A stretch of DNA of 64,000 nt from Candidatus Heimdallarchaeota archaeon. Its GTDB lineage: Archaea; Asgardarchaeota; Heimdallarchaeia; Heimdallarchaeales; Heimdallarchaeaceae. The notes beneath the pieces were generated by a model. The model had not been told where the DNA came from. It saw only the letters and a list, made by a program, of their open reading frames with translations, and did no database searches. The translations under genes and the position numbers were made by a program. Positions 1 to 64,000 of this stretch are shown here, one piece after another; within the stretch, counting starts at the first letter, position 1; every line of letters begins with the position of its first letter. Location: contig DAOVET010000002.1 of the NCBI GenBank assembly GCA_030668825.1, positions 2,571-66,570 on the forward strand, read 5' to 3'.

Positions 1-1
1 A

Positions 2-820
2 GGGAGAAATGTAACCTATGTTGGACCTTCATCAACATTTTTTGAGAAATTGATAAAAGATAATGGCATACAAATTCAGATAAAAGCTATACAAAATGCA
101 GAGGTCAATTATACTACAATTCTGAATCTTCAAGATGGTGAAGTACAGTTCAATTCAATTCAAGGAAAACTCTCGTTAGAAAGTTTATCTGAAGAGATTA
201 TTAAATACTACAGAAAAAGTCCTTTGAAACCTATAAGTAATGTATCACTGAATCCTACTTCTATTGAATGGGTAAGCTTTCTTCTCCTAAGTTTAGAGGA
301 TGAAGCTATATTAGATTCACTTGAAGATAGCACTAATCCTCTTGGTATGATCTCTTCCTGTTCTGGAGCATCATATGAAGGAATTATTTTTGTTGACCCT
401 TCAGATATTTCTCATTTTGAAAGAATTGATGAATTTTGTAAAATATTAGTACAATTGAAGAAATTCGAAGGAGAAAAATATCTATCTGTAAATGAATATG
501 AATTAGCTGTTCTAAGTAAGCATTTCTCAAAATCCCCAAGGAAACTAGCAAGTTTTCTTGATGTTCCTATTATTCTGCACACATCTGATAATGTTTCTTT
601 TTATGGAAAAGAAGTAATCAACTTAAAAACAAAGAATCTTGAAGGTAAAGTGAAATTTGTTGGAGCAGGAGACTGCTTTAACGGAGCTTTTATTCATTCA
701 ATATTAGATTCTCACCCTATAACAGACTCTTTAAGCTATGCAATAGAGGCTGCTTCATATCTAATAGAAACTGGAAAATACCCAAATGCATTACATATCT
801 CAAAAAGAATAAATAGCTAA
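2..820 (+). CDS. PfkB/ribokinase-family carbohydrate kinase, 5'-partial (reading frame is open to the window edge)
   Basis: C-terminal PfkB signature 'KFVGAGDCFNGAFIHSIL' (GAGD anion hole). The in-frame translation continues upstream of the annotated TTG to position 2 with no stop. The rest of the protein is divergent. Confidence 0.45.
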   Translation, partial: GRNVTYVGPSSTFFEKLIKDNGIQIQIKAIQNAEVNYTTILNLQDGEVQFNSIQGKLSLESLSEEIIKYYRKSPLKPISNVSLNPTSIEWVSFLLLSLEDEAILDSLEDSTNPLGMISSCSGASYEGIIFVDPSDISHFERIDEFCKILVQLKKFEGEKYLSVNEYELAVLSKHFSKSPRKLASFLDVPIILHTSDNVSFYGKEVINLKTKNLEGKVKFVGAGDCFNGAFIHSILDSHPITDSLSYAIEAASYLIETGKYPNALHISKRINS

Positions 821-827
821 ACAATTA

Positions 828-1901
828 GTGAGTACTAAAGCCATTACATGGAAGTTTGTTAGTATAATGTCACTTGATGTTGAAAGTTCAAAGGAATACA
901 AAGAGATTCACAAGAGGGTAGAACTTTTACAACTCTTGAAACAATACTATGGTTCAGGAGCAAACTTCTATGATTTTGATACTGGCGATATTCCTTTACG
1001 TGAATTAATAGCTTTTATGTCTGATGAAGGATACCCTAGACGTTTACCAGAAACAGAACATGTTCTCAAAAGAATCGATGAGGAAATAATTGTTTTAGAG
1101 AAAAAGAAAAAGGGAATGAGATTACAGGAAATAGAATCCAGAAACTTAAACTCTTTGCTAATAATAACTTCATGGACTAAACTAATAGGAACTCCAAACA
1201 AAGGTGTTTTTCTTGATAAACCCGTAATTGATCTGAGAAGAGATACAATCGTGATGTTAACTGATGAAACTCAGATATTTAAGGAGCTTACAGATGAACG
1301 TATCGCAGTCATTTTTGGTCCTGGAATTTATTACTCTGAATTTTCTGTGGATAGAGGGAATTATTTAGAAGACTCCTTAGAAATAAATGGTATATGTTTA
1401 CCTTTGGAGCTTCTTGGAAAAATCTATACAGCAGAGAAGATTTATCACTCAGATAAAATTGATGCAACTATTACTGAAGTCTCAACTATTTTGCCTTTCC
1501 ACATTATGGAGCAAGAAGAGACAGTACAAACCTATGTTAGGGGGATCATCAGTAGAAGTGTTTTTCACCCCAACAAAGCTGCTCTTGAGAAGTTTAATTT
1601 CCATATTATGGAAGGCGGTTCATATCCTATAGCTGAAGGATTCAAAATAATGTCAGCTCATCCTCTTTGGTATAATAAATTATTAGTCGAACCCGACTAT
1701 CAATATAGAACTGGAAGTGGAAAAAGAGTGTACAGTACAGCTGGAATCGGTTCACTATCAGGGATGGTTCATAAATTAAAACCAATCATATTTTCTTCCC
1801 CCTCAAAGGAAAGAGAACAATTGGAACGAATTGAAGAGATTGTTAAACAATATAGAGAAGTGGGTTTTCAGCTACTAAAAAGTTGGATACCATCTTATTA
1901 A
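828..1901 (+). CDS. hypothetical protein (357 aa), GTG start 8 nt after the upstream stop
   Basis: Long ORF tightly coupled to the upstream kinase. No motif recognised. Confidence 0.4.
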   Translation: MSTKAITWKFVSIMSLDVESSKEYKEIHKRVELLQLLKQYYGSGANFYDFDTGDIPLRELIAFMSDEGYPRRLPETEHVLKRIDEEIIVLEKKKKGMRLQEIESRNLNSLLIITSWTKLIGTPNKGVFLDKPVIDLRRDTIVMLTDETQIFKELTDERIAVIFGPGIYYSEFSVDRGNYLEDSLEINGICLPLELLGKIYTAEKIYHSDKIDATITEVSTILPFHIMEQEETVQTYVRGIISRSVFHPNKAALEKFNFHIMEGGSYPIAEGFKIMSAHPLWYNKLLVEPDYQYRTGSGKRVYSTAGIGSLSGMVHKLKPIIFSSPSKEREQLERIEEIVKQYREVGFQLLKSWIPSY

Positions 1902-1902
1902 T

Positions 1903-2427
1903 TCAGAGTATTTCTACAGCTGCCATTGTTTCAAAAGCTTTTTTCTCTATTATTATTAGATTTTCTTCACATTTATAATGTAATGCTAGTTTTTTTAAAC
2001 TCGTTATAGGAAGTTTCTTCTTTGTTTGCAGATCTATATTCTTTGAAATTGTTTCTAGAATGACATCAAATTCATATTCTATTTCTTCTTTCTTCTCGCC
2101 AAAAGCAATAATCATTATATTAATGCATGAATCTTTAATCCCTAGAAAGTTTATCGCGTTTGATATCTGTCTTTTTCCTGAAAGTCGCAACAAAAATTCA
2201 GTTGTGAAATCTCTAGCAATGTTATTCTCTCTTTGAAATGCTTTTTTAGTGTGATATAAGGCAGCTATGATTTGCTTTTCACTAACAATGAATGTTGGAT
2301 CTAATATCTGCAAATGAACATTATCCTTCTTCTGCCTTTTGATGAGTTCAATTACCGTTTCTGAATTGAAAGGTTGGGAAGTAGAAAAAACAGAATATTG
2401 GTATTCAAAGCTACCAAGATTACTCAT
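1903..2427 (-). CDS. cgi121: Cgi121-like KEOPS complex subunit
   Basis: The segment 'ARDFTTEFLLRLSGKRQISNAINFLGIKDSCINIMIIAFG' parallels the Cgi121/TPRKB core (tRtLsTEiifnLSpnnnIseAlkkFGIs...iLiv). Size is 174 aa. Confidence 0.55.
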   Translation of the reverse strand: MSNLGSFEYQYSVFSTSQPFNSETVIELIKRQKKDNVHLQILDPTFIVSEKQIIAALYHTKKAFQRENNIARDFTTEFLLRLSGKRQISNAINFLGIKDSCINIMIIAFGEKKEEIEYEFDVILETISKNIDLQTKKKLPITSLKKLALHYKCEENLIIIEKKAFETMAAVEIL

Positions 2428-2435
2428 GATTTAAC

Positions 2436-4007
2436 CTACAACTCCTTGGGACCCCTTATAATGTCTAAAATCATTTTTTCCATATCAATGGGTTCAAAAT
2501 CTGATGTTGCTAATTTGACAGCAGATGTCAGTTTACTTTCAGTAGAAGAATGTATTTCAAATAGAACGTCACCTTTTTTGAATCTATCTCCTCTTTTTAC
2601 TTTAAGAACAACTCCTGCAGTTTTATCAGCAGGTGCTCCTGCTTGTCTAGCTATTGTTGAGATGGGCGCGCTATCTATTGCATATACAACACCATCACTC
2701 TTTGCTTCTATGGTGCCAATATAGGACGCTTGTGGGATATCATTTACTTCAATATTCTCGTCTCCTCCCTGAGCTACTACAATTTCTTTGAACTTTTGTA
2801 GTGCTTTTCCACTTCTCAAAATATCTTCTGCATACTCAAAACCATATCCTCGAGGACACAAATTGTGAGCTTCAAGAATTATACCTGACAATGAGAGAGC
2901 TTTTCTCATCAGATCAGCACTTCCGCTTTGATCTGTTAAAATTTGAAGAGCATCTTTTGCTTCTAATGCTGGTCCAATCATACTTCCAATAGGTCTATCT
3001 CCAGGACTGATTATACAATCAAGTTTGATTTTCAAAGCATAAGCTAGCGAAATGAATAGACTACCAACCTGTTGTGCATTTTCTCTGTGAACTACTTTAG
3101 CACCTTTACCTGTTGGTAAATCAATAAGAACGTATTCGGAACCAGCAGCTATTTTTTTGGCAATAATACTAGCGACCATAAATTCCTTGGGATCGATTTT
3201 TACCTTTTCAAGGACAGCAATAATCTTATCTGATACGTCTGCTAAACCTACAGTTTCACCACTAACTATACAACCCCCTGTGGTATCAACAACTTCTGTC
3301 ATTTCTTCTAGCGTTAATTCACAAGGCATAAGCAATTCAACAGCATCTATAGTTCCTGCTGGAGATGTAATTGCTCTTGTTGACACTTTTGGAATTGTTA
3401 GTCCCGATGCTGCTAATATAGGTACCATAATAGGTGTTATCCTATTACCTGCGATTCCTCCAATACTATGTTTGTCAACTACAGGTTTTTTCTTAATATT
3501 TAGAATTTGTGAATTATTGATTATTGCTTTAGCGACTGATGTTGTTTCTTCTAAAGTTAAACCTTGAACTTGAAATAATGACATCAGTACGGCAATTTGT
3601 GTTGGATGCATTAGATTCTTATCAATTGATTCAAAAATTGCATCTATTTCTTCTTCTTGGAGAACATCTCCCTTCATCTTTTTATGTATCAGATGAATTA
3701 AATTCTCACTGGTTAGTTCTTTTAGAACTATTTCATTACCTTTCTGAATACCATGTTCTTTTGCTAGTTTTCCAGATATCCCAACAGTGTTTTCGGGATA
3801 TTTGTCACTAGTATATACTTTCAATCCTATATTAAAAGGAGAAATCTCAATCAGTTGCCCTGGTAAAATATCATACTTATGGGCTAAAGCAGAATTAATT
3901 AACATATATCCTGGCTCTGAATCTAATATATTATCTATTCTTACAATTAATTTTATCACTTTAATACCGCCAGATTCATTATCTATCTTAAAGATATTGA
4001 GGTTCAA
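2436..4007 (-). CDS. deoA: AMP phosphorylase / thymidine phosphorylase family (archaeal DeoA-type, 523 aa)
   Basis: Glycosyl-transferase family 3 motifs 'DKHSIGGIAGNRITPIMVPILAASGLTIPKVSTRAITSPAGTIDAVELL' and 'SGETVGLADVSDKI'. The length with an N-terminal extension is typical of archaeal AMP phosphorylase. Confidence 0.8.
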   Translation of the reverse strand: MNLNIFKIDNESGGIKVIKLIVRIDNILDSEPGYMLINSALAHKYDILPGQLIEISPFNIGLKVYTSDKYPENTVGISGKLAKEHGIQKGNEIVLKELTSENLIHLIHKKMKGDVLQEEEIDAIFESIDKNLMHPTQIAVLMSLFQVQGLTLEETTSVAKAIINNSQILNIKKKPVVDKHSIGGIAGNRITPIMVPILAASGLTIPKVSTRAITSPAGTIDAVELLMPCELTLEEMTEVVDTTGGCIVSGETVGLADVSDKIIAVLEKVKIDPKEFMVASIIAKKIAAGSEYVLIDLPTGKGAKVVHRENAQQVGSLFISLAYALKIKLDCIISPGDRPIGSMIGPALEAKDALQILTDQSGSADLMRKALSLSGIILEAHNLCPRGYGFEYAEDILRSGKALQKFKEIVVAQGGDENIEVNDIPQASYIGTIEAKSDGVVYAIDSAPISTIARQAGAPADKTAGVVLKVKRGDRFKKGDVLFEIHSSTESKLTSAVKLATSDFEPIDMEKMILDIIRGPKEL

Positions 4008-4110
4008 GGCATATAATAAGCATTGTGTCCTTGTTAAAAATATAGCAATTAATACTGATTGTCTTACCCGTAATAATTATTAATCATTTGTTTTAAAGTA
4101 TTATTAGAAA

Positions 4111-4260
4111 ATGTTTAGTGGCGCGAATTCAGAAAAAAAAGAATTAAAAGAAAAGGATGAAAAATCATTCAAGTGTACTGGATGTGAAACACCTTTAAGC
4201 AAAAATGATGAATTTTGTCCTAACTGTGAAAGAATAAACCCCAAATATCTAACTGGGTAA
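4111..4260 (+). CDS. small zinc-ribbon protein (49 aa; CxxC...CxxC)
   Basis: ATG..TAA ORF not in the track (<60 aa): MFSGANSEKKELKEKDEKSFKCTGCETPLSKNDEFCPNCERINPKYLTG. Confidence 0.3.
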   Translation: MFSGANSEKKELKEKDEKSFKCTGCETPLSKNDEFCPNCERINPKYLTG

Positions 4261-4310
4261 TTGAAACATTAAGAAAATATTATATATTGCACGAATTCAT
4301 ATTTCTATAG

Positions 4311-4499
4311 GTGCACTTCATGGCAGATATCCCACTCCCTCCCAGCAAAAACAAATCAGAAGACGACGATTCAAGTGCTGATTGTGAAAAATACGATCCT
4401 ATAATGGGAGGGTACTGTAAATTTTACGTTACAAAAACTGGAGAGTGCATGATTAAATTCAGTTTATGTGATGGTTTTGGAGTTTCAAAGAAAAAATAA
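4311..4499 (+). CDS. small Cys-containing hypothetical protein (62 aa)
   Basis: ORF in an intergenic gap. Cys residues 'DCEKY...GYCKFY...GECMIKFSLCDGFG'. Confidence 0.25.
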   Translation: MHFMADIPLPPSKNKSEDDDSSADCEKYDPIMGGYCKFYVTKTGECMIKFSLCDGFGVSKKK

Positions 4500-4506
4500 A
4501 AGTAGC

Positions 4507-5361
4507 TTATCTTCTAAGCAACTGATCTAAATCGTTACTAATTTCTTTTACATTTGCTACAATTCTATTTTGTCCAGAACCTTTTGTTCCATCAGTGTCT
4601 ATCGTTGCTGATGTTAAAAACAATGGTTTGAAGAAATCTTTTATCATTTGTTTTCCGTCACCTAAAAGGCAAGAGCAAGTTCCTATGTATTTTTCACCTT
4701 CAACCCTTCTTACTCTGAAGAAGCTAACGTGATTTGAACGATCTCTCCAGATAATAAGATTAGCCGAGAGGTAGATATTATCTCGAATAATATGCCCCAA
4801 ATAAACATTAGAATCTAGACCGAGTTCATACAACTCAGTACTAGACTGCTTTTCAAAGTTTGTTAGAACCATTATTTTTGTGTTTTTGGATAATTGTTCA
4901 TACCTTTCTATTGGTATATTTTTTGTAGATTCTTTGATAATGAAAGTATAAGATCTATCTCTTCTTAATGTGTAAGCTGCTTGATATTCTATCATTGCAG
5001 ATGCCAATTCCAAGAGTAGAGGGGCTTCTTTCTTGCTTAATTCAAACTTATCAATTGATTGAATTGGAACTTTTGATTTAGCTAAAAGACTACAAACAAG
5101 AACCCCTATCAAATCATGTGATAGAGATCCTGCTACAATGCAACCTGAAGTGAGAAGAATTGCTGGTAGCTGATTTAAAGGTATGCCTTTTTTCTCAGCT
5201 GATTCCCTATTCTTACTTACTTGATGAACGATTAGTTTAACTTCTTGTGTTTTTAGAGCACTAATGACTGCAGTTAGAAACTTTAGCGTAGGTTGACAGT
5301 GATCACAATGCTCATCATGAATATAAATTTCTATTTCCATATTGCCCCAACATCTAATCAA
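4507..5361 (-). CDS. hypothetical protein with N-terminal thioredoxin-like CxxC module
   Basis: N-terminus 'MEIEIYIHDEHCDHCQPTLKFL' is a Trx/Grx-like CxxC. The remainder is unrecognised. An alternative start is at 5340. Confidence 0.4.
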   Translation of the reverse strand: MIRCWGNMEIEIYIHDEHCDHCQPTLKFLTAVISALKTQEVKLIVHQVSKNRESAEKKGIPLNQLPAILLTSGCIVAGSLSHDLIGVLVCSLLAKSKVPIQSIDKFELSKKEAPLLLELASAMIEYQAAYTLRRDRSYTFIIKESTKNIPIERYEQLSKNTKIMVLTNFEKQSSTELYELGLDSNVYLGHIIRDNIYLSANLIIWRDRSNHVSFFRVRRVEGEKYIGTCSCLLGDGKQMIKDFFKPLFLTSATIDTDGTKGSGQNRIVANVKEISNDLDQLLRR

Positions 5362-5424
5362 TAAACGAATACATAGAGATTAGAAGGATTAATATAAATA
5401 TTGTCGTTCTATTGAATTTATTCT

Positions 5425-6684
5425 CTACTTTTTCTTATACAAAAATCGTTCAAGATATTTTTCTTTAGCTAATTCGATTGCCTCATGAGCATGCGAAAAA
5501 CAATCCAATCTTCGTTCAGGAATTGGATCCCATCCTCTCCCATCACTATTTTCAGCAAGTAGTAAATGTTTCCACATTTCTTCAGTTATCTCACTTTCGA
5601 GCAAATGAGCAAAATACCAACGAGCTTCCCAGCACAATCTTTCAAGTTTTTGATTATCTTCATCTCTAGTCCAAATATCTAATCTTCTATTAGGGGCCCA
5701 ACTCCCTGTTTTCAAATATCCGAGATCTTTTGGTTTGTTATCCTTTAGATATTTAGAAGGCAAAATCATCTGATTATCTTGAATCTTTATCATTTTTTCA
5801 AGAAAATCCCTTAGATGTTTTTCTGTTGGGAGTTTTCCTTCAACAAAACTTCGATAGCCAAAGAACTCGATATCAGTTCCATATGGTATGATTAATCCAG
5901 GATCATTCCTGAATTTTGCAATGGTTTTAAATGCTTTTTTAGGTTTAAGAAAGGGGAATTTCAATAAACTTGCAGTAGAGAAAATACTCCATGCTTGGGG
6001 AATCTTTAATCCTGTGATTGTGCCTTTAACACCTTTCAATTCTACTGGATAAAAGTTAGATTTTTTTGCATATTTTTTAAGACCTTTTGTGGCCTTTCTA
6101 TACTTGAAAAATTTACGAAATATTCCTTTTGCCTTCATGAATTCTATGATGTAATGCGAGGCAGAATAATAAGGGATATTGTATTCACTTGCATCATTAA
6201 GTAAAGGGGAACTTATATTGTATAATTCTTCGTCAATAAAAGTATATAAAAAATCAAAACTTCTGAGAACTCTAGGAATCAGTGGGTCATAAGCTAGTTC
6301 AGGTAACCAAAACCCCTTTGGTTTATAATTTAATGTAGATTCTAGAACATTGTTGTTAAATTCAATTTGCTTCTTCATGTCGGTTTCTGGTAGTAAGGGA
6401 AATATTGGGTGTGAATATCCACAACCTGTCATTTCAAATTTGCCTTGATCAATTCCTTCCTTAAGTAAATCAATAACTTCAGGATAACCATTTTTCAATA
6501 TCTCCAAAGTAACTCCTGTGAAATTTAGAACCACCTCGATTTTAGGAATATCTAGAAGAGTTGATAGAACTGGAATATAGCTCAGTTTTACTACTTGAGG
6601 TATTTCACTTATAGGAATTTCTGCATACTGCAGATTTGCATGCAAAACAATTGTTGAATACACAAGAGGAAACACTAAATTCAA
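5425..6684 (-). CDS. glycoside hydrolase family 57-like protein
   Basis: GH57-like conserved regions: 'GCGYSHPIFPLLP' (His-x-x-Pro region), 'GFWLPELAYDP' (WLPExA catalytic region) and 'PYGTDIEFFGY'. Confidence 0.55.
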   Translation of the reverse strand: MNLVFPLVYSTIVLHANLQYAEIPISEIPQVVKLSYIPVLSTLLDIPKIEVVLNFTGVTLEILKNGYPEVIDLLKEGIDQGKFEMTGCGYSHPIFPLLPETDMKKQIEFNNNVLESTLNYKPKGFWLPELAYDPLIPRVLRSFDFLYTFIDEELYNISSPLLNDASEYNIPYYSASHYIIEFMKAKGIFRKFFKYRKATKGLKKYAKKSNFYPVELKGVKGTITGLKIPQAWSIFSTASLLKFPFLKPKKAFKTIAKFRNDPGLIIPYGTDIEFFGYRSFVEGKLPTEKHLRDFLEKMIKIQDNQMILPSKYLKDNKPKDLGYLKTGSWAPNRRLDIWTRDEDNQKLERLCWEARWYFAHLLESEITEEMWKHLLLAENSDGRGWDPIPERRLDCFSHAHEAIELAKEKYLERFLYKKK

Positions 6685-6776
6685 AATATAAACGTTTTGG
6701 GAGGAGAAAAACTTGAAGATTTGTGGGTTTGGAAATGTCCGAAGACATTAAATATATCAATAGACGTTCTAAAACA

Positions 6777-7733
6777 ATGAGTCATAGAGAAATCAGAAAA
6801 AATCCGTTTACTGATGAATGGATTATGTATTCAGAAGCAAGACAAGTAAGACCAAATAGAAAAAAGGATTTTTGCCCTCTATGTTCTGGTTCTCCCGAAG
6901 TTCCAGAGTATAGAGAATCTGTTAGAATTCCAAATAAATTCCCAGCGCTAGATGCAGAGGGTGACACTCGAAAATTTAGTTCAGGAGAATTTCAGATTAA
7001 AATGGGGAGTTATGGTAAATGTGAAATTGTTGTATATACAGACAATCACCATGCTAAGTTTATTGATTTATCAACTGAGGAAACTTTCCAAATTTTTAAT
7101 TCATGGGTGGAAGCTACCAAAGAATTAAGCATAGATAAAAATATCAAATACATACTACCTTTCGAAAATTATGGTGAGGATGTAGGAGCAACCCTTATCC
7201 ACCCTCATGGACAAATCTATGCATTTCCAATGATTCCAAATATGATCCAGAAAGAATTTGATTCAATTAAGAAATATAGAGAAAAAGAAAGATCTTGTAT
7301 GGTATGTAATTACATCGTTGAAGAACAAGAGAAAGAAGAGAGAATTGTATTTCAAGATAATAATCTAATAGCTTTTGTTCCATATTTTGCAAGGCATGCT
7401 TATGATGTGTTTGTATATCCAAAACGGCATGTTAATTTTCTTCATCAGTGTACAAGATCCGAGACGAATTCTTTCATCTCCATTATTAAGCAAATAATTA
7501 TCTCGCTAAATGATATTTTCGAGAAAAACATCAGTTATTCACTTTCATTACATCAGAGTCCCTTGAATACACAAGGATCTAACATGTTCCATCTTTATTT
7601 TAAAATTCATACACCCCAGAGAAATATCAAATCGCTGAAATTACTGGGGGCAGTTGAAACTAGCACGATGACCTACATTAATGGAATATTACCAGAAACC
7701 GCCGCTAGTAGACTTCGAGAAAAAATGTCATAG
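6777..7733 (+). CDS. galT: galactose-1-phosphate uridylyltransferase (HIT family, GalT)
   Basis: Zn site 'CPLCSGSPEVPEY' and HIT-like 'HPHGQIYAFP'. The track ORF starts at 6723; the start at 6777 (MSHREIRKNPF) fits the GalT N-terminus. Confidence 0.8.
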   Translation: MSHREIRKNPFTDEWIMYSEARQVRPNRKKDFCPLCSGSPEVPEYRESVRIPNKFPALDAEGDTRKFSSGEFQIKMGSYGKCEIVVYTDNHHAKFIDLSTEETFQIFNSWVEATKELSIDKNIKYILPFENYGEDVGATLIHPHGQIYAFPMIPNMIQKEFDSIKKYREKERSCMVCNYIVEEQEKEERIVFQDNNLIAFVPYFARHAYDVFVYPKRHVNFLHQCTRSETNSFISIIKQIIISLNDIFEKNISYSLSLHQSPLNTQGSNMFHLYFKIHTPQRNIKSLKLLGAVETSTMTYINGILPETAASRLREKMS

Positions 7734-7865
7734 ATTCTTTCTGTTAACTCTGTTTTTATGATTAGTTTCTTTTTCAAAAAAGTGTCAATTTCCCATAAAA
7801 CCATTTAGACAGATTGTAACTAGAACCTCTATTTTTTTCGAACTTCTTGATTTGGTTAGATTCTA

Positions 7866-7921
7866 AAACAATATTTATATTATGTCTAAACACTATCTAA
7901 GAGTAGACAATTATTGGAGGT
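7866..7921 (+). promoter_or_regulatory. putative promoter (TATA-like 'TTTATATTA' at 7874-7882) and strong RBS (GGAGG at 7916-7920) for the surface-protein gene
   Basis: AT-rich TATA-like element about 45 nt upstream of the ATG at 7927. GGAGG lies 6 nt before the start codon. Confidence 0.35.
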
Positions 7922-7926
7922 CTAAA

Positions 7927-10900
7927 ATGAAAAATAAGTCAATTATGGGTTCAGTATTGTTGGGTTTAACAATTGTTCTGTTAACATTGAGCGGGTCAGT
8001 GACTCAAGCTCAAATAGTATCTGAGCAAAGTACACCCCATACAAGTGCTATGAACCTTGTTTTTGTAGAAGAAATGCGAATAATCGCTGGTATAGATTCT
8101 GCAGCTGTTATAGAATTAGACCTTATAGGTGGCGTAATGCCAGCTATAGATGCTAATCCACTATTCAGCGCAGTGAAAAATTGGGCTTTTATTGCTTCAA
8201 ATCAAGCAGGTTATCAAGATTATATATTAAGAAGACCTTTCAAATCACCTGATAATGCTACACTCTTGTTAGATGTTGATTCGTCTTTAGGAGTTGATGG
8301 CAGCTTGATAAGAGCAGTTGAAATAGCCTTGCTGTTTAATGCGGCTTATGGAACAAATTTGATGTGGTCAAGAGCAGAAGCATTGCCAGGAAGTTACTTA
8401 TACTTCTTTACTGGAGGAATGCCAAGCACCATATTCAGTACATTAATTGCTGAATATCAGACAGATATATCTGGTGGTTTTACATCTTTATTAGATCCTG
8501 TTGAAGTGACTGCTTCTCCCGTAAAAGTAGCTTTTATGGGTAGAATTGGTTTGGATGGATTGATAAGTGCTGCTAGAGGATTATATTATGTTGATGTAGA
8601 TGCAATAACAGGAGCTAGTATATATACTCTATCAACACACAATATCTTTGGCGTTGATGTAGCTCCAACTCATGGACTACTAAAATTCTCTGTTCTTAAG
8701 TTCAGATTCCCCTATACTATCAATCCTTTGAGCATTACACCTAAACCAGGTAACGTTGCTCCACAGATTACAGGAAAGATGGATTGGGACTTAAATGCAC
8801 CTTGGTTCGTAGCAAAACCTGCAATGAACTATGAAGTAGTCTATAAAATTAACCACACAGCACTAACCTCTGCTCCAAGAGTATCTGTAAATATGGCATA
8901 CGATCAAGATATGCTTAACAACTTTGGCAGATTACAAATGGACTATGTAGTAACCAACACAGGAACAGAAGATGCAGTAGATATAGATATTAGTTATCCA
9001 TTAGGACCTGATTTCTTAGATTTCTTAGCCAATAAACCAGATCTCTGGGAACTCAGAAATGATGTAACAATTGATGAAGGATATTCTAACACAATTAGCG
9101 GCAATGTTCTAATAACTTTTGACGGACCTTTATTCGCTGATGAAGTAGCTTATCCTGATATTGTTTATGAACAAGAATTTCTAGTTCTTGAAGGGTGGTA
9201 TAAAAATAACACAGATGGAAGTTATGTTGATATTGATCTTTTGAACAATGCTCAAGTAATAAAGACTGATAGTGCTTTCTATAATGTTCCATTAGTAGGT
9301 GATGGAACAGTTACAACTAATGTAACATTTAGTTCTCCAAACGGATTACCTAATACTTTAGTTAATTTTGCTACAAATCTTTTATTTCCAATCGATATGC
9401 CTTCCATTATGGTGAACATTCCAAATGTAATAAATGATTACAACATAAAAATCTGGGAAGCTGTACAAGCAACTGGAGATGATCTCTTTAATAGATTATA
9501 CATAAGGCAATCAATATTTGATCCAGAACTTATGGATTTCAATTTTACTGTTAGGGAAGTAGGACGAATTGGTTCAGAATATGCTTATGATGAAGTATTT
9601 CTTAACACAACTATTTCATTGCTACATCCTGGAGAATCTGTAAACGTTAGTTGGGCAATTGATAATATCCCTTCAAGAGATGATCATTATGGTATGATGG
9701 GTCTTGCAGAAATTAATGTAGATGCAACTTATCCTGCATTGCAACTAACAACTGTAGACAAGACTGGTTACGATTTAATGCGATACTTGTTCGGTGTAGG
9801 TGACGCAATTGCACCTAATTTAGGTGATAGATTTAGTCGACCTTTGAGTTACTATGAACCTTGGACTAAAACTTGGCTGTCAACTGGAGCAAGATTTGCA
9901 TATATGGATACTGAAGGCTTTGAATACTTTGGTTTCAGTAATGGAATAAATCTTCAAATAGCAGATGATGAAGCTGTTCTTAATGTTCATGTTTCATTGG
10001 ATAACACTACTTATCTAGTTGGTGATCCAGTTACCGTGTATTATTCAATTGAAAATACTGGTAATCTGCCAGCTGAAAAAGTTGTTCTCCTCCTGTTCCA
10101 TGGAAGAATGGGTGCAGATTGGCAAATCGTTGATTCTGAGTGGTTCTGGATAGATGATATTGGAATAATTGCACCTGGTACAACATATTATGGGCAAGCT
10201 GATGTTCTAGCAAATTCATTCTTAGGAATTCACCCAGTTTATGGTGTAGCAGGATTCAAGAGTGATGTTGGGCAAACAGTTCTATCTGATGGAGTTATTA
10301 ACATTGCACCAGGATTAACCTCTATATTTGAAGGAGCTGCTGAAACTTATCAACTCGTTGCTTCAAATATGGATTGGGGATTGGTACTACCAAAGACTCA
10401 AAACAGAAGACCTGCATTTCCACAACCAGTATTAGATATAGATGTAAATGTTAGATTTATCATTCCAACAGATGCACCTTGGGAATTAGAAATTACCATA
10501 ACAATCACAAACATTGGAGATGAAAGAACACACATAACTGCTATTCAGTTCTATAACGCTACTGAAATGCAACTATTAAGAAAAATCACCACAGATGGAT
10601 ATACAGCAAATGCAACACACTTAGGTATCGGAGTAATTCTATTTGAAGGAATAACACTCTTACCTGGTGAGGACGTTACCTTTACTATGAGATGGCTTTT
10701 CTTAACGAGTCAAGGATGTTACATTCCTGGTATCATTGTAATCTATGATAGTAGATTCGCAAGCGATGTAGGAAATGACATTGTAGATACAGCTGTAGAA
10801 ACAGATGCTCCGCTAATGACTGCATTAGGTGGGTCAGCTCAAGATGAAGAAGATTGGGAAGATTATGGAGAATCAACTCAAACAGGTTCTTCAGCAGGTG

Positions 10901-11025
10901 CTGATGTATTTACTGGTGGAACACATACTCGAAGAATAGGTTCATACGATATGGTCTTATGGTCAATCAGTGCTATATTTGTTACAGCAGTTGCAACCAG
11001 CATTAGAAAGAAACTTAAAAACTAA
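7927..11025 (+). CDS. large secreted cell-surface glycoprotein (candidate S-layer protein), signal peptide plus C-terminal TM anchor
   Basis: N-terminal signal 'MKNKSIMGSVLLGLTIVLLTLSGSVTQA'. More than 15 N-x-S/T sequons. C-terminus 'MVLWSISAIFVTAVATSIRKKLKN'. Strong RBS, followed by a poly-T terminator. Confidence 0.6.
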   Translation: MKNKSIMGSVLLGLTIVLLTLSGSVTQAQIVSEQSTPHTSAMNLVFVEEMRIIAGIDSAAVIELDLIGGVMPAIDANPLFSAVKNWAFIASNQAGYQDYILRRPFKSPDNATLLLDVDSSLGVDGSLIRAVEIALLFNAAYGTNLMWSRAEALPGSYLYFFTGGMPSTIFSTLIAEYQTDISGGFTSLLDPVEVTASPVKVAFMGRIGLDGLISAARGLYYVDVDAITGASIYTLSTHNIFGVDVAPTHGLLKFSVLKFRFPYTINPLSITPKPGNVAPQITGKMDWDLNAPWFVAKPAMNYEVVYKINHTALTSAPRVSVNMAYDQDMLNNFGRLQMDYVVTNTGTEDAVDIDISYPLGPDFLDFLANKPDLWELRNDVTIDEGYSNTISGNVLITFDGPLFADEVAYPDIVYEQEFLVLEGWYKNNTDGSYVDIDLLNNAQVIKTDSAFYNVPLVGDGTVTTNVTFSSPNGLPNTLVNFATNLLFPIDMPSIMVNIPNVINDYNIKIWEAVQATGDDLFNRLYIRQSIFDPELMDFNFTVREVGRIGSEYAYDEVFLNTTISLLHPGESVNVSWAIDNIPSRDDHYGMMGLAEINVDATYPALQLTTVDKTGYDLMRYLFGVGDAIAPNLGDRFSRPLSYYEPWTKTWLSTGARFAYMDTEGFEYFGFSNGINLQIADDEAVLNVHVSLDNTTYLVGDPVTVYYSIENTGNLPAEKVVLLLFHGRMGADWQIVDSEWFWIDDIGIIAPGTTYYGQADVLANSFLGIHPVYGVAGFKSDVGQTVLSDGVINIAPGLTSIFEGAAETYQLVASNMDWGLVLPKTQNRRPAFPQPVLDIDVNVRFIIPTDAPWELEITITITNIGDERTHITAIQFYNATEMQLLRKITTDGYTANATHLGIGVILFEGITLLPGEDVTFTMRWLFLTSQGCYIPGIIVIYDSRFASDVGNDIVDTAVETDAPLMTALGGSAQDEEDWEDYGESTQTGSSAGADVFTGGTHTRRIGSYDMVLWSISAIFVTAVATSIRKKLKN

Positions 11026-11026
11026 C

Positions 11027-11060
11027 TTTTTCTTTTTTCTTTTTCTTTTATTTTTATTCT
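11027..11060 (+). terminator. poly-T archaeal terminator after the surface-protein gene
   Basis: 'CTTTTTCTTTTTTCTTTTTCTTTTATTTTTATT' immediately after the stop at 11023-11025. Confidence 0.45.
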
Positions 11061-11114
11061 GTAATAGCTTGTTTTAAATAGTGATTTGTCGCTAGATTCC
11101 AAGAGTGGAACTGA

Positions 11115-14105
11115 ATGGCAACTACAGTTGTAACCAATTCAGATTTATATGTTTTTGATAGTCTTATGTTATATAATTTTAAGATGCATAAGTCTACTGA
11201 ATTGTGTCTGTCTGAAGTTCCAATTGTTGTTATTTCAGGTGCCAATGGTAGTGGCAAAACACAGATTTTAGAAGCGCTGATTATGGCTATTGGTCATGTT
11301 CCTACTAGAGTCTCTTTGAGTACGTATAAAGAGATTATAGGCCCCTTTGATAATTACTCTCAAATCCAACTTAAACTGAATAATCCCAAACTTAGTGATA
11401 ACAGAATATTCACAACTTCCGATCCTGATCTCATACCATTTGTCGAGAAAGATTATTTTGTAATCGATGTGAAAATAAATCGTGAAGGTAATATCAGAAG
11501 AAAAGTAATTGATATGAAAGGCAAAGGAATAACCGTTACTAAAAGACAGATTCAGAATTTAATGAAGAACATAGGGATATTCGAGGATACCATGCTTAAT
11601 TTCACTGAAGAAGGATATCTTAGTTCTTTTGCTGATGGTTCTCCTCATAAGAAATTAGATAGTTTATTAGTTGCAACTGGTCTGAAACAAATATTTTCTA
11701 GCTATATTAATTCGAAGAAAAAAGTAGAAGAGAAGGAAAGGGAGCACTCGCCTTTAGTTATGCAATTAGAAAAAGAGGAGAGCAGATTAGAAAGACTTAG
11801 GGAGAACTTTGAAAGGATACAGATGAAAAGAGAACTCATACAACGATATGAGGTTCTTGAAAGAGAACTAGTCTGGTTTAATGCAATTGAAAGTCAAAAT
11901 CAATTTGAGGATGCAAACCAAAACTTAACCAGCAAAAAGAAAGAACTCGAAGAATTGGAAAAGAAACTTAGTATTTCTTCGATTGATCAAGATAATTTAC
12001 GTAAAGAGGTAAGAAAAGCAGAAGAAGAATTAGTAGATAGAAAAACTAGTATGAGGGAATTGTCAGATCAGGAAAATAGGTTGGAAGGTCAGAAGGAAGA
12101 AAAAAATCGAATAGTTCAATCTTCGAAATCTCAGATAGCAAATATCGACTTAAAACTAAGCGAATTTGAGACCATTCAAACAGATGAGGGGTTCTCACAA
12201 AAAAAGCAACTCCAGCAACAACTGGATAAAATTCATACAAGTATTTCACAATTGAACAGTGAGTTGCAATCTAGCCAAATTAATTTAAAAGACAAAGCAA
12301 CTGATGAAGACAAAATAAGACAAAGAATAAATGAAAGATCTCATCTTTATGGAGAACTGTCAGACTATGAGCGGAAATTAATAAAAGATTGTATATTGTA
12401 TAAGGAAAGAATTCAGAATTCAGATTTTAAAGATGAGATAATTGGACCTATATATGAGATCATCTCTATAAAGGAAGGTTTCGAAAATTATACAGATGTT
12501 GTAAAAGCAGCTCTTGGAAGATATCTCTTTGGCTTTGTTGCTACTACTCATGCAGCTTATAAAGAAGCAAAAAGCATTTACGATAAAATTTTCCCAACCT
12601 ATAAACCAAATTTCACAGTAGGGCGAATTTTGGAGGAAGAAAAAGGACCCAAACCTGATTACCTTACCAATCAATCATTGGAGAGTAAACCTGAAGGCAT
12701 AATTGATTTTGCAGTTAATTTAATTGAAGCTCCATTTCAAGTTAAGTTGTATTTGGTTAGGTTTGTAAGAATATTATTAGGCTCTCCATCTTTACCTCCA
12801 AATCTTCTAACAGACTATGCAAAGCAATATAAAACCAACATTTTGACAACAGATTGTAACAGTTTTTATCTTTCTCAAGAAGCATTTTCAAGACCACCAA
12901 GAAGATCCAATGTAAAACTGAGTTTAGATCTCAATAAATACCAGTCAATTGAACGTATAAGAGAACAACTACAATTAGTACAATTTGACATTGAGAAGAT
13001 TACCGAGGATAAGATCAGAATTACTGGAAGTTTAGCTGAATTAGACAACAGAAAGCGAGAGTTAGAGAACCAGTTGAAACCTTGGGAAATGGGAACTGAT
13101 GAAATTGAAAATGAATTTTTCAGGTTACAGCAAATCAAAAGTGCAGCTGAAATCTTAGTTAGAACTGAGACTGAAAACCTTTCTAAACTTGATGTGGAAA
13201 TCAACAAGATCACTCATGATATAGTAGATATTGAAAAGACTGTTACAGTACAACAAAAACAGTATGATGAAATCAGAAAGAAACTTAATCATCTAAATGA
13301 AGAGATTAAAGAACTCTCAGGAAGAAGAGACAAAAATCTAAAATTGATAAGTTTTCTTGAAATAGAAATCTTAGATTTAAAAGAAGCATATGAAAATCTG
13401 AATAAAGAAGCAAAGGAGAAAGGGGAACCTCCTGAAAGTATTCGTTCAGACAAAGAAGAAATAGCCTCCGAATATAATAAAGTTAAAGGACAATTAGAAT
13501 TATTAGAAATTACACCAGAAGTATCACAAGATAGCATCGAAAAACAAGAACAACAAGTAAGCATTTTGCAAGATGAAGTAAAAAATGCTGAAATTCATCT
13601 AAATAATCTTAAAAAAGATTTAGAAAAAAGAATTGATGAATGGGAAGGGGGTCTACATAATATTGTAGACCATCTGAACAAGATGCTGAATTTACTTCTT
13701 CAAGATGTTTTTGTAAATGTATCGATCCAAATTCGAAATTATTATGATGAGAAGTATGCAGGATTACATATTGAAGCTGAAACAAAGGGAGATAATAGAA
13801 AATATAGACAGCTTTCGGGGGGAGAAAAAACACTATTAGCTCAAGCAATCATTTTAGCTCTTCACATGATAAATCACTCACCAATTCATGCAATAGATGA
13901 ATTTACTCAAAAACTTGATAAGCGAAACAAAGCACTTGCTTTTTCCATGGCTTTAGCAACTTATAAAATCTCGAAGGAGAATAGGATAATTACTCCTCAA
14001 TTTATTCTTATAACTCCCTCTCTTGATGATGTAGAACTCTCTGAAGAGTTTACTCACAAAGTATTGATTGAGAGTAAAGTAAAACCTCATGAGGTGAAAA
14101 CATGA
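11115..14105 (+). CDS. smc: SMC (structural maintenance of chromosomes) ATPase, short-armed (996 aa)
   Basis: N-terminal Walker A 'LYNFKMHKST...VISGANGSGKTQILEALIMAIG'. Central hinge 'IIGPIYEIISIKEGFENYTDVVKAALGRYLFGFVATTHAAYKEAKSIY'. C-terminal signature 'RQLSGGEKTLLAQAIILALH...IHAIDEFTQKLD'. Long coiled coils. A canonical-looking start is also possible at 11166. Confidence 0.8.
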   Translation: MATTVVTNSDLYVFDSLMLYNFKMHKSTELCLSEVPIVVISGANGSGKTQILEALIMAIGHVPTRVSLSTYKEIIGPFDNYSQIQLKLNNPKLSDNRIFTTSDPDLIPFVEKDYFVIDVKINREGNIRRKVIDMKGKGITVTKRQIQNLMKNIGIFEDTMLNFTEEGYLSSFADGSPHKKLDSLLVATGLKQIFSSYINSKKKVEEKEREHSPLVMQLEKEESRLERLRENFERIQMKRELIQRYEVLERELVWFNAIESQNQFEDANQNLTSKKKELEELEKKLSISSIDQDNLRKEVRKAEEELVDRKTSMRELSDQENRLEGQKEEKNRIVQSSKSQIANIDLKLSEFETIQTDEGFSQKKQLQQQLDKIHTSISQLNSELQSSQINLKDKATDEDKIRQRINERSHLYGELSDYERKLIKDCILYKERIQNSDFKDEIIGPIYEIISIKEGFENYTDVVKAALGRYLFGFVATTHAAYKEAKSIYDKIFPTYKPNFTVGRILEEEKGPKPDYLTNQSLESKPEGIIDFAVNLIEAPFQVKLYLVRFVRILLGSPSLPPNLLTDYAKQYKTNILTTDCNSFYLSQEAFSRPPRRSNVKLSLDLNKYQSIERIREQLQLVQFDIEKITEDKIRITGSLAELDNRKRELENQLKPWEMGTDEIENEFFRLQQIKSAAEILVRTETENLSKLDVEINKITHDIVDIEKTVTVQQKQYDEIRKKLNHLNEEIKELSGRRDKNLKLISFLEIEILDLKEAYENLNKEAKEKGEPPESIRSDKEEIASEYNKVKGQLELLEITPEVSQDSIEKQEQQVSILQDEVKNAEIHLNNLKKDLEKRIDEWEGGLHNIVDHLNKMLNLLLQDVFVNVSIQIRNYYDEKYAGLHIEAETKGDNRKYRQLSGGEKTLLAQAIILALHMINHSPIHAIDEFTQKLDKRNKALAFSMALATYKISKENRIITPQFILITPSLDDVELSEEFTHKVLIESKVKPHEVKT

Positions 14106-14872
14106 CTGATCAAGATATTCTAGATGAAAGTTCTGATACAATTTCAGTCTACATTGAAGAAAATAGAGAATGGGTTGAGAACATATTTCAACTAGTTTTT
14201 GAGCTCAAGAGGAAATATGGTAGATCGATAAGAAAGAAAGAAATTGTGAGACTTCTAGAATCAGAGGAAGATCGGTCTAAAGTTTCTGATGCTTATCTAT
14301 ATTTACAGAACAAAAAAGAAAGCCTTCTGGATTCTGCTCTTTATGAAGATTTTATCAAAATGAATGATTTGAGAGAAAATGATTTTCTAGAACAGCTGCT
14401 TTATCCTCAAGAAAGGTTGAAAACCTTTGCAGACAAAGTAAGAAGTTTATGTGTTCCAATAACTTATTTCTCAGGAACAACTCAAACATCTTATGAAGAA
14501 CCATTAAATGCTCTAACAGAAGAAATCATTGAATTGGAATCAATTGAAAATATTGAACTTTTTGTGAAAAAATACCAGAACTTCTTTAAGAAATTAACAA
14601 CTAATTTTATAGATAAAGGTGAAATTTTGAATATTGAAAATATAATTAAAGACAAACTGATAGGTAAAAAAATCAAAAAGGTGAAGATTAACGAACTTTT
14701 GACATCTTTAGAAGCAGAGATTTTATCTAAAATGATAAGTGAGAAAAAGATTCATGTCATTTTAGAGAATGATGTACTGATTTTTCAAACTGAAATAAAG
14801 GATGAGGAATCTGATGGTGTCTCAAGTTCAGTTCTCCTCTCACCTAAGAACCCCAAAGTAGAGCGTGACTAA
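14102..14872 (+). CDS. scpA: putative kleisin ScpA (256 aa), called from operon position
   Basis: ATGA overlap with the smc stop. It is followed 2 nt later by a clear ScpB. The size fits ScpA. No strong sequence motif recognised. Confidence 0.45.
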   Translation: MTDQDILDESSDTISVYIEENREWVENIFQLVFELKRKYGRSIRKKEIVRLLESEEDRSKVSDAYLYLQNKKESLLDSALYEDFIKMNDLRENDFLEQLLYPQERLKTFADKVRSLCVPITYFSGTTQTSYEEPLNALTEEIIELESIENIELFVKKYQNFFKKLTTNFIDKGEILNIENIIKDKLIGKKIKKVKINELLTSLEAEILSKMISEKKIHVILENDVLIFQTEIKDEESDGVSSSVLLSPKNPKVERD

Positions 14873-14874
14873 TA

Positions 14875-15480
14875 ATGGAAGAAAACCATCTGGATCAATC
14901 CATTGATTCAAATGAGATTGCTGAAGAAAATAATTTCTTACCTTCTTCTATTTCAGATGAAGAAAAAGGAGAACTATTTAGAGAGTTAACTACAATTTTA
15001 TCTAGAAAATGGATAAAAGATAAAGTGACTGTTTTTGGTTGTTCTGAACTTGATTTATTATTGGCAACACGTTTTGATGTTCAAACCTTACGTGAAACAA
15101 TTGATGAATACAAAGCATTTGTTCAAATTTTAGGACTAAATGTAATTGATTATGACATGGATGGTGAAAAGTGGTACTGCTTAAGATCCTCTCATTACGC
15201 GCCTTCTGATTTACAATCTCCTGAATTAATAGTATTGGGGACTATAATTGCTTATCTTGAAAGTGATAAACAAAAACCAATAACTACAGAGAGGATTAAA
15301 GAAAAATTGGTGGTCACTGGCAGGATGAAGGAATACCTAGTTGATAATAGTTTGAGGAAATTAACAAGACTCGGATATTTCAAGAAGCAACAGAACGAAT
15401 GGGAATATAATTATCGGACCTACATAGAGTTTGGTGATGAGGAGAGAAAAAAAATTGTAGAGGAGTTCAGAAGGATTTGA
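14875..15480 (+). CDS. scpB: ScpB (segregation and condensation protein B)
   Basis: 'SPELIVLGTIIAYLESDKQKPITTERIKEKL...LVDNSLRKLTRLGYFKK...YRTYIEFG' matches the ScpB winged-helix pattern (LETLAIIAY.QPiTr.eIe.iRGV...L...GLi.....Y.TT..FLe.FGL). Confidence 0.7.
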   Translation: MEENHLDQSIDSNEIAEENNFLPSSISDEEKGELFRELTTILSRKWIKDKVTVFGCSELDLLLATRFDVQTLRETIDEYKAFVQILGLNVIDYDMDGEKWYCLRSSHYAPSDLQSPELIVLGTIIAYLESDKQKPITTERIKEKLVVTGRMKEYLVDNSLRKLTRLGYFKKQQNEWEYNYRTYIEFGDEERKKIVEEFRRI

Positions 15481-15929
15481 ATGAACAAGAAGCAATCTAT
15501 TGCTATATTCGTTGTACTTTCTGTAATCAGATGAAAACTCTAAGAGATGCTGCACTAGAAGGGTGGGAAGTTTGTGATAGATGTCAATTAGTATTTTGTA
15601 ATGAATGTAAGAAAAACACTGAAGAAGAATTCTGTCCAGGGTCTGTCTATACTACAAAACATACTGCTAGTTTTGGACTTCTTCCAATAGAACAAATTAT
15701 TGAAACAGCAAACAATATAGAGAAACAACCTAAGGAAAGCAAGTTTATTTCTAAGATATTTTTTGAAAAAGAAAAAAAGAAAATTGAAATACTCAAAAGT
15801 AACAAGAAGAAAAAGGAACCAGCTGATTTTAGTATCGTAAGATTTCGGGAAGAACAGTGGAGAAAATTTGGTACTGTTTTAGTCAAAAGGAAAGATGGTA
15901 AATTTCTAACTTGGGGTCAATTAGAATAA
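15477..15929 (+). CDS. Cys-rich zinc-finger protein (150 aa) with Lys-rich tail, last gene of the smc-scpAB operon
   Basis: TTG start overlapping the scpB stop (TTGA). Eight Cys in 'CYIRCTFC-x16-CDRC-x4-CNEC-x8-C'. Basic 'EKEKKKIEILKSNKKKKE' tail. Confidence 0.5.
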   Translation: MNEQEAIYCYIRCTFCNQMKTLRDAALEGWEVCDRCQLVFCNECKKNTEEEFCPGSVYTTKHTASFGLLPIEQIIETANNIEKQPKESKFISKIFFEKEKKKIEILKSNKKKKEPADFSIVRFREEQWRKFGTVLVKRKDGKFLTWGQLE

Positions 15930-15958
15930 CTAAAAGAAAAAAGAAAAATGGACAGGGA

Positions 15959-18862
15959 TTATATCCCTGTAATTGCTTCTGCTCGAGAGCCTAGTATTAC
16001 ATTTGTTATGAAGAGACTAGTTATTTGCAATAACATTAGAAGTACTCCTATAGCACAGAAAATTTGGAATTTTAAAGGATTCCATGCCATATACCATGTT
16101 ATTGTTCCAGCTTTTGATGAGAATATCAAAAATATCGTCGTAGAGACTTCTGATAGACAATATAAGAAGGAAACCAGCGAACCAGCGAATATATTGAGGG
16201 AAATTAATGGTATAGTAATCCTTGAAAAAGTTCTCATTCTAGAAGCACCTAAATTGATGGAAGCTTCTTCTAAAACTACATCCACTTGTTGTAAACCCGC
16301 ATACGCTGATCGTACCGTAAATGGTATTTTTCTTATTGTATAGCTCATTATTAGCAGCGTTACTGCAACCCCAATGAATGGATCTAACTTCAATCCTGCT
16401 GTGATGTTGGCCATCATTTTGTTGAACCATGAAGGGTTCCTAGATGCTATACCACTCCAATCAAAAGTTCGATAATAACCAATGGCTAAGACAATACCTG
16501 GGATTGCAATAGGTAATGTTACAAGTGCATCTAAAATCTTCTTCCCTCTAAACTCCTTTCTGGCTACAACATACGCGGCAACTGAACCAATTACGATAAT
16601 TAAAAGTGTAGCAAGGACACTATAAACTAGCGTGTTAATTATATACGGTGGTATATCATACGTTGAAGATACAAATATCACTTTATAGTTTTCACCCGTG
16701 AAAGCTAGATCTGAGGGTTTCGTACCTCCAAGCGTTTCCATAAACGACATCAGGATGACTCCTGTATGCACCAATAATGAGAATGCAAATAGTATGATCA
16801 AAAATGGATAGATGTATAATAACTTCCATTTAGCTTTAGACATCCTGTATTGTCCTGCTCTACCTTTACTTACCATTGCATATGTTCGTAAAGATACATA
16901 CTTCCGGATCGCAAAGAACCCAATAAGTGCAATAATAAGGAGTATACCTCCTAATACACAGACCTCCGGCTTAATCTCTGCAGCTCCTGCTTTCTTGTAT
17001 TCTGAAAATACATAGTAAGGTAGAAATTTACTAGCAGCTGTATCTCCCATTGCTGTGAAGATGATTGGGGTTCCTACATCTTCCATAGAAAGAATCAAAA
17101 CTAATATAGCTCCAGCCCCGATTCCTGGCATAGCCAATGGCAAAGTAACAGTGGAGAATAAACGAAATTTTCCTGCTCCAAGATTCTCTGCTGATTCTTC
17201 CATGCTTGGATCTATGTTCAAGAAGGATGAAAAAGCATTGAGATAAACTAAAGCATAGAAATGAGATGTTTGAACAAACACAATAGCAAACAGCCCTGAG
17301 AAGATTAGCTTTGTTTGGAATGCTGGAATTAAGAAGAAGTTATTTAGAAATCCGTTAGGTCCTAGAATTAACCTGAAACCCATTCCTGATATGAACGGTG
17401 GTATAATGAGAGGAGCAAGTGCTAGTAAACTTACAAGTCTTTTTCCAGGAAATTCATACCTTGCTAAAACGAAAGCCAATGCTGTACCAAGTATTACTGA
17501 AAAAATAGTAGTCAAGATTCCAAGAATAATAGTGTTAAGAACCACACCATGATCTTTTCCACTTAAAGTTATAACAGTAATTTCTATAGTATCTTCATAT
17601 TCTGCGATCAGAGGTAATTCAATTAAAACTTGAGACATATCTAGGATTTGAGTACCACCTTTTAGTTGAGAGAGGAAAATGCGGTTTGTTGTAGTATCAA
17701 TGAAAATATCTGCTGTTTTATACACAACTGTATAATAGCTGTTGATGCTTACAAGATTTGATGGATCAGTAATGTCAAAAATTCGAACACCAAGATCATT
17801 CAAAGAGAAATCAAAAGAGACAAAGTAACCATAATTGTTTACAATCTGAACATCGTATAATTTACCAACAACAGTTTCGTCATAATACTCAACAAGTGTC
17901 ATATTTAATGGGTCTGTAATGTTGAAAATACCTAAACCATCATTTCCTAAGGTGATGTAAGCTAAATCTCCAACTATATCTATATCTTGTGCCCCCATAG
18001 TCCCATTTTCTGGATCATGAATAATATGATATAACTGTGCGTCAGTATACTCTGCTAACAGTAAAGGATTTTCTGGATCAGAAATGTCAAAGATTTTAAC
18101 TCCTGTTGTGAAACCTACAACATAGACAAGGTCATTATTAATAACAATATCAAATACATCTGTATCAATGGTTACATTAGATAGAATGGTTGGATTTATT
18201 GGGTTTGAAACATCAATTATTGCGAAACCCTTTCCATTGATATCTAGAATAGCTAAATTGTTTTCAACAGCGATAAAATCAGTAGTATCTGCTATATCAT
18301 ACATATGACACATAGGTGCAAAGCTTTCTCGAACATTAGAAATGTTAAAAATTACCAATCCACCTCTACCTGCAGCAGTGTATAATAGGTCATCTTTTAC
18401 AACTAATTCATTGAAACTACTAATTTCTTCGTAATACTGCCTTATTTCCGTAGTCTCATTATGTTGCGAGACATCTAGAATCTCTATACCTTCGCTTCTT
18501 TCAGCAACAAACGCAATATTATTATCAACAGCAATTGCTTCTGCTGGACCTCCATAATCTTGTTTATCCTTTGAAAAGAAATGGGTTTGATTATCTCCTG
18601 GGAAATTGAAGAATAAAGTTTTAGTAAAGACATTAGCTATAGGGGCACCAGACCACTGACCATTGAAATAAACAGCACCAGATAGAACCGAGAATAGTGG
18701 GATTACCATCCACACAATAAAAACAAAAGACACAAGGACGATGATGAAATTTGTCGAAGGTTCTCGTAATAGTTTAACATAAAGAAAATTAATTAATGAT
18801 CTTCTCTTTTTGCCCTTTCCCTCTTCACTTGTTTTTTTACTAGAGCTAGCCATTTTATTCAA
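15959..18862 (-). CDS. ABC transporter permease (two-domain, Fe3+/thiamine-type) fused to N-terminal extracellular LVIVD-repeat beta-propeller
   Basis: N-terminal basic cytoplasmic stretch plus TM, then repeated 'G(L/F/V)xIF(N/D)ISxPxNP' LVIVD-like units (GLVIFNISNV, GFAIIDVSNPINP, GVKIFDISDPENP, GLGIFNITDPLNM, GVRIFDITDPSNL). The C-terminal approximately 540 aa hold two BPD-type permease domains with about 12 TM helices. Confidence 0.7.
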   Translation of the reverse strand: MNKMASSSKKTSEEGKGKKRRSLINFLYVKLLREPSTNFIIVLVSFVFIVWMVIPLFSVLSGAVYFNGQWSGAPIANVFTKTLFFNFPGDNQTHFFSKDKQDYGGPAEAIAVDNNIAFVAERSEGIEILDVSQHNETTEIRQYYEEISSFNELVVKDDLLYTAAGRGGLVIFNISNVRESFAPMCHMYDIADTTDFIAVENNLAILDINGKGFAIIDVSNPINPTILSNVTIDTDVFDIVINNDLVYVVGFTTGVKIFDISDPENPLLLAEYTDAQLYHIIHDPENGTMGAQDIDIVGDLAYITLGNDGLGIFNITDPLNMTLVEYYDETVVGKLYDVQIVNNYGYFVSFDFSLNDLGVRIFDITDPSNLVSINSYYTVVYKTADIFIDTTTNRIFLSQLKGGTQILDMSQVLIELPLIAEYEDTIEITVITLSGKDHGVVLNTIILGILTTIFSVILGTALAFVLARYEFPGKRLVSLLALAPLIIPPFISGMGFRLILGPNGFLNNFFLIPAFQTKLIFSGLFAIVFVQTSHFYALVYLNAFSSFLNIDPSMEESAENLGAGKFRLFSTVTLPLAMPGIGAGAILVLILSMEDVGTPIIFTAMGDTAASKFLPYYVFSEYKKAGAAEIKPEVCVLGGILLIIALIGFFAIRKYVSLRTYAMVSKGRAGQYRMSKAKWKLLYIYPFLIILFAFSLLVHTGVILMSFMETLGGTKPSDLAFTGENYKVIFVSSTYDIPPYIINTLVYSVLATLLIIVIGSVAAYVVARKEFRGKKILDALVTLPIAIPGIVLAIGYYRTFDWSGIASRNPSWFNKMMANITAGLKLDPFIGVAVTLLIMSYTIRKIPFTVRSAYAGLQQVDVVLEEASINLGASRMRTFSRITIPLISLNIFAGSLVSFLYCLSEVSTTIFLIFSSKAGTITWYMAWNPLKFQIFCAIGVLLMLLQITSLFITNVILGSRAEAITGI

Positions 18863-19020
18863 CCAAATTTGGTTAGATAGAGATGTAATATCTTAATGCT
18901 TTTTGAATTTTATCCCTATTTTTAAAAAATATGAAAGAAATATGAAAACATAAATAAATAATTATCTTCTGAATAAGTAATTGAAACACAAAAAAAAGAA
19001 AAAAAGAAAATTAGCAGTAT

Positions 19021-20514
19021 TTACTTCTTCTTTCTCCTAAGTAAAACCATTGTAGCCACAAAAATTGATGTAATGAAGACAGGGATCATACCAAAAGCAT
19101 TTGTCGTTTCTGTTTCTGGAATCAAAATCCCAAGTATAGTATTATACTTTGTTTGAGCAAAATTTCTCCATTCTCCATCTTTTATTGCAGAAAAAGTTGC
19201 ATTCAATTGATATTGCGTATTCCAGTCTATAGATTCCTGCAAGGTCATTCCCGGTACTCCGAGATCTTCTATTAGTTCATTGAAGAATGTACTATTAATT
19301 TCACCATCTCTTAATTGTGTTACCATCTCACCCCAAGTATTTCTTAGCAGGGTGTGAAGTTGTTCAATTGTATTGTGGAAATAGTAAATGGTTGTAGCTA
19401 AGTTAGAAGTAGCAAGATCTTCGTCGAAGTCTATACCTACATTATCCAGTGTTTCATTGAATAGTAAGTATAAATCAGGTCTTAATTGTCCATCTGGGGT
19501 GTGAAAAGCATCTTCATTAACTGGTAATCGGTCTATACCTTCAGTTAACCAGATAGCTTGACCTTCTGGAGTATTTACGTATGTTAGAAACGCTGCAGCA
19601 GCATCATAGTCATCAACATTGATACCCATAGCGATAGGATCACCATTGACAATTGATTGACCTTGTGGGATTATGTACTCACAATCAAGATTCTCTCCCA
19701 TGGCTATTATTCCATAAAAGTCGATTGTCATAGCAATTCCCACTTCACCACTAACTACAGCAGCCCTTGTAGCTACTGATCCAGGATACATTCCTGAATT
19801 AGCACCCATTCTTGTCAGAATCGACCATCCTACATCCCAACCAAATGCTTGGAGGATAATTTGGTAAATTCTTGTATTGGATGTGGTTAAAGGTGGATCA
19901 CCCATACTAATAGCTTTAACACTAGGACTGATGTAATAAATTGGACTGGCTAATTCTTCCCAAGTTTTTGGTACTGGAAGAGCATGAGTGGTTAAGAAAT
20001 CATGATTAACAGTAAAACCAAAAGAAGAGATAGCATTTGCTGCCCAAACAAGACTTCCATTTGGTGCAAACGACTTCATACTTGCACCTGCTAATTCAGC
20101 AGGAACACTGTCGTTTATTGCTGTAAATAAAGCAGCATCAGTTACAGGATCAATGTGTTTTAACAAACCCCAATTATCCATAGTGTTGAACAAAGCTGGT
20201 CCACCACCCCATGCAAGATCCACAGATTTCGAAGGATCCTCTAGAAGTTTCTTCCATCCGGCATCTGTTGAAGCTTGTCTGAAATCAAATGAAGTAACAC
20301 CTAATGCAATCGCTTCTGGAGTCGCTAAGAAAGCAGCTTGAAATGCGTTTGTTAGAGTTGTATCATGTCGAGTAACAATGGTTAAGGTAACTGCATTAAG
20401 CTCTGGATTTGATGAGTTAGCAGTATCAACTTCAGCGTTAATCATAAAAACGGCTGAACCCATTGATATCGATGCAATTAAGAAAACTAGAATAGCTATT
20501 CTTTTTATATTCAT
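19021..20514 (-). CDS. ABC transporter extracellular solute-binding protein (family 1-like) with C-terminal TM anchor
   Basis: Signal/TM 'MNIKRIAILVFLIASISMGSAVF'. Periplasmic-binding-protein-like body. C-terminus 'TNAFGMIPVFITSIFVATMVLLRRKKK'. It lies directly upstream of the permease. Poly-T run downstream. Confidence 0.6.
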   Translation of the reverse strand: MNIKRIAILVFLIASISMGSAVFMINAEVDTANSSNPELNAVTLTIVTRHDTTLTNAFQAAFLATPEAIALGVTSFDFRQASTDAGWKKLLEDPSKSVDLAWGGGPALFNTMDNWGLLKHIDPVTDAALFTAINDSVPAELAGASMKSFAPNGSLVWAANAISSFGFTVNHDFLTTHALPVPKTWEELASPIYYISPSVKAISMGDPPLTTSNTRIYQIILQAFGWDVGWSILTRMGANSGMYPGSVATRAAVVSGEVGIAMTIDFYGIIAMGENLDCEYIIPQGQSIVNGDPIAMGINVDDYDAAAAFLTYVNTPEGQAIWLTEGIDRLPVNEDAFHTPDGQLRPDLYLLFNETLDNVGIDFDEDLATSNLATTIYYFHNTIEQLHTLLRNTWGEMVTQLRDGEINSTFFNELIEDLGVPGMTLQESIDWNTQYQLNATFSAIKDGEWRNFAQTKYNTILGILIPETETTNAFGMIPVFITSIFVATMVLLRRKKK

Positions 20515-20706
20515 TTTATAATCAACCTTCTTATTGATATCTAATAATATCAAATAATTATCTAGCATTCAGACTATAAAGTTTTTGCACTATTGATAAA
20601 AATGGTTTTTTAAGAAAAGCAATATGTAATAAATTCTTAACAATAGAAATAGCAATAAATTAACAATTATTACCAAAGAAATATAGCGCCCACAATTTTG
20701 ACATCT

Positions 20707-21180
20707 ATGGGAGTAGATTTTTCTACTTTAACTCCTGCATTTGATGGTGGAGCACAAACTGGAATCCCTTTCTGGGGTTTCGAAGACAATGATGTACCCG
20801 TTATCAAATTAGCTTCCTACAAATATCTTGACGGTCAATTTCAAGAATTAACTGAAGAAACTAAGATTGCAGATGTTTTCAATATTAGTTTATCAACTTT
20901 TGATTGGTGTAACGAATTAGTAGGTGAACTAGAAGTTGAAGGTCTAATTTTTGAATCTATAAATTCAAAATGGTCAAATGTCTGGTTTTCTAATATTGAT
21001 CTAACAGAGCTAAAAAATGGAGAAAAAACTTTTCATTTCACAGTAACTGATCCATTTGGAAATATCGGAACTTATGATATAACAACCAATTTAAAACAAG
21101 CCTCAATATCGACATGGCTCTCAATTACAGTTTTTCTTGTAATTGTAACTTATCTCGTTCTAAAACGAAGAAAAAAATAA
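20707..21180 (+). CDS. small C-terminally anchored protein lacking an N-terminal signal peptide (possible gene remnant)
   Basis: Begins 'MGVDFSTLTPAFDGG' with no hydrophobic N-terminus. Ends 'ISTWLSITVFLVIVTYLVLKRRKK'. Confidence 0.4.
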   Translation: MGVDFSTLTPAFDGGAQTGIPFWGFEDNDVPVIKLASYKYLDGQFQELTEETKIADVFNISLSTFDWCNELVGELEVEGLIFESINSKWSNVWFSNIDLTELKNGEKTFHFTVTDPFGNIGTYDITTNLKQASISTWLSITVFLVIVTYLVLKRRKK

Positions 21181-21200
21181 CTTTCTTTTTTCTTATTTTT

Positions 21201-22802
21201 CTAATGAAAATTTACTTTTTTCTGTTCATATCCTATTTTATTTCCATTATCATCTTGAAATATCAATTCAATGAATGTGGGACCTAAAAAGTTTGTAGCA
21301 GGAATTTCAACCATTTTAGGTTCATGAGAGTTAGCTTCTAAGAGCATTGGATAAAGGTGATTGGTATATATTCCACCTCTCGTAAAAGATACTCTCAGAG
21401 TTCCTATTATTCCTTCCTCACTACGATTATATAGATGAACTGGGATACTGAAAGGTTTGTGAATTGGTGCTGTATCTGATGTTGTTACTCTTATTTCAAT
21501 GGTTTTATCTTGTTTGTCCAGATCCAAGCTTGGTAATGAAAACTTCCAGTTGAGGTTTTCGAACATAGTACCTTTAGTTTTCTCGTAATCTTCATTACTA
21601 GTTCTCTTCTTTCCCTCAGCTAAGCCTTTATCCCACTTGACTTCTTTGTGAGCATGTATGGATATTTCGTGTTGATTCATATCATCATAACTGTAACGCA
21701 CTTCTCTGATGTTTGAATCCCCTAAAGTATTTCCTCTCTGCAAGATTATGCAACTAGGATTTCTATACAAATATCTAAAATCGTGTTGCAAAGTAGGGTC
21801 TATTGGGAACCAAATGCCATTTGCAAAAAACTCAGCTTGTGAGTGATGAACCCAGCCTTCATATTCACTTAGGATGATACTTGTAGTTAATCTAGCGGGA
21901 ACATTACCTGCTCTACATAAACTTACGAATAGGGATGAAAATTCTGTACAATCTCCTAATTTGTTTTCTATTGCGTATGTAGCCCCATAATCTCCATCTT
22001 GGGGAACATAGACTAAATTCTCCTTTACATACTTCAAAAAAGCTAAAACTTTACTTAGTGGAGGATGGGAAAGGTATTTTTTTGCTATATTAACAATGCT
22101 TTCATTAGAGGATTCAAGAAATGGTTCGGATTTAGTATATTTCTGGTAGACCTGAGGATAAAGGGTTTCGATATTTTTTTCTTCACCTCTTAAACGTGTA
22201 ATATCGTAAGCAACCAAACGAGTAACGATATCTGCTTTATACGCAATAGTTATCTTTTCTCTAGGATTAATTTGATGAAAATAAAATCTTAGCCATCGAT
22301 TCCCATCATTATCAGTAATTAGTTTTGTTGGCTTGTGATTGCTCTCAGCGTTCAATACCTGCTGAATAGGAGAGATAGATGGCGGAATCATAACATCAAG
22401 AACAAAGTTGTTCAGAGGAAAATTATTTGGATTTTTTAGTTGAACTCCATAGAATAGAATCCAGCGATAAATCAAATGTTTATTTGTACGGATATTTACC
22501 TTTTCTCTTATTTTATAATCTCCTTCAATTTGGAGAAAATAGGTACCAGAATATAAATCAGGAGTTATTGGAAACGAGTAAATTTTCTGTAAGCCTGTTT
22601 CTTCTAATCTTACTTGATCAGAATCGATAATAGTACCAATGGGAGAAATTAGGAGAATGTGCAATTTCTGATTTTTTCTACTCCCCACAAAAGGAACAGC
22701 TTCCTCTTTACCTGAGATTAATATACTGTCCCCTATCTCTAAAGCCAAATCACTAGATAAAGGTCTTGCCTTATTCTGTTTAACATGAACAATATTAATC
22801 AT
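21201..22802 (-). CDS. transglutaminase-like superfamily protein (Cys-His-Asp core)
   Basis: 'KLGDCTEFSSLFVSLCRAGNVPARL' (catalytic Cys) and '...HHSQAEFFANGIWFPIDPT' (His/Asp). Confidence 0.6.
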   Translation of the reverse strand: MINIVHVKQNKARPLSSDLALEIGDSILISGKEEAVPFVGSRKNQKLHILLISPIGTIIDSDQVRLEETGLQKIYSFPITPDLYSGTYFLQIEGDYKIREKVNIRTNKHLIYRWILFYGVQLKNPNNFPLNNFVLDVMIPPSISPIQQVLNAESNHKPTKLITDNDGNRWLRFYFHQINPREKITIAYKADIVTRLVAYDITRLRGEEKNIETLYPQVYQKYTKSEPFLESSNESIVNIAKKYLSHPPLSKVLAFLKYVKENLVYVPQDGDYGATYAIENKLGDCTEFSSLFVSLCRAGNVPARLTTSIILSEYEGWVHHSQAEFFANGIWFPIDPTLQHDFRYLYRNPSCIILQRGNTLGDSNIREVRYSYDDMNQHEISIHAHKEVKWDKGLAEGKKRTSNEDYEKTKGTMFENLNWKFSLPSLDLDKQDKTIEIRVTTSDTAPIHKPFSIPVHLYNRSEEGIIGTLRVSFTRGGIYTNHLYPMLLEANSHEPKMVEIPATNFLGPTFIELIFQDDNGNKIGYEQKKVNFH

Positions 22803-23073
22803 GTGAAGCCACTACTTAGTAATGCAAATCGGCAAAGGATTATTGTACTTATACCTGTTCCTGCTATCAAAACTAGCTCAAAAATTTAATTTAAATATAC
22901 GTATTATTGTCGGAGTGTCTGAAGTAACTGTTTTCTCTATTTCCCCAATTCATTCCAATTATTGAAATAAACTGTATTCTGGGGATTTATAGTTTTTAGT
23001 CTTATTTTTGTCGGGAATCCCGTTTCAATTTTTTAATCAGAAAAGTTTAATTAGGAGAATATTTCTGTATTAA

Positions 23074-23089
23074 GTGCACAACTGTGCAC
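23074..23089. promoter_or_regulatory. palindrome GTGCAC-AACT-GTGCAC 11 nt upstream of the ATG at 23100 (candidate operator)
   Basis: Perfect inverted repeat read directly from the sequence. It contains the TGTGCA core also found upstream of the wHTH gene at 57624-57641. Confidence 0.25.
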
Positions 23090-23099
23090 GGTGAAATAA

Positions 23100-24113
23100 A
23101 TGAAAAGAAAATATATTTTCAGTTTAATTCTAATTGTGGGAATGATTACCGGCATGACAACAACAAATGCATATACTACTACACTTGATTTCACTGGTGT
23201 AACAATCGCATTTGATATCTCTCATGGAGGTTATCACACAACAGAAGCAGACTTAGCTCCCATAATAGGTAATTTAACAGCTGCAGGTAACACAGTTATC
23301 TACATTAATGAAACTTGGGGAATACCCGATAATGTAGCCGCTTTATTCCTAACACAATCAGACGACAATTATACAGCTGCTGAACGAGCAGATATTAAAA
23401 CTTGGTTTGAATTAGGAGATAAATTACTCTGGGTAGCTGGAGACTCTGATTTTGGTGGTTACTACAATCCATGGTCAATAAATCAAGTTCTTGGAACCTT
23501 AGGTGCTATAGTCAGAATGGCTGGTGTTTCAATTGAAGATTCAGTATACCACGATGGGTCAGCCTATCGTACTGCTCCAAATCAAATTGGTTATGGAAAT
23601 GCATTATATGATGATTTAGCTGTCGAACTTACAACTGGTATGACTGCTGGTATAATCGCACATGGTCCAACTGCAATTATGGCATGGAATGGATTTGATT
23701 ACAGAGATCTAAGATTAGGAAAATCAGTCTTTCCACTAAAAGTTAATGTGATTATGACTTACAGTGAAAACGCAACTGCTATTGATTCAGATACTAGCGA
23801 GGGCGTTTTAGACATATATGCTGGAACAACTGGAGGACTCTACCCAGCTGTTGTACATGAAAACATGACTGATGTTGGAAGTCACATAATCGCTACAAGT
23901 GAAGCTATCTATACAAACTACAAGTTTATGTATGGACAAAACACCGAAAATGGCGTATACAATAATGGTACTCACTATGGTCAAATGTTAGTTAATAACA
24001 TCCTCAACTACTTCGTAGTTGAACCAGAAGAACCAACCAAAACCAATGCATTTGCTCTAATTCCATTAGCTGCAATTGGTGTAATTTACGCTATTTCCCG
24101 CAGAAAGAAATAA
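23100..24113 (+). CDS. secreted protein with signal peptide and C-terminal TM plus RRKK anchor
   Basis: 'MKRKYIFSLILIVGMITGMTTTNA' signal. C-terminus 'TKTNAFALIPLAAIGVIYAISRRKK'. Followed by a poly-T terminator. Confidence 0.5.
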   Translation: MKRKYIFSLILIVGMITGMTTTNAYTTTLDFTGVTIAFDISHGGYHTTEADLAPIIGNLTAAGNTVIYINETWGIPDNVAALFLTQSDDNYTAAERADIKTWFELGDKLLWVAGDSDFGGYYNPWSINQVLGTLGAIVRMAGVSIEDSVYHDGSAYRTAPNQIGYGNALYDDLAVELTTGMTAGIIAHGPTAIMAWNGFDYRDLRLGKSVFPLKVNVIMTYSENATAIDSDTSEGVLDIYAGTTGGLYPAVVHENMTDVGSHIIATSEAIYTNYKFMYGQNTENGVYNNGTHYGQMLVNNILNYFVVEPEEPTKTNAFALIPLAAIGVIYAISRRKK

Positions 24114-24118
24114 TCCAC

Positions 24119-24146
24119 TTCTTTTCTTTTTTCTTTTTCTTTTAGT
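24119..24146 (+). terminator. poly-T terminator
   Basis: 'TTCTTTTCTTTTTTCTTTTTCTTTTAG' after the stop at 24111-24113. Confidence 0.4.
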
Positions 24147-24200
24147 TTAAAGTAAATCCCTATGGGAAGATATTTTTGAGGAAATAATTTTTCATCTAAA

Positions 24201-24665
24201 TTGTTAAATATCAATTTCTTAAATGATAATTGTAATAAAAGAGTGAGAAACATGGTTATCATATGGGGTTACACACCTTCTGAAGCTCTACCAAATAGCA
24301 AAATCATTGGAGAAGGAGTTAACGAAATCAAGCAGCTATTTTCAGCTATACTTTTTAAAACTGGAATTAAGGGAATTTGTGTAAATCTAGAAGGAATCTC
24401 AAAAAAACCTGTTGTTAAACTAAGTTTGGTGATTGATTCTGAATCAATCTATGAAACTAGTTTTTCACCAGAAAGAGCAAGAGAATACTCATACGAATTG
24501 GATGAGACAGTTTTTCCCAAAACAAAAATAGAGGTTGTGATGTCGGTTTCCAATGGATCAGTTGAAGTTGCTATTTCTCCAATTGGAATAGGAATGGGGT
24601 TTCAAAAACAGGATGGTGAATTTGTTCCAACAAATCACTTAGCTCTAGGCGTAATTATTCTTTAA
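24201..24665 (+). CDS. hypothetical protein (154 aa)
   Basis: ORF only. An alternative start is at 24252. Confidence 0.3.
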   Translation: MLNINFLNDNCNKRVRNMVIIWGYTPSEALPNSKIIGEGVNEIKQLFSAILFKTGIKGICVNLEGISKKPVVKLSLVIDSESIYETSFSPERAREYSYELDETVFPKTKIEVVMSVSNGSVEVAISPIGIGMGFQKQDGEFVPTNHLALGVIIL

Positions 24666-25168
24666 TACTCTAGTTTCTTTCTCATTGATAGTAATTTAAC
24701 AGAATAACCCAAATTCTCGTAAAATTCCGCACCACCTTCATTCAGAAGATGCACATACAACGTTAATTCATCAGCTTGATTCTCTCTAGCAAAATCCTTC
24801 TCGAATTTTGCCATCAGTTTCGTACCTATTCCTTGTCGTCTAAAACTTTCAAATACTGCTATGTCTGAGATATGAGCTATTACTCGTTTCTTGAAGAAAC
24901 CTGAATGTTTCTTTGTATAACCAAACAAGAACCCAATTATTTCTTCTTCTACTTTAGCCACATAAACTATTTGCGTTGGCTCATGTAATGCTTTTGAGAC
25001 CATAAAACTGAAGTTTATTTTTCCATCTTTATCTAAGGTAAAATCCTCATCGATTTGTGAATGCCAATCTATAGTCTCAACCCAGATATTTACAATGTCT
25101 TTGACATCCTCTTTTTTTGCCTTTGATATTTTTACTTCTCTTAGGGCATCTGTTTTTGGGTTCATCAT
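24662..25168 (-). CDS. GNAT family N-acetyltransferase
   Basis: Acetyl-CoA binding motif 'RRQGIGTKLMAKFE'. Size is 168 aa. Confidence 0.75.
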   Translation of the reverse strand: MMNPKTDALREVKISKAKKEDVKDIVNIWVETIDWHSQIDEDFTLDKDGKINFSFMVSKALHEPTQIVYVAKVEEEIIGFLFGYTKKHSGFFKKRVIAHISDIAVFESFRRQGIGTKLMAKFEKDFARENQADELTLYVHLLNEGGAEFYENLGYSVKLLSMRKKLEY

Positions 25169-25320
25169 ATGATAGTATACTTACTAGTTTCTATTTTTTG
25201 CTATAGGTAAGACTCAAGAAATTTGTTTAGAAGATAGTGAGCAATCTTTTTATTATTCATTTTTTTACTCGTCTATTAGTACTTATGGAACATTAGAATT
25301 ATGTATAGGTGAAGTAATTC

Positions 25321-26577
25321 ATGTTGATAAATAACCCAACAAAAAAAGTTGATTATAAAGAGAGAGATTTGTCAAATATTCTCAAATTTAGAGAGAAAAA
25401 ATTTATCACAGATTTAGATGTTTTCAATAAGCAAGTGTTAGTAAGAGTCGATTACAATGTTCCAATTGATAAGAATGGGAAAATTACAGATACAAGAAGA
25501 ATATCAAATACTTTACCAACTCTTAACTATTTGCTAAAAGAGAAGTGCAGAATAATTCTGATTTCACATCTAGGAAGACCTGATGGAAAAGTTGTAGAAT
25601 CTCTTAGAATGGACCCCATTCATAAGAAATTGAAGGAGTTCTTTCCAGAAACCAATGTCTACAAAGTAGATGACTGTATTGGGAAAGAAGTGGAAAGCAA
25701 AGCTTCCAAGTTGAAGAACGAAGAAATACTTCTTCTGGAAAATCCGAGATTCCACAAAGAAGAAAAAGATAATGATCCAGAATTTGCAGCAAAATTGGCT
25801 AAACTAGCTGATGTCTATGTAGACGATGCTTTTGCTACTGCTCATAGAAAACAAGCTTCGACTTATGGGGTTTGTTCATTTTTCAAAGAGAAGGGATATG
25901 GTTTTCTTGTAGAAAAAGAGTTGAAATTCTTGTCATCCAGTATAGAAAAACCTCAAAGACCATTTACAGTAATTTTAGGAGGAAAAAAAGTTAAAGACAA
26001 ACTTGGAGTGATAAAGAATCTAATTGGTTTAGCAGATAATATCTTGATTGGGGGCGGTATGGCTTATACATTCCTTCTAGCTAAAGGATATCAAATTGGG
26101 AAATCTGTCAAGGATTTATCTAAACTTGAAGAGATCAGAGATTATCTCAGAGATGAAACTCATGGAACTAGAATTTTCATCCCAAAAGATGTGCTAGTAT
26201 GCGATGAAATTGAAAATCCAAAGAAAATAAAAATTGTTCCGGTAACTGAAATTGGAGAAAATGATATAGGCGTAGATATTGGTCCTGAAACCATCAAAAT
26301 TTTTAATCGCATCTTAGCAGAATCAAAACAAGTTGTATGGAATGGACCTATGGGTGTTTTTGAACAGAAAGAATTTGAAAATGGAACAAAAGAAATAGCT
26401 AGATATTTAGCTGAAAGCGATATTGTTACGATTATTGGTGGGGGAGATAGTGCTGCAGCAATTGAGAAATTTGATTATCAAGACAATATGTCATTCATTT
26501 CTACCGGTGGGGGTGCAAGCCTTGATGTTATGCGAGGTGCCCTTTTACCTGCAATCGATTGTTTATCAGATAAGTGA
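25321..26577 (+). CDS. pgk: phosphoglycerate kinase
   Basis: 'VLVRVDYNVPIDKNGKITDTRRI', 'GGGMAYTFLLAKG', 'WNGPMGVFE' and 'GGGDSAAA' PGK motifs. Confidence 0.9.
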   Translation: MLINNPTKKVDYKERDLSNILKFREKKFITDLDVFNKQVLVRVDYNVPIDKNGKITDTRRISNTLPTLNYLLKEKCRIILISHLGRPDGKVVESLRMDPIHKKLKEFFPETNVYKVDDCIGKEVESKASKLKNEEILLLENPRFHKEEKDNDPEFAAKLAKLADVYVDDAFATAHRKQASTYGVCSFFKEKGYGFLVEKELKFLSSSIEKPQRPFTVILGGKKVKDKLGVIKNLIGLADNILIGGGMAYTFLLAKGYQIGKSVKDLSKLEEIRDYLRDETHGTRIFIPKDVLVCDEIENPKKIKIVPVTEIGENDIGVDIGPETIKIFNRILAESKQVVWNGPMGVFEQKEFENGTKEIARYLAESDIVTIIGGGDSAAAIEKFDYQDNMSFISTGGGASLDVMRGALLPAIDCLSDK

Positions 26578-28167
26578 TTAAAACATCCATATGAAATATA
26601 ACAAGAGAGAAACAATAGCTCCCATAATAATACTAAAAAGATTAACAAAATCATTTCTTAGCCATTTAACACCAGAATAATATTCTGTCTCCACTTCACA
26701 ATGTACTTTTTTCTCTGTAATTTTTTCACATATAGTACATCTGTTTAGTTTCTGAATGGTACAAGCAAAAATACTATCAAAATATGAACCTATTAAACCA
26801 CCCACTATTACGGGAATGATGAACGCCCACATTGAAGTAGGGAATACAGTAAAATTATCAATGAAGCTAACTCCAAATCCTGAGAATGCAATAATTACTG
26901 CTCCTAAGACTGAAGCTAAAAGACCTAGTATTGATACAGCGCCAGGTGATCCCTGTTCAGCTTTAATCCATGGTTTGATAGATGACCTTGGTTTGAATTT
27001 AGATAAAGCACCAATTTCTGTTCCAAGAGTATCAGCTAAACTAACAGCAATTGCCCCTCCAGCAATAACAGTGATAATGGGGTCTCTAAAAAGTATCACT
27101 AAGAAAGCTAAAAATGCGGGTAAAACGCTATTGACCATTGCTTGAACGCTATCTCTTCGAGTATCACCCTTCTCAAATTCTTGACTTATGGATTTCTTCT
27201 TGTTTTTTCCAAGAAAAGTAGTTAAACTTCCAAGAACAAAAAATGTGATATACATAACTCCCCATGTCCACGAACCAAGACCAAGAATTACTAAACCAAA
27301 GTATAAACCAGCTAATGCTCCATCCCAGGTTAATGCCTTAAGAATGATTCCAGAAACAGCTAATAACAAACCAACAGCTGCTCCCGCTATTATGGCATTA
27401 TTTGATAGTGATGAAACAAAGGAAAACGAAGTTTTATACAGAATAAACAATACAATTGCATTTGCGGCTGGAACTGCAATATTATCAAATCCTTTAGGAG
27501 TTAATGCTTCAACAAAAGCTGTAATAAAACCAGTCAACAATCCAAGATAAACAGATAATACAACCGTTTGAGATAGGATCAAACAACTGATTGTAACTGC
27601 TCCAAAGGTTGCAAATGCAGCAGACCAACTTCCTAGTAATGTTTTTGTCCCTCCCCAAATATTGTATGCTTTGTCATTTCCAAACTTAGAGCCTATTACA
27701 GCACTTATTCCATCCCCCCAAACTAAAGGCATGAATGCTCCAAAAAGAATGATATTTGTTGGATTGGTTTTATCTGGACTGAAGAATAAAACAACCAGAG
27801 TAGTTAAAGAAATTGCATAAAAAACTGTACCATAAGTATGTCCTTCGCTTACACCTTTTAATCGGAATTTCTTAATCGGGGAGCCAGGACCTGTAAAATA
27901 AGTGAAGGGAATAAAGAAAACCGGTCCTATCATTGCAAACCATATATTGGTAAAAACAAAAGGAAATAAGAGAACTACATTCCCTACAGATAGATGAACA
28001 ATTTTCCTTGAGGTGCTTCCTGATACTTTATCTTTTCTTCTTAGAATTTCAGCGATGAAAAGTGAAAGGAGAACAAAGACAAAAAGTGCTGCTAAACCAA
28101 TGATGTCAGAAATTGCTATTTTAGTAGGTAATGAGAAATCCAATTTATTTCCTCTTTTAATTCTCAA
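26578..28167 (-). CDS. polytopic membrane protein: CTP-dependent polyprenol/dolichol-kinase-like N-terminal region fused to a DUF92/TMEM19-like domain, with C-terminal Cys cluster
   Basis: More than 12 predicted TM helices. 'SRKIVHLSVGNV' motif. C-terminal 'CTICEKITEKKVHCE'. Confidence 0.35.
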   Translation of the reverse strand: MRIKRGNKLDFSLPTKIAISDIIGLAALFVFVLLSLFIAEILRRKDKVSGSTSRKIVHLSVGNVVLLFPFVFTNIWFAMIGPVFFIPFTYFTGPGSPIKKFRLKGVSEGHTYGTVFYAISLTTLVVLFFSPDKTNPTNIILFGAFMPLVWGDGISAVIGSKFGNDKAYNIWGGTKTLLGSWSAAFATFGAVTISCLILSQTVVLSVYLGLLTGFITAFVEALTPKGFDNIAVPAANAIVLFILYKTSFSFVSSLSNNAIIAGAAVGLLLAVSGIILKALTWDGALAGLYFGLVILGLGSWTWGVMYITFFVLGSLTTFLGKNKKKSISQEFEKGDTRRDSVQAMVNSVLPAFLAFLVILFRDPIITVIAGGAIAVSLADTLGTEIGALSKFKPRSSIKPWIKAEQGSPGAVSILGLLASVLGAVIIAFSGFGVSFIDNFTVFPTSMWAFIIPVIVGGLIGSYFDSIFACTIQKLNRCTICEKITEKKVHCEVETEYYSGVKWLRNDFVNLFSIIMGAIVSLLLYFIWMF

Positions 28168-28197
28168 TTACTTCAGAGATAGCAAGTCATTAAAAAT

Positions 28198-28797
28198 CTA
28201 CTGCTCGCTAAATGCATCTCCTTTATTAAAGCTCTCTACTGCTTTTGCTCTATCAACAGCATCAACCATTCCATCACATCTGGGATGATAAAACTGATCG
28301 CAGTTTCTACAAACTTGTTCATTCTTCCTATTTCTAAATCCAGTAAAATAAGCTCTGCTTGTAAAGTAGAGAAAGAGAGTTATGAGAATGACTGCAAACG
28401 CCCACCAATTCATTGCCTGAGCAAGGGTAACTATAGAAAGAATGATCGATAAACCTGCTGAAATCATAGCAATTCCAAGAAGGAAACGACATATGTCTTT
28501 AATTAAACGAGGAGGTTCAAGAAACGCACTAATGGGGGTAAAAATGAATAAAGACACTGTGGCAACAAAAGCCATCCAGAATGTTACTTTAAGAACAAAA
28601 ACCATTATAGGTGCTAGAATCAAACCAGCAATCATCCCGCCATAGAGATTAATACATCCTCTACATACTTTGTGACCCCTTATTATATACATGTGATCAT
28701 CGAAATTCTTACACAATGGATGATGAGCTAATCTATATGGGGAAAGCATCCACTTTTCTCGTCTAGACATCTTTTCTTTCTGCTTCATCTTTATCAC
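28198..28797 (-). CDS. membrane protein with flanking CxxC pairs (DUF2085-like)
   Basis: 'HPLCKNFDDHMYIIRGHKVCRGC' at the N-terminus, 'CRNCDQFYHPRCDG' at the C-terminus, and 4 TM helices between. The start may be internal (28749), avoiding overlap with the TPR gene. Confidence 0.4.
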   Translation of the reverse strand: MIKMKQKEKMSRREKWMLSPYRLAHHPLCKNFDDHMYIIRGHKVCRGCINLYGGMIAGLILAPIMVFVLKVTFWMAFVATVSLFIFTPISAFLEPPRLIKDICRFLLGIAMISAGLSIILSIVTLAQAMNWWAFAVILITLFLYFTSRAYFTGFRNRKNEQVCRNCDQFYHPRCDGMVDAVDRAKAVESFNKGDAFSEQ

Positions 28798-30772
28798 TTA
28801 AATATATCACATATAATGTATTTATGGCAATACTACTTATCAAATATAGTAGTATTAACAAGTTCTCTTCGCTAATCTTGTCTTGAAATTCTGTTATTTT
28901 AACACTCATTCTTGTAAACATCTGATTAAACTTTTGTTCTAGGAGTTGATTACCAAATGTTACGTTAATGGGATTAAAATGCTTTTTTAATAATTCTATA
29001 AGAATTAATTGCTTTTGTTTAATTATTAACTGAAAATCTAATGGAAGTTTTTCCGTCCAATCAATTTTCTGAAGATATTTTTTTGAGATATATTTGTGTT
29101 TAATACTGAAAAAAATTGAATCTAGCAAGGTAAGCAGGTCTACTAAAGACAGCTCACTTAATTTCTTATTATCCAAAGATAAGACTTTAAGTACCTCTTC
29201 TAAAGGAGGTTCATCTTCATTTTCTGAATTGATTTCTTCTGTATCTTTTTTTATTCTGACACTCATTTGCTTTAATATTTCTTCTTTTTTTTCAGTCGAA
29301 GAAAAATTTAGAATGTTGTGTAATGTCTCTTGTAGAATATACAGAGAACGCTCAATTTCTGAAAACTTCAATAAAACAGTAAATTCATCCTTTATGTTTT
29401 TTAACTTAACATTTTCTAATAAATAGAAAGTTCTAAGAATAAGTGAGTATCTCTGCTTATTCTTTACTTGAACATATCTGAATATGTTCTTCAAAACTTT
29501 AATACATTTACGAAAATCTCCTTGTAAAAAGTATATCTCAAAAAGCATATCCAATATTTCTGCTATAGCAGAATCTTTGTATTTAACTGCTAAATCCCTT
29601 CCTTGTTCTGCAAATACTGTAGCTTGTTCATACTTCCCTAACTTAAGATATATTTGCGCTTTAGAATGGTAAATTGCGATAAGACTCCGCTTGTCTTTAA
29701 TTTCTGCTCCTATTTCTTCAAGCTCATTCAGTATCTCTAATGCTTCATCTAGTTTATTCTGAATAACTGCTACCTGACTCAGCATCTGTTTTAATTTTCC
29801 ATAATCTGGTAACATCTCAACAAATTTCCCTTGTGTCAGACGATGAATACTATCAATTCCCAGCTTAATTACGTTCCTTGCTTTGATAACTTGTTTTTCT
29901 TTTAACAGCGCTTCAGCAAAGATATCTATAAGGGGAATATGAGCTCTGGTAATCTCAACTGCTTCCTTGTTTTCTAAATATTCAAGATTAGTTATCACTT
30001 GATCAAAATTCTTAAGACTATAATACAATCTTGCTTTGGTATTGAGTACGCTGTGGAATCCTTTCTCATGATTAATTTCCTTGAACACTTCTTCAGCTTT
30101 AATCAGAAATTCGTTGGCAAGTTCCTCGTTAAGTTGATTTGCATATATAGAGCCAAGATTTAGAGAAACTGTAGCTTCTCCTAGTATATCTTTAGTTTGT
30201 TTTCTCAAATTTAGACTTTTGAAATAATAATTAATAGCTTCATCATACTCACCAAGATAGAAATGCAACCCCCCCAAACTAGAATATGTGTGTGCTTGAC
30301 CTTCTTCATTCATGTAAATTTGATCTATAGATAATGCCATCTGAAAGAGTTTCTTACTCTCCTCGAAATTTCCCTGTTCCATGTGGAGATTAGCTAAATT
30401 ATGGTATATTGCAGCTCTAGTATCATCGTTGAGTGAAGACTCATGAAGTTCAAGTAATTCGGAATAAATCTCCATAGCTTGTTTTTTTTCACCTATGCGT
30501 CTTAGAATCTTGGCATATTCTATTTTTGCATCAAATACCTCTTTCTTAGGAAGTTGATGTAATTCTAGTATTTCCATCACTTCTTTAATATTCTCAAAAG
30601 CTTGCTTATTTTCACCTAAGAAATAATATGCCTTTGCTAAAACAAAGTAATAGTTTTTTTTATCTATGTTACTCATTTTTTGATTTAATTCTCTATGAGC
30701 TAACTTGATAATACTGGTGTAATCATGATCTTTAAACATTTTTTGAAGTTCTTCAGCTAAATAGTCAACCAT
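28763..30772 (-). CDS. TPR-repeat protein (669 aa)
   Basis: Repeated 34-residue units with 'AxxYYxLGxxxxAxxxYxxAL' patterns throughout. Confidence 0.7.
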   Translation of the reverse strand: MVDYLAEELQKMFKDHDYTSIIKLAHRELNQKMSNIDKKNYYFVLAKAYYFLGENKQAFENIKEVMEILELHQLPKKEVFDAKIEYAKILRRIGEKKQAMEIYSELLELHESSLNDDTRAAIYHNLANLHMEQGNFEESKKLFQMALSIDQIYMNEEGQAHTYSSLGGLHFYLGEYDEAINYYFKSLNLRKQTKDILGEATVSLNLGSIYANQLNEELANEFLIKAEEVFKEINHEKGFHSVLNTKARLYYSLKNFDQVITNLEYLENKEAVEITRAHIPLIDIFAEALLKEKQVIKARNVIKLGIDSIHRLTQGKFVEMLPDYGKLKQMLSQVAVIQNKLDEALEILNELEEIGAEIKDKRSLIAIYHSKAQIYLKLGKYEQATVFAEQGRDLAVKYKDSAIAEILDMLFEIYFLQGDFRKCIKVLKNIFRYVQVKNKQRYSLILRTFYLLENVKLKNIKDEFTVLLKFSEIERSLYILQETLHNILNFSSTEKKEEILKQMSVRIKKDTEEINSENEDEPPLEEVLKVLSLDNKKLSELSLVDLLTLLDSIFFSIKHKYISKKYLQKIDWTEKLPLDFQLIIKQKQLILIELLKKHFNPINVTFGNQLLEQKFNQMFTRMSVKITEFQDKISEENLLILLYLISSIAINTLYVIYLSDKDEAERKDV

Positions 30773-30806
30773 TTTTCCATCATCAATATATTAGATATGC
30801 AACAAG

Positions 30807-31364
30807 TTAGCTTCTATCTTCTAGCACTATTGTATTAGCTACGAAATCTCCTATTCTTCTACCTTCATCATTACATAAAGGAACAAAAACATCTATTATA
30901 CTAATAAAACATAATGTTCGAACACATGCTTGCCCTGCTGTAATTGGTAAACCTGTATCATAATCAACCACCATTAGTTTCATCATCCCTTTTCCAAAAC
31001 CTTTACCGGTTTCAGGAATAATGTCTCTGAAACACCCTAGAGGTGGACAGAAAGAAGAAATACAATTATCAATAATATAAGCTACAAACCTATCACCATA
31101 ACTAGCTCTTAACTGAGCGTATGCATGCTTGGGAATACCACCACCAGATACTGGCATTGGTTGAGCAGGAGCATATGGTTGTGTTGGTGCATAAGGTTGA
31201 GGTGGAACATATGGAGCTTGTTGAGCAGGTGTCTCATATTGAGGTTTTTGAGCTTTCGGAGATGGAGCTGAATCCTCTACTAATTTTTTTCCGCAATTTA
31301 AACAAAACTTATCTGCTGTAGCAGTAGATGAGCCACAATTTGGGCAGAAATATTTTTTGGACAA
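30807..31364 (-). CDS. zinc-ribbon plus RDD-domain protein with Pro/Gln-rich linker
   Basis: 'CPNCGSSTATADKFCLNCGKKL'. Linker 'PQYETPAQQAPYVPPQPYAPTQPYAPAQP'. C-terminal RDD-like 'GRRIGDFVANTIVLEDR'. Confidence 0.55.
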   Translation of the reverse strand: MSKKYFCPNCGSSTATADKFCLNCGKKLVEDSAPSPKAQKPQYETPAQQAPYVPPQPYAPTQPYAPAQPMPVSGGGIPKHAYAQLRASYGDRFVAYIIDNCISSFCPPLGCFRDIIPETGKGFGKGMMKLMVVDYDTGLPITAGQACVRTLCFISIIDVFVPLCNDEGRRIGDFVANTIVLEDRS

Positions 31365-31465
31365 TTTAAAACACCACTATATTATATTAACTGTCACTCT
31401 CCCAGTATTTAAGTATATTTTAATTAAATGAGAGAAAAAATATCTTAGCCAATTTTGAATCCAAA

Positions 31466-32689
31466 TCATTTTGATTCCTTAATGATTTTAGTATATGCTT
31501 TAAGTAGTTTTTTTCCTACTACAGGATAATCAAAATTTTTAAGAGCGTGTTTTTGTGATTTGAAAGCAACTTCCTGGATTTTCTCTTTATTCTTAATTAT
31601 ACCCAATACCTTGTCAACTAGTGCAACTTCATCATTTGCAGGATATAACCAATCACAATTAGGGGGTATCATCTCATTCATTGGAGGTTTATCAACCGCT
31701 ATCACAGGCAAGCCAGAAGCCATTGCTTCAATAAGTGGAGTACCAAAACTACCTTCTTCAGCAGGATAAAGAAGAACGTCACCTATATGAAACGCTAATA
31801 GGAGCTCTTTATCATCAATGTATCCTGTTATTATAACTGAATCTTCAATCCCAAGATTTACTACATCTTCTTTTATCTTTGATAGAAGGGGACCATCTCC
31901 AACGACCAGAAAAGCAATTTTTGCGTTTCTTTTAAGTATCTCAGGGAAATATTGAACCACTTCATGTTGGGATTTTCTGTTGATATACGGACCCTGCATT
32001 AAAACAATGGATTTTCCTTGATCCAAATCATATTTGTCTCTAAAGGATTCCAAATCCTCCAGTTTTGGAATTTGTGAGAAAGTTTTGCAATTTAGTGAGT
32101 GGGGAATGATGATTACTTTCTCTTTCATACTTTTTGATAACCTTTTAATTTTTTCTAATAAAGAAGCTGATGTTGTTACTATATTATCACAGTATTTCAC
32201 AATTCGTCTAAGAAGTCTAGAATATGGGCGTTTTACCCACATTCTTGATTTGAAATTCCCAATTGTAACTGCTCCATGAACAGAAACAACTAAAGGGATG
32301 TCTATTTGATTCCTTTTCTTAGCTTTAGCAAAATAAAATGCTGCTACTTCAGTTGCATGTATCAGATATATATCCACTTCTGATTTCAGTTCAGTATATA
32401 CATCAAATGCTTGCTTAGAGAAACTTCGGTGATTTTTAGCATAGAAATGTGTTAAGGTGCTATAGGCACCTCTTGCAGAAATTTGTTCTGGAAGATAATA
32501 AAAATGGATGTTTTCTCTATTCAATAATTCATCATTTGAGGACAGTTTTGTTGTGGTTGCAACATAGATTTCTATCCCTTGGTTTGCTAATGAGTGTACT
32601 AATGAATATGCATACCTACGAAGCCCCGCCATAGGTCCAACATAAGGAGGTCCTATCTCTATCGTAGGAATGAAGATAGAGAAAGCCAT
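31466..32689 (-). CDS. glycosyltransferase family 4 (GT-B, GT1/GT4 superfamily)
   Basis: C-terminal 'EGSFGTPLIEAMASGLPVIA' (E-x7-E motif region). Confidence 0.75.
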   Translation of the reverse strand: MAFSIFIPTIEIGPPYVGPMAGLRRYAYSLVHSLANQGIEIYVATTTKLSSNDELLNRENIHFYYLPEQISARGAYSTLTHFYAKNHRSFSKQAFDVYTELKSEVDIYLIHATEVAAFYFAKAKKRNQIDIPLVVSVHGAVTIGNFKSRMWVKRPYSRLLRRIVKYCDNIVTTSASLLEKIKRLSKSMKEKVIIIPHSLNCKTFSQIPKLEDLESFRDKYDLDQGKSIVLMQGPYINRKSQHEVVQYFPEILKRNAKIAFLVVGDGPLLSKIKEDVVNLGIEDSVIITGYIDDKELLLAFHIGDVLLYPAEEGSFGTPLIEAMASGLPVIAVDKPPMNEMIPPNCDWLYPANDEVALVDKVLGIIKNKEKIQEVAFKSQKHALKNFDYPVVGKKLLKAYTKIIKESK

Positions 32690-32792
32690 GTGTAGAAATT
32701 TAAAGTAACTACAAAAGCATTTTGGTGAAATTCTATTTTATATAGAACATTCAATATTTGTCCAACCACAATAATAAAAAAAAGACTATCGC

Positions 32793-33590
32793 TTGTTAGT
32801 ACATATGATAGATATAGAAGATGTAATTTACGACCAAGTTTATGAGAACGGTTTTTCATCAAAATCCTTACTGTTAATAAGAGAAAATCTTAGTCAAATA
32901 TCTGCAGAATTTCTTACTGATCTCTTAGTAGAAAATATCAATGTTCATACGCAATATAGTATATTAATAGAGTTCCTTACAGAGATATGGTCCCAAAATA
33001 CTAACTCCAGTTCAAATTTACTAAATTATATCAGTGGAGTTCTCCATAAACTGTTTTACCTTGCTCGTGAATATCCTTTAGGGAAAGAAATACCTGACTA
33101 TGTTACTAATGAGATTACTGAATTTCATCAAATGCTATGTGATTTTAGATTAGAATGCTTGGAACAGGACGTAACCCTACAAGATGAATCTATTAAAAGA
33201 ATTAATTCATTCAAAGAGCTTTTTGAAATTATAGATCAACAAACAAAATTACCACAAAATATTAACGAAATGTTTCGAATAGGTGCAACATTATTTTATC
33301 TATTTTCTCAAAATGAAAATCAGAAGTTAAGAAATATTGATGAACTTAGTCTCTATCTCTCAAGATGTTTAATCCTTTGGAGATTAGATGCTTTAACTGA
33401 TGAAGAAATTCAAATATGTTTTGAACAAGCAACAGTTAAATTTTCTGAAGAGCTGAATTTAAAGAAGTTTGAAAATATCTTGGCGTTAGAAATACAAAAT
33501 TATCAATTCTTACAATATGGAATCAGCCATGGGATGATTAAAAATACTGCAAGGACATTCTTTGAAATTTATTCAATTAAAAAAGCTTGA
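32793..33590 (+). CDS. hypothetical protein (265 aa, predicted helical)
   Basis: ORF only. Confidence 0.35.
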   Translation: MLVHMIDIEDVIYDQVYENGFSSKSLLLIRENLSQISAEFLTDLLVENINVHTQYSILIEFLTEIWSQNTNSSSNLLNYISGVLHKLFYLAREYPLGKEIPDYVTNEITEFHQMLCDFRLECLEQDVTLQDESIKRINSFKELFEIIDQQTKLPQNINEMFRIGATLFYLFSQNENQKLRNIDELSLYLSRCLILWRLDALTDEEIQICFEQATVKFSEELNLKKFENILALEIQNYQFLQYGISHGMIKNTARTFFEIYSIKKA

Positions 33591-33599
33591 AATATCAAT

Positions 33600-34037
33600 T
33601 CAAGCAGTTTTTCTACTATTTACATATGATTTTAGTTCTTCTGAAATTCTTGAAGCTTTTTTAAACTCTGGTGCTAAGTAATTCAACAAATCTCGGGGAA
33701 TTTCTTTTCTACTAAATATGTTCAGCAGGATTTCATCCAAAACGTCTGTTTGAAGATCTGGATTTTTTAACATTTCCTTGACAGTTGTTATTTTCATACT
33801 TGAGGGCAAGTTATCTTCTAACATTGTAATAGACGACCATGCCTTGAGTGTAGAATAGACTGACATATCTGGGGTAACAACATCCAATGCCATTCTAAAA
33901 CGCCATTTCTTGACTTCTATAGGTGAATTATCAGTAGCTATAGCCCTACCAAGTTTCATAGCATTATCTTGACTTGGTTTTTGACTATACTTCTCAATTA
34001 AATCTCTTATCTTACCCGTTGTGACCTCTTTGCTCAA
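33600..34037 (-). CDS. hypothetical protein (145 aa)
   Basis: ORF only. Confidence 0.35.
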   Translation of the reverse strand: MSKEVTTGKIRDLIEKYSQKPSQDNAMKLGRAIATDNSPIEVKKWRFRMALDVVTPDMSVYSTLKAWSSITMLEDNLPSSMKITTVKEMLKNPDLQTDVLDEILLNIFSRKEIPRDLLNYLAPEFKKASRISEELKSYVNSRKTA

Positions 34038-34348
34038 TTATATCCCCATCTTTTACTTATTAGAATCTAGTACTGGGGAATATATATATCTTGCTCTTTA
34101 AAGTTCCGTAACTGTTAGTTTCGAGAAAAACAGAAGTTGCCACCTTCTCATAATACACCTTATGTTAGAGATGACTTTGTGAAAAAGGTAGTCTAAGTAT
34201 AGCTAGGATAACCTTGTGGCAAGGTTTTATGCGTTTTATGAGAAAATTATCATTCTAGATAGTTTGCCAGCGCTTGAAAGAACCAAAATTGTGATTTTTG
34301 GAGAAAGATGAAAAAGTGTAAGACTTAATGTGTCCTACCTTACTCTTC

Positions 34349-35551
34349 TCACGATTTAAATAGGTTATAGAAGGCCAACATGGAATAGATAGCTGTTCCT
34401 TTCCACAAAATATCTTCATCGACATCGAATTTAGGATGGTGGTGAGGATGAATTATTCCTTTCTCTTCATTATACAAACCAAGAGCGATGAAGGCACCTT
34501 TAGTTTCATTAAGATAGAAAGCAAAATCTTCTCCGCCCATAGTTAGCTCAACTTCCTGAACTTCATCAAGTTGTCTTAGAATCTCAATAACATCATCAAC
34601 ACTTTCGTCATTATTGATTGTTGGTGGATAATAAATTCCACCTATTTCAAATTCTACAGTTCCTTCACATCTCCAAGCCTGACTATAACCTTCAACTATT
34701 TCTCGTATTCTTTTCAATATGTGTTCTCTTACATCATTACTAAAAGTTCGGAAGGTTCCTTCTAATTTTGCGGAAGAGGGAATAATATTGTGAGCATCGC
34801 TACCTTCTAACATTGGTATTGAAATAACGGCTTTTTCCAGAGGATCAATCTCTCGACTAACTATCTTTTGTATTGCATTATAGATATCAACAAGTACTGC
34901 CGTTGGATCAAAGGTTTGATGAGGAGATGCTGCATGACCGCCTTTTCCCTTTATCTCAATTATGAATTGATCAGAAGAGGCGAGGAATGGTCCTTTTCTG
35001 GTAGCTATGATGCCACTTTGTTCTTCTCTCCATACATGAATACCAAATATCTGATCTATATCTGCAATATGTCCTTCATCAACTATTTTTTTTGCTCCTC
35101 CACCTCCTTCCTCTGCGGGCTGGAAAATCAATTTAATTTTACCAGTTAGTTTGTCTCTATGTTTGTAGATAATATGAGCTGCTCCAAGTAACATGGCAGT
35201 GTGGGCATCGTGACCACATGCATGCATCTTTCCAGGAATTTTGCTACAATAAGGTTTATCGTTATCCTCTGTTACATTAAGTGCATCAATATCAGCTCTT
35301 AATGCAATAACCCTTCCCTCTTTTCCTGAATCAAATGTAGCTATTATACCCGTTTTGGCCGTTTTTTGAATATCGTACCCTATCTTCACCAGTTCCTGCT
35401 CAATAAGAGCAGAAGTTTTTTCTTCTTCATATCCTATTTCTGGATACATGTGAAAATGTCTTCGTTTTTCAATTACATAAGCTTCCTTTTCTTTAGCTTC
35501 ATCAATAAGAAGCTGTTTAAATTCATGAATATCCATAGGATTTCTCTTCAT
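34349..35551 (-). CDS. M20D-family amidohydrolase (aminoacylase/hippurate hydrolase-like)
   Basis: 'MHACGHDAHTAMLLGAA' metal-binding motif. Size is 400 aa. Confidence 0.75.
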   Translation of the reverse strand: MKRNPMDIHEFKQLLIDEAKEKEAYVIEKRRHFHMYPEIGYEEEKTSALIEQELVKIGYDIQKTAKTGIIATFDSGKEGRVIALRADIDALNVTEDNDKPYCSKIPGKMHACGHDAHTAMLLGAAHIIYKHRDKLTGKIKLIFQPAEEGGGGAKKIVDEGHIADIDQIFGIHVWREEQSGIIATRKGPFLASSDQFIIEIKGKGGHAASPHQTFDPTAVLVDIYNAIQKIVSREIDPLEKAVISIPMLEGSDAHNIIPSSAKLEGTFRTFSNDVREHILKRIREIVEGYSQAWRCEGTVEFEIGGIYYPPTINNDESVDDVIEILRQLDEVQEVELTMGGEDFAFYLNETKGAFIALGLYNEEKGIIHPHHHPKFDVDEDILWKGTAIYSMLAFYNLFKS

Positions 35552-35741
35552 CCTTGTTATTTTTATCTTTCTGTTTATCTATGGTTCTTTTCTGTTTCCA
35601 AAAAAGTGTAAATGTATTTTCGAATATGTGTTGGATAGTGTGGATAAAGATTTAAGAAAAACGTTTTCAGTGCCCAAATATTGTAAAACCACCGAAATGA
35701 GCAAAAACTTTGAGGTTCATCTTCAAGGAGGAAAAAAAAGA

Positions 35742-37043
35742 ATGAACGATAATGAATATGACGTTATTGTAGTTGGAGCTGGCTGTGCTGGACCAGCAGC
35801 AGCAAAGAAAGCTGCAGAACTTGGTTTGAAGGTTCTAATACTTGAGAAATCGCAAGTTCCAGGCGATAAAAATGTTTCAGGAACTTGTCTAAACGGTGCT
35901 GCTCTTCTTGAACCAGATCTAAACTACATCGTGGAATGTCCCGTAGAAAGAACGATTAAAGAAATGAGAACTTATCACATCAATAGTGATAGAACAACAG
36001 TTTTTCATGAAATACCATCAAAAGGAATTCTTCTTCTTTCAGTAAGAAGAGATCATCTTGATCCTTGGCATACAAAAGAAGCCAGAAAAGCTGGAGCTGA
36101 AGTTAAATTATCCACAACTGTTATCGATATTATTGAAGAAGATGATTACATTAAAGGAGTTGTAACAGACTCTGGAGAAAAATTCTATGGTAAAGTAATC
36201 ATTGATGCAGCTGGTGTCAATTCAATTGTTGGTCGTAAAGCAGGTTTAATTCCTAAACGAAAAGGTCAGAACATGATTCTCTATGTTACTGTTGCTGTTA
36301 AATTGGGAGAAGAAGTGATTAATGAGAGATTTGGTGATTGCATCGAATACTATCTATCTCCAGGAATTCAATATAAAACATGGCCATGGATCTTTCCAAA
36401 GAAAGATACAGTTACACTTGGCACTGGAGGATATATGGATGAAAATCTGATTAATGATGAATTTCCAAATGTAAATCAATATATGGAGAATTTCTTGAAT
36501 CTTCCAGTAGTCAAGAAGAAACTTGAAGGAGGAGAAATTGCTTCATGGGGATTGCACTTAGAGTACGATGAAGCAATTGAAAGAAGAGTAAGAAATGGAT
36601 TGATTTTGACTGGAGAGGCAGGAGGTTTTGTAATTCCATTCCTAGGAGAAGGAATGCCTGAAGCATTCTTTACAGGGATTTATGCAGCTAAAGCAGCAGC
36701 TGAAGCAATAGAAGCTGGAGACTATTCAGAAACAAAACTCTCTGAACGATATGAAGAACTGATAGGCGAGAATTTCTTTATGCAAGCATTTAGACATATT
36801 GCAGCTGTTAACAAAGAATCCATTCTCAGTAAAACAGATGAAGAAGTTACCCAGATGATGCAGCAAGTGATTATGGGAGGAGGATTCATCTCTAATGCAA
36901 TACACTCTAAATGGTTAAAAGGTGTTGAAGAGGAGAATTTTGAATTAATCCAAGAAGCATATGATTTCCTAGAATTAATCCAACCCTATGCTGTAGTTGA
37001 TCCGGATTTTGAGAGATTATACAATGAGAGGAAGAGCAAATGA
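35742..37043 (+). CDS. fixC: FAD-dependent oxidoreductase of the FixC/ETF-QO (geranylgeranyl-reductase-like) family
   Basis: 'YDVIVVGAGCAGPAAAKKAAELGLKVLILEK' Rossmann FAD motif. GGAGG RBS at 35726-35730. It is followed by an overlapping FixX-like ferredoxin. The track ORF starts earlier, at 35628. Confidence 0.55.
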   Translation: MNDNEYDVIVVGAGCAGPAAAKKAAELGLKVLILEKSQVPGDKNVSGTCLNGAALLEPDLNYIVECPVERTIKEMRTYHINSDRTTVFHEIPSKGILLLSVRRDHLDPWHTKEARKAGAEVKLSTTVIDIIEEDDYIKGVVTDSGEKFYGKVIIDAAGVNSIVGRKAGLIPKRKGQNMILYVTVAVKLGEEVINERFGDCIEYYLSPGIQYKTWPWIFPKKDTVTLGTGGYMDENLINDEFPNVNQYMENFLNLPVVKKKLEGGEIASWGLHLEYDEAIERRVRNGLILTGEAGGFVIPFLGEGMPEAFFTGIYAAKAAAEAIEAGDYSETKLSERYEELIGENFFMQAFRHIAAVNKESILSKTDEEVTQMMQQVIMGGGFISNAIHSKWLKGVEEENFELIQEAYDFLELIQPYAVVDPDFERLYNERKSK

Positions 37044-37300
37044 AAGTTGAGATGAAAGTAGAATATTATCCAGGAGAAACTGGAGAGTTCATTAAGGTAA
37101 TTGAAGACAATTGTGTAGGCTGTGGAGAATGTGCAAAATTCTGTACAAGAGATGTTTGGCAACCAGATGGTGCAATCTATCGACCAGTAAATCTCAAACA
37201 ATGTGTAGAGTGTGGTGCTTGTTGGAATGTCTGCGAATATGAAGCTGTTGACTTCAGCGAACCTAAAGGTGGAACTGGAGTTCGATTTAGTTATGGGTGA
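37040..37300 (+). CDS. fixX: ferredoxin-like protein FixX
   Basis: Two Cys clusters 'CVGCGECAKFC' and 'CVECGACWNVCE'. C-terminal 'KGGTGVRFSYG' resembles FixX ends. ATGA overlap with fixC. Confidence 0.6.
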   Translation: MKVEMKVEYYPGETGEFIKVIEDNCVGCGECAKFCTRDVWQPDGAIYRPVNLKQCVECGACWNVCEYEAVDFSEPKGGTGVRFSYG

Positions 37301-37647
37301 GAATTATGGCTGAAATGGACGAAGTAATGGAGATTCTTGAAGCACAAAAAGCTAAATATACTAATCAAAAAGTAGCTAAATTTTTCAAAACATGGTCTAA
37401 GAAACTCCAATATCACTTTACAGATATCGATGAGTATTATATAATTGAGTTGGTGAAAGGAGAACCTAAACCTATAGTGAAAGAGAAACTAGAAAATCCG
37501 GATATTATGTATTCAATGAGCACTGATACTTTTGTTGAAATGAATACTGGGCAACTTTCTGGATTTAAAGCTTATCAGCGAAAGTTACTAAAAATTAAAG
37601 CTACAATGCCTGAAATTATGAAACTTCAAAAATTAGATAAGCTTTAG
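37297..37647 (+). CDS. SCP2 (sterol carrier protein 2)-like lipid-binding protein
   Basis: C-terminal 'FVEMNTGQLSGFKAYQRKLLKIKATMPEIMKLQKL' fits the SCP2 pattern (fm.GKlKikGnm..a.kL). ATGA overlap with fixX. Confidence 0.5.
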   Translation: MRIMAEMDEVMEILEAQKAKYTNQKVAKFFKTWSKKLQYHFTDIDEYYIIELVKGEPKPIVKEKLENPDIMYSMSTDTFVEMNTGQLSGFKAYQRKLLKIKATMPEIMKLQKLDKL

Positions 37648-37743
37648 TTATTCTTTTTTTCTTTATTCCTTCTATTGCATTTGGTTAGTTTTTGGCTTAT
37701 AATAAGTCTTAATAATTCCAGAAGGAAAATCAAGTTGAAAAGA

Positions 37744-39909
37744 ATGGTAGAATTACGAGGTATTGTCTCAGGTTTAGATTGTGCTAATTGCGTTGCTAAA
37801 GTTACTAGGCATTTGCAAAACGCAGTTGGTGTAAATAATGTACAATTAAACCTCGTGTCTACTAAGCTTATCGTAGAATATGATAAGGAACAGATTAGTG
37901 AAAAAGAACTTATAAAGAATATCAAACAATCAGGATATAAGTTTGATAGCACTTACGAGCATAAATCATTCTTTAATATTAGACACAACAAAAACCTTCT
38001 TCTCGCTATTTTTGGACTAGTTTTCCTTATTATTGCTTTAAGCACAAGTCAATTTCTACCTCTTAATTATAACTTGTTTTTTTATGTTCCTACTATAGTA
38101 ATTGGTGGAATTCCTGTTTATCTGAAAGCTTTTGGCTCAATTAGAACCAAAACAATTGACATAGACATTCTGATGGTTCTTGCTATAATTGGGGCAATGA
38201 TAATAGGTGAGTGGGAAGAAGCAGCAGAAATTGTTGTTCTCTTTTCAATAGCGGAATTGTTAGAAGCATTTTCAATGGACAAAGCTAGACAATCAATAAG
38301 AGAGTTAATGGATTTAACACCACCAACAGCAACTAGATTAATTAAAGGAAAAAAACACGAAGAAGTTCCTCTAGGTGATTTAGTTGTTGGTGATAGAGTA
38401 AGTGTTAAACCAGGAGCAAGAATTCCAATAGATGGAAAAATAGACTGGGGAAGAACAAATGTTGACCAGAGTCCAATAACTGGAGAATCTATCCCAGTCA
38501 ATAAAGATGTTGGAGACAAAGTATTTTCAGGGTCTGTCAACATTGATGGTTATATTATTATTCGAGTAACACGGATGCCTGAAGAAAGTACAGTGGCTAG
38601 AATCAGGCAGCTGATAGAAGAAGCAGAGCAACAGAAATCAAAAAGAGAACAATTTATCCAAAGGTTTGCAAAATATTATACACCAATTATGGTGGGAATT
38701 GCATTATCAGTGTTTCTAATTTCTGGGATTTTTTTGAATATCCCAATTGATCCTTCAGTTCTTAAAGAAGGGCTCTATCAGAGTTTAGTAATTCTGGTAA
38801 TCTCATGTCCTTGTGCTTTAGTGCTATCGACACCAATAACTGTAGTGACCGCAATAACTAGAGCTTCAAAAAGAGGTGTTTTAATAAAGGGAGGTAAATA
38901 TCTTGAAGCTATATCTGACTTAGACACCCTAGCATTGGATAAAACTGGGACCTTATCAACTGGAAAACTAAAAGCTTACAAAGTTGAAGCTTTAGAAGGT
39001 TATTCTGAGAAGGAAATTATCGAAATAGCATATGGTTTAGAATATCATTCAGAACATAAAATTGCAGAAGCAATAATCAATCTGGGAAGAGAAAACAATT
39101 CAAGATTGTTTGGATACAAAGATGTTGAAATAATGCCTGGGATGGGAATCAAAGGAACAAGAAAGAAAGTAACTTACTATCTAGGAAATGAATCGCTTGT
39201 TGATAGAATCATAGGTTTAGAATCTTGTGATTTACACTGTGAAGAAACTGAGAGTATTGTTAGTTATGTTTTAGACGATAAAACAATCTTAGCTCATATT
39301 CACATGTCTGATGAGTTGCGAAGTGAAACCAAAGAAGCTGTCAATTCACTAAAGAAACTTGGAGTAAAAGATATTGTAATGCTCACTGGTGATAATGAAG
39401 AAGTAGCATCAAAAATTGCTGAAGAATTAGATATTAATTATGAAGCAGAACTGTTGCCAGAACATAAAATGCAGTTTATCAAAAATCTCAAAGAAAAAAA
39501 TCAAACAGTGGTTATGGTTGGTGATGGAATAAATGATTCACCCGCTTTAGCTCTTTCAGATGTTGGTATTGCAATGGGGGCAGCAGGAACAGCAATTGCC
39601 ATAGAAACAGCTGATGTTGTGCTTTCCTCAGATAATTTGTTCAGTCTACCTTATCTATTCAAACTAAGTAAAGAAACTAAAAGAACTATTCAAATTAATA
39701 TCTACTTATCCTTGTTTATCAAATTCTCATTTTTTGTACTTGTTTTAATTAATGCAACACCAATTGCCCTTGGGACATTTCTAGGAGCGAATTTACTTTG
39801 GCTAGCTGTGCTAATTGGAGATATGGGAGCTTCATTATTGGTTATATTAAATGCAATGAGAGTTGGTAGAAAGAAGTTTTATTCTGGAAAGATGTTGCCA
39901 AAGAAATAA
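37744..39909 (+). CDS. P1B-type heavy-metal-translocating ATPase (CPC type; TM8 Asp suggests the Zn/Cd/Pb subgroup)
   Basis: N-terminal HMA 'GLDCANCVAKV'. 'SCPCAL' in TM6. 'DKTGTLS' phosphorylation site. 'GDGINDSPAL'. 'GDMGASLLVILNAMRV' in TM8. Confidence 0.85.
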   Translation: MVELRGIVSGLDCANCVAKVTRHLQNAVGVNNVQLNLVSTKLIVEYDKEQISEKELIKNIKQSGYKFDSTYEHKSFFNIRHNKNLLLAIFGLVFLIIALSTSQFLPLNYNLFFYVPTIVIGGIPVYLKAFGSIRTKTIDIDILMVLAIIGAMIIGEWEEAAEIVVLFSIAELLEAFSMDKARQSIRELMDLTPPTATRLIKGKKHEEVPLGDLVVGDRVSVKPGARIPIDGKIDWGRTNVDQSPITGESIPVNKDVGDKVFSGSVNIDGYIIIRVTRMPEESTVARIRQLIEEAEQQKSKREQFIQRFAKYYTPIMVGIALSVFLISGIFLNIPIDPSVLKEGLYQSLVILVISCPCALVLSTPITVVTAITRASKRGVLIKGGKYLEAISDLDTLALDKTGTLSTGKLKAYKVEALEGYSEKEIIEIAYGLEYHSEHKIAEAIINLGRENNSRLFGYKDVEIMPGMGIKGTRKKVTYYLGNESLVDRIIGLESCDLHCEETESIVSYVLDDKTILAHIHMSDELRSETKEAVNSLKKLGVKDIVMLTGDNEEVASKIAEELDINYEAELLPEHKMQFIKNLKEKNQTVVMVGDGINDSPALALSDVGIAMGAAGTAIAIETADVVLSSDNLFSLPYLFKLSKETKRTIQINIYLSLFIKFSFFVLVLINATPIALGTFLGANLLWLAVLIGDMGASLLVILNAMRVGRKKFYSGKMLPKK

Positions 39910-39949
39910 TTTAATAAAGATTTTTACTAAAGAAATATTGGTAGAGTTA

Positions 39950-41803
39950 ATGAGTAAACCTGTGAAACCGTTCAACAAAGCTATTGTTTACATATTAATT
40001 GGTATTTTAGTCATTACTTCAATATTCGCTGTAATGATGTTTGGACCACGTCCTGGTCCACAAAGCAAGATGTTTAATTCTACACTTAGGTATTATACAA
40101 AAGGGACAGAAAAATTATTTTACACAGATTATGCTCAATCTATCGTTCAAGATATCAAAGAAGTAGGCATTTTTGTTACCGATTATCAGATGGAGTATTC
40201 AACATTTTTAGATCAGGTTATCGGAGCGAAAGAATATGAAATGGCAATAATTGAGATTGAGGGTCAAAATGCCCCTCATTTTGAATTTTTATTTAAGGAG
40301 GGTGCAAGTTTAAACGTTTTCAATTTTCAAAATGCAATGGATAATGGTACTACGCTTAATATAATCAACAATATAACTCAAGAAATGGATTTCTATGCAA
40401 GAAAAAATCTTTTCTTTACATTACAAGAACATCTGATGGATAATGTAGTTCCAATGGTACCCATTTTTACTCCAGCAAGAACATTTGCTTATTGGGATAA
40501 CTTAGAAGGGTTTACAAGTAAGTGGGGAATATCTGATAGCCTACCATACATGTCCTTTAATGGATTACATAGCAATCAAGAATCAGTTACTGAGCTAAAA
40601 ATAGGTATTGGAGGATGGTTTGATTTATGTCCTCTAACAATGAGGGAAGCTGGGGAGAAATTACTTATATCTCTTATCATGGATAAATTAGTTCATCTGG
40701 ATGAAAAAGGAGCTCCTACAAAATATGGGTTGATAGATAGTTGGGAATATCTTAATCAAACAACTTTATTGCTTCATGTAAGAGACAATGTTCAGTGGCA
40801 ACCTGATGTGGATGGGATTTTTACTAGTGAAGAGTTTTCAGTTTATGATGTTATTTTTACTTTAGATATAATTAGCAGTATACATGCAAACGTAAACTAT
40901 CAACTCTATAAGTGGATAGATTCTTATGAAGTATATAATGGTACAACAGTCGCAGTTCACATTGATTCAGTTCCAGAAACAGTAGAAAGGGAATCTTATG
41001 CTTTTGCCCTCGAAGATTTGTCAGTTTATAGTTACCCTGAATACTATTTGGATGTTGAGAGCACAATTGAAGAAATAGTTGAATCAGCGAGATGGATTAA
41101 GTATAGAGAAAATCCGTTTGGAACAGGAAAATACAAATTCAACGCAACGGAGAGTCATATAGATCTTACTGCTTTCTTAGAAAGATTTGACGGTTGGCAT
41201 GGAATAGGGGTAGATCCTGGTAAGACTACAAACCTAGTTTTTGAAACCATTGAAGCTCAAACTGTTCCTGATAGTTACTCAATGAACTTAGAATTACAAG
41301 AGGGGAGCAAGATAGACATAGCTGATTTTGGGAAGGATCCCGCAATGGAAATAGCAATACCTGATGATAACTTCAGGGTTGATTATAAAGTAGAAAACTC
41401 ATTAATTTTCATAGCATTCAATTTAGAGAATGATGTCTTTGGAGGAACTAATAACTATGTACCAACCAATGAGACAGGGGTGTCAAAAGCCTTAGCAATA
41501 CGTAAAGCTCTATCATCACTAGTCCATAAAACATTTCTGAATAATGCTTTTCATGAAGGAAAGTATAATATAACTGATTCACCAGTTTCTTGTTATTATA
41601 CAGATTATTATTATCAAAGTGTAACGAAGTATCCATACAGTATCTCTGAAGCCATTGAGTTCCTAAATTTGGCTGGATTCAACATATCAACAGAAACAAA
41701 TGGATCAGTAGAAGAATCAAGTTATGGAGTAATCAGTTCTGTTGTGGCTCTTGGAATCTTTACAGCAATTACGATTACATTAAGAAAAAGAAAACAAAGG
41801 TGA
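39950..41803 (+). CDS. secreted/anchored surface protein (618 aa) with N-terminal signal anchor and C-terminal TM plus RKRKQR tail
   Basis: 'MSKPVKPFNKAIVYILIGILVITSIFAVMMFG' and C-terminus 'VISSVVALGIFTAITITLRKRKQR'. Confidence 0.5.
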   Translation: MSKPVKPFNKAIVYILIGILVITSIFAVMMFGPRPGPQSKMFNSTLRYYTKGTEKLFYTDYAQSIVQDIKEVGIFVTDYQMEYSTFLDQVIGAKEYEMAIIEIEGQNAPHFEFLFKEGASLNVFNFQNAMDNGTTLNIINNITQEMDFYARKNLFFTLQEHLMDNVVPMVPIFTPARTFAYWDNLEGFTSKWGISDSLPYMSFNGLHSNQESVTELKIGIGGWFDLCPLTMREAGEKLLISLIMDKLVHLDEKGAPTKYGLIDSWEYLNQTTLLLHVRDNVQWQPDVDGIFTSEEFSVYDVIFTLDIISSIHANVNYQLYKWIDSYEVYNGTTVAVHIDSVPETVERESYAFALEDLSVYSYPEYYLDVESTIEEIVESARWIKYRENPFGTGKYKFNATESHIDLTAFLERFDGWHGIGVDPGKTTNLVFETIEAQTVPDSYSMNLELQEGSKIDIADFGKDPAMEIAIPDDNFRVDYKVENSLIFIAFNLENDVFGGTNNYVPTNETGVSKALAIRKALSSLVHKTFLNNAFHEGKYNITDSPVSCYYTDYYYQSVTKYPYSISEAIEFLNLAGFNISTETNGSVEESSYGVISSVVALGIFTAITITLRKRKQR

Positions 41804-41808
41804 AATAA

Positions 41809-42528
41809 GTGAATAGAATAAATGAAATAAAAAATCTGGATCTCGAAGGAAAACCTTTGATACAATCATTTAGTGGGAGTGGAGCAATAGGAACAATACT
41901 CTCTACATTTCTAGTGAAAGCATTGAAAATGGAACAAGTAGCAGTAATTCATGCAGATGAGCTACCACCAGTAGCAATAATCAAAGGGGGATTGATAGAA
42001 CAGCCGATAAGAATATTCCAAAATGACAAAATAGCTTTAATGTCTTGTGAAGTGAACATTCCTTACAATACTGTTTCAGATTTTATAGAAATGTTAATTG
42101 ATTTTTATATTAAAAGTGGAGTCTCGCACATCGTACCAGTGGGGGGATTACCTGTCTTACAAAACCAATTTGAAGAAATTGAATGTTATGGAATAGCAAA
42201 CAAACAAGAAACACTCACATTTCTAGAGGAAAAGGGAGTACAACTTCTAGAAGAAGGAATAGTATATGGAACAGTAGTTGAAACTTTAGAACTATGTACT
42301 ACAAAAGGGTTTGATTCGAGTTTTGCACTGTTGGTTGAATGTGACCCAAGTGTAGCTAGTTACGATTCAACAAAGAAACTAGTTCAAAATCTAGCTAAAA
42401 TATTTGATTTTAAATTTGATGAAGAAGAATTTGAAAGTGTTTCAAATATTATCAGAACAAGGATAGAAGAAAGCACAAGATTCTTAAGAGAAGAAGCAAT
42501 GGACAAAACAAGAGAAAGTCACCTCTAA
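41809..42528 (+). CDS. PAC2-family (proteasome assembly chaperone-like, COG1938) protein
   Basis: N-terminal 'LIQSFSGSGAIGTILSTFLVKAL' resembles the PAC2 GxPGxGxVG motif. Size is 239 aa. Confidence 0.4.
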   Translation: MNRINEIKNLDLEGKPLIQSFSGSGAIGTILSTFLVKALKMEQVAVIHADELPPVAIIKGGLIEQPIRIFQNDKIALMSCEVNIPYNTVSDFIEMLIDFYIKSGVSHIVPVGGLPVLQNQFEEIECYGIANKQETLTFLEEKGVQLLEEGIVYGTVVETLELCTTKGFDSSFALLVECDPSVASYDSTKKLVQNLAKIFDFKFDEEEFESVSNIIRTRIEESTRFLREEAMDKTRESHL

Positions 42529-42699
42529 GACAAAGACTTCCATTAGGTGAGTTAAGCTGTTTTTTCTCTAAAACCTTGAATCTGAAAAGAATGGGGTTTT
42601 TTGTCGCGTTTTAACCTCTCAACAAAGATTACAAAAAAGTTTAAATATGTTCAAGGACAATTTTACTTGGTTAATGGCAGGCTATTTAGGAGCCAAATG

Positions 42700-43020
42700 G
42701 TTAGGTCAAAAAGGGACTGCAAACTGAACAGGAAGAGATATCCGATGCTCAGGGACAAGGTTGAACCCCTTTTTAGATGGTTTGAACCCCCATTTGGGCT
42801 TAGTTAAGACCTCCTAAGCCTGAAATCCCCCAGAACCAGACTTCGGTCTGGAATCAGACACTTATTTTGTCTGAAAAAAAAGGACCAGACATCTTCTGTC
42901 TGCCAGAAAGGTATGGTCTTGCTTGACCAGATCCTGGAACCCCCCTCAACCAAAACCCCGAAGCATCGAGTTAGAATAGCCTTCCTGTTCAGGCAGAAAA
43001 CCCTTTAGGGTTTCTTAACC
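42700..43020. ncRNA. GC-rich (about 45% against a roughly 31% background) hairpin-dense noncoding island; candidate structured RNA of unknown class
   Basis: At least six hairpins: GGCTTAG/CTAAGCC (42797-42820); CCAGAC-UUCG-GTCTGG (42836-42851); CAGACA/TGTCTG (42855-42873 and 42886-42902); TGGTC/GACCA (42914-42929); AAACCC-TTTA-GGGTTT plus T-run (42998-43013). Repeated 'GAACCCC' and 'CCAGA' words. The strand is undetermined. Confidence 0.3.
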
Positions 43021-43100
43021 TCTTTTCCTTTTAATTTCTGTTCATTGATTTTTTGTGTTTTTTTTGTGTTTTTAAGCTATATTGCAATAATAATATCATT

Positions 43101-45278
43101 ATGAAAAATTCAGATGCAAATATAGACCTTAGTAAGCTTCTAAATGATTCATACATAAGTGATCAATTCAATAACCTAGCTAAAGAAAAGAAGAAATTTA
43201 TTGAAGAGTTGACAGATGAGGAAAAGAAGATTTATACTGAAACTATATCTTATATTTTCACAGAAGAAAAATCTGATGCTAAAGTGTCTCGTAGTTTTGC
43301 AGAACCCTTTCAGGTGACATGGAGAAAAATACACTGCCAAAAAGATTTCTTGCGCACTGCTATTTTACCCAAAATCACAAAAGATGTTCTTGTTAAGGGT
43401 TTTCCTACAAGAATAGGAAGCCACCCTGGGTTTGATGATGTCTTCTTAGGAGTTGATTCCAAAGGAAAATTTGTCTTTGGAGTATTTGAACTGAAAACAA
43501 ACAAGATTGGAAGTACTTCCCATAGACTCGATAAAGGAACCGAAGCAAGCAAATTGATAGCATTTAATTTGCGAAAAATGAGTACTAAATTTGTTGAAAA
43601 ACTAGTTCTTGATGGTGTGGATTTGAAAAAGGCTCAACGTATTGGAAACGCTCTATTTAATAGATTCAGAATGTCAGCAACTGCAATCGGTTTTGATTTT
43701 CAAAGAAAAGTATCAAGTATGGATATTGTTAAACTATTCCATAATTATTTTGATATACAGCTTATAAATAAAATTCTTGAAGCTGCAATTAAACAAAATC
43801 AGCTAATATCTTTAATAAAAACCTGCTATGCTTTCAAGAAGGAAATCAAAAACAAATATGTTACTGTTGTTAAAGATAAAACTACTGATGTCACAAATCT
43901 AATCAATCTAAATTACAAATACAAAAAAGGTAAAAAAATTGAAATTCCTATCAGTGGTGATTTCTTTAGGATTGATTATGATTTACATACCAAGGAGTTT
44001 AAATTTCCGCAGTTTTCTAGCTCTGCTTTAGGTGTTACTACTTTATCATTTGAGCAGAAAAGAGCTTATTTCAGTTTGAATAAACTAATTAGAAAAGCAC
44101 TGAAGAAAGTTGAGCTATCAATTGTGGATGAAAGTGGGGAATTATTGCAAACAAATGAAATAATTAAAAGATTAAATTCAATGCAATCATTTGTGTATAA
44201 AGCACTGATTAAATCAAGAGTTTTTGATGATTTTCAGGTTTTTCATAAAGGTACAATGTTTTTCTTTCTTGAAACTTTATCAAGTGAGAGTAATGAGAAG
44301 AAAATATCTAGATATTTGAAGAATTATTCAAGCTATAAAGGAATAGCTAATTATCATTATCATCAAAAATGGATAGTTCCTTCTATTTTAGACTTAGGTA
44401 TTTTTGTGGGAAATTTAAAAGAAGAAAATGAAAACTCGCGTAAATTCAGATTATTTCTGTATAAACATCTACTTGATGGAAGTTCTACTGATACAAAAGA
44501 TATGGATATTGAAGAGATTGAAGAGCTTATAACCTCAAATTCTGAATTAAGAGATTATCTTATTGGAAATTTCAGACGTGATATAAGATTACCTGATGGT
44601 TATTTCTGGACTCAAGCAATAAATTCCACACACTTGAAGAAAGCTTTGGTATTTTGTAATGTAAGAGATAGCAAACCCAAAAAGATGTATGGTTGTAATT
44701 TATATACAAGCTATGATTTTCAATACCTTCTAAAGGATTTGGAACTCGATTCCATACTCCTTCAAAATCCTATTACATTTGGAATTAATGAAGGTAGGTT
44801 AGTAGCAGATTTCAATACAGATAGGAATGTTAAGATTGCAAAAGTATGGATAGAATTTTTATCAGAAACCACAGATATTCCAAAGAATACACTACAAAGA
44901 CTCAATACTCATCTAGGACCTGGTGGTGGGATAGATCTATTATATCCACAAACTAACTGTGAATTACTCAGAATGTTGGTTGTAATTCTATTAAAATTCC
45001 AAGAAAATTGGGACAAATTAACATTATACATTATTCAAGAAATAAAAACAAAACAAGTACAATGGGAAATTGAAACTTTAAAAAAGAACAACCCTGTTAT
45101 ATTTGTTAACAAAAGGAATCAAATAACAATTAATGGTGAAGAAGCAATCATAAGATTAGGAACATTAGATGGAACTAATTGGAGAACAACAAGACCATTA
45201 TACTGTTTAGCAAACAGCTCTTGTTGGTTTAATAATATCATCTCTATCTTCAAGAGAGCATACCAAGAAATTATTTAA
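43101..45278 (+). CDS. large hypothetical protein (725 aa) with N-terminal Hjc-like PD-(D/E)xK nuclease core
   Basis: 'HPGFDDVFLGVDSKGKFVFGVFELKTNK' parallels the Hjc motif 'PDIIALKSG-VIILIEMKSRK'. The remaining roughly 570 aa are unrecognised. The track ORF starts at 43053. Confidence 0.5.
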   Translation: MKNSDANIDLSKLLNDSYISDQFNNLAKEKKKFIEELTDEEKKIYTETISYIFTEEKSDAKVSRSFAEPFQVTWRKIHCQKDFLRTAILPKITKDVLVKGFPTRIGSHPGFDDVFLGVDSKGKFVFGVFELKTNKIGSTSHRLDKGTEASKLIAFNLRKMSTKFVEKLVLDGVDLKKAQRIGNALFNRFRMSATAIGFDFQRKVSSMDIVKLFHNYFDIQLINKILEAAIKQNQLISLIKTCYAFKKEIKNKYVTVVKDKTTDVTNLINLNYKYKKGKKIEIPISGDFFRIDYDLHTKEFKFPQFSSSALGVTTLSFEQKRAYFSLNKLIRKALKKVELSIVDESGELLQTNEIIKRLNSMQSFVYKALIKSRVFDDFQVFHKGTMFFFLETLSSESNEKKISRYLKNYSSYKGIANYHYHQKWIVPSILDLGIFVGNLKEENENSRKFRLFLYKHLLDGSSTDTKDMDIEEIEELITSNSELRDYLIGNFRRDIRLPDGYFWTQAINSTHLKKALVFCNVRDSKPKKMYGCNLYTSYDFQYLLKDLELDSILLQNPITFGINEGRLVADFNTDRNVKIAKVWIEFLSETTDIPKNTLQRLNTHLGPGGGIDLLYPQTNCELLRMLVVILLKFQENWDKLTLYIIQEIKTKQVQWEIETLKKNNPVIFVNKRNQITINGEEAIIRLGTLDGTNWRTTRPLYCLANSSCWFNNIISIFKRAYQEII

Positions 45279-46431
45279 CATAATTTGGTTCTTCCCCCTT
45301 ATCTTCTAGATCTTGTTGTTCAGTTGGATATACTGTCTTTCTTGACGATTTCACTATTTTACTAAAAACTCTATAACTACCAATAGAAACCAAGATAATT
45401 GAGAGAATGATGAGAGCTTTCAGCATAATGTCAAGCCAGAGATTTAAGGAGTGTTTCTGAACATCTTCAGGATTTAACACCAACATGAAATTAGAAGGGT
45501 AAAACTCATAGAGAGTGCTTAAAACCAACAATAATACTATCCTTAGTGTAAAGAATATTGTTATTATCAAAGCTGTTCTTCCTACAACCCACAATGACGG
45601 ATACTTTTCTTTGTTTAAAACTCCCCTTATAGAATTGGATTTTCCTCTTATTTTCCTATAATGGTAATAGATTGAACTTGTATATTCTACATTAGGGTTT
45701 TTCGATAATTTTCTCTGCACTCCGAAAATAAATTGAATAACATGATAAGAAAACCCAGCAAGAGCTATATAAAAACAACCTATTGAAAAATAGTGGAAAA
45801 TGTCATAGAGTAAACACCAAGTGTAAGAAATTAACTGTGGAAAATAGAAGTAAGGATTAGTATATAAGAAACTAAACATAAAAACCGAAATGAGAAGAAA
45901 AATTATTTTCCTCACAAACATGTTATCGTCATTATAACTGTGAGCTAGTCTGTTTCCTACTCTATTCTCAATTTCTGTTACTTCACGTGACATCTTATTA
46001 TAACCAATAATATTAAACAGGGCTAAACCTACAAACACACCAATAGTTAATGCCCAATTAATCTCAAATGGATTGGAACGAGTAAAGTCGAAATATTCTG
46101 TAAAATTTATTGAAGTAGATTCATCATAGAACAGTAAAAACAACTTATTAGATGAGTTAATGTATTGATTTAGGAGTTTAATCACCAAAAGAGTATCAAC
46201 TAATACACTAAGACCCCTACGAATTCGACAATTTTCAGTTATCTCAAAATCATTAATCGTCACTTCAAAACCAATGATTTTTGGTAATTTCTTTAGTTCT
46301 ACGTGAACTTCTTTGTAATCTTCTAGAACTTCTATATTTTCAATAATTATGTCCTCTACAGATCCTTGAGCTGTTTTAGTATTTAGGAATATAATAACGA
46401 ATAAGAGAGTAATCAACAAGCATCTTTTCAT
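45271..46431 (-). CDS. polytopic membrane protein (signal peptide plus about 6 TM helices)
   Basis: 'MKRCLLITLLFVIIFLNTKTAQG' and multiple hydrophobic helices. Its 3' end overlaps the 43101-45278 gene by 8 nt (convergent). Confidence 0.45.
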   Translation of the reverse strand: MKRCLLITLLFVIIFLNTKTAQGSVEDIIIENIEVLEDYKEVHVELKKLPKIIGFEVTINDFEITENCRIRRGLSVLVDTLLVIKLLNQYINSSNKLFLLFYDESTSINFTEYFDFTRSNPFEINWALTIGVFVGLALFNIIGYNKMSREVTEIENRVGNRLAHSYNDDNMFVRKIIFLLISVFMFSFLYTNPYFYFPQLISYTWCLLYDIFHYFSIGCFYIALAGFSYHVIQFIFGVQRKLSKNPNVEYTSSIYYHYRKIRGKSNSIRGVLNKEKYPSLWVVGRTALIITIFFTLRIVLLLVLSTLYEFYPSNFMLVLNPEDVQKHSLNLWLDIMLKALIILSIILVSIGSYRVFSKIVKSSRKTVYPTEQQDLEDKGEEPNYVK

Positions 46432-46546
46432 TATATATTTATAGAAAAAAGTGCATATATACACCACAAAAATATCTTACAAAAATATTCGATATGGAGG
46501 GAAACTTTAAAGTATTAACTTGAGAATTAGAGGGTTAAGATGATGA

Positions 46547-47041
46547 AGAATTCTTGTAGACAATCAAGAAATTCTTCATTATACTGAAAATCAACTGGCT
46601 GATTACAGATGTAAAACTGTAGGTTTAATCTATCAGTCTTACAATTTAGCGCAGTTCTTGACTGTCAAAGAAAATATAGAGTTTCCAATGTTATTGGCAA
46701 AAACACCACTAGAAAAAAGAGAAAAACGTATTGAAGAGCTAACAGAATTTCTAGAAATTAGTAGATACATTGAGCAAAAACCTGAATTCTTGAGTGGAGG
46801 GGAACAACAACGAGTTGCGATTGCTATTGCCTTAGCAAATAATCCTCCAATAATATTAGCTGATGAGCCTACAGGTAATATTGATGTAGAAACAGCAGAA
46901 ACAGTTTACACCAATTTATCTCATATGTGCCAAATCTATAACACAACTCTTGTGATAGCCTCACATGATCCAAAAGCCTCAGAATATACAGAAAGAGAGG
47001 TAATTCTAACAGAATTAGAATCCAATAAGATAAGAAGGTGA
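46547..47041 (+). pseudogene. 5'-truncated ABC transporter ATP-binding protein (MacB/LolD-like), lacking Walker A
   Basis: The frame opens after a TGA at 46544-46546 and reads '[47 protein letters not shown]...[32 protein letters not shown]...SHD'. Q-loop, signature, Walker B and H-loop are present. There is no P-loop and no ATG. Confidence 0.55.
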
Positions 47042-47195
47042 AAATTAGTAGAAGAAAGAAACTTATCGAATATAGAAAAGCCTGTGATGATTTATGTAAA
47101 TTTAATGGAGCTAGCTATGTTCCTTTAAATTGAAGGTGAGTTATAATGATATGTAAATACGAATTATTCACTTTTTTGTTTTTGAATTATGGAAC

Positions 47196-48611
47196 TTAAA
47201 AATATTTTTCTAGTTTCTTAGTAGAGAGAACCAGTACAATTAAAGAAATTGAAATGGTGCTGTATCTCTTCTGAGATTTAGAATTCAAATCAGAAGTAAA
47301 ACGAAGACTATATCTGTTCAAATTAAAAAAATCTATTTCTGATATTGGAATACGATAATAGTAAATAGAACTTGGTCCCCAAGTAGCAGAAGTTTTTTTA
47401 CTCCTATCAAAACTAGACCAAGCAAAATGGAAATAGTTTTCACTTAGATCGCAGTGAGCGTAAAATTCATTGTATTTTGATGTACTTGTTAATTGAACTT
47501 CCTCAAAACTCTCTCCATCGTATTTACCCAAGAATATGTCCATTTGATCACTATTGTTTAAGAAAGTTCTTCGTGTATATACAAAACGAAAAGTGCCATC
47601 TTCAAGAACGCAAATAGAGTCATCATAAAAAATCATGTTACCATAAAAGCTGACTATTTCTTGAGTAGTAGAATAAGTAGAGTTGAAAACTTTTGTAAGA
47701 AAAAGACGACTGATATTAGTTTCATGGCCACTTTCATAATAAAATACATTGAATGTGTTATCAGAAGGAATTATAGCTATAGAATATTGGGGAGGATTAC
47801 CTATTCCCAATTTATAAAGTTCCCAACCGTTTTCTGGCCAATTAATAGCTAAATAAGGATGCATATTGTTTTCATTTATATAGTTCCCCCATAGCAAAGC
47901 TATAGTAGAATTCACAACTTTGAAATCGCCAGGAGCTACTGAAAAATCATCAACGATTTCGGGTAACACCGTATGCATGAATATACCCTTGTTTTCTGTG
48001 CCATTGTAGATAACAGGTGTTTGAACACCAACGGTACTTCCATTTATTTGAAAAAGCTGATGCGTGATGAATGCAAACACAGCATCTCCAGAACCAGAAA
48101 ATAGCCAGTTTAAAACAGGTTTTCTCACACCTACGCTACAATTGTAGGGCACATTTTCTAGAGCTGGATGTTCCTCCCAGGTATTATTGATTACTGTTAA
48201 AACCTCCCCTAGATCGTTTTCATATCCAGTTGTTGCATAAATATAAATAAAAGGTCTTTTTTGTGGGTCTAATCCAATTCTTATTTGAAAAAAAGTACCT
48301 AAAACCATCGAATTAAATCTTGGAATGAAAGCTATAGTGTCTTCCTTGAGATTTAATCTGGTATAGATCAAGTCTATGTCGTCTCCGATATCAGATGTAG
48401 CATTAGAGAAACAGAAATGGGTTATGTTATCATTTTCTACAACCATGTCTGATAGAATACTTGCATTCCATAAAGCATTGGGATAAACATATTTATCAGT
48501 AATTGGTTTCTTTGGTTGTTCGATAACTAGGTAATATATAGGTAAAGCAATCGCAAGGCTAATACTTATTAAAATCCCTATTGAAATAACAATTCTCAGA
48601 TACTTTTGCAT
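47196..48611 (-). CDS. secreted protein (471 aa) with N-terminal TM/signal and hydrophobic C-terminus
   Basis: 'MQKYLRIVISIGILISISLAIALPIYYLVI'. C-terminus 'ISISLIVLVLSTKKLEKYF'. Many N-x-S/T sequons. Confidence 0.45.
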   Translation of the reverse strand: MQKYLRIVISIGILISISLAIALPIYYLVIEQPKKPITDKYVYPNALWNASILSDMVVENDNITHFCFSNATSDIGDDIDLIYTRLNLKEDTIAFIPRFNSMVLGTFFQIRIGLDPQKRPFIYIYATTGYENDLGEVLTVINNTWEEHPALENVPYNCSVGVRKPVLNWLFSGSGDAVFAFITHQLFQINGSTVGVQTPVIYNGTENKGIFMHTVLPEIVDDFSVAPGDFKVVNSTIALLWGNYINENNMHPYLAINWPENGWELYKLGIGNPPQYSIAIIPSDNTFNVFYYESGHETNISRLFLTKVFNSTYSTTQEIVSFYGNMIFYDDSICVLEDGTFRFVYTRRTFLNNSDQMDIFLGKYDGESFEEVQLTSTSKYNEFYAHCDLSENYFHFAWSSFDRSKKTSATWGPSSIYYYRIPISEIDFFNLNRYSLRFTSDLNSKSQKRYSTISISLIVLVLSTKKLEKYF

Positions 48612-48818
48612 TAGCTCACCTAATAGTCGTTCAATACATCTTATATAGCTTTTCTCGCATTCTACAGTTTGCCTTATATTAAAATTTCAAGATTATAAGT
48701 ATTATTTAGAGATTCTCTTTTAATTTGGAAATGTTTCAATACTCAACAAATCACTTTTAAATTTATAATCCTATCAGTATTGTTTGGAGATGATGATTTT
48801 ACAAGCACAAAAATTGTG

Positions 48819-50483
48819 CTATATCTTGCTTTTTCTTTTCGAACTAAATTTGAAATAACCAAATACAGCTAGTGGGATTAGTACAACTAAAGAAAGAAAC
48901 GAGTAGTAAATGTTATTATTTCTATAGATTGGAGGTTCAGAAAGAGGATAAAGGTCTTGTGCATTTGCAAATCCATCTATATAATAGCTTCCCACTACAA
49001 CAAAATAGTCAGTCCAGTAATTCCCTTCTTCTGATTCTTCATCGTACCAAATATTATTTACACCATCGTCTTTAGCTTGAGCAGTGTTAAAATATTGATT
49101 ATTTTCTATGAAAGAATTATGATGTATTGAATTATTCCTTGAGTATAAATCCAGAACTACTCCCCATAGAAGGTTTTCACTTAAAAAATTGTAACTAAGT
49201 TCATTTTTGGAAGAGCTTTCTAGAACTATACCTGCAAAATTTGAGTTACACGTATTATTGATGATCGCCATTCCTATGGAACCATAAGTATAGATTCCGA
49301 GATTCCAATTATCAGAGCAAAAATTGTTTTGAATTGTTCCTTTAATACAATAACGTAGGGTTATACCTGTATGAGTATAGGATAGGTTTTGGTTCAATAT
49401 TTGAATATTGGAACAATCTGCAAGAATTAACTGACCGTAAATAGGTTGGGTAATTTTTAGATCATCTAAACCCACAAAATAACCAAATTCTTTGTCATTA
49501 ACCGAATTATTTTGGACAATGTAGGAGTGATAGTCTTCTCTGTTTAGTTCATAGAATTCGAAACCACTTCTATACAGAGCATTGTTAGTTATTTTTGACT
49601 CCTCAGCATCGATTAAGTATATCCCAATTCCATTACCAGAACAAATATTATTGTCAACTGTTACATTCCCCCCATTTACTATGACAATCCCCATACCAGA
49701 GCAATGGTTGTTTGAAACAAAAGAATCATTGGATTCATAAAGCGCTATATTAGTCTGGCTATTATCTGTGCACAAGTTATTTACTACAGTTGATTTGTTG
49801 GATTGAGATAAACTTATGCCCCCATGGTAAGTATTTTCATAACATCTATTATCAGCTACGTACGATAAAGGTGATTCTTCCACAACAATCCCTCCCATAC
49901 TATTTGAATTGCAAGTGTTATTATTAATCAAACACGCTTCACTTAGGTCTACAAATATCCCTAACCAACCATCCTGAATACACCGATTGTTTTCAATTTG
50001 TGATTCAGAAGAGTTCCCAACATGAATACCAACAAAGCTATTATAGTTGCAAGTATTGTTAATTATTTTCGTGCCTGGTGAATGATTGATTCGAATGCCT
50101 GTTGCAGAATTTCCCACACAAATGTTGTCTTCTATTATAGTTGTTTCTTTCCTTACAGAATCTATAACTATACCGCCCCTATAAGCATCTACAAAACAAT
50201 TCTGAATTTTAAAATATTTAGTCGTATTATGGATATAGATTCCTTTATCCTCAGAGGTTGTTATGTTCAAATTTTCAATCCTGAAAGGTTCTTGAGGAGT
50301 CCCAGTACCTAATAATCCATAATCTGTGAAATTTGAATCATTTGTTATTATAATTGGTAATGAGTCTAAGTAAGAAAAAGAATAGGGATAAGTAGTACTT
50401 TCTGAAACAATTATATTCTGAACAGTAATCTCAGTTGAGCTTATTAATATAACTAAAATAAACATTTGATATAATTTATTCAT
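48819..50483 (-). CDS. secreted right-handed parallel beta-helix (PbH1) repeat protein with C-terminal TM plus basic tail
   Basis: Signal 'MNKLYQMFILVILISS'. Repeated 'NNxCxxNxxxGIxxxxS' beta-helix units. C-terminus 'FLSLVVLIPLAVFGYFKFSSKRKSKI'. Confidence 0.6.
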   Translation of the reverse strand: MNKLYQMFILVILISSTEITVQNIIVSESTTYPYSFSYLDSLPIIITNDSNFTDYGLLGTGTPQEPFRIENLNITTSEDKGIYIHNTTKYFKIQNCFVDAYRGGIVIDSVRKETTIIEDNICVGNSATGIRINHSPGTKIINNTCNYNSFVGIHVGNSSESQIENNRCIQDGWLGIFVDLSEACLINNNTCNSNSMGGIVVEESPLSYVADNRCYENTYHGGISLSQSNKSTVVNNLCTDNSQTNIALYESNDSFVSNNHCSGMGIVIVNGGNVTVDNNICSGNGIGIYLIDAEESKITNNALYRSGFEFYELNREDYHSYIVQNNSVNDKEFGYFVGLDDLKITQPIYGQLILADCSNIQILNQNLSYTHTGITLRYCIKGTIQNNFCSDNWNLGIYTYGSIGMAIINNTCNSNFAGIVLESSSKNELSYNFLSENLLWGVVLDLYSRNNSIHHNSFIENNQYFNTAQAKDDGVNNIWYDEESEEGNYWTDYFVVVGSYYIDGFANAQDLYPLSEPPIYRNNNIYYSFLSLVVLIPLAVFGYFKFSSKRKSKI

Positions 50484-50511
50484 TGTATACTTATCCCCTT
50501 TGTTATTTTAT

Positions 50512-50769
50512 TTATTGTGGTGTGATGCCCTCTATTGATAAACAGAATCCATTTCCATAATCATTCCATCTTGTTGGAGTTTGGTTTGCGTTGTAGTAAT
50601 TAACTGACCCTACATAATGATTATACCACCACCATGCATCTATGAAAATATAATCGAAATCTGCAGTTATTGAACCTGCATATCCATGTTCAGAAGGATT
50701 TCCATTCCAAGAATAGTGCAGAAAACCCTTTGGGGTTTCAACTTTTCTTAACTTTTCTTTGTTTTTCAT
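50512..50769 (-). CDS. small Trp/Tyr-rich hypothetical protein (85 aa)
   Basis: ORF 28 nt upstream of the PbH1 gene, 'DAWWWYNHYVGSVNYYNANQTPTRWNDYGNGF'. Confidence 0.3.
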   Translation of the reverse strand: MKNKEKLRKVETPKGFLHYSWNGNPSEHGYAGSITADFDYIFIDAWWWYNHYVGSVNYYNANQTPTRWNDYGNGFCLSIEGITPQ

Positions 50770-50922
50770 GAGTTTTTTTGATGTTTCACTTGTTCCATAA
50801 TTCTCTGAAAAAAAACTAAAATCTAGAAAATATTATTCTTGTTATTAGAAATTAGGTTTATGGCCTTTTTGTATAAATATTTATAGCTAAAACTAGTCAT
50901 TTATGTTTAAGGAGTGTTTTAA

Positions 50923-51729
50923 ATGGAAGAAGAATCTAAAGATGATTTACTAGAAGAAGCTGAAGAGGAGCTTAGTGAAGAAGTAAAGGAAGAACTCAAA
51001 GAAGAGCTTGAGGAGGAAGTAGAAGAGTTCAGTGAAGAAGAAAAAGAAGATCTCGAAGAAGAACTCGAAGAAGAACCTGAGGAAGAAATAGATGAGCTTG
51101 TAGAGGAACTTGAAGAAATTGCAGAAGATGAAGACGAAATAGAAGAGATCGAAGAAGAAGCAGTTGAAGAAGTAGTAGAAGAAGCTGTAGAGGATGTTGT
51201 CGAAGAAATTCTTGATGAAATAGATGAAGAAGTAGAAGAAGAGGTTCTTGAAGATATTGTGGAAGAAGTGGTTGAAGAAGCTGAAGATGAAGCTGAGGAA
51301 GTGCAAATTGTTTCTGAACCAGAATATAAATCTGAACCTGCGCCAGAAGGGATTCCAGAAGATATCAAGAAATTAGGTGGTAACATCCAAATTATTTTGA
51401 AAGATGTCGATGGTGATTTGATTCCATTTGGGTATCATTTACAGAAAGACAAACTAATTATCAAAGAAGATGAAGCAATGAAAGTTAAAATTGTGTTATC
51501 ATGGTTATACAAACAAAATAGGAGCGTAGAAGAGATTTCTGATGCCACAAAACTAAGCATCGAAGAGATTGAAAAAATACTCATAAATCCTTTATACTTC
51601 GGTAAGATTTACTTCGAAGGAGCACTTGTGAAAGGCAATCATGAACCCATATTAACTGAAAGATATTGCAAATTAAATGAAATAAATACTGATGAAATTG
51701 AGGAAAAATATCTTTCCACAAAGAAATAA
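50923..51729 (+). CDS. polyacidic (Glu-rich) protein with C-terminal serine-recombinase 'recombinase' domain and no resolvase catalytic domain
   Basis: The first approximately 130 aa are EExEEEL repeats. The C-terminus 'MKVKIVLSWLYKQNRSVEEISDATKLSIEEIEKILINPLYFGKIYFEGALVKGNHEPILTERYCKLNE' matches the large serine recombinase pattern (iL.NP.Y.G......G.HepIi..e.f..vq). Confidence 0.5.
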   Translation: MEEESKDDLLEEAEEELSEEVKEELKEELEEEVEEFSEEEKEDLEEELEEEPEEEIDELVEELEEIAEDEDEIEEIEEEAVEEVVEEAVEDVVEEILDEIDEEVEEEVLEDIVEEVVEEAEDEAEEVQIVSEPEYKSEPAPEGIPEDIKKLGGNIQIILKDVDGDLIPFGYHLQKDKLIIKEDEAMKVKIVLSWLYKQNRSVEEISDATKLSIEEIEKILINPLYFGKIYFEGALVKGNHEPILTERYCKLNEINTDEIEEKYLSTKK

Positions 51730-51840
51730 GATTAAGGAAATTTATGTGCGGAAGTCTTACTTCCTATTCCTTTTTTAATTGTACTTTTTAATTCTCAATT
51801 TTCGTACTTTTTCTTATTAGAATACACAGTTAAATTCTTT

Positions 51841-52158
51841 TTAGCTAATTCCTTCAGCTAATAAATCCCCAATTGTGTCAGCAGTCATACTAAAAAAGGA
51901 GATGAGATCCTCCTTTGAATGCAAGAGTTCATACAGATTTTTCATCGGTAAATCTTGTCCTTCATCATCAACAAAAACAATTTCATACCCTAAACCTTTC
52001 CCTAGGTTGCTTTGTTCTCTTAACCATTCTCTCTGTTCTTCAAAGAAATTCTGTAGAAATTCTTTAACATTGATTATATTACTTAACTTGTATCTAGTCA
52101 ATTCAAGTTTTTTCTCACTTTCTTCAGCATAGATTTTGAATACCATTTTCCATGTCAA
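51841..52158 (-). CDS. hypothetical protein (105 aa)
   Basis: ORF only. Confidence 0.3.
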   Translation of the reverse strand: MTWKMVFKIYAEESEKKLELTRYKLSNIINVKEFLQNFFEEQREWLREQSNLGKGLGYEIVFVDDEGQDLPMKNLYELLHSKEDLISFFSMTADTIGDLLAEGIS

Positions 52159-52341
52159 GTTTTACACCTTAGTTGTTTTCAACTACTAATGCTACATTTG
52201 ATATATAAACCGATGAATTACTTTCTCGTGCTTAAATATGAATCTACGCTGAATCGCTTATTGTAGCGTTTTTTCTGAACCAAAAACTATAAGTTTTTAA
52301 ACGTGCTTTCGACCACTAAAGTAGACAAGAAAGGTGATTAA

Positions 52342-52524
52342 ATGGGTCACGGATCGCTCCAAAAAGCAGGTAAAGTTAGAAAGCAAACTCCCAAAGTTGA
52401 AGGAAAAGAAAGACACAGTCCTATTCCCAGAAGGGGTCTAAGAAACAAATATGTTAAACGTGTTATTCTTGGTCGTTACGCTGGTCAAGCTCAGAGCATG
52501 GGAGCTAAACGTCGTTCCAGATAA
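52342..52524 (+). CDS. rps30e: ribosomal protein S30e
   Basis: 'GSLQKAGKVRKQTPKVEGKERHSPIPRRGLRNKYVKRV' matches the eukaryotic/archaeal S30e core (GSLARAGKVRGQTPKV..KEKKK..GRAKRR.QYNRRF). Confidence 0.8.
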   Translation: MGHGSLQKAGKVRKQTPKVEGKERHSPIPRRGLRNKYVKRVILGRYAGQAQSMGAKRRSR

Positions 52525-52555
52525 TATCTTCTATTTATTGAAAAACTGTTTTCAA

Positions 52556-54145
52556 ATGATTGATCGAGATAAAGCTCTAGTTGAAATTAAAGAAAGGCTA
52601 TTAATTTTAGAGGAGCCTAATAGAAAAATTCTGGATCAAGTCAAACGTGATATTGCTAAAAAATATAAACTGAAAGATTTTCCGAAGAACAGTGAAATTT
52701 TAGCAATTTGTGATACTGAAGAAAGAGAGTTACTACTTCCTGTTCTTATAAAACGTATTGTTCGAACTTTATCGGGAGTCGCGATTGTAGCTACAATGAC
52801 ACGTCCATGGGCGTGTCCTCATGGAAAATGTATTATGTGCCCTGGGGGCCCAGAAATTGAGAAACCTCAAAGTTATACTGGATATGAACCTACAACTATG
52901 AGGGGGATTCGAAACAATTTCGACCCTTATCTTCAAGTAACTGATAGAATGAAACAACTTGAATCTATAGGTCACTCAACTGAGAAAATAGATGCTATCA
53001 TCATGGGAGGAACCTTTACCAACCAACCTGTTGAATATCAATTATGGTTTATTCAACGAATGTTTGATGCTTTTAATGAAATTGATTCCAAAGACATTAA
53101 AGAAGCACATAAACTCAATGAAACAGCTGCTCACCGATGTATCGGTTTAACAGCTGAAACAAGACCTGATCAGATAAATCACGAGAAAATTAATCATCTT
53201 ATCGAATATGGCGTTACAAGATTAGAAATTGGGGTTCAGTCTGTGTTTGATGATATTCTAGAAAAAATGCAGCGAGGTCACGGAGTTAAAGAAACGGTTG
53301 CAGCTTTTCAGTTTATCAAGGATACTGGACTTAAGGTTACTGCACATATGATGCCTGGTCTTCCAGGATCAACATTCGAGAGAGATATTGAGTCTTTTGA
53401 AATTCTGTTTAATGATTCTAGATTCCGACCTGATGAGCTTAAAATCTACCCAACCATGGTAATTCCTGGAACTAAACTTTTCCAAGATTTTCAAAATGGA
53501 GAATATGAACCCTTAACTAACGAATCTGCTGCAAATTTAATTGCTAAAATAAAAGAATTAATTCCTCCTTATGTAAGAATCAAGAGAGTGCTTAGGGACA
53601 TACCTGCACATCAAATAGCTGCAGGTCCAAATAAGAGTGATTTGAGATTAGATATTCAAGCTATTCTCGAAAAACAAGGAAAGAAATGCCAGTGTATTCG
53701 TTGCAGAGAAGTAGGTCATATCATTTATAAAAAAGGAATAAAAATAGATCAGTCAAAGATTGAGTTAATTGAGCGGTCATATGAAGCCAGTGAAGGAGTC
53801 GAACATTTTCTATCTTTTGAAGAGACACAATGTGATGCCCTTATTGGATTTTTAAGATTAAGAGAGCTAAGTGATAACATTATTCGTCCAGAGTTTGACA
53901 AATCTACGATTATTGTAAGAGAACTACATGTATATGGGGAACTTCGAGGTTTGCAGGCTTTGAAACGTGGTTCCCTACAATGGCAACATAGAGGGTATGG
54001 AAAAAAGTTACTTTCAAGAGCAGAAGAAATTGGGAAAGAAAAAGATTATTCTAAGATTTCAGTAATTTCTGGTGTTGGAGTAAGAGAATACTATCAAAAA
54101 CAAGGATATGCAAAGGATGGCCCCTATATGTCAAAAAAATTGTAA
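52556..54145 (+). CDS. elp3: Elp3-like radical SAM plus GNAT tRNA-modification enzyme (archaeal Elp3 homologue)
   Basis: Radical SAM cluster region 'TRPWACPHGKCIMCPGG' and a C-terminal acetyltransferase-like domain. The track ORF starts at 52451 inside rps30e; the start at 52556 (MIDRDK) avoids the overlap. Confidence 0.8.
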   Translation: MIDRDKALVEIKERLLILEEPNRKILDQVKRDIAKKYKLKDFPKNSEILAICDTEERELLLPVLIKRIVRTLSGVAIVATMTRPWACPHGKCIMCPGGPEIEKPQSYTGYEPTTMRGIRNNFDPYLQVTDRMKQLESIGHSTEKIDAIIMGGTFTNQPVEYQLWFIQRMFDAFNEIDSKDIKEAHKLNETAAHRCIGLTAETRPDQINHEKINHLIEYGVTRLEIGVQSVFDDILEKMQRGHGVKETVAAFQFIKDTGLKVTAHMMPGLPGSTFERDIESFEILFNDSRFRPDELKIYPTMVIPGTKLFQDFQNGEYEPLTNESAANLIAKIKELIPPYVRIKRVLRDIPAHQIAAGPNKSDLRLDIQAILEKQGKKCQCIRCREVGHIIYKKGIKIDQSKIELIERSYEASEGVEHFLSFEETQCDALIGFLRLRELSDNIIRPEFDKSTIIVRELHVYGELRGLQALKRGSLQWQHRGYGKKLLSRAEEIGKEKDYSKISVISGVGVREYYQKQGYAKDGPYMSKKL

Positions 54146-54228
54146 GCTAACAAATTGTTTGTTTACAAAGCTAAATTTATATTTGCTTCTTCTTGATATT
54201 TTTTAGAAAACAAATTACAGGTTGGAAT

Positions 54229-55221
54229 ATGTCTCAAAGCAATCGTTTAGCAATTCTATCTGATGTAGAACAAATTTTCCATACTAATGGATATAGTATT
54301 GCTAAATTATCTCAAGGAAGTAAAGCCTGTTTTGATATTATTGCTAAAAAAAGAGACCAGCTTATTATTATCAAAGTTGAACCCTATATTGATAATTTCA
54401 ACCGTGACAATTCTTTTGAACTAAAGAACATTGCAACCTTTCTTAATGCATCTCCTTTAATTATAGGTGAGCGAGGAAGACGTTTTTCAGAAATTGATGA
54501 TGGCTTAGTTTTACTAAGGTATGGTATTCCTGTTGTTAGTAGTGAAACTTTTACCAATCTAATTTCTCATGGAGTACCTCCAATTATATATTGTAGTAAA
54601 GGTGGATATTTTGTTCAAATTAACAGAAAAATACTCCGTCAAGCAAGACTGGAAAAAAATCTGAGTTATGCAGATTTAGCACATCTTGTGGGAGTTTCTA
54701 GAAGAACAATTTACGAATATGAGCATTCCATAAACCCAACTCCTTCAACAGCAGCAAAACTGGAAGAAATATTAGATTCCCCGGTAGCACAAGGAATCAA
54801 AATCTTCAATATTGACATTGAGAAAGAAACAAGACCACAATATTCAACTGAAAATCTTTCGAATTTTAAGGAGGAAATATCTGGAATTCTTGAAGAATTG
54901 GGCTTTTTTACTCAATTTTGGACTCGTCAATCTCCTTTTGATGCTTTTGGAGAGCAACAAAACCTAGATATTCATAGTGGGATGAACATTCTAGTCTGTG
55001 TAGACGATCTTCAACAAAAGAATATAGCTGAACGCGCAATTCTTACCCAAGATATAGCTACTTTGACTAAAAGAAGAGCAATAATGATTGTTGAAGACTC
55101 TGATAACCCTCTAACTCAAAACATACCAACTTTTACTGTAGATGAACTTAATCAGATGAAGAAAGCTTTTGATTTAGTTAAAAATTGGGTTAAAAAATAT
55201 TCGAATATAAAAGAAAGTTAA
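54229..55221 (+). CDS. HTH (XRE-type) transcriptional regulator with N-terminal domain (COG1395-like)
   Basis: 'LRQARLEKNLSYADLAHLVGVSRRTIYEYEH' is an XRE helix-turn-helix. The track ORF starts at 54193. Confidence 0.55.
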   Translation: MSQSNRLAILSDVEQIFHTNGYSIAKLSQGSKACFDIIAKKRDQLIIIKVEPYIDNFNRDNSFELKNIATFLNASPLIIGERGRRFSEIDDGLVLLRYGIPVVSSETFTNLISHGVPPIIYCSKGGYFVQINRKILRQARLEKNLSYADLAHLVGVSRRTIYEYEHSINPTPSTAAKLEEILDSPVAQGIKIFNIDIEKETRPQYSTENLSNFKEEISGILEELGFFTQFWTRQSPFDAFGEQQNLDIHSGMNILVCVDDLQQKNIAERAILTQDIATLTKRRAIMIVEDSDNPLTQNIPTFTVDELNQMKKAFDLVKNWVKKYSNIKES

Positions 55222-55230
55222 GTTGAGCAG

Positions 55231-55914
55231 TTACTTTTGCCCAACAATCATAATGTGATCTTTTTCGTAAGGTTCTAAATTTACTGTTTCAATAATCTTC
55301 AGACCAAAAGATTCAATCTTATCAATTACTTCTTTGAATATTATTTTTGGATCTTTGGTTACATCAATACTTCTAGATTTTACAGCTAAAAAGAAATATC
55401 CGCCATCTTTAAGGTAGGTTTTAACATTAATATCAAGAATCTCTGCTTGAGATGGTTGAGCAACATCCTCATAGACAATATCTACTTGGGGAACTATGTT
55501 GCTATACTCTTCAGGAAATCTTGCGTCTGCATGAAGCGGTATAATATTTTTCCTTCTTTCAGCAACAACTATGAGATCTCCCATTGATCGAGCAGAAAAT
55601 TCTACTGCAAAGATTGAACCTTCATCGCCTAAAATATCCGAAATGTGAGATACGGTTGTTCCAGAAGCGGCACCTAAATACAAAATTTTACTGCCTTTGG
55701 TTAGAGGGAATGTTTTAAGTTTCTTGAAAATAGCTGCACCTAGTTTGCTTTTGTAGGGGTCAAAAGTCCGATATTCGATTCCTTCTTCAGTTAATAATCT
55801 CTCTGTATATACTTTCTTACCAGGATCAGCATTAATCGTTGCTAATCTCTTATTTCCGTCTCTAGTAGTTACCCAAAACAAATTTCCAAATTTATGATTT
55901 TCTAGGTTTGACAT
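55231..55914 (-). CDS. flpA: fibrillarin (C/D box sRNP 2'-O-methyltransferase)
   Basis: 'KILYLGAASGTTVSHISDILG' SAM motif, 'VDIVYEDVAQP', 227 aa. It lies immediately downstream of nop5. Confidence 0.9.
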   Translation of the reverse strand: MSNLENHKFGNLFWVTTRDGNKRLATINADPGKKVYTERLLTEEGIEYRTFDPYKSKLGAAIFKKLKTFPLTKGSKILYLGAASGTTVSHISDILGDEGSIFAVEFSARSMGDLIVVAERRKNIIPLHADARFPEEYSNIVPQVDIVYEDVAQPSQAEILDINVKTYLKDGGYFFLAVKSRSIDVTKDPKIIFKEVIDKIESFGLKIIETVNLEPYEKDHIMIVGQK

Positions 55915-55916
55915 TT

Positions 55917-57194
55917 TTATCTCCTCTTTTGGTAGGGTTTTTTATATTGAGGCTTTCTTTGACCTCCCTTTTGACCACCTTTGTAGCTTCCGCGTTTTTG
56001 CCCTGGTTGAGAGGGTTGAAAACTTCTATCAACCGGAGGTTGTTTGCCTTCAGGGGGATTCTTATATTTCTCTTTAATTTCATCTATTTTTTGTTCAACT
56101 TCAATTCGCAGTTGGTCTCCCATGAATTCTCCTTGAAAGAAATCTATTCTAGCAGCAATTGTGAGTCTTCCAGCAATAGCTCTGGATATATTACCTCTTT
56201 GCCACCATGGACAGCTGTGTATTTCGGGCATTTGATAGATAATACCATGTTTTGGTGGCTTAGCTCCAGTTTTTAATGCTCTGAAAAGAGCTTTTTCAGC
56301 ACCTAATAACTGAACTGTACTTGCTGGTTTCATAGCTATTTCTCTCAATCCTCCAGCTAAAGCAATTAACCTAGCAGCGATAGAAGACCCTACTATTGCT
56401 TTCATATTTGGAGCAATTCTTCCCATCTCTCTTTCTATCCAACTATCCAAATTCTCTCGTTCTTCATATAAATCGAGAGTTCTTTTCGCCATATTTTGTA
56501 GAGGACGCAAATCTTTATCCTCATAAGATGCTCCCATGGATTTTGATGCTAATTGAACAAGTTTCTTACTCCTCTCTATAGAGAATCCATAATCTTTGAG
56601 ATCATCTTCTGTAAATTTCTGTCTTGTTCCAATTTCAGTGATGATTTTGCAAAGAGTTACATGATTTTGTACTTCTTTCAAAATTTCTGGGAAATGAACA
56701 CCATACCATTCTCTTATTCGAGATGAGAAAAGATTGGTGGTTTTATCTATGTCATCCATTGATAAAATTGCATGTACTACGTTTTTATCAATTCTTTGAG
56801 AACTATAAGCAACGCTTTTCTTTGAAAGATTTATGCTAACATCTTTCAATAGTGCAGTATATTCTGCTTCGTCTTTGATATACTTCTTTTGAATAAGGAT
56901 TTCTGGAATCTTTGAGATTACAGCTTGATAATTTTCAGATTTAATAATGAGTTCACTCTTTATTCCCTTGCTTCTAGAAAAATTCTGAACGTCAGCTGAA
57001 TTAGTTTCAATAGTTTTTTCCTTTAAGTCAGAAAAAATATCTTCTAATTCTTCAGAAATAGTATATTTCGATAAGTTGTGGATCTTTTCAGCAATTTTTT
57101 CAGGATTCTTTTCATAAGCTGTAAACTCAATCAATTTATCTTGATTGTCGAATACAAAGAATCCTGAAATATTAGCTATGATTTTTATTGTCAT
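55917..57194 (-). CDS. nop5: Nop5/Nop56/58-family C/D box sRNP protein with extended basic C-terminal tail
   Basis: Nop domain 'GASYEDKDLRPLQNMAKR...LIALAGGLREIAMKPASTVQLLGAEKALFRAL'. Coiled coil. About 45-aa K/G/Q-rich tail '...KRGSYKGGQKGGQRKPQYKKPYQKRR'. Confidence 0.85.
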   Translation of the reverse strand: MTIKIIANISGFFVFDNQDKLIEFTAYEKNPEKIAEKIHNLSKYTISEELEDIFSDLKEKTIETNSADVQNFSRSKGIKSELIIKSENYQAVISKIPEILIQKKYIKDEAEYTALLKDVSINLSKKSVAYSSQRIDKNVVHAILSMDDIDKTTNLFSSRIREWYGVHFPEILKEVQNHVTLCKIITEIGTRQKFTEDDLKDYGFSIERSKKLVQLASKSMGASYEDKDLRPLQNMAKRTLDLYEERENLDSWIEREMGRIAPNMKAIVGSSIAARLIALAGGLREIAMKPASTVQLLGAEKALFRALKTGAKPPKHGIIYQMPEIHSCPWWQRGNISRAIAGRLTIAARIDFFQGEFMGDQLRIEVEQKIDEIKEKYKNPPEGKQPPVDRSFQPSQPGQKRGSYKGGQKGGQRKPQYKKPYQKRR

Positions 57195-57262
57195 CTCTTT
57201 TCCATAAAAACTGAAAATTAGGAGATAAAAAAGATTTTGATGATAATCTTATTTCTCATGTA

Positions 57263-57550
57263 CTAAGCCAAAGCAATAATTCTTTCTTTACTTAGAGTTA
57301 TTAAATCCTTCAAATTGTTGTCCATTTCAGGGTTGAGTCCTATTAATGAAGATCTCATATCCTCGAAATTAGCACGGTTTACAAGTACAGTTCTTTCTAG
57401 TAACTGTCTAACGGTATATCTAATTGCTCGTGGTTTGGTTTCCTTCAAACTGTCAATTATCTCTTTTTGTGTTAATGCTCCCTTATTCCCTAATAAGTCA
57501 ATCACTTCGATTGATCCTTTTGGTAGTTTTTCCCTTTTCATTGTAATCAC
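57263..57550 (-). CDS. small winged-helix transcriptional regulator (MarR/TrmB-like, 95 aa)
   Basis: 'GALTQKEIIDSLKETKPRAIRYTVRQLLERTVL' is a wHTH-like pattern. Confidence 0.4.
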   Translation of the reverse strand: MITMKREKLPKGSIEVIDLLGNKGALTQKEIIDSLKETKPRAIRYTVRQLLERTVLVNRANFEDMRSSLIGLNPEMDNNLKDLITLSKERIIALA

Positions 57551-57623
57551 TTTTGAGGCGGTGTGTAAATTTTATCCACATGTGTATATATTTTGCACAG
57601 TATATAAACCTTTCGTAAAACGC

Positions 57624-57641
57624 TGTGCAAAGGCTTGCACA
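57624..57641. promoter_or_regulatory. inverted repeat TGTGCAA-AGGC-TTGCACA upstream of the wHTH regulator gene, plus an extra TGCACA half-site at 57594-57599
   Basis: Perfect 7-bp arms read from the sequence. 'TATATAA' TATA-like element between the half-sites (57601-57607). Confidence 0.3.
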
Positions 57642-57667
57642 CACGAAATGAGAAAAAAAATATGGAT

Positions 57668-60580
57668 TTATGTCGTTATTTTTCGGAATCTGAATCTGAT
57701 AACAGGAACCATAGCTAAAGAGACAAACAAAATAGCTATAACCCAATTAGTAATAGATCTAATTGTACTCAATTGATCCCAAAACTGAACATTATTTAAG
57801 ATTTCAAATCTTCCATCTGAGGGAGTATAATCTGTGAATTTTAGCGGAATATATAAAATATTCAATCCATACTCCTCTAGCGTAAAAGTAATTTCATATT
57901 GACTCGATGTTGAATTATAGACTAGTTCAAGATTTTCAAATACTAAATTTGGGTACATTAGAGTTGCATTCAATTTGTTATTTCCACTTACATAGAAACT
58001 TCCATTCTTGAATCTGATTTGAACACCAACAGATACTGGTTTTCGGATGAATGTTTCCTCTGGAGTACTTTTTATTATGTACTCTGGTCTATGAGTATCA
58101 ATAAGCCAATTGAATGTTTCATTCACTAATTGAGAGTTTTTATCATCCAAACCAAAAATATCTTTGAATGAATAATCTAATCCAGCTCTTGAAGGGTTAC
58201 TTTCGTAGGAATCTGGTAACAAACCATGATCTGTAAATGGGTATCCTGAACCAAAAACCATTACTCTTCCGTTGTGATATTCCTTTGCTATTGCAGCATT
58301 AAAAGTATATTTTTCACTGTCTATAACAGTCTCAAATGTCGCTATAACGGTGTTGTTTTCGTTTGGATTATCCGAGAAAAAGACCGGTCTTCCCCAAAAC
58401 ATAAAAGAATCTACATCAAAATTTTCTGTTTCAATAATTTGTGCTTCATAGGGAACATAAGTAATAGGTATTGATTGTCCTACACTCATATTGAACTGTT
58501 CTAGTAATTCATCACATGCATAATAATTGCTTGAAATTAATGGTTCATTATCTATAGATTTAGCATCAATAAATCTAATACTGTCAATCAAAAATAGTAG
58601 GGAACCACCACTAGTAACAAAATCTTGGATATCATCTAACTCCTCTGAAGTAAAATTAAATTCAGGATCTGAGATGACTAGAATATCAATATTTGTAAAA
58701 GAGTAGTTTCCTTGATAATGATTGCGTATACGAAAACCTCTATCTTTCAAAATTCGAGTAAGATAATTGTGTGTCCCCACTGATGAAGATGCATCAAACC
58801 ATCTGTTTTCTGTATCATTTTCATGAGAGTTATCGAATAGAACTGTCCCACCTAAATATCTTGTTTGAATTGAAATACTCATGGTTATAATAATTCCATC
58901 AGTATTCTCAAACAAAATTCCTGCGGTAATAGTTCTTATAGGTGTGTTTAGAGGAATTGAGATGTTAAATGCGAAGTGATTCCAACCTATAGAGACATCT
59001 ATTTGATTTGATAATTCAATGAATTGCGAATCTCCTGTGAGAGTTGTACTAATTTGTCCATCAAAAGATGAGATTAGTTTAATGATAAATTCAGAAGTTT
59101 CCCCCTCTACACATGAGTAAAAATACTCATTCACTGGAGAAATTCGCTTTGGTAATATTGTAAAAAGTCCAAGAGTTTCATAAGAATCTAAGTAATAATA
59201 AGCTGCTAAAGGATTAACCATACCATTTCCTTGGTAAATAATTGGGAAATTCATATCATCTGCGGTTTCTAAAATTGCTGCTTCATATTTATGAACTCCA
59301 AGACCTGGGAAAGCGTCTATTAATAAAGCAAAAACGCCACTAACAATAGGTGCAGCAACAGAAGTTCCTGAAACCCATCTTGAACCACCAGTTGAAGCAT
59401 CACTTCCTTGAATGGCAATACCTGGAGCTAATATGTCTATTCCAACAGAAAAGTTGCGATTCAAACCTTTTGATGTAAATATTGCGAGATTATCCATATA
59501 TTCAGATGCACCAACAGAAATAACATGATCCCAGATTGCAGGAGCACCAATAGAAGCTCCTGAAGGACCATAGTTACCAGCAGAAGCAATTACGGGAATA
59601 TCTAGTTCTGCTGCTTCATAAATTAGTTCTTCAATTGGATCACCCATTTCAGCAAAAGTAACAGATGTTAAACTAGCTGAAATCAAATCAGGATTCTGTT
59701 GGATTGCTTCGTCAAAACCTATTATTAACCATTCATCTTTTCCATATCCAGTTTTATCAAGAACTTTAATGTTGATTAATTGAGCATCAGGTGCAATTCC
59801 ATAATCGTCTGTTAGTTCTATAGTACCATCTTCATTTCTATATTTTCCATTTCCCGCTAAAACTGAAGCAATATGGGTTCCGTGACCTGAAAGATCGTCT
59901 GAGTCTTCAAAAGCTGGAATTAAGTTCAGATCAATTACGATTTTAGGTTCATCATAGTTTCTTAAACTGTTTAAAGCTGGTGCTACAGATGCATTTAAGC
60001 CACTATCCAATAATGCAATACGAACTCCATATCCTGTCACTCCAGCTTCATGTATTGCATCTATTTCTAGAGCTTGACGAAGAACACTAAGATCCATCAA
60101 TCCTGAGATATCCATATCAACATTCTGAGGAATCTGAAAATCATATGTTCCAATTGGATATACATATTTCACTCTTAGGTTATTGAATCCCAATTGTTGT
60201 AAGGTTTCTTCAGTATATATAATTGATACAGCAGGAATTGATTTGAAAGTTCTTTCAATTAATGTACCGCTTTTCATGGTATTTTCAATGAACATATCCC
60301 TTTCATCAAATGAGAAAAATGATATCATTGCTCTTCCGTCAAATTTCATCAAGTCTTTGTAAATTTGGTTCTGTTCCATAGGAAATTTCCATCGTTGATC
60401 CTCGAGGATATTACTAGCTTTTATTATAGAGAAACTAGTCTCATCCGAACTCGTACTTGAATTGAGTACTGTCGAGGGATTCATCTGATAACCCGTTAGA
60501 GATGCATCTGTTTGAAATAACATGGGTAAGGGAAGAATAAGAAATGAAACTAGAAAAATGATGAATGGTTTATTTCTCAT
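57668..60580 (-). CDS. subtilisin-like serine protease (S8 family) with long C-terminal extension and TM plus basic anchor
   Basis: Asp 'GVRIALLDSGLN', His 'SGHGTHIASVLAGNG', Asn 'SAGNYGP', Ser 'GTSVAAPIVSGVFALL'. Signal peptide. C-terminus 'WVIAILFVSLAMVPVIRFRFRKITT'. Confidence 0.85.
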   Translation of the reverse strand: MRNKPFIIFLVSFLILPLPMLFQTDASLTGYQMNPSTVLNSSTSSDETSFSIIKASNILEDQRWKFPMEQNQIYKDLMKFDGRAMISFFSFDERDMFIENTMKSGTLIERTFKSIPAVSIIYTEETLQQLGFNNLRVKYVYPIGTYDFQIPQNVDMDISGLMDLSVLRQALEIDAIHEAGVTGYGVRIALLDSGLNASVAPALNSLRNYDEPKIVIDLNLIPAFEDSDDLSGHGTHIASVLAGNGKYRNEDGTIELTDDYGIAPDAQLINIKVLDKTGYGKDEWLIIGFDEAIQQNPDLISASLTSVTFAEMGDPIEELIYEAAELDIPVIASAGNYGPSGASIGAPAIWDHVISVGASEYMDNLAIFTSKGLNRNFSVGIDILAPGIAIQGSDASTGGSRWVSGTSVAAPIVSGVFALLIDAFPGLGVHKYEAAILETADDMNFPIIYQGNGMVNPLAAYYYLDSYETLGLFTILPKRISPVNEYFYSCVEGETSEFIIKLISSFDGQISTTLTGDSQFIELSNQIDVSIGWNHFAFNISIPLNTPIRTITAGILFENTDGIIITMSISIQTRYLGGTVLFDNSHENDTENRWFDASSSVGTHNYLTRILKDRGFRIRNHYQGNYSFTNIDILVISDPEFNFTSEELDDIQDFVTSGGSLLFLIDSIRFIDAKSIDNEPLISSNYYACDELLEQFNMSVGQSIPITYVPYEAQIIETENFDVDSFMFWGRPVFFSDNPNENNTVIATFETVIDSEKYTFNAAIAKEYHNGRVMVFGSGYPFTDHGLLPDSYESNPSRAGLDYSFKDIFGLDDKNSQLVNETFNWLIDTHRPEYIIKSTPEETFIRKPVSVGVQIRFKNGSFYVSGNNKLNATLMYPNLVFENLELVYNSTSSQYEITFTLEEYGLNILYIPLKFTDYTPSDGRFEILNNVQFWDQLSTIRSITNWVIAILFVSLAMVPVIRFRFRKITT

Positions 60581-60748
60581 AGGTATAGAATGGTGTTGTG
60601 ACTTTTAGATTTTTCCCTAGTATTAATGGAATACTTCTCATTTTTATTGGAATATCAAATTGTCACAAACTGGATATCTTCTAATAACTTTAAAATGGAA
60701 AGTCTTATATTTGAACAATTTGGATGAGTTCCAAGGTGAAATAACACT

Positions 60749-61144
60749 ATGCCATATCAGTGGTTAAAACGCTCACGAAGAAAACTATCAGGTGGTCTTA
60801 TCCGAAGAGCAGCTTCAAAGAAGAAAAGAGATATGGGTAGATATCCAGCTGAAACCCAACTTGGTTCAAGAGTACTCAAACCAATTAGAACACGTGGTGG
60901 AAATCTCAAATATCGAACTCTAGTAGAGGAACATGCTAATGTTATAGACCAATCAACAGGTATCACACAGAAAGTCAAAATACTTAATGTTCTTGAAAAC
61001 AAGGCAAACCGTGAATACGCAAGAAGAAGAATTATTACTAAAGGTTGTGTTTTAGATACAGAAATAGGTAAAGCAATAGTTACAAGCAGACCTGGCCAAC
61101 ATGGTAATATCAATTGCATATTGATAGAACGTAAGGAAGAATAG
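60749..61144 (+). CDS. rps8e: ribosomal protein S8e
   Basis: 'QWLKRSRRKLSGG' N-terminus and 'RTRGGNLKYR' as in S8e. Confidence 0.85.
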   Translation: MPYQWLKRSRRKLSGGLIRRAASKKKRDMGRYPAETQLGSRVLKPIRTRGGNLKYRTLVEEHANVIDQSTGITQKVKILNVLENKANREYARRRIITKGCVLDTEIGKAIVTSRPGQHGNINCILIERKEE

Positions 61145-61189
61145 TAAATCTTCCAAATATTTTAATAACAATTCGAATAAGGCTATATT

Positions 61190-61528
61190 ATGTTGCGCAA
61201 AAAGCGTTATTTTGTTCTCTACCCAGAATATTTCAATAAACAACTTACACGTAAACAGGGTAGAAAAGTTTCTAAGAATAAAGCAGTAGATCAATGCAAT
61301 TTATCAAAAATAGTTTATGCATGTAAGTATCTAGAGCTGGAATATGAAGTTGAAAAAGACAAAAAATATTCTAAAAATAAGTGGGAGAGCGAAGGTAGAG
61401 TCATTGTTAATCCCGAAGGAATAACAAGCAAAACCGAGTTGATTAGAAGAGTAGCAAATGTATCTAGAAAACTCAAAAAAGTTGAAAAGTCTGGCGATTC
61501 AAAGAAACAAAAATCCAGATCCAAATAA
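61190..61528 (+). CDS. srp19: signal recognition particle protein SRP19
   Basis: 'YPEYFNKQLTRKQGRKVSKNKAV...LELEYEVEKDKKY' matches the SRP19 pattern (YPaY.d...sR.eGRRVpK...V..P....i......L.l...vE.dK.YP). Confidence 0.75.
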   Translation: MLRKKRYFVLYPEYFNKQLTRKQGRKVSKNKAVDQCNLSKIVYACKYLELEYEVEKDKKYSKNKWESEGRVIVNPEGITSKTELIRRVANVSRKLKKVEKSGDSKKQKSRSK

Positions 61529-61583
61529 ATTAAAGAGTTTGATTAAATTGGAGCGAGATAGAATAAAGAAGCTTGGTACTATA

Positions 61584-61868
61584 ATGTTCTTTAGTGATCT
61601 AGGAAATGCAATACTAAAAAATCCCCCAAAACTTCCCAAAATTGGTTCTAATGTTGTCACTGAAAGAATGGAACATATTGGGAAAATTGTGGACATTTTT
61701 GGACCGGTTAAATGCCCTTATGTAAGCATTAAAATCAAGCCCCAATATAAGGAATCATTTAATGTTAATACTTTGCTTTATGTGATTGAGCGAAAACCTT
61801 CTAATGTAAGGCAGAGAAAAAAATCATATTCGTCGAAGTATAACAAGACAGTAAAAAGAAAAAGTTAA
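61584..61868 (+). CDS. gar1: H/ACA RNP protein Gar1
   Basis: 'KLPKIGSNVVTERMEHIGKIVDIFGPVKCPYVSIK' matches the Gar1 core (PpiGskVvdE.g..iGkVvDVFGPV..PY..VK). Start chosen at the internal ATG 61584 after the srp19 stop. Basic C-terminal tail. Confidence 0.7.
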   Translation: MFFSDLGNAILKNPPKLPKIGSNVVTERMEHIGKIVDIFGPVKCPYVSIKIKPQYKESFNVNTLLYVIERKPSNVRQRKKSYSSKYNKTVKRKS

Positions 61869-62069
61869 AAATACTTCACTTTCCCCATTATTGTCGCTAT
61901 AATTAAATTTATTAGAATTTTTAATTTTTTCAGAAATTTTTAAAAAAACTTGAACTGTGTTAAAACTTAAATATGCTGATGGAGAATGTATAACAAGAAG
62001 ATAAGATTGTTGTTTGGGTACTTCGATATCAAAATGGATAGTGAAGGGATTCGATAACTTTCAGCTGGT

Positions 62070-62534
62070 GTGAAGAGAATGATGCCTGTTCAAAGAATTA
62101 AGGTGGAGAAAAATTATAGTATTGCCCTTGGGGATGAAATAATCGAGTTGATTGACAGAACTCAGAATAAAAATTTGCTCTACAGAGAAGTGTTAGATAT
62201 CCTTGGTGGTCATGAGACTATCATTCGCAAATTAGATGAACTTCTTTATTCAAATAAAATTTTAAAAGTCCCTGTTACAGAAGGTAATGTTAAAGACTAT
62301 GTTTTAACAATTCCAAAGAAAAAAGAAACTGGCTGGATAACTATGGTCTGTCCTTGCTTTATTTGTGATAGGATAAGCGAATGTGCAATTAATAATCCAG
62401 TAAATCCTGTATCTTGCAGACTTTACAATGAATGGTTAATTGAAGAAGATGAATCAAAGGAGATACAATCTTACAGATTCATTGAATATGATATCCTGGA
62501 TGAAGACGATAGAGTGCGTATACCCTTGAAGTAA
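62070..62534 (+). CDS. winged-helix plus Cys-cluster protein (possibly TFE-beta/RPC34-like)
   Basis: 'VCPCFICDRISECAINNPVNPVSCRLY' Cys cluster after a WH-like region. The assignment is tentative. Confidence 0.3.
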   Translation: MKRMMPVQRIKVEKNYSIALGDEIIELIDRTQNKNLLYREVLDILGGHETIIRKLDELLYSNKILKVPVTEGNVKDYVLTIPKKKETGWITMVCPCFICDRISECAINNPVNPVSCRLYNEWLIEEDESKEIQSYRFIEYDILDEDDRVRIPLK

Positions 62535-62594
62535 TAAATAAAAGGACACAATTCTTATCAATAATGATTTTTAAAATGACTCAAATAAATCTAT

Positions 62595-63191
62595 GTGATT
62601 ACTTTGAGTGATGATCCTTATACAAGAAAAGCAAGAGTAAGTGGTTTTAGATCACGAGCTTCTTACAAGCTTTTTGAAATAAACGACAAATTTAATATTT
62701 TCAAAAAGGGTCAGCAAATTGTAGATTTAGGTGCTTCTCCTGGTGGGTGGTCACAAGTAGCTTCTAGAAAAATTGGAAGCAATGGTTTGGTAATTGCAAT
62801 AGATAAAGCATATATTCAAGAATTTAAAGAGAAGAACATAACCATCCTTTTTCAGGATATTTTTAGAAAAGACCTAGCCACATTTCTCCTAGAGAACTTT
62901 GGAAAATCAGATGTTTTAATCTCTGATTGTGCCCCAAATATCTCAGGGAATTATGATATGGACCATTCTATACAATCCATGCTTGCACATAGAGCACTAG
63001 AACTTGCATCCAATGTATTATACATGGGAGGATCTTTTGTCTGCAAGATATTCCAGGGGAGTGAAACACAGGAATTTGTAAAGAATGTTAAAGAACTCTT
63101 CAATGTAGTAAAATTATTCAAGCCAAAATCCTCAAGGAAACAGAGTTCGGAAATATACTTGATAGCTAAAGACTTCAAATCAGAATCATAA
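62595..63191 (+). CDS. rlmE: rRNA 2'-O-methyltransferase RlmE/FtsJ
   Basis: 'FRSRASYKLFEINDKF...VVDLGASPGGWSQVA' and 'DVLISDCAPNISGN' FtsJ motifs. GTG start. Confidence 0.85.
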   Translation: MITLSDDPYTRKARVSGFRSRASYKLFEINDKFNIFKKGQQIVDLGASPGGWSQVASRKIGSNGLVIAIDKAYIQEFKEKNITILFQDIFRKDLATFLLENFGKSDVLISDCAPNISGNYDMDHSIQSMLAHRALELASNVLYMGGSFVCKIFQGSETQEFVKNVKELFNVVKLFKPKSSRKQSSEIYLIAKDFKSES

Positions 63192-63212
63192 GTTGTGTAT
63201 TGGGGTGATTCA

Positions 63213-64000
63213 ATGACAACAGGTAGTTGGAAGAAAGTCAAAGAAGGAAATACAGAATTAGAAATAATTAAAGACGCTGAAAGAATATATGATGCTTCAG
63301 TATTCTATAATCCTAAAATGACAGTAAATAGAGATTTTACCCTTCTTATGCTAGAAACAATTTCCAGAAAACAAGGAAAGCCACTAACTTTTGTAGATGC
63401 TTTAGCTGGAACTGGGATTCGTAGTTTCAGGATATTAAAGGAATTAAGCTCTTCAACAATCAATCAAGTGATTATTAACGATAAAAATCCTAAAGCTATT
63501 GAGATAATTTCTAAAAATGCATTATTACTTGAAAACAAAGAGAAATTTGAGATAATTCACTCAGATGCTTCAGATTTACTTTATAAAATTATACAACAGA
63601 AGCGATCAATAGATGTAATAGATATAGATCCATTTGGTTCTCCAATAAAATTCTTTGAAACATCGTTATATGCTCTCAAAAGAAATTCCGGGTATCTATT
63701 TGCAACAGCGACAGATCTACAAGTTCTATGTGGAAAGTATTCAGAAGCATGTTTAAGAATCTACAATTCTTATCCAACACGCCACTATTTATGTCATGAA
63801 GTTGCGTTAAGAATTCTACTATACAATGTAATCATTAGTGCTGGAAGACTTGGTCTTGAAATGAAGCCAATATTAAGTTTCCATCATGAGCATTTCTTGA
63901 GAATTAAAGTAAAAGTAGAGAAAAGCAAAGAAGCTGCTAATAGTCAGCATCAGCAAATCGGTTTACTATCTTTTTGTTCTCAATGTTCTTACTATAGAAC
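63213..64000 (+). CDS. trm1: tRNA (guanine26-N2)-dimethyltransferase Trm1, 3'-partial at the window edge
   Basis: 'VFYNPKMTVNRDFTLLMLE...FVDALAGTGIRSFRILKE' are Trm1 N-terminal motifs. The ORF runs to the end of the window. Confidence 0.8.
   Translation, partial: MTTGSWKKVKEGNTELEIIKDAERIYDASVFYNPKMTVNRDFTLLMLETISRKQGKPLTFVDALAGTGIRSFRILKELSSSTINQVIINDKNPKAIEIISKNALLLENKEKFEIIHSDASDLLYKIIQQKRSIDVIDIDPFGSPIKFFETSLYALKRNSGYLFATATDLQVLCGKYSEACLRIYNSYPTRHYLCHEVALRILLYNVIISAGRLGLEMKPILSFHHEHFLRIKVKVEKSKEAANSQHQQIGLLSFCSQCSYYR

Follow-up and report, generated by a model that had tools for sequence, protein, structure and literature searches.

Several archaeal surface proteins are known to be held by a membrane segment at their C-terminus: a C-terminal membrane domain holds SlaB of Sulfolobus (PMC6098224), a C-terminal transmembrane segment is the anchor of Haloferax HVO_0844 (PMC12462473), and the main solute-binding protein of Promethearchaeum syntrophicum, DSAG12_03090, has anchoring helices at both its N- and C-terminus (PMC11284389). 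Asgard archaea are predicted to make few lipobox lipoproteins (PMC12462473). A second described system is that of PGF-CTERM and ArtA, whose substrates end in a helix with a basic cluster behind it; archaeosortases have been reported from a subset of Euryarchaeota only, and helix anchoring of the Haloferax S-layer glycoprotein had long been assumed when its processing by ArtA was discovered (PMC6098224).

As a case from the Asgard archaea, we analysed a stretch of 64,000 nucleotides (the window) from a metagenome-assembled, AB_125-like Candidatus Heimdallarchaeota genome of 33% GC. An earlier note had quoted eight C-termini from this window, all of which match the sequence, and had read them as a lineage-specific sorting or anchoring signal on at least eight secreted proteins. 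We filtered open reading frames for a 17-residue segment with a mean Kyte-Doolittle value of at least 1.6 and no charged residue within it, after which no more than 14 residues remained to the C-terminus, two or more of them Lys/Arg. Seven ORFs, each a real gene, passed this filter and are listed first; a marginal case and a contrasting protein outside the set follow.

7882-11025, forward strand: surface protein of 1032 aa, proposed earlier as an S-layer candidate, probable start 7927; signal peptide MKNKSIMGSVLLGLTIVLLTLSGSVTQA; helix and tail MVLWSISAIFVTAVATSIRKKLKN (10951-11022).
19021-20568, reverse strand: ABC-transporter solute-binding protein (SBP_bac_8, Pfam E = 4.6e-15), probable start 20514; tail AFGMIPVFITSIFVATMVLLRRKKK (19024-19098), with TN just before it.
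20698-21180, forward strand: remnant ORF of 160 aa, with an Ig-like domain and an anchor; tail ISTWLSITVFLVIVTYLVLKRRKK (21106-21177).
23100-24113, forward strand: exported DUF4350-like protein of 337 aa; signal peptide MKRKYIFSLILIVGMITGMTTTNA; tail AFALIPLAAIGVIYAISRRKK (24048-24110), with TN just before it.
39863-41803 (true start 39950), forward strand: oligopeptide-type solute-binding protein of 617 aa (SBP_bac_5, E = 1.9e-21); N-terminal hydrophobic helix; C-terminal helix and tail YGVISSVVALGIFTAITITLRKRKQR (41723-41800).
48819-50483, reverse strand: exported right-handed beta-helix (NosD-like) protein of 554 aa (Beta_helix, E = 1.3e-46); tail YYSFLSLVVLIPLAVFGYFKFSSKRKSKI (48822-48908).
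57668-60580, reverse strand: exported subtilase of 970 aa (Peptidase_S8 and a DUF4350-like domain); tail WVIAILFVSLAMVPVIRFRFRKITT (57671-57745).
47196-48611, reverse strand: marginal case of 471 aa with an N-terminal membrane helix, of unknown family (a Pfam search returned none); C-terminus ISISLIVLVLSTKKLEKYF (47199-47255).
28763-30772, reverse strand: TPR protein without signal peptide; C-terminal hydrophobic helix followed by an acidic tail, NLLILLYLISSIAINTLYVIYLSDKDEAERKDV (28766-28864).

The uncharged hydrophobic stretch measures 16-20 residues in all seven proteins, and the net charge is +4 or +5 beyond the helix, whereas the 12-13 residues that precede it carry -3 to +1. The protein at 47196-48611 fails the filter: its uncharged hydrophobic stretch has only 12-15 residues, and the tail is mixed in charge (KKLEKYF, net +2). 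Counting ORFs with a minimum length of 150 aa, 7 of 45 pass the filter in the window; unrelated metagenome contigs totalling 771 kb, taken as controls, yield 18 of 635 (odds ratio 6.3, Fisher p = 7e-4). An N-terminal signal peptide (called by eye) or signal anchor is present in six of the seven, the anchored proteins carry extracellular Pfam cargo (SBP_bac_8, SBP_bac_5, Peptidase_S8, beta-helix), and every predicted exported, non-polytopic protein of the window has either a C-terminal or an N-terminal anchor.

The ORF at 20698-21180 has no signal peptide and matches residues 346-505 of a protein of 505 aa from the relative AB_125 (L012:8236-9753; 61% identity, E = 8e-65), and its full-length homologues have a signal peptide and Phosphodiest/Sulfatase domains. 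It is the truncated C-terminal remnant of a phosphatase/sulfatase-type surface enzyme, and we rejected it as a secreted protein in its encoded form. Of the proposed eight or more secreted proteins, six thus stand as clean cases, beside the remnant and the marginal protein, and the original observation is partly confirmed.

The terminal helices are kept in orthologues. The 1032-aa surface protein has 44 homologues of about 1030 aa, the named ones all from Heimdallarchaeota/Heimdallarchaeaceae; signal peptide, helix and basic tail are kept in all full-length homologues, and conservation is 0.61 over the helix and tail against a protein mean of 0.65. The SBP_bac_8 gene adjoins a permease gene (15959-18862), and in its orthologues the helix is kept and TNAF is replaced by TPFAF, SSFAF or DFQL. 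The 'TNAF(G/A)(M/L)IP' string reported on two proteins is found exactly so on 19021-20568 and 23100-24113; the last 43 columns of the DUF4350-like family align with those of the SBP_bac_8 family in hhalign (probability 83.5%, E = 8.4e-6), and 'TNAF..IP' is part of a C-terminal module of about 45 residues common to these two genes, 2.5 kb apart. The oligopeptide-type protein has 48 homologues, the named ones nearly all from Heimdallarchaeaceae; the tails of these homologues are variable and about 5-15 residues long. Its AlphaFold2 model (pLDDT 87) has helices at 10-31 and 594-616 and a globular domain at 43-574, to which the terminal helix is joined by a disordered linker of about 16 residues (582-597), which supports an anchoring role.

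Of 120 Asgard homologues of the beta-helix protein, 103 pass the filter for the C-terminal tail, the named ones belonging to Heimdall-, Hod-, Thor-, Hermod- and Promethearchaeota; since the same architecture is found across several Asgard groups, it is generic and the claim of lineage specificity falls. Six homologues without the tail stop straight after the DPYPL cap, and a long hydrophobic helix at the N-terminus takes its place: anchoring in this family is either by the C-terminal helix or by a long N-terminal one.

These tails are probably permanent, ordinary type-I (bitopic) stop-transfer anchors that obey the positive-inside rule. An N-terminal signal peptide or signal anchor would thread each protein through the Sec translocon, the last 16-20 hydrophobic residues would act as a stop-transfer sequence and pass laterally from the translocon into the lipid bilayer, and the Lys/Arg cluster would be held on the cytoplasmic face according to von Heijne's positive-inside rule. 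The functional domain would thereby be tethered outside a cell apparently without wall or periplasm and with few lipobox lipoproteins, and a dedicated sorting enzyme or cleavage would be unnecessary. The likeness among the tails is architectural: they resemble one another in hydrophobicity and charge, and several have an interfacial aromatic residue. The basic tail accompanies exported N-terminal domains, and the tail of the TPR protein, the one cytoplasmic protein with a C-terminal helix, is acidic, which fits the prediction of the rule.

SlaB, HVO_0844 and DSAG12_03090 resemble these proteins in having an exported domain that a flexible linker connects to a single C-terminal helix, with a short basic tail in the cytoplasm, and their cargo classes (solute-binding and S-layer-type proteins) match those of the window; DSAG12_03090 has N- and C-terminal helices like the protein at 39950-41803 (PMC11284389). 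They differ in belonging to other families and another lineage, and the window proteins are known from sequence alone. Sec-dependent insertion of the window proteins is likely, and the mature proteins likely keep the helix, which, given the Haloferax S-layer glycoprotein and ArtA precedent, sequence by itself cannot prove.

Alternatively, the tails could be tripartite sorting signals, with a degenerate signature before the helix and basic cluster, at which an archaeosortase-like or unknown Asgard enzyme would cleave and add a lipid, as ArtA does. Like PGF-CTERM proteins, those of the window have a signal peptide, end in a helix and basic cluster and often have a Thr/Ser/Pro/Glu-rich linker before the helix. 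Among 239 cluster representatives of the DUF4350-like family the tails are either plain helix-plus-basic or PGF, and the genuine PGF tails stand at the same position. Some Asgard homologues carry such tails, including one in a Promethearchaeota genome, so that the superphylum may possess archaeosortase-type systems. A loose '[ST]-[PSA]-aromatic-x-hydrophobic' pattern at the helix start, recurring in the SBP5 and DUF4350-like families, also speaks against simple anchors; the P-containing pattern '[STAN]P[FLIYMV]x-hydrophobic' is found there in 15 of 41 SBP5 and 20 of 101 DUF4350-like tails, but in none of 28 tails of the ~1030-aa family, and its frequency among the beta-helix tails is that of chance (7 of 101, 6.4 expected); in this lineage its P is replaced by A, S or N.

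Unlike PGF-CTERM substrates, the window tails have neither PGF nor another invariant motif. A search of the eight tails for a shared motif of width 3-6 gave z = 0.0-0.9, with 15-47 of 100 shuffles equalling it, whereas the same test detects an implanted PGF at z = 11 (in 8/8 tails) or 6.9 (6/8). The HMM excess over segment-shuffled controls is 12-70 bits within families and only about 0-11 bits across them, and the helix sequence is conserved family by family, each having its own. Every tail falls below the cut-offs of the NCBIfam PGF-, Heimdall-, Loki- and PEF-CTERM and LPXTG models: Heimdall-CTERM (NF045529) gives 7.5-13.6 bits (cut-off 24), Loki-CTERM (NF033507) at best 14.1 (19.9) and LPXTG_anchor 14.4 (15.9). 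These weak matches, which could be taken as traces of a signal, cover only model positions ~6-26, the helix and basic part that the Heimdall- and Loki-CTERM models share with the window tails, as they do superphylum and position; the signature end of each is unmatched, and sub-threshold matches are spread over unrelated models (LPXTG, PEF, GG_III, PEP). Heimdall-CTERM itself acts much like a PGF model, giving 30.2 bits to a PGF tail, and we found no paper describing it or Loki-CTERM. The PGF-CTERM model (TIGR04126), which gives the control tail P0249 30.8 bits (cut-off 24.5), has no match to the tails, as the earlier note had rightly held. No exosortase/archaeosortase domain was detected in the ~50 window ORFs or the next 10 kb, and NCBI PGAP names the homologues 'hypothetical protein' or by domain, never CTERM. 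We therefore consider a sorting signal unlikely; the earlier interpretation is partly supported, for anchoring and not for sorting or an archaeosortase-like system.

Less probable still, the anchors could be permanent by default, some being cut within the helix, with its helix-breaking Pro, Gly or Ser, by a rhomboid intramembrane protease that would release the outer domain when required. About 1.1 kb past the window end lies a Rhomboid-family gene of 213 aa that has the catalytic GASGG and His motifs, and Pro or Gly is present in several of the helices (AFGMIPVF, LIPLAAIG, VLIPLAVFG, AMVPVI); rhomboids are, however, near-universal, so that this proximity means little, and no conserved rhomboid recognition motif was found in the tails. 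The tripartite-looking C-termini and the nearby gene also recall GlyGly-CTERM/rhombosortase and LPXTG/sortase systems, but the gene scores 32.3 bits against a rhombosortase cut-off of 84 and no tail has a GG or LPXTG motif.

A compositional accident of an AT-rich genome, in which ORF ends rich in Lys, Ile and Phe would come about easily, or of spurious ORFs is refuted by conservation of the tails in orthologues, down to 30-45% identity: 33% GC does favour Lys, Ile, Phe and Asn codons and 9 of 225 ORFs of low-GC control contigs pass the filter, but the enrichment persists against these (p = 0.008), all seven ORFs have Pfam domains and/or conserved orthologues, and none of the 30-odd spurious window ORFs passes.

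Read as type-I anchors, the helix and its basic end look like the ordinary means by which a wall-less archaeon attaches its surface proteins, rather than a new sorting signal.

Several exported proteins of the window end in a single hydrophobic helix followed by a short basic tail, and the best-supported reading of this arrangement, which we regard as probable, is permanent type-I stop-transfer anchoring. Using a filter that asks for 17 uncharged residues with a mean hydropathy of at least 1.6, followed by no more than 14 residues that include at least two Lys/Arg, we retained 7 of the 81 window ORFs of at least 80 aa, with zero spurious ORFs among them.

Filter-positive ORFs of the window (strand where recorded)
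7882-11025, + strand: member of a family of about 1030 aa, candidate S-layer protein
19021-20568: SBP_bac_8 solute-binding protein
20698-21180, + strand: 160-aa ORF
23100-24113: DUF4350-like protein, 337 aa
39863-41803: SBP_bac_5 solute-binding protein, true start at 39950
48819-50483: beta-helix protein
57668-60580: subtilase

When ORFs of at least 150 aa are considered, 7 of 45 in the window are filter-positive, against 18 of 635 in 771 kb of unrelated metagenome contigs (odds ratio 6.3, Fisher p = 7e-4; p = 0.008 against the low-GC control contigs alone). The uncharged hydrophobic stretch is single in all seven proteins, lies near the C-terminus and measures 16-20 residues, and the net charge is -3 to +1 before the helix and +4 or +5 after it, a positive-inside bias. 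The earlier note had described such anchors on at least eight secreted proteins, adding 47196-48611 to these seven; all eight C-termini read as quoted there, but the count of secreted proteins has to be lowered, since 47196-48611 is marginal (a hydrophobic stretch of just 12-15 residues and a mixed tail of +2) and 20698-21180 has no signal peptide. A eukaryote-type di-lysine retrieval tail (KKXX or KXKXX, that is Lys at -3 plus Lys at -4 or -5 from the C-terminus) was rejected on inspection, with a fit to one of the eight tails (...LRKRKQR, as KXKXX).

The 160 residues of 20698-21180 align with residues 346-505 of a 505-aa protein of the relative genome AB_125 (61% identity, E = 8e-65), which is a full-length counterpart with a signal peptide and a Phosphodiest/Sulfatase domain. 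In relatives this exported enzyme of the alkaline-phosphatase superfamily has 505-520 aa and is encoded at the loci L012:8236-9753 and L015:8228-9790. Judged from these alignments, 20698-21180 is a remnant, the C-terminal third of an enzyme whose export signal and catalytic domain are gone: about 1 kb encoding both is deleted here and in relatives at least 94% identical, and an Ig-like domain and the anchor are left.

By eye (basic start, hydrophobic core, small-x-small cleavage site), we recognised an N-terminal signal peptide or signal anchor in six proteins, for example ...SGSVTQA, ...FMINA, ...TTTNA and ...FQTDA, and these regions are kept in orthologues. Four of the six carry recognised extracellular domains, namely SBP_bac_8, SBP_bac_5, Peptidase_S8 with a DUF4350-like domain, and a NosD-like beta-helix; the fifth exported protein is the DUF4350-like 23100-24113 and the sixth is 7882-11025, whose family has a constant length, a conserved signal peptide and named homologues that all belong to Heimdallarchaeota/Heimdallarchaeaceae. 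The AlphaFold2 model of 39950-41803 (pLDDT 87) places a helix at 10-31 and a confidently modelled globular domain at 43-574, which a disordered linker (582-597) joins to the helix at the C-terminal end (594-616); this agrees with the published description of the main solute-binding protein in Promethearchaeum syntrophicum (PMC11284389). All exported, non-polytopic proteins that we could recognise in the window have a membrane helix, either N-terminal or C-terminal. Column conservation of the helix and tail in the 1030-aa family is 0.61 against a protein mean of 0.65, thus not above the remainder; just outside the membrane, residues ~971-1010 of 7882-11025 form a strikingly conserved stretch, SSAGAD(V/A)F(T/A)GG..TRRxGS(Y/F)D (0.76-0.81).

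A Get3-type tail-anchored topology is ruled out for the six proteins by their signal peptides. The TPR protein 28763-30772 (- strand, 669 aa), which is cytoplasmic and has no signal peptide, ends in a 22-residue hydrophobic helix followed by an acidic tail, SDKDEAERKDV, with a net charge of -2 and a polarity opposite to that of the exported set, and may be a candidate for this tail-anchored topology. Basic tails accompany proteins whose N-terminal domains are exported, in keeping with the positive-inside rule.

A hydrophobic helix and a basic cluster at the extreme C-terminus, both present in the window tails, are also features of archaeosortase substrates, and the earlier note had proposed a lineage-specific, possibly archaeosortase-like sorting signal. 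Substrates of sortases, exosortases and archaeosortases are defined by a common signal (PMC6098224). Searching the eight tails for one motif occurrence per sequence against 100 shuffles, we found none better than the shuffles at widths 3-6 (z = 0.0-0.9, equalled by 15-47 of the 100). A PGF motif implanted as a control was detected at z = 11 when present in all eight tails and at z = 6.9 in six of eight, and the test therefore has power. HMMs built from the tails of single families scored their own family 12-70 bits over segment-shuffled controls and other families only about 0-11 bits over them, and orthologue comparison shows the helices to be family-specific: the 1030-aa family retains WS[IL]SAIFVTA, the 337-aa family IPLAxIGVIYAI and the solute-binding protein IPVFITSIFVAT.

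Known C-terminal sorting models gave a similar picture. PGF_CTERM matched none of the eight tails at E up to 10, which bears out the remark in the earlier note that the signal is not PGF-CTERM, and no signature before the helix (PGF, PEF, VPXXXP, PIP or others) common to unrelated proteins, nor any Gly-Gly signature, was found in these tails. Loki-CTERM (NF033507) and Heimdall-CTERM (NF045529) are Asgard-specific NCBIfam models, with which the window tails align solely over the helix-plus-basic part: Heimdall-CTERM gave 7.5-13.6 bits against a cut-off of 24, over model positions 8-26 only, and Loki-CTERM matched 19021-20568 alone (14.1 bits against 19.9, positions 6-26). For a homologue that bears PGF, PGF_CTERM gave 30.8 bits and Heimdall-CTERM 30.2, above its threshold, so that the latter is a PGF-like domain; the window tails are not members of it. 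The LPXTG model scored best on 20698-21180 (14.4 bits, below the cut-off of 15.9), a tail that contains no LPXTG motif. Among 74 diverse Asgard tails the best matches reached E ~1e-3 (0.0012 for Heimdall-CTERM; 0.0034 for PEF-CTERM, which matched two tails only), the weak ones being spread over LPXTG, PEF-CTERM, GG_III, PEP-CTERM and others, as expected of a generic resemblance. Our literature searches found no papers on models named 'Loki-CTERM' or 'Heimdall-CTERM', and incidental mentions only of archaeosortase or exosortase in Asgard, Loki or Heimdall. With the motif at shuffle level (z no higher than 0.9) and the TIGR/NCBIfam CTERM scores below threshold, we consider it unlikely that the tails are a true sorting signal, and the proposal is not sustained.

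The sequence TNAF..IP, present in the solute-binding protein 19021-20568 and the 337-aa protein, is kept solely in close relatives, those of 81% identity or more; in distant orthologues TNAF is replaced by TPFAF, SSFAF, DFQL, SAWF or LFSL, and the one residue that stays fixed is the Pro opening the helix. Profile-profile comparison of SBP_bac_8 with the 337-aa family could align the last 43 columns (probability 83.5%, E = 8.4e-6), a region that takes in the final helix of the outer domain. A metagenome scan with the TNAF-tail alignment matched 42 stretches, zero of which were confirmed by tblastn, and a DNA-pattern scan for TNAF[GAS..][LMI..]IP gave at least 120 loci; among the matches listed, a single one proved genuine, locus L031, which is orthologous to the solute-binding protein 19021-20568, the others were out-of-frame chance occurrences, and no third protein family carried the sequence. 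We read TNAF..IP as a putative C-terminal module common to two genes 2.5 kb apart and not as a proteome-wide signal.

A looser pattern at the start of the helix (small, P/S/A, aromatic/aliphatic, any, hydrophobic) is seen in NAFGM, SSYGV and GSYDM in the window and, among relatives, in SPFDM, TPFAF and APFNF; its enrichment is limited to two families. A universal 'SP-hydrophobic-x-hydrophobic' motif, confined to two families, was likewise ruled out. The loose pattern is most simply a helix cap with an interfacial aromatic residue. It occupies exactly the place of PGF in PGF-tailed homologues, and that an Asgard enzyme still to be discovered recognises it, as a degenerate element, when processing C-termini seems to us very improbable; on that reading, cleavage followed by re-anchoring or shedding, instead of helix anchoring, would be the fate of much of the surface proteome of Heimdall.

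Exosortase, archaeosortase and sortase domains are absent from the ~50 window ORFs and from the 10 kb past the window. About 1.1 kb past the window end, locus L138 encodes at 12493-13134 (- strand; window-equivalent ~65087-65728) an intramembrane protease of the Rhomboid family; it has 213 aa, carries the GASGG and His motifs and would in principle be able to cut single-pass anchors. That a rhomboid sheds some members is nevertheless a slim prospect, as the best NCBIfam match of this protein, rhombosortase (TIGR03902), reaches 32.3 bits against a cut-off of 84 and the tails are without GlyGly.

Homologue families bear on the anchor as a unit. Of 120 Asgard homologues in the beta-helix family, 103 are filter-positive, and six filter-negative ones end directly after a DPYPL cap and have a long N-terminal hydrophobic helix in place of the tail. 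Tails of the DUF4350-like family (239 cluster representatives) are of two kinds, plain helix-plus-basic and canonical PGF; the PGF kind makes up 11 of the 101 unique tails, one of these 11 being from a Promethearchaeota genome, and the anchor is therefore an exchangeable module. The ~280-aa DUF4350-like extracellular domain of these homologues of 23100-24113 (P0213-P0362), which fall into 239 clusters at 50% identity, is present in one to four copies, and the proteins that contain it reach ~1900 aa.

The window (33% GC) contains archaeal housekeeping genes for fibrillarin, Nop56/58, ribosomal protein S8e, SRP19, Gar1, ELP3, CGI-121 and PAC2. Identical copies of the 515-aa solute-binding protein 19021-20568 occur on metagenome scaffolds as long as 120 kb and in two genome assemblies, GCA_022096915.1 and GCA_021399335.1. 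The GTDB species representatives with its nearest relatives all bear the title Candidatus Heimdallarchaeota, AB_125 (MEHH01; 81% identity) among them, and NCBI-annotated homologues of other window proteins are labelled Heimdallarchaeaceae. Adjoining the gene of this solute-binding protein, 15959-18862 (- strand) encodes a 967-aa ABC-transporter permease (BPD_transp_1) with LVIVD repeats in its N-terminal region; that a permease is fused to a beta-propeller-like domain is unusual. The 127-aa ORF 46658-47041 (+ strand) matches the ABC_tran ATPase domain in its C-terminal half only, at profile positions 75-136 of 137, and is probably a truncated gene. At 11115-15929 (+ strand), a 996-aa SMC_N/AAA_15 ATPase precedes three small ORFs that overlap tightly; these encode 256, 201 and 150 aa, the 150-aa product is Cys-rich, and none has a clear Pfam family. 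This block, kept beside surface-protein genes in relatives, could be a chromosome-maintenance or defence module.

Under permanent type-I stop-transfer anchoring, we infer that the helix is kept in the mature protein; on sequence alone, the Haloferax S-layer precedent (PMC6098224) still leaves room for cleavage. As it stands, the anchoring finding is ordinary. The window documents that a C-terminal stop-transfer helix tethers essentially all the proteins that this 64-kb stretch of a Heimdallarchaeaceae genome exports, among them the candidate S-layer protein, the protease, the beta-helix protein and both solute-binding proteins, and this fits the few lipobox lipoproteins of Asgard archaea (PMC12462473), such anchoring being what would serve as the default surface-protein attachment in an archaeon with few lipoproteins. 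For annotation, such tails should not be labelled sorting domains. The finding would weigh more only if the helices turned out to be removed, which would bring to light a new enzyme for anchoring in the archaea most closely related to eukaryotes.

Follow-up and report, generated by a model that had tools for sequence, protein, structure and literature searches.

A lineage-specific island at the 3' end of a predicted structured RNA gene in Heimdallarchaeaceae, with a candidate insertion enzyme

Gene content of the locus

The analysed stretch of 64,000 nucleotides (the window) comes from a MAG of Candidatus Heimdallarchaeota, Heimdallarchaeaceae. An earlier sequence-only reading listed six items in succession between a PAC2-like gene and rps30e: a hairpin island, a nuclease-motif protein, a membrane protein, a 5'-truncated ABC ATPase, three secreted or anchored proteins, and a polyacidic protein with only the 'recombinase' domain of serine recombinases. 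All six are present in this order (Table 1).

Table 1. Features of the locus between the PAC2-family gene and rps30e (window coordinates)
Feature	Position	Strand	Evidence
PAC2-family gene, conserved left flank	41809..42528	+	PF09754, E 5.6e-25
BRE/TATA-like archaeal promoter motif (AAAAAAG TTTAAATA), putative	42633..42647	+	invariant in 10 homologues; 5' of the RNA gene
Predicted conserved structured RNA gene, ~345 nt, class without a name	42669..43016	+	conservation and covariation; ends inferred
Left direct repeat (attL-like) GCAGAAAACCCTTTAGGGTTTC	42993..43014	+	same sequence as the 3' end of the RNA gene
Inserted island	43015..50717	.	missing in L007 (blastn); composition outlier
725-aa protein, candidate mobility enzyme (function inferred)	43101..45278 (longer ORF from 43053, 741 aa)	+	first island gene, directly after the left junction
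Multi-pass membrane protein, 398 aa, cargo	45271..46467	-	five hydrophobic segments resembling membrane spans
ABC ATPase pseudogene	46495..47041	+	Walker A missing; two in-frame TGA at 46541-46546
471-aa protein with N-terminal anchor, cargo	47196..48611	-	hydrophobic segment, residues 3-32
554-aa parallel beta-helix (NosD-like) surface protein, cargo	48819..50483	-	PF13229, E 1e-46; PF05048, E 9e-43
85-aa ORF, probably not a gene	50512..50769	-	begins in the flank, crosses the right repeat
Right direct repeat (attR-like) GCAGAAAACCCTTTGGGGTTTC	50718..50739	+	runs into the flank found 3' of the single L007 copy
Polyacidic protein with recombinase domain only, right flank	50923..51729	+	conserved within the genus
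Conserved 105-aa ORF, right flank	51841..52158	-	amino acid identity 86-93% in L007, L009-L011; 60% in L028
Ribosomal protein S30e, right flank	52342..52524	+	PF04758, E 1.7e-10

The hydrophobic segments of the 398-aa protein agree with its description as a membrane protein; it has no family match. The ABC ATPase is indeed a 5'-truncated pseudogene. Its open frame, 46547-47041, covers only profile positions ~63-215, the PF00005 match is restricted to profile positions 75-136, and the LolD and FtsE models are matched from ~95. The signature LSGGEQQR, the Walker B motif ILADEPT and the H-loop ASHD are retained.

Two of the three proteins described as secreted or anchored fit this description. 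The 471-aa protein has no family match in Pfam, NCBIfam and PHROG. The 554-aa beta-helix protein has an N-terminal signal or anchor (residues 7-27) and a C-terminal anchor (residues 523-548), and weak paralogues of it were observed in L017 at the same site, and in L026 and L022. The third, the 85-aa ORF, is doubtful, because its start is in the flank and its frame runs across the right repeat; it contains no hydrophobic segment and has no homologue.

The stretch had been described as containing decayed genes. The ABC gene is the only pseudogene, and decay is limited to it, since the two testable intact genes of the island, those of the 725-aa and 398-aa proteins, have dN/dS of 0.25 and 0.20, respectively, relative to their L012 orthologues and are under purifying selection. 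The 398-aa protein is 94% identical to its L012 orthologue.

Borders and composition of the island

The locus shows presence/absence polymorphism. The relative L007 (94% nucleotide identity to the window) lacks window positions 43015-50717, and hence these 7.7 kb are not found at the locus in every relative. In L007, the window segments 39005-43064 and 50718-55998 are adjacent and share one repeat copy as the overlap (blastn). Only the RNA gene, the polyacidic gene and the 105-aa ORF lie between PAC2 and rps30e there. The PAC2 gene is 93-95% identical in L007-L011.

The repeat is a 22-nt direct repeat, GCAGAAAACCCTTTRGGGTTTC, with two copies in the window, starting at 42993 and 50718, and no others; the chance expectation is 0. 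The GC content of the island is 0.310 versus 0.337 +/- 0.004 in comparison windows, and its tetranucleotide distance is 0.0145 versus 0.0083 +/- 0.0009. Among 82 overlapping 7.7-kb comparison windows, the island has both the lowest GC content and the highest tetranucleotide deviation. The three checks proposed with the sequence-only reading, namely synteny, direct repeats at the borders and composition, thus all agree with its suggestion that the stretch is accessory and integrated. Its extent had to be revised, as the variable part occupies 43015-50739 and not 42529-52200.

Searches of Pfam, NCBIfam, PHROG, PDB and PADLOC revealed no recombinase of the tyrosine or serine type, no transposase and no other known mobility gene between the repeats. 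Scanning viral contigs with the att core produced only chance matches, in contigs with GC content 53-59%.

The integrated element had been supposed to be old, and divergence from L012 bears this out. The dS between the window and L012 is 0.17 for the 725-aa gene, comparable with 0.19 for the PAC2 gene. The island and its flank have the same dS, and the island is older than the split of the two lineages.

The predicted RNA gene

The region 42529-43052, described earlier as a hairpin island, has a folding energy of -152 kcal/mol on the plus strand (z = -3.6), versus z = -1.3 on the minus strand. Thus the hairpins are real, but they do not belong to the island: the region most likely represents a very strongly conserved core RNA gene, into which the insertion occurred, and not part of the cargo. 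The identity of this gene in aligned columns is 97% with L007, 88% with L028, and 84% with L032, compared to 94%, 67%, and 69%, respectively, for the PAC2 DNA. Its core blocks remain identical while the adjoining genes drop to 67% identity. RNAalifold predicts 72 pairs, four of them with compensatory changes, and there are additional one-sided G-U changes. The homologues gain or lose entire hairpins cleanly. Several C-rich motifs are unpaired.

The motif upstream of the RNA gene may serve as its promoter. L028, with flanks only ~67% identical, has it as well, and the spacer between the motif and the RNA gene is variable. The palindrome AAACCCTTTAGGGTTT lies at the 3' end of the gene, and the left direct repeat provides the 3' strands of the closing helices.

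Rfam comparisons of the window and L028 sequences gave no hit reaching the gathering score, and relaxing the threshold to E <= 10 added nothing but noise. No covariance model match to RNase P RNA or SRP RNA was obtained, and ARAGORN finds no tRNA or tmRNA genes here.

The insertion probably duplicated the last 22 nt of the RNA gene, which leaves the RNA intact at the left junction and places the spare copy at the right one. An element of this type would carry a replacement copy of the 3' end of its target, as do integrative elements targeting tRNA genes.

The insertion hot spot in relatives

The interval from the RNA gene to the 105-aa ORF and rps30e appears to be an insertion hot spot across Heimdallarchaeaceae. 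Different content was found at this site in L008-L011, L016, L017, L028, and L032, and these fills are again bracketed by copies of the RNA gene 3' end. In L009, two one-gene cassettes lie amid three such copies. In L017, a partial copy of the RNA gene precedes a beta-helix gene. In L028-L030, whose flanks are ~67% identical to those of the window, a different island of ~7.4 kb is situated between the full RNA gene and a copy of the RNA 3' half of ~145 nt. The repeats in L009, L028, and L032 are longer than the 22 nt of the window. Three states of the site can be proposed from these comparisons: empty, filled with one- or two-gene cassettes split by copies of the RNA 3' end, and filled with islands of ~7 kb with unrelated cargo. 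In every relative the cargo consists mostly of surface, membrane or secreted proteins.

Could the same pattern have arisen without insertion, from an ancestral surface-protein region lost to varying extent, with L007 representing a deletion via pre-existing repeats? Flanking repeats can equally mediate deletion, and of the sites seen L007 alone is truly empty. However, the cargo sets of different relatives do not overlap, the island differs in composition from the remaining window, every repeated unit is an RNA gene 3' end, with tandem arrays in L009, and an insertion in fumB, an unrelated gene, likewise carries a member of the 725-aa protein family. We assign next to no probability to such a history.

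The candidate insertion enzyme

We consider it probable that the segment 43015-50739 is a lineage-specific island inserted where the conserved structured RNA gene of ~345 nt ends, with the 725-aa protein as the candidate insertion enzyme. The remaining island genes would then be cargo, with the ABC ATPase among them decayed. The family of the 725-aa protein has seven representatives among 1.84e9 proteins, all from Heimdallarchaeaceae. It is read as a mobility enzyme because its relatives are found as the sole gene of insertions of 2.3-3.1 kb flanked by duplicated target 3' ends, the targets being the RNA gene or the gene of fumarase beta. In L032/L033, a homologue of likewise 725 aa with 43% identity is situated alone between the RNA gene and a ~66-nt repeat of its 3' end. 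In L023, L024, and L034, a 906-aa homologue occurs alone between the fumarase beta and alpha genes, and the last 46 codons of fumB (~140 nt) are duplicated beside it; the two copies share 70% nucleotide identity, and the reading frame is kept. The homologue in L026 is encoded on the strand of tRNA-Leu, 560 nt downstream of it. In L028, a homologue fragment abuts the RNA gene 3' end. This fragment is convergent with the RNA gene, whereas the 725-aa gene of the window is in tandem with it, which counts against the mobility reading.

The protein had been described as having a nuclease motif, and a PD-(D/E)XK-like motif, GFDD...FELK, is present, the homologues having VEMK, IEQK, or IELK. The pattern GFDD...(F/V/I)E(L/M/Q)K is kept in P0001, P0006, P0008, and P0017; in the structural model the motif region has pLDDT <50, and it has no profile match. 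A nuclease fold was not matched in Pfam, NCBIfam, PHROG, PADLOC, and PDB. No fold or family match backs a role in insertion either; if the protein has this role, it could act as a site-specific recombinase or as a homing-type nuclease.

Since no catalytic family or fold is assignable, the 725-aa protein might instead be only cargo of a real island, for instance a defence or accessory protein, with insertion effected in trans by a conventional integrase or by host homologous recombination between elements carrying copies of the RNA 3' end. Cassettes without a gene of this family are likewise bracketed by such copies (L009, L017), and homologous recombination could use the long repeats in L028 (~145 nt) and L023 (~140 nt). 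On the other hand, the repeat of the window is only 22 nt, and the fumB copies have diverged too far for a homologous crossover to be recent. PADLOC assigns no defence family to the protein. Finally, two independent insertions, in L032 and L023, consist of a gene of the family and a target duplication alone, which is hard to reconcile with passive cargo. Overall, a cargo role is unlikely, but it deserves serious consideration.

Returning to the 725-aa protein as the insertion enzyme, the shortness of the 22-nt repeat and the absence of known mobility genes between the repeats weigh against this reading. Many cassettes at the hot spot contain no member of its family and so would have to be mobilised in trans or by other means. 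The island of the window could be a composite of an element with the 725-aa gene and older cassettes, with the internal repeat lost. More generally, Heimdallarchaeaceae may carry an unrecognised class of minimal self-inserting elements, whose single protein of 725-906 aa would be a new type of site-specific integrase or homing nuclease that targets gene 3' ends and brings a substitute 3' end along. The new RNA of ~345 nt would be their favoured target, and its site would serve as an integron-like platform for surface-protein cassettes, some of them mobilised in trans. This extension is tentative, and we rate its chances as somewhat below even.

The polyacidic protein of the right flank

The N-terminal 140 aa of the polyacidic protein are 58% D+E. 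A profile of its C-terminal domain (A5, residues 25-118) matches the recombinase domain of the A118 serine integrase (4kis, 6dnw) with E 4e-5, in agreement with the domain assigned earlier; single-sequence matches are marginal (Pfam E 0.17, CcrA 0.002, phrog_95 0.001). The protein ends ~25 residues past the HEPIL motif. It shares the recombinase domain with the large serine recombinases A118, Bxb1, and CcrA; unlike them, it starts with the acidic tract and lacks the catalytic resolvase domain (no PF00239 match), the zinc ribbon and the coiled coil. We therefore do not consider it a large serine recombinase.

The sequence-only reading took this gene for a recombinase relic and a clue to mobility. 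It cannot serve as such a clue, because it is situated beyond the repeats and all relatives of the genus retain it, with orthologues in L007 and L009-L011 that are 88-91% identical in the C-terminal domain. In principle, the hot spot could have been built by elements with large serine recombinases, the polyacidic protein being what is left of their integrase. The homology of its C-terminal domain would fit such an origin, as would the location of the gene 184 nt from the right repeat, and its absence from the L028 locus, which indicates that at greater depth the gene is itself accessory. However, the gene is kept beside the empty site of L007, the catalytic domain and the zinc ribbon are missing, and the islands in L028 and L032 arose without this protein. 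Moreover, the stand-alone homologue of 125 aa in L022 points to a free-living DNA-binding protein, not to a relic. We regard this origin as very improbable.

Comparison with known systems

The locus resembles the genomic islands and integrative elements that bacteria and archaea carry at tRNA and tmRNA 3' ends in its presence/absence pattern, the regeneration of the RNA 3' end by a direct repeat, tandem accumulation, deviant composition, and a candidate mobility gene at the junction. Unlike in those islands, the target is an unannotated RNA of ~345 nt, and no tyrosine or serine integrase was found. The Heimdallarchaeum elements HeimV1, HeimM2, and the aloposons integrate at tRNA genes, and aloposons combine tandem giant genes (3,000-6,000 aa) with a MinD/ParA-like ATPase (PMC8813620). 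The island of the window is not an aloposon: it has no giant Otus/Ephialtes proteins, no ParA-like gene and no tRNA, and its largest ORF encodes 725 aa.

In the fungal mitochondrial genes cob and atp6, free-standing homing-endonuclease ORFs separate the gene from a displaced second copy of its C-terminal part (PMC6279837). The loci L023 and L032 are similar, with a single ORF between an intact target and a displaced, diverged copy of its 3' end, and the 725-aa family has a nuclease-like motif. In contrast to the fungal ORFs, the proteins have 725-906 aa, the host is archaeal, the family is unrelated to LAGLIDADG and GIY-YIG and is not known to have cleavage activity, and the member in the window is accompanied by 5 kb of cargo.

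Integrons are arrays of promoterless gene cassettes. They are said to have been reported in Archaea by Ghaly et al. 2022. The one-gene cassettes of L009, which are stacked at a fixed platform and each have a palindrome-containing site copied behind them, are integron-like. However, cassettes at the hot spot are oriented in both directions, and an RNA gene 3' end takes the place of attC as the repeated site. No IntI or Phage_integrase match was found at the locus in the window and the relatives read, and an integron was thus rejected.

Conclusions

Among archaea, Heimdallarchaeia are usually placed closest to eukaryotes; to our knowledge, little work has been devoted to the mobile elements and non-coding RNAs of this group. 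The locus described here would be a recombination hot spot with clear empty and filled alleles, at which surface-protein genes are exchanged between close lineages. The predicted RNA, conserved and having no Rfam family, is a testable object. The 725-aa family is a candidate for a new family of DNA-insertion enzymes. Its target sites, the palindrome at the RNA 3' end and the fumB 3' end, are defined, and thus a direct assay is possible. Confirmation of the enzyme would extend the few known routes of site-specific integration by prokaryotic elements with a new mechanism.

The island and its borders

Between the PAC2 gene and rps30e lies an old insertion whose target is the 3' end of a conserved RNA gene that carries no annotation. 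The window segment 39000-56000 was aligned to related loci, and an empty site was found in L007 (94% identity), where window positions 39005-43064 and 50718-55998 abut and approximately 7.7 kb are absent. The two L007 alignments overlap by about 60 nt, including a 22-nt direct repeat, GCAGAAAACCCTTTRGGGTTTC, which is single-copy in L007 and brackets the island in the window. These are its only two matches in the window at up to three mismatches, and none is expected by chance. The island G+C content is 0.310 vs 0.337 ± 0.004 in windows of the same size, and its tetranucleotide distance is 0.0145 vs 0.0083 ± 0.0009 (maximum 0.0115), where the comparison windows overlap and thus are not independent. 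The three checks proposed in the sequence-only reading (synteny, border repeats, composition) therefore all agree with its integrated element; conserved gene order without compositional deviation is not what is seen. No terminal inverted repeats were seen at the element ends, and a scan of viral contigs for the att core produced three chance matches, in high-GC contigs.

The accessory stretch had been drawn at 42529-52200. Its central part and one repeat copy form the island proper, whereas the remainder is flank, since L007 and L009-L011 also have the hairpin island, the polyacidic protein and the 105-aa ORF. The hairpin island is also present in L008. The region is 99.9% identical among six contigs from different samples, and PAC2 is found in five related GTDB species at 93-95% identity.

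Features of the window locus and of related loci
Locus	Feature	Coordinates	Strand	Remark
Window	PAC2 gene	41809-42528	+	left flank
Window	hairpin island	42529-43052		intergenic
Window	77-nt hairpin	42529-42605		directly 3' of PAC2 stop codon
Window	BRE/TATA-like motif	42633-42647		putative promoter
Window	RNA gene	42669-43016	+	insertion target
Window	variable RNA hairpin	42907-42938
Window	22-nt repeat, left	42993-43014
Window	island proper	43015-50717
Window	725-aa ORF	43101-45278	+	first island gene
Window	ABC ATPase pseudogene	46547-47041		open frame, preceded by two in-frame TGA codons
Window	22-nt repeat, right	50718-50739
Window	105-aa ORF	51841-52158	-	no family match
Window	rps30e	52342-52524	+	right flank
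Window	Elp3-like ORF, overlap with rps30e end	52451-52524		74 nt
L008	second-site direct repeat (~45 nt)	2850-2899 and 4300-4345
L009	cassette array	11182-12528		three RNA 3'-end copies (50-80 nt) around two one-gene cassettes (223-aa, 124-aa)
L009	270-aa gene	13548-14360	-	L009 only
L022	125-aa recombinase-domain homologue	8001-8378

Gene content, age and selection

All six items of the earlier description are present in the order given there. The 725-aa ORF does contain the proposed nuclease motif, GFDD...FELK, but it has no family match in Pfam, NCBIfam, PHROGs or PADLOC, and no island protein matches a PADLOC defence model. The membrane protein that follows has five hydrophobic segments. 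The ABC ATPase is a genuine pseudogene, retaining the signature, Walker B and H-loop and missing Walker A. Of the three secreted or anchored proteins, two are anchored, one of 471 aa and the NosD/beta-helix protein of 554 aa. The third, an 85-aa ORF, has no hydrophobic segment; it begins in the flank and continues across the right border repeat, and we doubt that it is a real gene.

In the comparison of the window with L012, which carries orthologues of island genes, dS is 0.17 for the 725-aa gene (dN/dS 0.25) and 0.13 for the membrane-protein gene (dN/dS 0.20). Since these dS values are near that of PAC2 (0.19) and dN/dS is 0.20-0.25, vertical inheritance of the island dates from before the window/L012 split, and its intact genes are maintained. 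Thus the element may indeed be called old, but its supposed decay is limited to the ABC gene. No internal RNA copy remains within the window island, which may be a composite of a single-gene element and older cassettes whose internal repeat has been lost.

The target RNA gene

The hairpin island proved to be real: it is relatively rich in G+C (the window has approximately 33%), and its + strand has a far more stable fold than shuffled sequences (z = -3.6), unlike the - strand (z = -1.3). The segment from about 42630 to 43014 is nearly invariant across ten homologues. Near its 5' end is an invariant archaeal BRE/TATA-like motif, AAAAAAG-TTTAAATA, a putative promoter. About 20 nt of variable spacer separate this motif from the conserved RNA body, and the 3' hairpin has a T-rich tract behind it. 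PAC2 DNA of L028 and L032 is just 67-69% identical to the window; their RNA nonetheless retains 88% and 84% identity over aligned columns, and long blocks of it are unchanged.

RNAalifold predicts a rod-like closing stem followed by distal hairpins. The closing-stem helices are AAAGGG/CCCUUU, CUGC/GCAG, a 12-bp helix CUGAACAGGAAG/CUUCCUGUUCAG and CGAUGCU/AGCAUCG. In the RNAalifold tables, compensatory double changes occur in 4 of the 72 predicted pairs, together with several one-sided changes to G-U. As most helices are invariant, covariation lends the predicted structure moderate, not strong, support. Whole hairpins are gained and lost cleanly among relatives. One is missing from L008, L010, L011, L016 and L018, and at its position L032 has a different sequence that, read by eye, is likewise able to form a hairpin. 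L018, L028 and L032 have an additional hairpin 3' of CCGAUGCUU, and its stem sequence differs among all three. In the two outermost helices the 3' strands come from the 22-nt repeat, and insertion without regenerating this repeat would destroy the RNA. The RNA 3'-end palindrome AAACCCTTTAGGGTTT lies near the polyacidic gene.

No Rfam family was found at the gathering score in the whole window, nor any tRNA or tmRNA by ARAGORN; even at E ≤ 10 the hairpin islands of the window and of L028 gave nothing but noise. RNase P, SRP, omega-RNA or bridge-RNA guides and a telomerase-like template were considered and rejected, variously by topology, by the CAAAACCCC stretch, which differs between relatives, and by independent occurrence, as the RNA and the 725-aa-family protein are each found without the other (L007, L023).

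Predicted unpaired regions of the RNA contain C-rich motifs: three copies of GAACCCC, AUCCCCC and a hairpin loop GACCUCC resembling an anti-Shine-Dalgarno sequence. As pure speculation, the RNA might have a poly(C)-binding protein or some G-rich RNA as its partner. The separate 77-nt hairpin after PAC2, GACAAAGACTTCCATT...AATGGGGTTTTTTGTC, shows less conservation than the RNA; it may mark the end of a transcript.

The 725-aa protein family

A word-index search with the 725-aa protein retrieved just two entries besides the query, a 91% relative and a fragment; an exhaustive HMMER search of 1.84 billion representatives found seven family proteins. All named members come from Candidatus Heimdallarchaeaceae MAGs. 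In L032/L033, a full-length homologue (43% identity) is the sole gene of a 2.3-kb insertion between the RNA and a 3'-end repeat of about 66 nt. A 906-aa homologue stands as the sole gene between those for the fumarase beta and alpha subunits in L023, L024 and L034. Here the last 46 fumB codons are duplicated, and the displaced copy abuts fumA. Because the duplicate is 70% identical to the original at the DNA level and its frame is still open, the two copies seem to have diverged under selection in separate lineages before joining. L026 has a homologue 560 nt downstream of, and co-directional with, tRNA-Leu(TAG). The L028 homologue is a C-terminal fragment that adjoins the RNA 3' end in convergent orientation.

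Twice the protein is the sole content of an insertion with a duplicated target 3' end. Therefore it is a candidate mobility enzyme, a recombinase or homing-type nuclease, which we rate at slightly better than an even chance. The layout is the same as in fungal mitochondria, where a gene is followed by a free-standing endonuclease ORF and a C-terminal duplicate (PMC6279837), and the repeat logic is that of integrative elements at tRNA genes. Identity with aloposons was rejected on comparison with PMC8813620. The N-terminal GFDD...ExK motif is conserved in the family, and that region models poorly; the C-terminal domain is well modelled (pLDDT 80.5), and no significant structural neighbour of it was found. 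An FFxWITTNW tail is present in P0003, P0004, P0005 and P0008 and absent from the window protein. The latter is not truncated, as the full-length P0017 ends at the same place.

The polyacidic protein and the right flank

The polyacidic protein, in which D and E form 58% of the first 140 residues, had been taken as a recombinase relic and a clue to mobility. A profile of its C-terminal domain does match the A118 serine integrase's recombinase domain (E 4e-5), but the gene lies outside the repeats and adjoins the empty site in L007, and thus does not belong to the island and is no valid clue to its mobility. Orthologues are retained in L007 and L009-L011; the protein is absent at this locus in L028. 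The catalytic domain and zinc ribbon are missing. The protein cannot catalyse recombination alone and may be a DNA-binding protein.

The unrelated contig L022 has, among three NosD/beta-helix genes, a stand-alone homologue of this protein at 56% identity that lacks the acidic tail. The 105-aa ORF adjoins rps30e in every case and retains 60% amino acid identity even in the distant L028. The longest Elp3-like ORF overlaps the rps30e end, and its true start is probably further downstream.

An insertion hot spot

The L009 locus resembles an integron array but has no recombinase gene. A 117-132-aa protein is a recurrent cassette in L008, L009, L011 and L016, and other small genes, membrane or of no known type, occur at the hot spot in L008, L010, L011 and L016. 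L017 has a partial RNA copy, behind which lie genes for a beta-helix protein and a membrane protein. In the much more distant lineage L028-L030, a different island of about 7.4 kb, encoding S8 and C13 peptidases and anchored proteins, has the full RNA on one side and, on the other, an approximately 145-nt copy of the RNA's 3' half.

L008 has a second insertion site 5' of the RNA promoter, with a repeat-flanked 1.4-kb insert of two genes. One encodes a secreted protein of 253 aa, the other a protein of 162 aa in which a possible winged helix and membrane segments were recognised by eye only. The extra L009 gene, which separates the polyacidic gene from the 105-aa ORF, may mark a further variable point.

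The island and the hot spot are both very probably real. Since the cargo consists overwhelmingly of secreted and membrane proteins, the alternative wording of the sequence-only reading, a fast-evolving surface-protein island, also fits. The hot spot recurs across the family Heimdallarchaeaceae.

Follow-up and report, generated by a model that had tools for sequence, protein, structure and literature searches.

A putative bulge-helix-bulge-processed RNA gene of Heimdallarchaeaceae whose 3' end appears to act as an insertion point

Positions 42529-43052 of the window (the whole 64-kb stretch of heimdallarchaeal DNA analysed here) form a gap between two open reading frames, and this gap holds a GC-rich, hairpin-dense island. 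The question raised by the locus is what this island encodes. The non-coding RNAs of Asgard archaea have hardly been explored, and the Heimdallarchaeaceae are an archaeal lineage placed close to eukaryotes. The initial annotation had considered a stable structured RNA, naming SRP RNA and RNase P RNA among the candidates, and, as an alternative, the relic of a repeat or attachment site. The explanation that we regard as somewhat likely when all its parts are taken jointly is an undescribed RNA gene, processed at a bulge-helix-bulge (BHB) motif, whose 3' end is an insertion point.

The RNA gene and its conservation

The contrast in base composition that had drawn attention to the island was confirmed, the GC fraction being 0.445-0.465 over positions 42700-42999 against about 0.25-0.38 in the flanks. 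The gene upstream of the island (41809-42528) is indeed a PAC2 gene (PF09754, E=5.6e-25). Between the two, an archaeal promoter that the initial annotation had overlooked can be read on the + strand at 42633-42647, where an A-rich BRE (AAAAAAG) is joined to the TATA box TTTAAATA, about 25 nt upstream of the point at which conservation of the RNA starts; an AAAAA(G/C)(G/A)TTTA(A/T)ATA element is found at the same distance in the aligned homologues. Because the usual spacing between an archaeal promoter and its start site is about 25 nt, transcription is predicted to start at about 42669-42673. The predicted primary transcript (42670-43025, + strand, about 350 nt), delimited on the basis of fold, conservation and G:U counts, would consist of a leader, a processing stem, a structured core and a T-run trailer. 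The terminator region (42998-43031, + strand), recognized from the sequence and the alignment, is composed of the hairpin AAACCC-UUUA-GGGUUU (42998-43013) and the T-runs that follow it; only some members of the family have the hairpin, and all have a T-run.

Folding of the region on the + strand gave -122.6 kcal/mol, with z = -4.07 relative to dinucleotide shuffles. An RNA encoded on the minus strand (z = -3.6) was also considered, but the promoter and the relative counts of G:U and A:C favour the + strand: read in this direction, the helix cells contain 69 G:U and 25 A:C across the homologues. The + strand was assigned because of this excess of G:U, of the promoter and of the T-runs. A protein-coding reading was discarded, as in relatives 1-nt and 31-nt indels disrupt the 68-aa and 49-aa ORFs that cross the region.

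The homologous loci of relatives, in which loss of the region would have spoken against an RNA gene, retain it. The RNA region is contained in all five loci from close Heimdallarchaeota MAGs, whose PAC2 proteins are 93-95% identical in amino acid sequence to that of the window, and in all 10 others to which PAC2 homologues of 56-79% identity gave access. With 23 full-length copies, 19 of them distinct, the RNA was found in every related locus that was fetched (the loci are designated by L numbers below). Of the 16 matches returned by a pattern scan of metagenome contigs, eight are genuine copies and the other eight arose by chance in unrelated contigs rich in GC. When IMG/VR was scanned exactly for a core pattern and for the att core, no match was obtained, and a viral origin of the RNA was rejected on this ground. 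As far as the searches reached, the RNA appears to be confined to Heimdallarchaeaceae.

Compared with the window copy, the RNA of the homologues is 78-98% identical, versus 65-94% for the DNA of the adjacent PAC2 gene. In the five close relatives the sequence is near-invariant from the promoter to about 43008, and fully diverged thereafter. The RNA is single-copy and lies directly 3' of PAC2 in most loci, the least rearranged of which have the order PAC2 - RNA - S30e - ELP3 - PDDEXK/HTH - fibrillarin - Nop5; in the AB_125 lineage it is placed in a different context.

Conservation, covariation, strand-specific G:U pairs, promoter and terminator all support the suggestion of a stable structured RNA gene, and the gene at 42670-43020 (+ strand) is very probably real. 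In the literature, we found no paper describing this RNA or containing its sequence words, and none on Asgard SRP RNA or RNase P RNA; the RNA apparently represents a previously undescribed structured non-coding family of the Heimdallarchaeaceae, within the Asgard archaea.

Secondary structure and the putative processing stem

All the hairpins described in the initial annotation are present, as are the repeated words GAACCCC and CCAGA. They are enclosed by three long-range helices that had not been seen, namely CUGAACAGGAAG/CUUCCUGUUCAG, CGAUGCU/AGCAUCG and GGUUGA/UCAACC, so that the overall shape is a long rod ending in a multi-hairpin junction. According to RNAalifold and pair counts, the + strand segment 42736-42768 includes a conserved internal loop, in which AGAUAU faces AGUUAGAAUAGC (42969-80), followed by the helices CGAUGCU (42743-49, partner 42962-68), GGG (42752-54, partner CCC at 42956-58) and GGUUGA (42759-64, partner UCAACC at 42946-51). 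The CGAUG helix shows a change from U:A to A:U in L023 and L027, and from U:A to U:G in three sequences.

The element GGUU(U)GAACCCC(C) occurs twice in tandem, with UUUUUAGAU as spacer (42759-42791, + strand; alignments A2 and A3). These elements are invariant in 18 of the 19 sequences, L014 having one copy. The GGUUGAACCCC repeats can adopt two competing folds, taking part either in the long-range helices or in a local hairpin, and their pairing is ambiguous and devoid of covariation because the bases never vary. The hairpin that follows (42794-42823, + strand), defined by alignment and pair counts, has the strands UUGGGCUUAG and CUAAGCCUGA and the invariant loop UUAAGACCUC, within which GACCUCCU is the same in 19/19 sequences; its stem (helix 9 of the model) is 97.6% paired and shows changes from G:U to G:C.

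The segment 42824-42902 (+ strand), as seen in the sequence and the alignment, opens with the invariant single strand AAUCCCCCAGAA and continues with three hairpins built on a CAGAC/GUCUG stem: the UUCG hairpin CCAGAC-UUCG-GUCUGG (42836-42851), a CAGAC...GUCUG hairpin (42855-42873) and CAGACA-UCUUC-UGUCUG (42886-42902), all on the + strand. In the stem of the first, C:G is changed to U:A in four sequences. The middle one is missing in most lineages, and L014 has only one hairpin of this kind. The last part of the junction (42903-42945, + strand) consists of CCAGAA, an optional hairpin (42910-34) delimited by the 31-nt indel, and GGAACCCCCC. The optional hairpin is absent from L004, L005 and L002, and a hairpin of different sequence takes its place in L009 and L027. 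More generally, the peripheral hairpins inserted after CGAUGCUUC, CCAGAA and CAACC are present, absent or exchanged for different folding sequences according to the lineage, and the replaced hairpins all fold, with energies from -13 to -16 kcal/mol. In our view, such whole-hairpin swaps are typical of real structured RNAs, and are a stronger support than the shuffle control.

The structure was tested as 58 pairs in 11 helices on A3, the 19-sequence alignment. In the model, 95.8% of the cells are paired, versus 30-46% when the partners are slid. Both partners have changed in nine pairs, where column shuffles give 4.4 +/- 1.2; none of 500 shuffles reaches nine, a count that is not to be read as a probability. 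The independent covariation events are few because the RNA is so conserved that most helices never vary, and they come mostly from L014, L023/L027 and the L012 group.

An inverted repeat forms the base of the rod, and has the layout of a canonical BHB motif. Its 5' strand (42710-42735, + strand) consists of the outer-helix strand AAAGGG (42710-15), A 42716, the central CUGC (42717-20), the bulge AAA (42721-23) and the inner CUGAACAGGAAG (42724-35). The 3' strand (42981-43006, + strand) consists of the inner CUUCCUGUUCAG (42981-92), the central GCAG (42993-96), the bulge AAA (42997-99), A 43000 and the outer CCCUUU (43001-06). The result is a 12-bp inner helix, an AAA bulge, a 4-bp helix, a second AAA bulge and an outer helix. 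The two bulges are on opposite strands, each of them 3' of the 4-bp helix on its own strand, and this is also the arrangement in pre-tRNA introns and rRNA processing stems.

The 4-bp helix, both bulges and both flanking helices are kept in 15/15 distinct homologues tested. In L014 the central helix is GUGC/GCAC (C:G to G:C, a compensatory change), and in L015 and L019 it is CUGU/GCAG (C:G to U:G), the second bulge of these two being AAU. The inner helix has 12 bp in all the homologues, with two compensatory pairs in L014 (CUGGAUAGGAAG/CUUCCUAUCCAG). The central helix therefore seems to be maintained by selection, as judged from few events in the alignment. The outer helix varies from 2 to 9 bp, with an offset of 0-2 nt, and the leader and trailer beyond the motif drift, being the least conserved parts. 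It should be noted that in the clade of the window an A.A mismatch separates the second bulge from the 6-bp outer helix, which slightly relaxes the motif, and that the outer helix competes with the terminal hairpin.

The rule by which the endonuclease EndA cleaves BHB motifs is established knowledge. Under the mechanism that we propose, the precursor would be cut in both bulges by EndA, the tRNA-splicing endonuclease, and RtcB would join the cut ends, yielding a circular (or later re-opened) core. If the cuts are set after the second base of each bulge, the predicted core is 276 nt long in the window (42723-42998, + strand) and 210-290 nt in the homologues. This processing by EndA and RtcB is proposed by analogy with circular pre-rRNAs, with the SRP RNA of Thermoproteus and with the circular rRNA transcripts that have been reported in Asgard archaea. 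BHB-mediated processing appears rather likely on these grounds, and the RNA is probably circular.

The RNA 3' end and the downstream island

The suspicion that the island might mark the edge of an accessory stretch as an attachment-site relic proved true, and is compatible with an RNA gene. The last 22 nt of the gene, GCAGAAAACCCTTTAGGGTTTC (42993-43014, + strand), form an attL-like copy, repeated in direct orientation at 50718-50739 (21/22 identical, spacing 7725). The distal, attR-like copy GCAGAAAACCCTTTGGGGTTTC (+ strand) appears to be the displaced original 3' end of the RNA, and next to it lies the flank that is found after the RNA in L001. This closest relative is 94% identical to the window over 5 kb up to the RNA end, and then continues uninterrupted with the homologue of window positions 50718-52000. 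Because L001 thus has an empty site, the 7.7-kb segment 43015-50717, which it does not contain, is an inserted island. Furthermore, since the distal copy in the window carries the L001-type sequence and flank, the insertion would have rebuilt the end of the gene and displaced the original.

The island contains a 741-aa ORF, a 398-aa ORF, a truncated ABC ATPase, a 471-aa ORF and a NosD-like beta-helix protein. The first of these (43053-45278) had been described as a gene with a nuclease motif, a description that is not borne out: it has no match in Pfam, NCBIfam, PADLOC or PHROGs, and its best PDB match is non-significant (E=0.7).

Extra copies of the RNA 3' end, all in the same orientation, were found in L003, L005, L008, L009, L010/11, L012 (four copies), L015, L019, L023 and L027/28. 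They correspond to the last 30-60 nt of the RNA, and are spaced 0.5-2.7 kb apart. Dispersed copies had been expected to indicate a mobile repeat rather than an RNA gene, but these copies are 3'-end fragments only, as is seen at tRNA integration sites. The segments between them encode small secreted or membrane proteins, including a recurring family of 220-225 aa, NosD-like beta-helix proteins and zinc-ribbon membrane proteins. The possibility that the 220-225-aa ORFs of the cassettes might be small serine recombinases was discarded, as they are secreted or membrane-anchored and have no recombinase similarity. Neither the window island nor the L003-L027 cassettes showed an integrase domain in the domain searches. 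A relative of serine integrases devoid of the catalytic domain is encoded just outside the island.

The 3' end of the RNA is, with little doubt, an integration target. The final 22-60 nt of the gene would serve as attB for integrative elements that bring along a copy of this sequence, so that each insertion would rebuild the gene and push the old 3' end downstream. The arrays of 3'-end copies fit repeated integration followed by decay.

Identity, possible function and relation to known systems

No match at the gathering score was found with Rfam in the whole 64-kb window and, even at E<=10 with permissive filters, nothing relevant was found in 42450-43150, L014:6730-7100 or L009:6800-7220. ARAGORN detected 0 tRNA or tmRNA genes in the whole window. 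The proposal of SRP RNA or RNase P RNA thus failed in three diverged copies, and the diagnostic motifs of the two RNAs are absent or not conserved. Helix 8 of SRP RNA, the binding site of SRP54, requires an unpaired AGCA that never varies and faces a purine-rich strand, and helices 6 and 8 carry GNAR tetraloops. The only AGCA (42962-65) is paired with UGCU, and becomes AACA, AACU and GGUA in homologues. There is no conserved GNAR tetraloop, the conserved loops being UUAAGACCUC and UCUUC; GNRA loops are limited to optional hairpins in L012 and L029. In RNase P RNA, helix P4 is formed by CR-I (GGAAAGUCC) and CR-V (ACAGAA..GGCUUA), neither of which was noticed when the window copy and alignments A2 and A3 were read by eye.

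Other known RNA types fared no better. A box C/D sRNA was rejected, since there is no RUGAUGA and the CUGA words at 42724 and 42820 vary, with CUGG in L014 and CCUAAA and CCCGAA in other homologues. Inspection by eye of the window copy and the alignments revealed no kink-turn (tandem G.A beside either helix of the conserved internal loop), no sarcin-ricin motif and no U6-like ACAGAGA. A telomerase-template-like CAAAACCCC falls in a variable, base-paired stretch and was set aside. An omega-RNA- or tracrRNA-like guide for the neighbouring nuclease was dismissed as well, because the 741-aa ORF has no nuclease domain and belongs to the island that is absent from L001; the RNA keeps its place in loci without this ORF.

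Four readings other than the one preferred here have to be weighed. The RNA might act as a linear transcript, with the BHB motif as a conserved structural or protein-binding feature that is never cleaved. All the evidence for an RNA gene applies equally to this reading, minimal BHB-like geometries are not rare by chance, and cleavage could be lowered by the mismatch that the window clade has at the second bulge and by competition from the terminal hairpin. However, the exact 3-4-3 geometry, with both bulges and a compensatory change in the 4-bp helix, is kept in 15/15 homologues while the flanks drift, which is the pattern of rRNA processing stems; in addition, broad-specificity EndA enzymes act on BHB motifs without any need of a tRNA context (PMC4731332). 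We consider an uncleaved linear RNA unlikely. The chances are much smaller that the gene encodes the lineage's own SRP RNA or RNase P RNA, too diverged or circularly permuted for covariance models. This very unlikely reading can draw on the Thermoproteus precedent, an SRP RNA that standard searches also missed, and which the present RNA matches in size, GC contrast, single copy, conservation and BHB flanks (PMC4731332); moreover, both SRP RNA and RNase P RNA are known as circular RNAs in archaea. Yet local alignment should find helix 8, helix 6 or P4 even in a permuted molecule, and the permissive Rfam searches of three diverged copies, the mutable AGCA confined to a Watson-Crick helix, and the lack of conserved GNAR loops and of visible P4 elements all speak against it.

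Two readings remain. The RNA has been conceived as a cis-acting leader, or an intron in the 5'-UTR, of the downstream genes for ribosomal protein S30e and ELP3, considering that in L014 and L013 it precedes S30e by about 100-600 nt and shares its strand, and that an mRNA could in principle be matured by excision at the BHB and ligation of the exons. This is highly improbable, as T-runs follow the RNA in every homologue, in most genomes the RNA and S30e are kept apart by 0.5-7.7 kb of cassettes that are unrelated and often encoded on the other strand, the AB_125 lineage has the RNA in another context, and the would-be exons, i.e. the leader and the trailer, are the least conserved parts. Hardly credible at all is a recombination site or repeat relic acting as DNA, with inverted repeats that fold by accident. 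The 3' end is demonstrably a recombination target that has been copied many times, but the duplications are limited to the last 22-60 nt, and the other 280 nt or so are single-copy, syntenic and more conserved than coding DNA; pairing is kept through strand-specific G:U and whole-hairpin replacement, and a conserved promoter lies upstream.

If the preferred reading of a BHB-processed RNA is followed, some suggestions about its function can be made. Four invariant unpaired C-rich strands (GAACCCC twice, AAUCCCCCAGAA and CCAGAACCCCC) and the invariant GACCUC loop are grouped around one junction, and may represent the working surface of the core. The C-rich strands are most likely binding sites, as yet putative, for a protein partner or a G-rich RNA in a stable ribonucleoprotein; such a particle, or a binder of a G-rich partner, is suggested by these strands together with the extreme conservation and the probable circularity. 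An anti-Shine-Dalgarno mimic, with GACCUCC as the loop, was also considered; a simple role of this kind is unlikely because Shine-Dalgarno-like words seldom precede the window's 40 long ORFs. The sequence GGUUUGAACCCCC both resembles and complements the tRNA T-arm, an observation recorded as a lead only.

A more far-reaching version, which we regard as quite unlikely, would make the molecule the core of a new, essential circular-RNA ribonucleoprotein peculiar to the Heimdallarchaeaceae, in which the paired GGUU(U)GAACCCC elements (both similar and complementary to the tRNA T-arm GGGGGUUCAAA) and the C-rich strands dock tRNA or rRNA precursors, at a locus that captures cassettes in an integron-like manner. 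Small circular cassettes, each with one or two surface-protein genes and a copy of the RNA 3' end, would insert at the RNA gene, possibly assisted by the neighbouring serine-integrase derivative that lacks the catalytic domain.

The RNA is conserved as strongly as housekeeping RNAs and is apparently matured by the tRNA-splicing machinery. If this prediction is true, it would add a further BHB-circularised archaeal RNA to rRNAs, tRNA introns and the Thermoproteus SRP RNA. Pull-downs and circRNA-seq on heimdallarchaeal enrichments would have a definite target in it. Annotators gain a marker gene missed by current pipelines and an unrecognised integration hot spot, which explains a variable region rich in surface-protein genes.

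Among known systems, the archaeal SRP RNA (RF01857) and RNase P RNA (RF00373) are alike in size, in forming a GC-rich island in an AT-rich genome and in being single-copy, and differ in having the models and diagnostic motifs that the heimdallarchaeal RNA does not match. The bacterial OLE, GOLLD, ROOL and raiA RNAs are large, lineage-restricted structured RNAs that had no assigned biochemical function when they were discovered. The heimdallarchaeal RNA resembles them in its length of hundreds of nucleotides, its many helices, its highly conserved unpaired regions and its restricted range; in contrast, it has an archaeal host, matches no Rfam model, and possesses a BHB stem without counterpart in those RNAs.

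The archaeal 16S and 23S pre-rRNAs have a BHB stem that is cut by EndA, after which the cargo is ligated into a circle. The likeness lies in the long flanking helix with a 3-nt bulge, a 4-bp helix and a 3-nt bulge, while the cargo of the present RNA is of 210-290 nt, has no similarity to rRNA models, and belongs to its own transcription unit outside the rRNA operon. As regards the 3' end, tRNA and tmRNA genes are integration sites of genomic islands, as stated in a citing paper (Williams 2002, cited in PMC8813620), and Heimdallarchaeum elements are known to integrate beside tRNA genes. Here too the RNA 3' end is duplicated at the far end of the island, relatives have an empty site, and there are tandem partial copies; unlike in those cases, the target is neither a tRNA nor a tmRNA, no integrase was found in the islands, and many segments are only one or two genes long.

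A further system for comparison is the permuted circular SRP RNA of Thermoproteus tenax, a BHB-flanked molecule of about 300 nt that has its own TATA box and a short leader (PMC4731332, Plagens et al. 2015). The BHB formed by its leader and trailer is cut by the tRNA-splicing endonuclease, the product is circularised, and the gene is invisible to standard finders (PMC4731332). The T. tenax RNA has the SRP54 motif in helix 8 and the GNAR loop in helix 6, and binds SRP19 and SRP54, whereas the heimdallarchaeal RNA has neither motif; the former is permuted, and the latter shows no sign of permutation. What the two share is the architecture of the gene: each encodes a non-coding RNA of some 300 nt, has a TATA box of its own and forms a BHB between leader and trailer, cleavage and circularisation being so far predicted for the heimdallarchaeal one.

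Gene content of the island

The 7.7-kb island (window 43015-50717), which is absent from the locus of the closest relative (L001), contains three long ORFs, at window 43053-45278 (741 aa), 45271-46467 (398 aa) and 47196-48611 (471 aa). Searches of Pfam, NCBIfam, PADLOC and PHROGs found nothing for any of them, and a search of the PDB with the 741-aa ORF returned nothing significant. A 127-aa ORF on the forward strand (window 46658-47041) covers no more than the C-terminal half of an ABC-transporter ATPase (it aligns to positions 75-136 of PF00005; PADLOC mad3, E=6e-20), and is probably a truncated pseudogene within the island.

A NosD-like right-handed beta-helix protein is encoded on the reverse strand at window 48819-50483. 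The variable region beside the RNA encodes such proteins in several lineages (L009:7309-8910, L027:2152-3705 and L023:3951-5177 among the relatives' loci), and therefore part of the island content is either shared between lineages or repeatedly acquired. Adjoining this gene, an 85-aa ORF (window 50512-50769, reverse strand) spans the distal att copy and extends into the island. Library searches with it gave no match; by eye, its sequence (..RWNDYGNG..) is similar to the C-terminal part of the NosD-like protein, and because of this resemblance it may be a gene fragment severed at the recombination site.

Cassette arrays and rearrangements in relatives

In five relatives' loci (L012:7180-12600, L009:7180-10700, L003:7200-8530, L008:7250-8030 and L023:3800-6060), arrays of cassettes were observed, each cassette comprising one or two genes and being closed by a copy of the 3' end of the RNA. 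One protein family turns up repeatedly in these arrays, encoded directly between two such copies; its members are 220-225 aa long and have both a signal peptide and a membrane anchor at the C-terminus. This layout looks integron-like; no recombinase was found when one was sought in the relatives' arrays.

In L002, the interval between PAC2 and the RNA promoter carries a 1.45-kb insertion (L002:2859-4340, equivalent to window 42556-42590), separate from those at the RNA 3' end and bounded by 35-nt direct repeats (TTTTTCTCYAAAACTTTGAATCTGAAAAGAA). Encoded within it are a membrane protein (253 aa) and a winged-helix/TM protein (162 aa). A second site of insertion may lie in the PAC2 terminator region. 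In the AB_125 lineage of Heimdallarchaeota (L006:6739-9491, L007:6297-9049), PAC2 and the RNA are not adjacent: an M20 peptidase gene, on the opposite strand, and an ORF of 363 aa lie between them. The RNA retains 96% identity in this lineage.

A recombinase-domain protein beside the distal att copy

Just past the distal att copy, a forward-strand gene (window 50923-51729) encodes a 268-aa protein whose N-terminal 130 residues consist almost entirely of Glu/Asp repeats. Counterparts are present in relatives (L001:7788-8201, L003:9024-9437, L004:9439-9852, L005:2983-3384 and L023:1-222), and in two lineages the gene flanks a cassette array. Against PF07508 (Pfam) the protein scored E=0.028, which fails the cut-off of that model. 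Its C-terminal domain aligns with the DNA-binding 'recombinase domain' found in the serine integrase of phage A118 (PDB 4KIS, 6DNW; E=0.002-0.003), and the two proteins have the FGY and VKGxHEPI motifs in common. It has neither a catalytic resolvase domain nor a zinc ribbon.

Follow-up and report, generated by a model that had tools for sequence, protein, structure and literature searches.

A lineage-restricted protein family with a PD-(D/E)xK-like motif in insertions at host gene 3′ ends of Heimdallarchaeaceae

Integrative elements with tyrosine integrases, such as the archaeal pNOB8/SSV type, use the 3′ ends of tRNA genes or protein genes as their insertion sites. Restriction-endonuclease folds occur in TnsA, a transposase subunit of Tn7, where transposition also needs the DDE protein TnsB, terminal inverted repeats, and a 5-bp target duplication. 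Hjc, the archaeal Holliday-junction resolvase, is a protein of ~120–140 amino acids that is universal in archaea. Among the homing endonuclease families, I-Ssp6803I represents the PD-(D/E)xK type (PMC3384342, PMC3943268). The architecture described below is also that of the endonuclease-encoding mobile ORFs (mORFs) of fungal mitochondria, such as the Allomyces macrogynus atp6 element and the Glomus atp6/atp9/cox2/nad3 hybrids, for which the endonuclease has been shown to drive mobility (PMC3630166). The 3′-end copies in mORFs are 64–81% identical, with mostly synonymous differences, and the native copy matches close relatives (PMC3630166).

Here, we describe a family of large archaeal proteins found in insertions of this kind. 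The starting point was a single gene in a 64,000-nucleotide stretch of Heimdallarchaeaceae DNA (the window), for which a sequence-only reading had proposed an Hjc-like nuclease core and a possible role in defense or DNA processing. Considering the insertion architecture, an empty site, a reciprocal mosaic, units made of a single gene, conservation of the motif, and a patchy distribution with decayed copies, all observed in the comparisons below, we favor with modest confidence the reading that the family protein is a site-specific nuclease or recombinase, by means of which a selfish element exchanges the 3′ end of its target gene for a copy of its own.

The gene and its putative active site

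The family gene occupies positions 43101–45278 (+) of the window and encodes the predicted 725-aa protein from an ATG codon (NCBI KAU62_18295). The first in-frame TTG, at 43053, would yield a 741-aa alternative; the ATG is favored because it matches both the NCBI gene call and the N terminus of the full-length homologue P0011 (43% identity). A candidate archaeal TATA-type promoter predicted from the sequence, TTTTAAGCTATATTG, lies 17–31 nt 5′ of the ATG (43070–43084, +); it is kept in the related locus L001, and a comparable TTTAAGCCATTTTG is found 5′ of the gene in locus L020. An identical 725-aa protein is present on 20 contigs from several samples. The window gene is intact and, as judged from a dN/dS of 0.25 relative to the 91% relative in L001, under purifying selection. 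As originally noted, it overlaps by 8 nt with a convergent membrane protein gene (45271–46467, −; 386–398 aa, no Pfam match), which accompanies the family gene in the window lineage including L001; the downstream gene in L020 is non-homologous. The neighbors of the family gene encode membrane or secreted proteins.

The motif string on which the Hjc comparison was based, PGFDDVFLGVDSKGKFVFGVFELKTNK, is present, but at residues 109–135 of the 725-aa protein rather than at 120–150; in the 741-aa frame it would be numbered 125–151. It falls within a PD-(D/E)xK-like core at residues 67–145 (43299–43535, +), where 13 of 77 ungapped columns are invariant across five independent lineages sharing 23–43% identity (A67, E68, F70, K76, D82, R85, G110, F111, D112, D113, E130, K132, and K145). 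Based on the order of secondary structure elements in the AF2 model, the core comprises a helix carrying A67-E68-x-F70, K76, D82, and R85, followed by G110-F111-D112-D113, E130-x-K132, and then K145. The predicted topology is alpha-beta-beta-beta-alpha, with D112/D113 beginning one strand and E130-x-K132 ending the next. All catalytic residues expected of the PD-(D/E)xK superfamily (a helix acid, a strand-start D, and (D/E)-x-K) are present, and E68, D112/D113, and E130-x-K132 are also found in a sixth lineage (L068).

The resemblance of this spacing to the Hjc/restriction-endonuclease core held up only in part. Alignment of homologues, proposed at the outset as a check on the D...E-x-K triad, showed E...DD...E-x-K to be invariant in all homologues that span the region, but the motif alone is not significant, given that 43% of shuffled versions of the window protein contain a loose D-h...hh-[DE]-x-K pattern one or more times. 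On this sequence evidence, the motif by itself is within chance, whereas its conservation exceeds chance, and we infer that it represents a putative nuclease active site. AlphaFold predictions for the full-length protein (8-row alignment, mean pLDDT 56.6) and for the N-terminal 250 residues (5 rows, mean pLDDT 51.8) both fell below a pLDDT of 50 in the motif region, and fold searches with these low-confidence models returned noise only. Two other assignments were ruled out: GFDD as the YxDD of a reverse transcriptase, since the motif A/B spacing is absent and the upstream segment is helical, and His78 as the histidine of a cap-snatching-type H...PD...ExK site, since L013 has R and P0011 has Q at this position.

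Apart from the nuclease-like core, conservation is highest in a helix motif, QNQLISLIK, at residues 232–240 (43794–43820, +), which is also seen in P0007 and P0011 and in which Q232, L235, I236, S237, and L238 are invariant in the family alignment. Family alignments further delineate a conserved C-terminal region at residues ~498–700 (44592–45200, +; AF2 pLDDT 70–85), with the C-terminal motifs PDGxFW, LLQNPIxF, GRxxADFN, VWIExL, and GxGxDLL and with acidic positions D499, D/E570, and D612 conserved throughout the family. A fold search with this region gave zero structural matches, leaving the DDE-like triad formed by these acidic residues unsupported by any fold match. A tyrosine-recombinase-like R...Y arrangement at the C terminus was ruled out, as Y701 is not conserved in P0008.

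The statement that most of the protein matches nothing recognized was borne out by database searches. The window protein has no match in Pfam, PADLOC, or PDB sequences and noise only in NCBIfam and PHROGs, and nine family members have no match in Pfam, NCBIfam, or PADLOC at E values up to 10, which includes the tyrosine and serine recombinase domains (Phage_integrase, Resolvase) of Pfam and NCBIfam. A PDB profile search yielded nothing. Searches of Pfam, NCBIfam, PADLOC, PHROGs, and PDB with the window protein and the other family members thus revealed no profile similarity to any nuclease, integrase, or transposase family. Profiles of the known homing-endonuclease families (LAGLIDADG, GIY-YIG, HNH, His-Cys, PD-(D/E)xK, and EDxHD) gave no match, and the PD-(D/E)xK motif is the only one of their features seen in the protein. 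Word-indexed homology searches recovered near-identical proteins only, even with the family alignment as the query. An exhaustive search of 1.84 billion proteins identified seven clusters, all from Heimdallarchaeaceae metagenome-assembled genomes (MAGs), with protein lengths of 725–906 aa and with many copies truncated or split; a single family protein is on record from the MAG of the window. A metagenome scan added one locus (L065), of a known lineage, and a scan of viral contigs found zero family members. Because the family is very small, generalization rests on a handful of loci.

This distribution largely refutes the notion that the protein is a housekeeping host enzyme of DNA repair or junction resolution, in essence an enlarged Hjc-like resolvase. 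Its motif resembles the PD...hhhhE-x-K pattern of Hjc, and the purifying selection on the gene would be in keeping with such a function. However, a housekeeping role is very improbable for a protein that forms only seven clusters among 1.84 × 10^9 proteins, is missing from genomes ~94% identical to the window, is repeatedly truncated, lacks a Pfam Hjc match, and is five times the size of Hjc. The proposed role in defense likewise found no support: there is no PADLOC match, and the genomic context speaks instead for a mobility enzyme encoded by a selfish insertion unit.

The variable segment and the structured RNA element

The family gene lies at the edge of a 7.8-kb variable segment (43013–50784). 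The segment had been described as accessory-looking, and it is indeed missing from two genomes (L061 and L024) that are ~94% identical to the window in both flanks; the two lack the family gene and display a replacement polymorphism. Synteny with these genomes is broken at 43010–43013 and resumes at 50784 (L024) or 50867 (L061); a synteny break is also seen relative to L015. The lowest G+C content of the window (0.30–0.31, at 44–48 kb) is found inside the segment. On the left, an attL-like repeat (42993–43071, +) contains the 3′ end of a structured RNA-like element (the island) and its tail, with the core GCAGAAAACCCTTTnGGG that is common to all island-derived repeats. It shows a 75% match (E = 5 × 10^−6) to a short attR-like repeat at 50718–50786 (+), a partial copy of the island 3′ end on the same strand that sits just before synteny resumes. 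The family gene occupies the island-proximal edge, followed by passenger genes encoding a C-terminal fragment of an ABC-ATPase (46658–47041, +), a 471-aa protein without a recognized family (47196–48611, −), and a NosD-like beta-helix protein (48819–50483, −). No integrase or transposase is found among these passengers (46658–50483), and no other nucleic-acid enzyme occurs in the insertion units or in the variable segment of the window.

The island itself lies 3′ of a PAC2 gene (42690–43030, +) and, as initially observed, directly 5′ of the family gene; positions 42690–43025 fold strongly (−116.5 kcal/mol, z = −5.5). At least 17 Heimdall species that lack the family protein have retained it next to PAC2, and its homologues share a 62-pair consensus with variable hairpin insertions. 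Rfam searches with the island from the window and from seven other species returned no match at gathering or permissive thresholds, and assignments as SRP RNA, RNase P, intron, or riboswitch were therefore dropped. The element represents a candidate conserved structured non-coding RNA of Heimdall archaea that serves as an insertion hot spot. Arrays of island 3′-end repeats bracket other small cassettes in many Heimdall species that have no family member, and insertions there can hence arise without the family or predate its loss.

Considering that, in the window, L001, and L020, the gene directly follows the ~330-nt structured element in the same orientation, the protein could have been thought of as its partner, an RNA-guided or RNA-scaffolded nuclease. 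The distribution and orientation of the island speak against this reading, which we regard as scarcely credible and reject: the island stands beside PAC2 in the species without the protein and retains the orientation of PAC2 where a remnant of the family gene is inverted, other family members sit at a fumarase or GTPase gene with no such element nearby, and the 3′ end of the element is duplicated as an insertion scar. The island is the insertion target rather than a partner of the family protein.

Insertions at other host genes

Analysis of gene neighborhoods, suggested initially as a further check, placed the family gene repeatedly within repeat-bounded insertions at host gene 3′ ends. Wherever the flanks of a member are visible, the member lies within an insertion delimited by direct repeats that derive from a host gene 3′ end, with the structured RNA element (window, L020, and L015), fumarate hydratase beta (L022 and L068), and a small GTPase gene (L014) as targets. 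In L020/L021, a 65-nt repeat of the RNA element 3′ end (94–95% identical) brackets the P0011 gene only; the uninterrupted 3′ end of the element reads ...CCTTCCTGTTCAGGCAGAAAACCCTTTAGGGTTT... The repeats span 165 nt of the RNA element in L015 and 292 nt of the small-GTPase gene 3′ end in L014, and the truncated family genes of these two loci are inverted relative to their targets. A tRNA-Leu gene 560 nt upstream of the family copy in L012, on the same strand, is probably a further target. The units depart from DDE transposons and insertion sequences in inverted repeats, short target duplication, transposase, and high copy number: no terminal inverted repeats are found, the repeats being 65–292-nt target copies, and there is no transposase match.

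The fumarase locus provides the most detailed view of the insertion. In L022, two copies of a 139-nt repeat from the Fumerase_C 3′ end, 71% identical and spaced 3081 nt apart, bracket the P0008 gene, the sole gene of this 3.1-kb unit. The corresponding empty site is preserved in L066/L067, which share the synteny of L022 and in which Fumerase begins 4 nt after the Fumerase_C stop codon; the empty site (L066, 5460–5600) has the core ATGAATTTGGTCCTTTAACAG. Empty alleles, a hallmark of homing endonucleases and mORFs, are thus available both here and for the window (L061 and L024), and the insertion also carries a foreign replacement of the 3′ end with the native end shifted downstream, as in mORF-type elements. 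Compared to the two repeats of L022, the first 38 nt of the empty site are identical to the upstream repeat (DR1, 38/38), whereas the other 101 nt correspond to the downstream repeat (DR2, 98/101). The Fumerase_C proteins of the closest relatives end exactly with the peptide encoded by DR2, whereas occupied alleles end with the foreign type.

The mosaic switch in L022 falls between diagnostic positions 32 and 38, inside TTTGG-W-CCTTT. A second occupied allele of the same site, L068, carries a diverged element (70% amino acid identity) and switches between positions 38 and 44. Both alleles exhibit reciprocal attL/attR hybrids with the crossover inside this short TTTGG-W-CCTTT core, which shows recombinase-like behavior and not membership in a recombinase family. 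The predicted attP mimic would consist of DR2 nt 1–38 joined to DR1 nt 39–139, with the circular junction GTAGAAGAGTTTGG(A/T)CCTTTGACTGT; this junction was not found in viral or extrachromosomal contigs or in any of the loci analyzed. The mosaic analysis covers the fumarase target; at the GTPase target, L013 is too distant from L014 for comparison.

In another reading, the protein would be encoded by the element but would not be a nuclease. The conserved E/DD/ExK residues could serve another purpose, such as replication initiation or partition of a small circle, with insertion left to host homologous recombination on the 65–292-nt mimic. Long homologous target mimics could support such Campbell-type integration, and the low AlphaFold confidence for a nuclease-like fold (pLDDT below 50 in the motif region) would agree with it. 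We nevertheless consider this decidedly unlikely: two diverged elements recombined inside the same 11-nt window despite 139 nt of homology, the mimic is only 68–79% identical to the target and hence a poor substrate for homologous recombination, and the invariant residues are spaced, and placed on the predicted strands, as in a PD-(D/E)xK site.

A somewhat unlikely alternative, though one to be taken seriously, is that the family protein, a nuclease or another factor such as a defense or DNA-repair accessory, travels as a passenger in cassettes moved by another recombination system of Heimdall archaea. Repeat-bounded cassettes of unrelated small secreted proteins at the same RNA element in ~17 family-less species would be explained in this way, as would the several unrelated genes in the segment of the window and the fact that the family gene does not always point the same way with respect to its target. 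A passenger would not be expected to form a unit on its own at two unrelated targets, however, nor would each member with visible flanks of an extremely rare family be expected in such a unit. In addition, close members share a target and distant ones differ, a pattern that a protein determining specificity would produce. PADLOC gives no match, and the units contain no candidate integrase.

Proposed mechanism and comparison with known systems

Based on these observations, a simple model would suggest a small selfish unit confined to Heimdallarchaeaceae, with the family gene encoding its mobility enzyme. The unit would enter the 3′ end of a host gene at a single fixed position, and the native 3′ end would be displaced downstream and remain as a direct repeat; since the unit brings a diverged copy of the target 3′ end, the host gene remains intact. 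The N-terminal PD-(D/E)xK-like domain (E68, D112/D113, E130, and K132) may cleave its target within the core of the junction (TTTGG-W-CCTTT for fumarase, GCAGAAAACCCTTTnGGG for the RNA element), while the C-terminal ~500 aa could provide long-site recognition and assembly. It is presumably the family protein itself, rather than another factor, that makes the cut or exchange. Either of two routes may then be used: the target and the mimic on the element may recombine reciprocally, akin to a circular attP × attB event, or an occupied allele may serve as the template for mending the break, the route taken in homing. PD-(D/E)xK enzymes are hydrolytic nucleases that are not known to rejoin DNA, which counts against the favored reading of the protein as a mobility enzyme. 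The same holds for the low AlphaFold confidence and the negative profile searches, the repeat arrays at the RNA element in species that have no family member, the variable orientation of the gene, the short and only 75%-identical right-hand repeat of the window, the negative search for a circular junction, and the small size of the family.

A bolder proposal, which we find doubtful, is that the family constitutes a new class of site-specific integrase. A restriction-endonuclease-like domain coupled to a ~500-aa region would carry out reciprocal exchange in a window of ~11 bp between the host 3′ end and a 65–290-nt mimic on a single-gene circular element, without a tyrosine or serine recombinase, DDE, HUH, or Cas1 domain, and would also lie behind the cassette arrays at the RNA element, in trans or historically.

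If the family protein is a true mobility enzyme, the units would be selfish elements of an unrecognized type, residing in the archaea most closely related to eukaryotes: a one-gene element that moves between species, targets RNA and protein genes, and preserves the function of the host gene by bringing along a new 3′ end. This strategy has to date been described chiefly for the small homing endonucleases of fungal mitochondria. No relative of the enzyme is detectable, and it appears to recognize long sites that are distinct for each family branch, as would be desired of programmable or highly specific tools for genome insertion. Together with the 11-nt junction, the empty and occupied alleles offer a directly testable substrate.

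Among described systems, mORFs have the same layout, in which the gene core is followed by a foreign 3′ end brought in by the insertion, the endonuclease ORF (here, the family gene), and the native 3′ end that was displaced, with 71% identity between the repeats here and a 98/101 match to the empty site. In contrast to mORFs, which encode small LAGLIDADG or GIY-YIG enzymes in organelle genomes, the family proteins comprise 725–906 aa, belong to no known family, are encoded on archaeal chromosomes, and are also found at RNA genes; moreover, in the right-hand repeat the junction is preceded by 38 nt of foreign sequence, the reciprocal mosaic. I-Ssp6803I likewise is a selfish site-specific enzyme with a restriction-endonuclease-type motif and a site in an RNA gene, the activity of the family protein being predicted, but it is small and resides within a group I intron, whereas the family has no intron and no similarity detectable in PDB searches.

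Hjc shares the placement predicted here of an E on the first helix, a D at a strand start, and hhhhE-x-K on the next strand; it differs from the 725-aa, patchily distributed, and element-borne family protein, for which no Pfam or PDB profile match to Hjc is obtained. The putative use of a PD-(D/E)xK nuclease for mobility and the site-specific insertion beside the 3′ end of a conserved gene are reminiscent of TnsA and Tn7, although a TnsB-type DDE protein, terminal inverted repeats, and a 5-bp duplication are not seen in the units. Integron arrays are similar in that small cassettes, all delimited by a repeat copy, line up behind a fixed site; here, there is no IntI, the repeats are copies of the RNA element 3′ end rather than attC hairpins, and the family gene is one inserted unit. 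Unlike pNOB8/SSV-type elements, the units have no Phage_integrase or resolvase match and no R-H-R-Y, and they can consist of a single gene with a nuclease-like motif only. With those elements they nonetheless have in common attL/attR hybrids, element-borne restoration of the 3′ end, an RNA-gene target, build-up of repeats at a hot spot, and a mobility gene (putative in the case of the family) located by the attachment site.

The 725-residue protein and its conserved motif

The open reading frame at 43101–45278 (+) encodes 725 aa when counted from its ATG, as the sequence-only reading had it; an in-frame TTG upstream, at 43053, would extend the product to 741 aa if used as the start. The same ATG is chosen in the NCBI entry KAU62_18295 (hypothetical protein, Candidatus Heimdallarchaeota archaeon) and aligns with the start of P0011, a full-length homologue of 43% identity. 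The convergent neighbor, at 45271–46467 (−), does overlap the gene by 8 nt, and the hairpin-rich island described just upstream corresponds to a strongly folding element in the 570-bp intergenic region (42690–43025, + strand; −116.5 kcal/mol, z = −5.5). A conserved AT-rich promoter-like box belongs to the family gene in the window. With a dN/dS of 0.25 in comparison with L001, the locus of a 91% relative, the window gene is under purifying selection. The protein had been described as lacking recognizable relatives, and database comparisons agree: no match was obtained in Pfam, PADLOC, or PDB sequences, and only noise in NCBIfam and PHROGs.

Among 5.8 billion proteins, a word-indexed search retrieved a single 91% relative apart from the protein itself. 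When 1.84 billion cluster representatives were scanned exhaustively with HMMER, seven clusters emerged, on which conclusions about the family rest. A metagenome scan contributed one extra locus, L065, of an already known lineage, and the viral contig collection scanned contained no family member. All named members come from Candidatus Heimdallarchaeaceae metagenome-assembled genomes (MAGs), and this distribution speaks against a housekeeping repair role, which is poorly supported. Intact proteins comprise the window protein and P0002 (725/739 aa), P0011 (725 aa), and P0008 with its relatives (906 aa). P0005 is a C-terminal remnant of 217 aa, P0004 a C-terminal piece of 385 aa adjoining a second remnant of 135 aa, and P0003 the distal part of a stop-split gene with an internal deletion; the copy in locus L019 has in-frame stops relative to intact P0011. 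Several loci are cut by contig ends and the genomes are all metagenome-assembled; key alleles nevertheless recur in independent samples.

The nuclease-like string reported in the protein (PGFDDVFLGVDSKGKFVFGVFELKTNK) is present, yet it occupies residues 109–135 and not the region around 120–150. A loose D-h...hh-[DE]-x-K pattern turns up in 43% of shuffles of the window protein; the motif alone would thus count as no evidence, and its conservation as evidence. Five independent lineages were compared over the N-terminal region (the window protein, P0011, P0008, P0006, and the upstream ORF of L013; 23–43% identity), and of 77 ungapped columns only 13 are the same in all: A67, E68, F70, K76, D82, R85, G110, F111, D112, D113, E130, K132, and K145. 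The alignment of homologues thus bears out conservation of the proposed D...E-x-K residues (D112, D113, E130, K132). A sixth copy, in L068, reads AEYF...K-LH...D-x-x-R...GFDD up to the contig end. His78, R in L013 and Q in P0011, was dropped as a notable residue. Judged from the alignment, the invariant residues match a PD-(D/E)xK site in set and spacing. In the low-confidence AF2 secondary structure, D112/D113 begin one strand and E130-x-K132 end the next, with a long E68-bearing helix preceding the two motif strands and another helix following them. The rest of the protein contains further conserved motifs (QNQLISLIK, FxxGxMxFxLET, YHQxWxxP, PDGxFW, LLQNPIxF, GRxxADFN, VWIExL, and GxGxDLL); AF2 confidence beyond the nuclease-like motif is moderate in parts, and a structural search of this region gave no match.

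Insertions at protein-coding genes and a probable tRNA target

At the P0008 loci (L022, L010, L011, and L023), the family gene lies between the two subunit genes of class I fumarate hydratase, with a copy of a 139-nt direct repeat on either side (71% identical at a spacing of 3081 nt). Copy 1 forms the 3′ end of the Fumerase_C gene, and copy 2 stops 4 nt short of the Fumerase start codon; both encode an intact C-terminus, and their differences are mostly synonymous. In the closest homologues of Fumerase_C (96% identical), the body is the same and the C-terminal peptide is precisely that encoded by copy 2, and Fumerase_C of the occupied alleles ends with a C-terminus known from more distant homologues. 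L066 and L067 are empty sites, in which the order DUF790, SNF2 helicase, ~335-aa protein, SIR2, and Fumerase_C is kept, Fumerase begins 4 nt past the Fumerase_C stop, and the flanks are 93–95% identical to L022. The first 38 nt of the empty site match copy 1 completely (38/38, versus 30/38 for copy 2), and the remaining 101 nt match copy 2 (98/101, versus 69/101 for copy 1). The switch in the L022 allele falls between diagnostic positions 32 and 38, inside TTTGG. The L022 repeats are a reciprocal mosaic of the parts before (A) and after (B) the switch: the left hybrid repeat, attL, is A(native)B(foreign), and the right one, attR, is A(foreign)B(native).

In a second occupied fumarase allele, L068 (JAUWEG010000062.1, MAG CSMAG_2184), the element is diverged (70% aa identity). 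Fumerase_C there ends in a native A (36/38) and a foreign B (95/101); positions 38 and 44 bound the switch. Given these two intervals, both fumarase junctions lie within TTTGG-W-CCTTT, whose central W (A or T) falls either way. The same MAG includes L043 (JAUWEG010000012.1), where the region from PAC2 to the island is 94% identical to the window. Two branches of the family, with different targets, may coexist in this genome; the contig of its island locus ends before any second branch could show.

The same layout is found at a small-GTPase gene in L014 and L065, with a 292-nt repeat (77%); the copy joined to the GTPase gene body leads into element DNA, and the other into native spacer. Three loci of one lineage also encode a conserved ~333-aa charged helical protein, without a known family, convergent to the family gene or remnant (L013 2856–3863, L014 2608–3609, and L065 8311–9312, all −), followed by a small Rab/Arf-like GTPase gene. 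In L012, the P0006 copy has a tRNA-Leu(TAG) gene on its own strand, 560 nt upstream, and the contig ends before any second repeat could come into view. Adjoining this tRNA gene is a 105-nt tRNA-model match not called by ARAGORN (9107–9211, −), probably an intron-containing tRNA.

The RNA-like element and the variable segment

The element downstream of PAC2 (42690–43030, +, ~330 nt) contains four C-rich GAACCCC motifs and a loop with GACCUCC, and searches against Rfam gave no family match, either for the window copy or for those of seven other species. When its 3′ arm, an 18-nt pattern, was scanned against one genome per species, it was present in about 22 Heimdall/Asgard MAGs; bacterial matches fit chance expectation for a pattern of this length. 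Full-length copies occur at 17 or more loci, representing at least 17 Heimdall species, and wherever flanking sequence is available they stand directly 3′ of PAC2. Their alignment consists of invariant core blocks broken by variably present hairpins at fixed positions, with a consensus structure of 62 pairs and compensatory changes in a stem (CGAUGC/GCAUCG versus CGAAGU/ACUUCG). A functional pairing of protein and element is not supported: no family member occurs in any of these at least 17 loci of 8 kb, and in L015, with a backbone in synteny with the window, the family remnant is inverted and the element retains the orientation of PAC2. The element is therefore an independent, conserved RNA-like gene and not a dedicated partner of the protein. 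More generally, a role of the protein as an RNA partner is poorly supported, the distribution of the family speaking against it.

Insertions have a hot spot at the element's 3′ end, behind which partial copies form arrays. L020 and L021, the loci of P0011, have the order PAC2, RNA element, family gene, and a 65-nt copy of the element's 3′ end (94–95% identical) stands right behind the stop codon, so that the repeats bracket a ~2.35-kb unit with the family gene as its sole content. In L015, a second copy of the element's 3′ two-thirds (165 nt, ~95% identical) bounds a 7.4-kb variable segment, with the family remnant as the first gene beside the intact element. Between 36.7 kb and 43,010–43,013, L061 and L024 match the window at 92–94% identity; at the latter point, synteny with the more distant L015 also breaks. 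They have unrelated 1.4- and 1.7-kb segments where the window has 7.8 kb, and synteny resumes at slightly lower identity (L061, 88% from 50,867; L024, 90.5% from 50,784), L061 being again 92–94% identical from 51,837 to 52,478. At 50718–50786, just before the right flank common to the relatives, stands a weak repeat: the very 3′ end of the element, copied on the same strand (75% identical to 42993–43071, E 5e-6). All island-derived repeats in the window and L061 have in common the core GCAGAAAACCCTTTnGkG, the terminal AAACCC-TTTN-GGGTTT hairpin of the element, and diverge after it.

The variable segment has the lowest G+C in the window. The family gene shares it with genes for a membrane protein and a 471-aa protein, both unknown, for the C-terminal fragment of an ABC-ATPase, and for a NosD-like beta-helix protein; no integrase or transposase is found among its genes. 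The ABC-ATPase gene (46658–47041, +; called as 117 or 163 aa depending on the assembly) matches only positions 75–136 of the 137-position ABC_tran profile, without the N-terminal, nucleotide-binding part, and looks like a gene fragment. The first gene past the segment, also kept in L061, encodes a highly acidic 268-aa protein (50923–51729, +), and a stretch of ~160 nt within it is tandemly duplicated (66% identical). A further PD-(D/E)xK protein, unrelated to the family (~54229–55221, +; Pfam PDDEXK_19 fused to HTH_3), adjoins ELP3-like radical SAM and ribosomal S30 genes and is syntenic in L015.

In L026, L036, L054, L059, L061, and L062, from species without the 725-aa family, small unrelated genes are bracketed by one to four partial copies of the element's 3′ end, all on the same strand and 0.4–3 kb apart. 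A ~225-aa signal-peptide protein without a Pfam match (motif YTIYTRIT.I..PP) recurrently fills cassettes behind the element in many Heimdall genomes (L061 3112–3783; L050 2290–2967; L026 2674–3348 and 3483–4127; L036 4152–4829; L054 7560–8000). In L056, the group II intron D1-D4-5 model gives a weak hit below threshold (429–604, −; 25.6 bits, E = 0.12).

A candidate mobility enzyme and its relation to known systems

The family gene is the sole component common to the insertion units and the only gene of the unit at two unrelated targets. In the window, L020, L022, L068, and L012, it occupies the edge nearest the target and points in the same direction as the target. Protein clades track targets: the RNA element for the window protein, P0002, P0011, and P0005, fumarase for the P0008 clade, and the GTPase for the P0003/P0004/L065 clade. 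Because of this exclusive sharing and this tracking, the most economical reading would have the protein make the site-specific cut or exchange, and we lean, by a modest degree, toward its being the mobility enzyme of a selfish unit that replaces the 3′ end of its target. The main rival explanation, that the family gene is a passenger moved by something else, finds its best support in the arrays bounded by element 3′-end copies in many species without the family; we consider it unlikely.

If the protein is the mobility enzyme, two routes may be envisaged. In the first, the target would undergo reciprocal exchange with an element-borne mimic on a circular form; this route is favored by the 38 foreign nucleotides that precede the junction in attR and by the narrow junction window common to two diverged elements. 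In the second, a double-strand break would initiate homing, with repair copied from an occupied allele, which would be more natural for a hydrolytic PD-(D/E)xK nuclease.

The protein failed all profile tests for Hjc, tyrosine and serine recombinases, transposases, and defense systems, and passed only the PD-(D/E)xK motif test; the defense role suggested earlier, also lacking a PADLOC match, was not borne out. By these comparisons, it is no demonstrable member of any described family, and no description of the family was found in the literature. That it represents a new class of integrase is doubtful. Its behavior is of a known kind, that of a site-specific selfish insertion restoring its own target. 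A survey of Heimdallarchaeum mobile elements reported tRNA-targeting elements, aloposons, and a co-opted homing endonuclease (PMC8813620), and nothing like the family units is among them. The units have the same architecture as the endonuclease-encoding mobile ORFs of fungal mitochondria, in which the endonuclease has been shown to drive mobility (PMC3630166), and this architecture is equally that of integrase-borne elements at tRNA genes.
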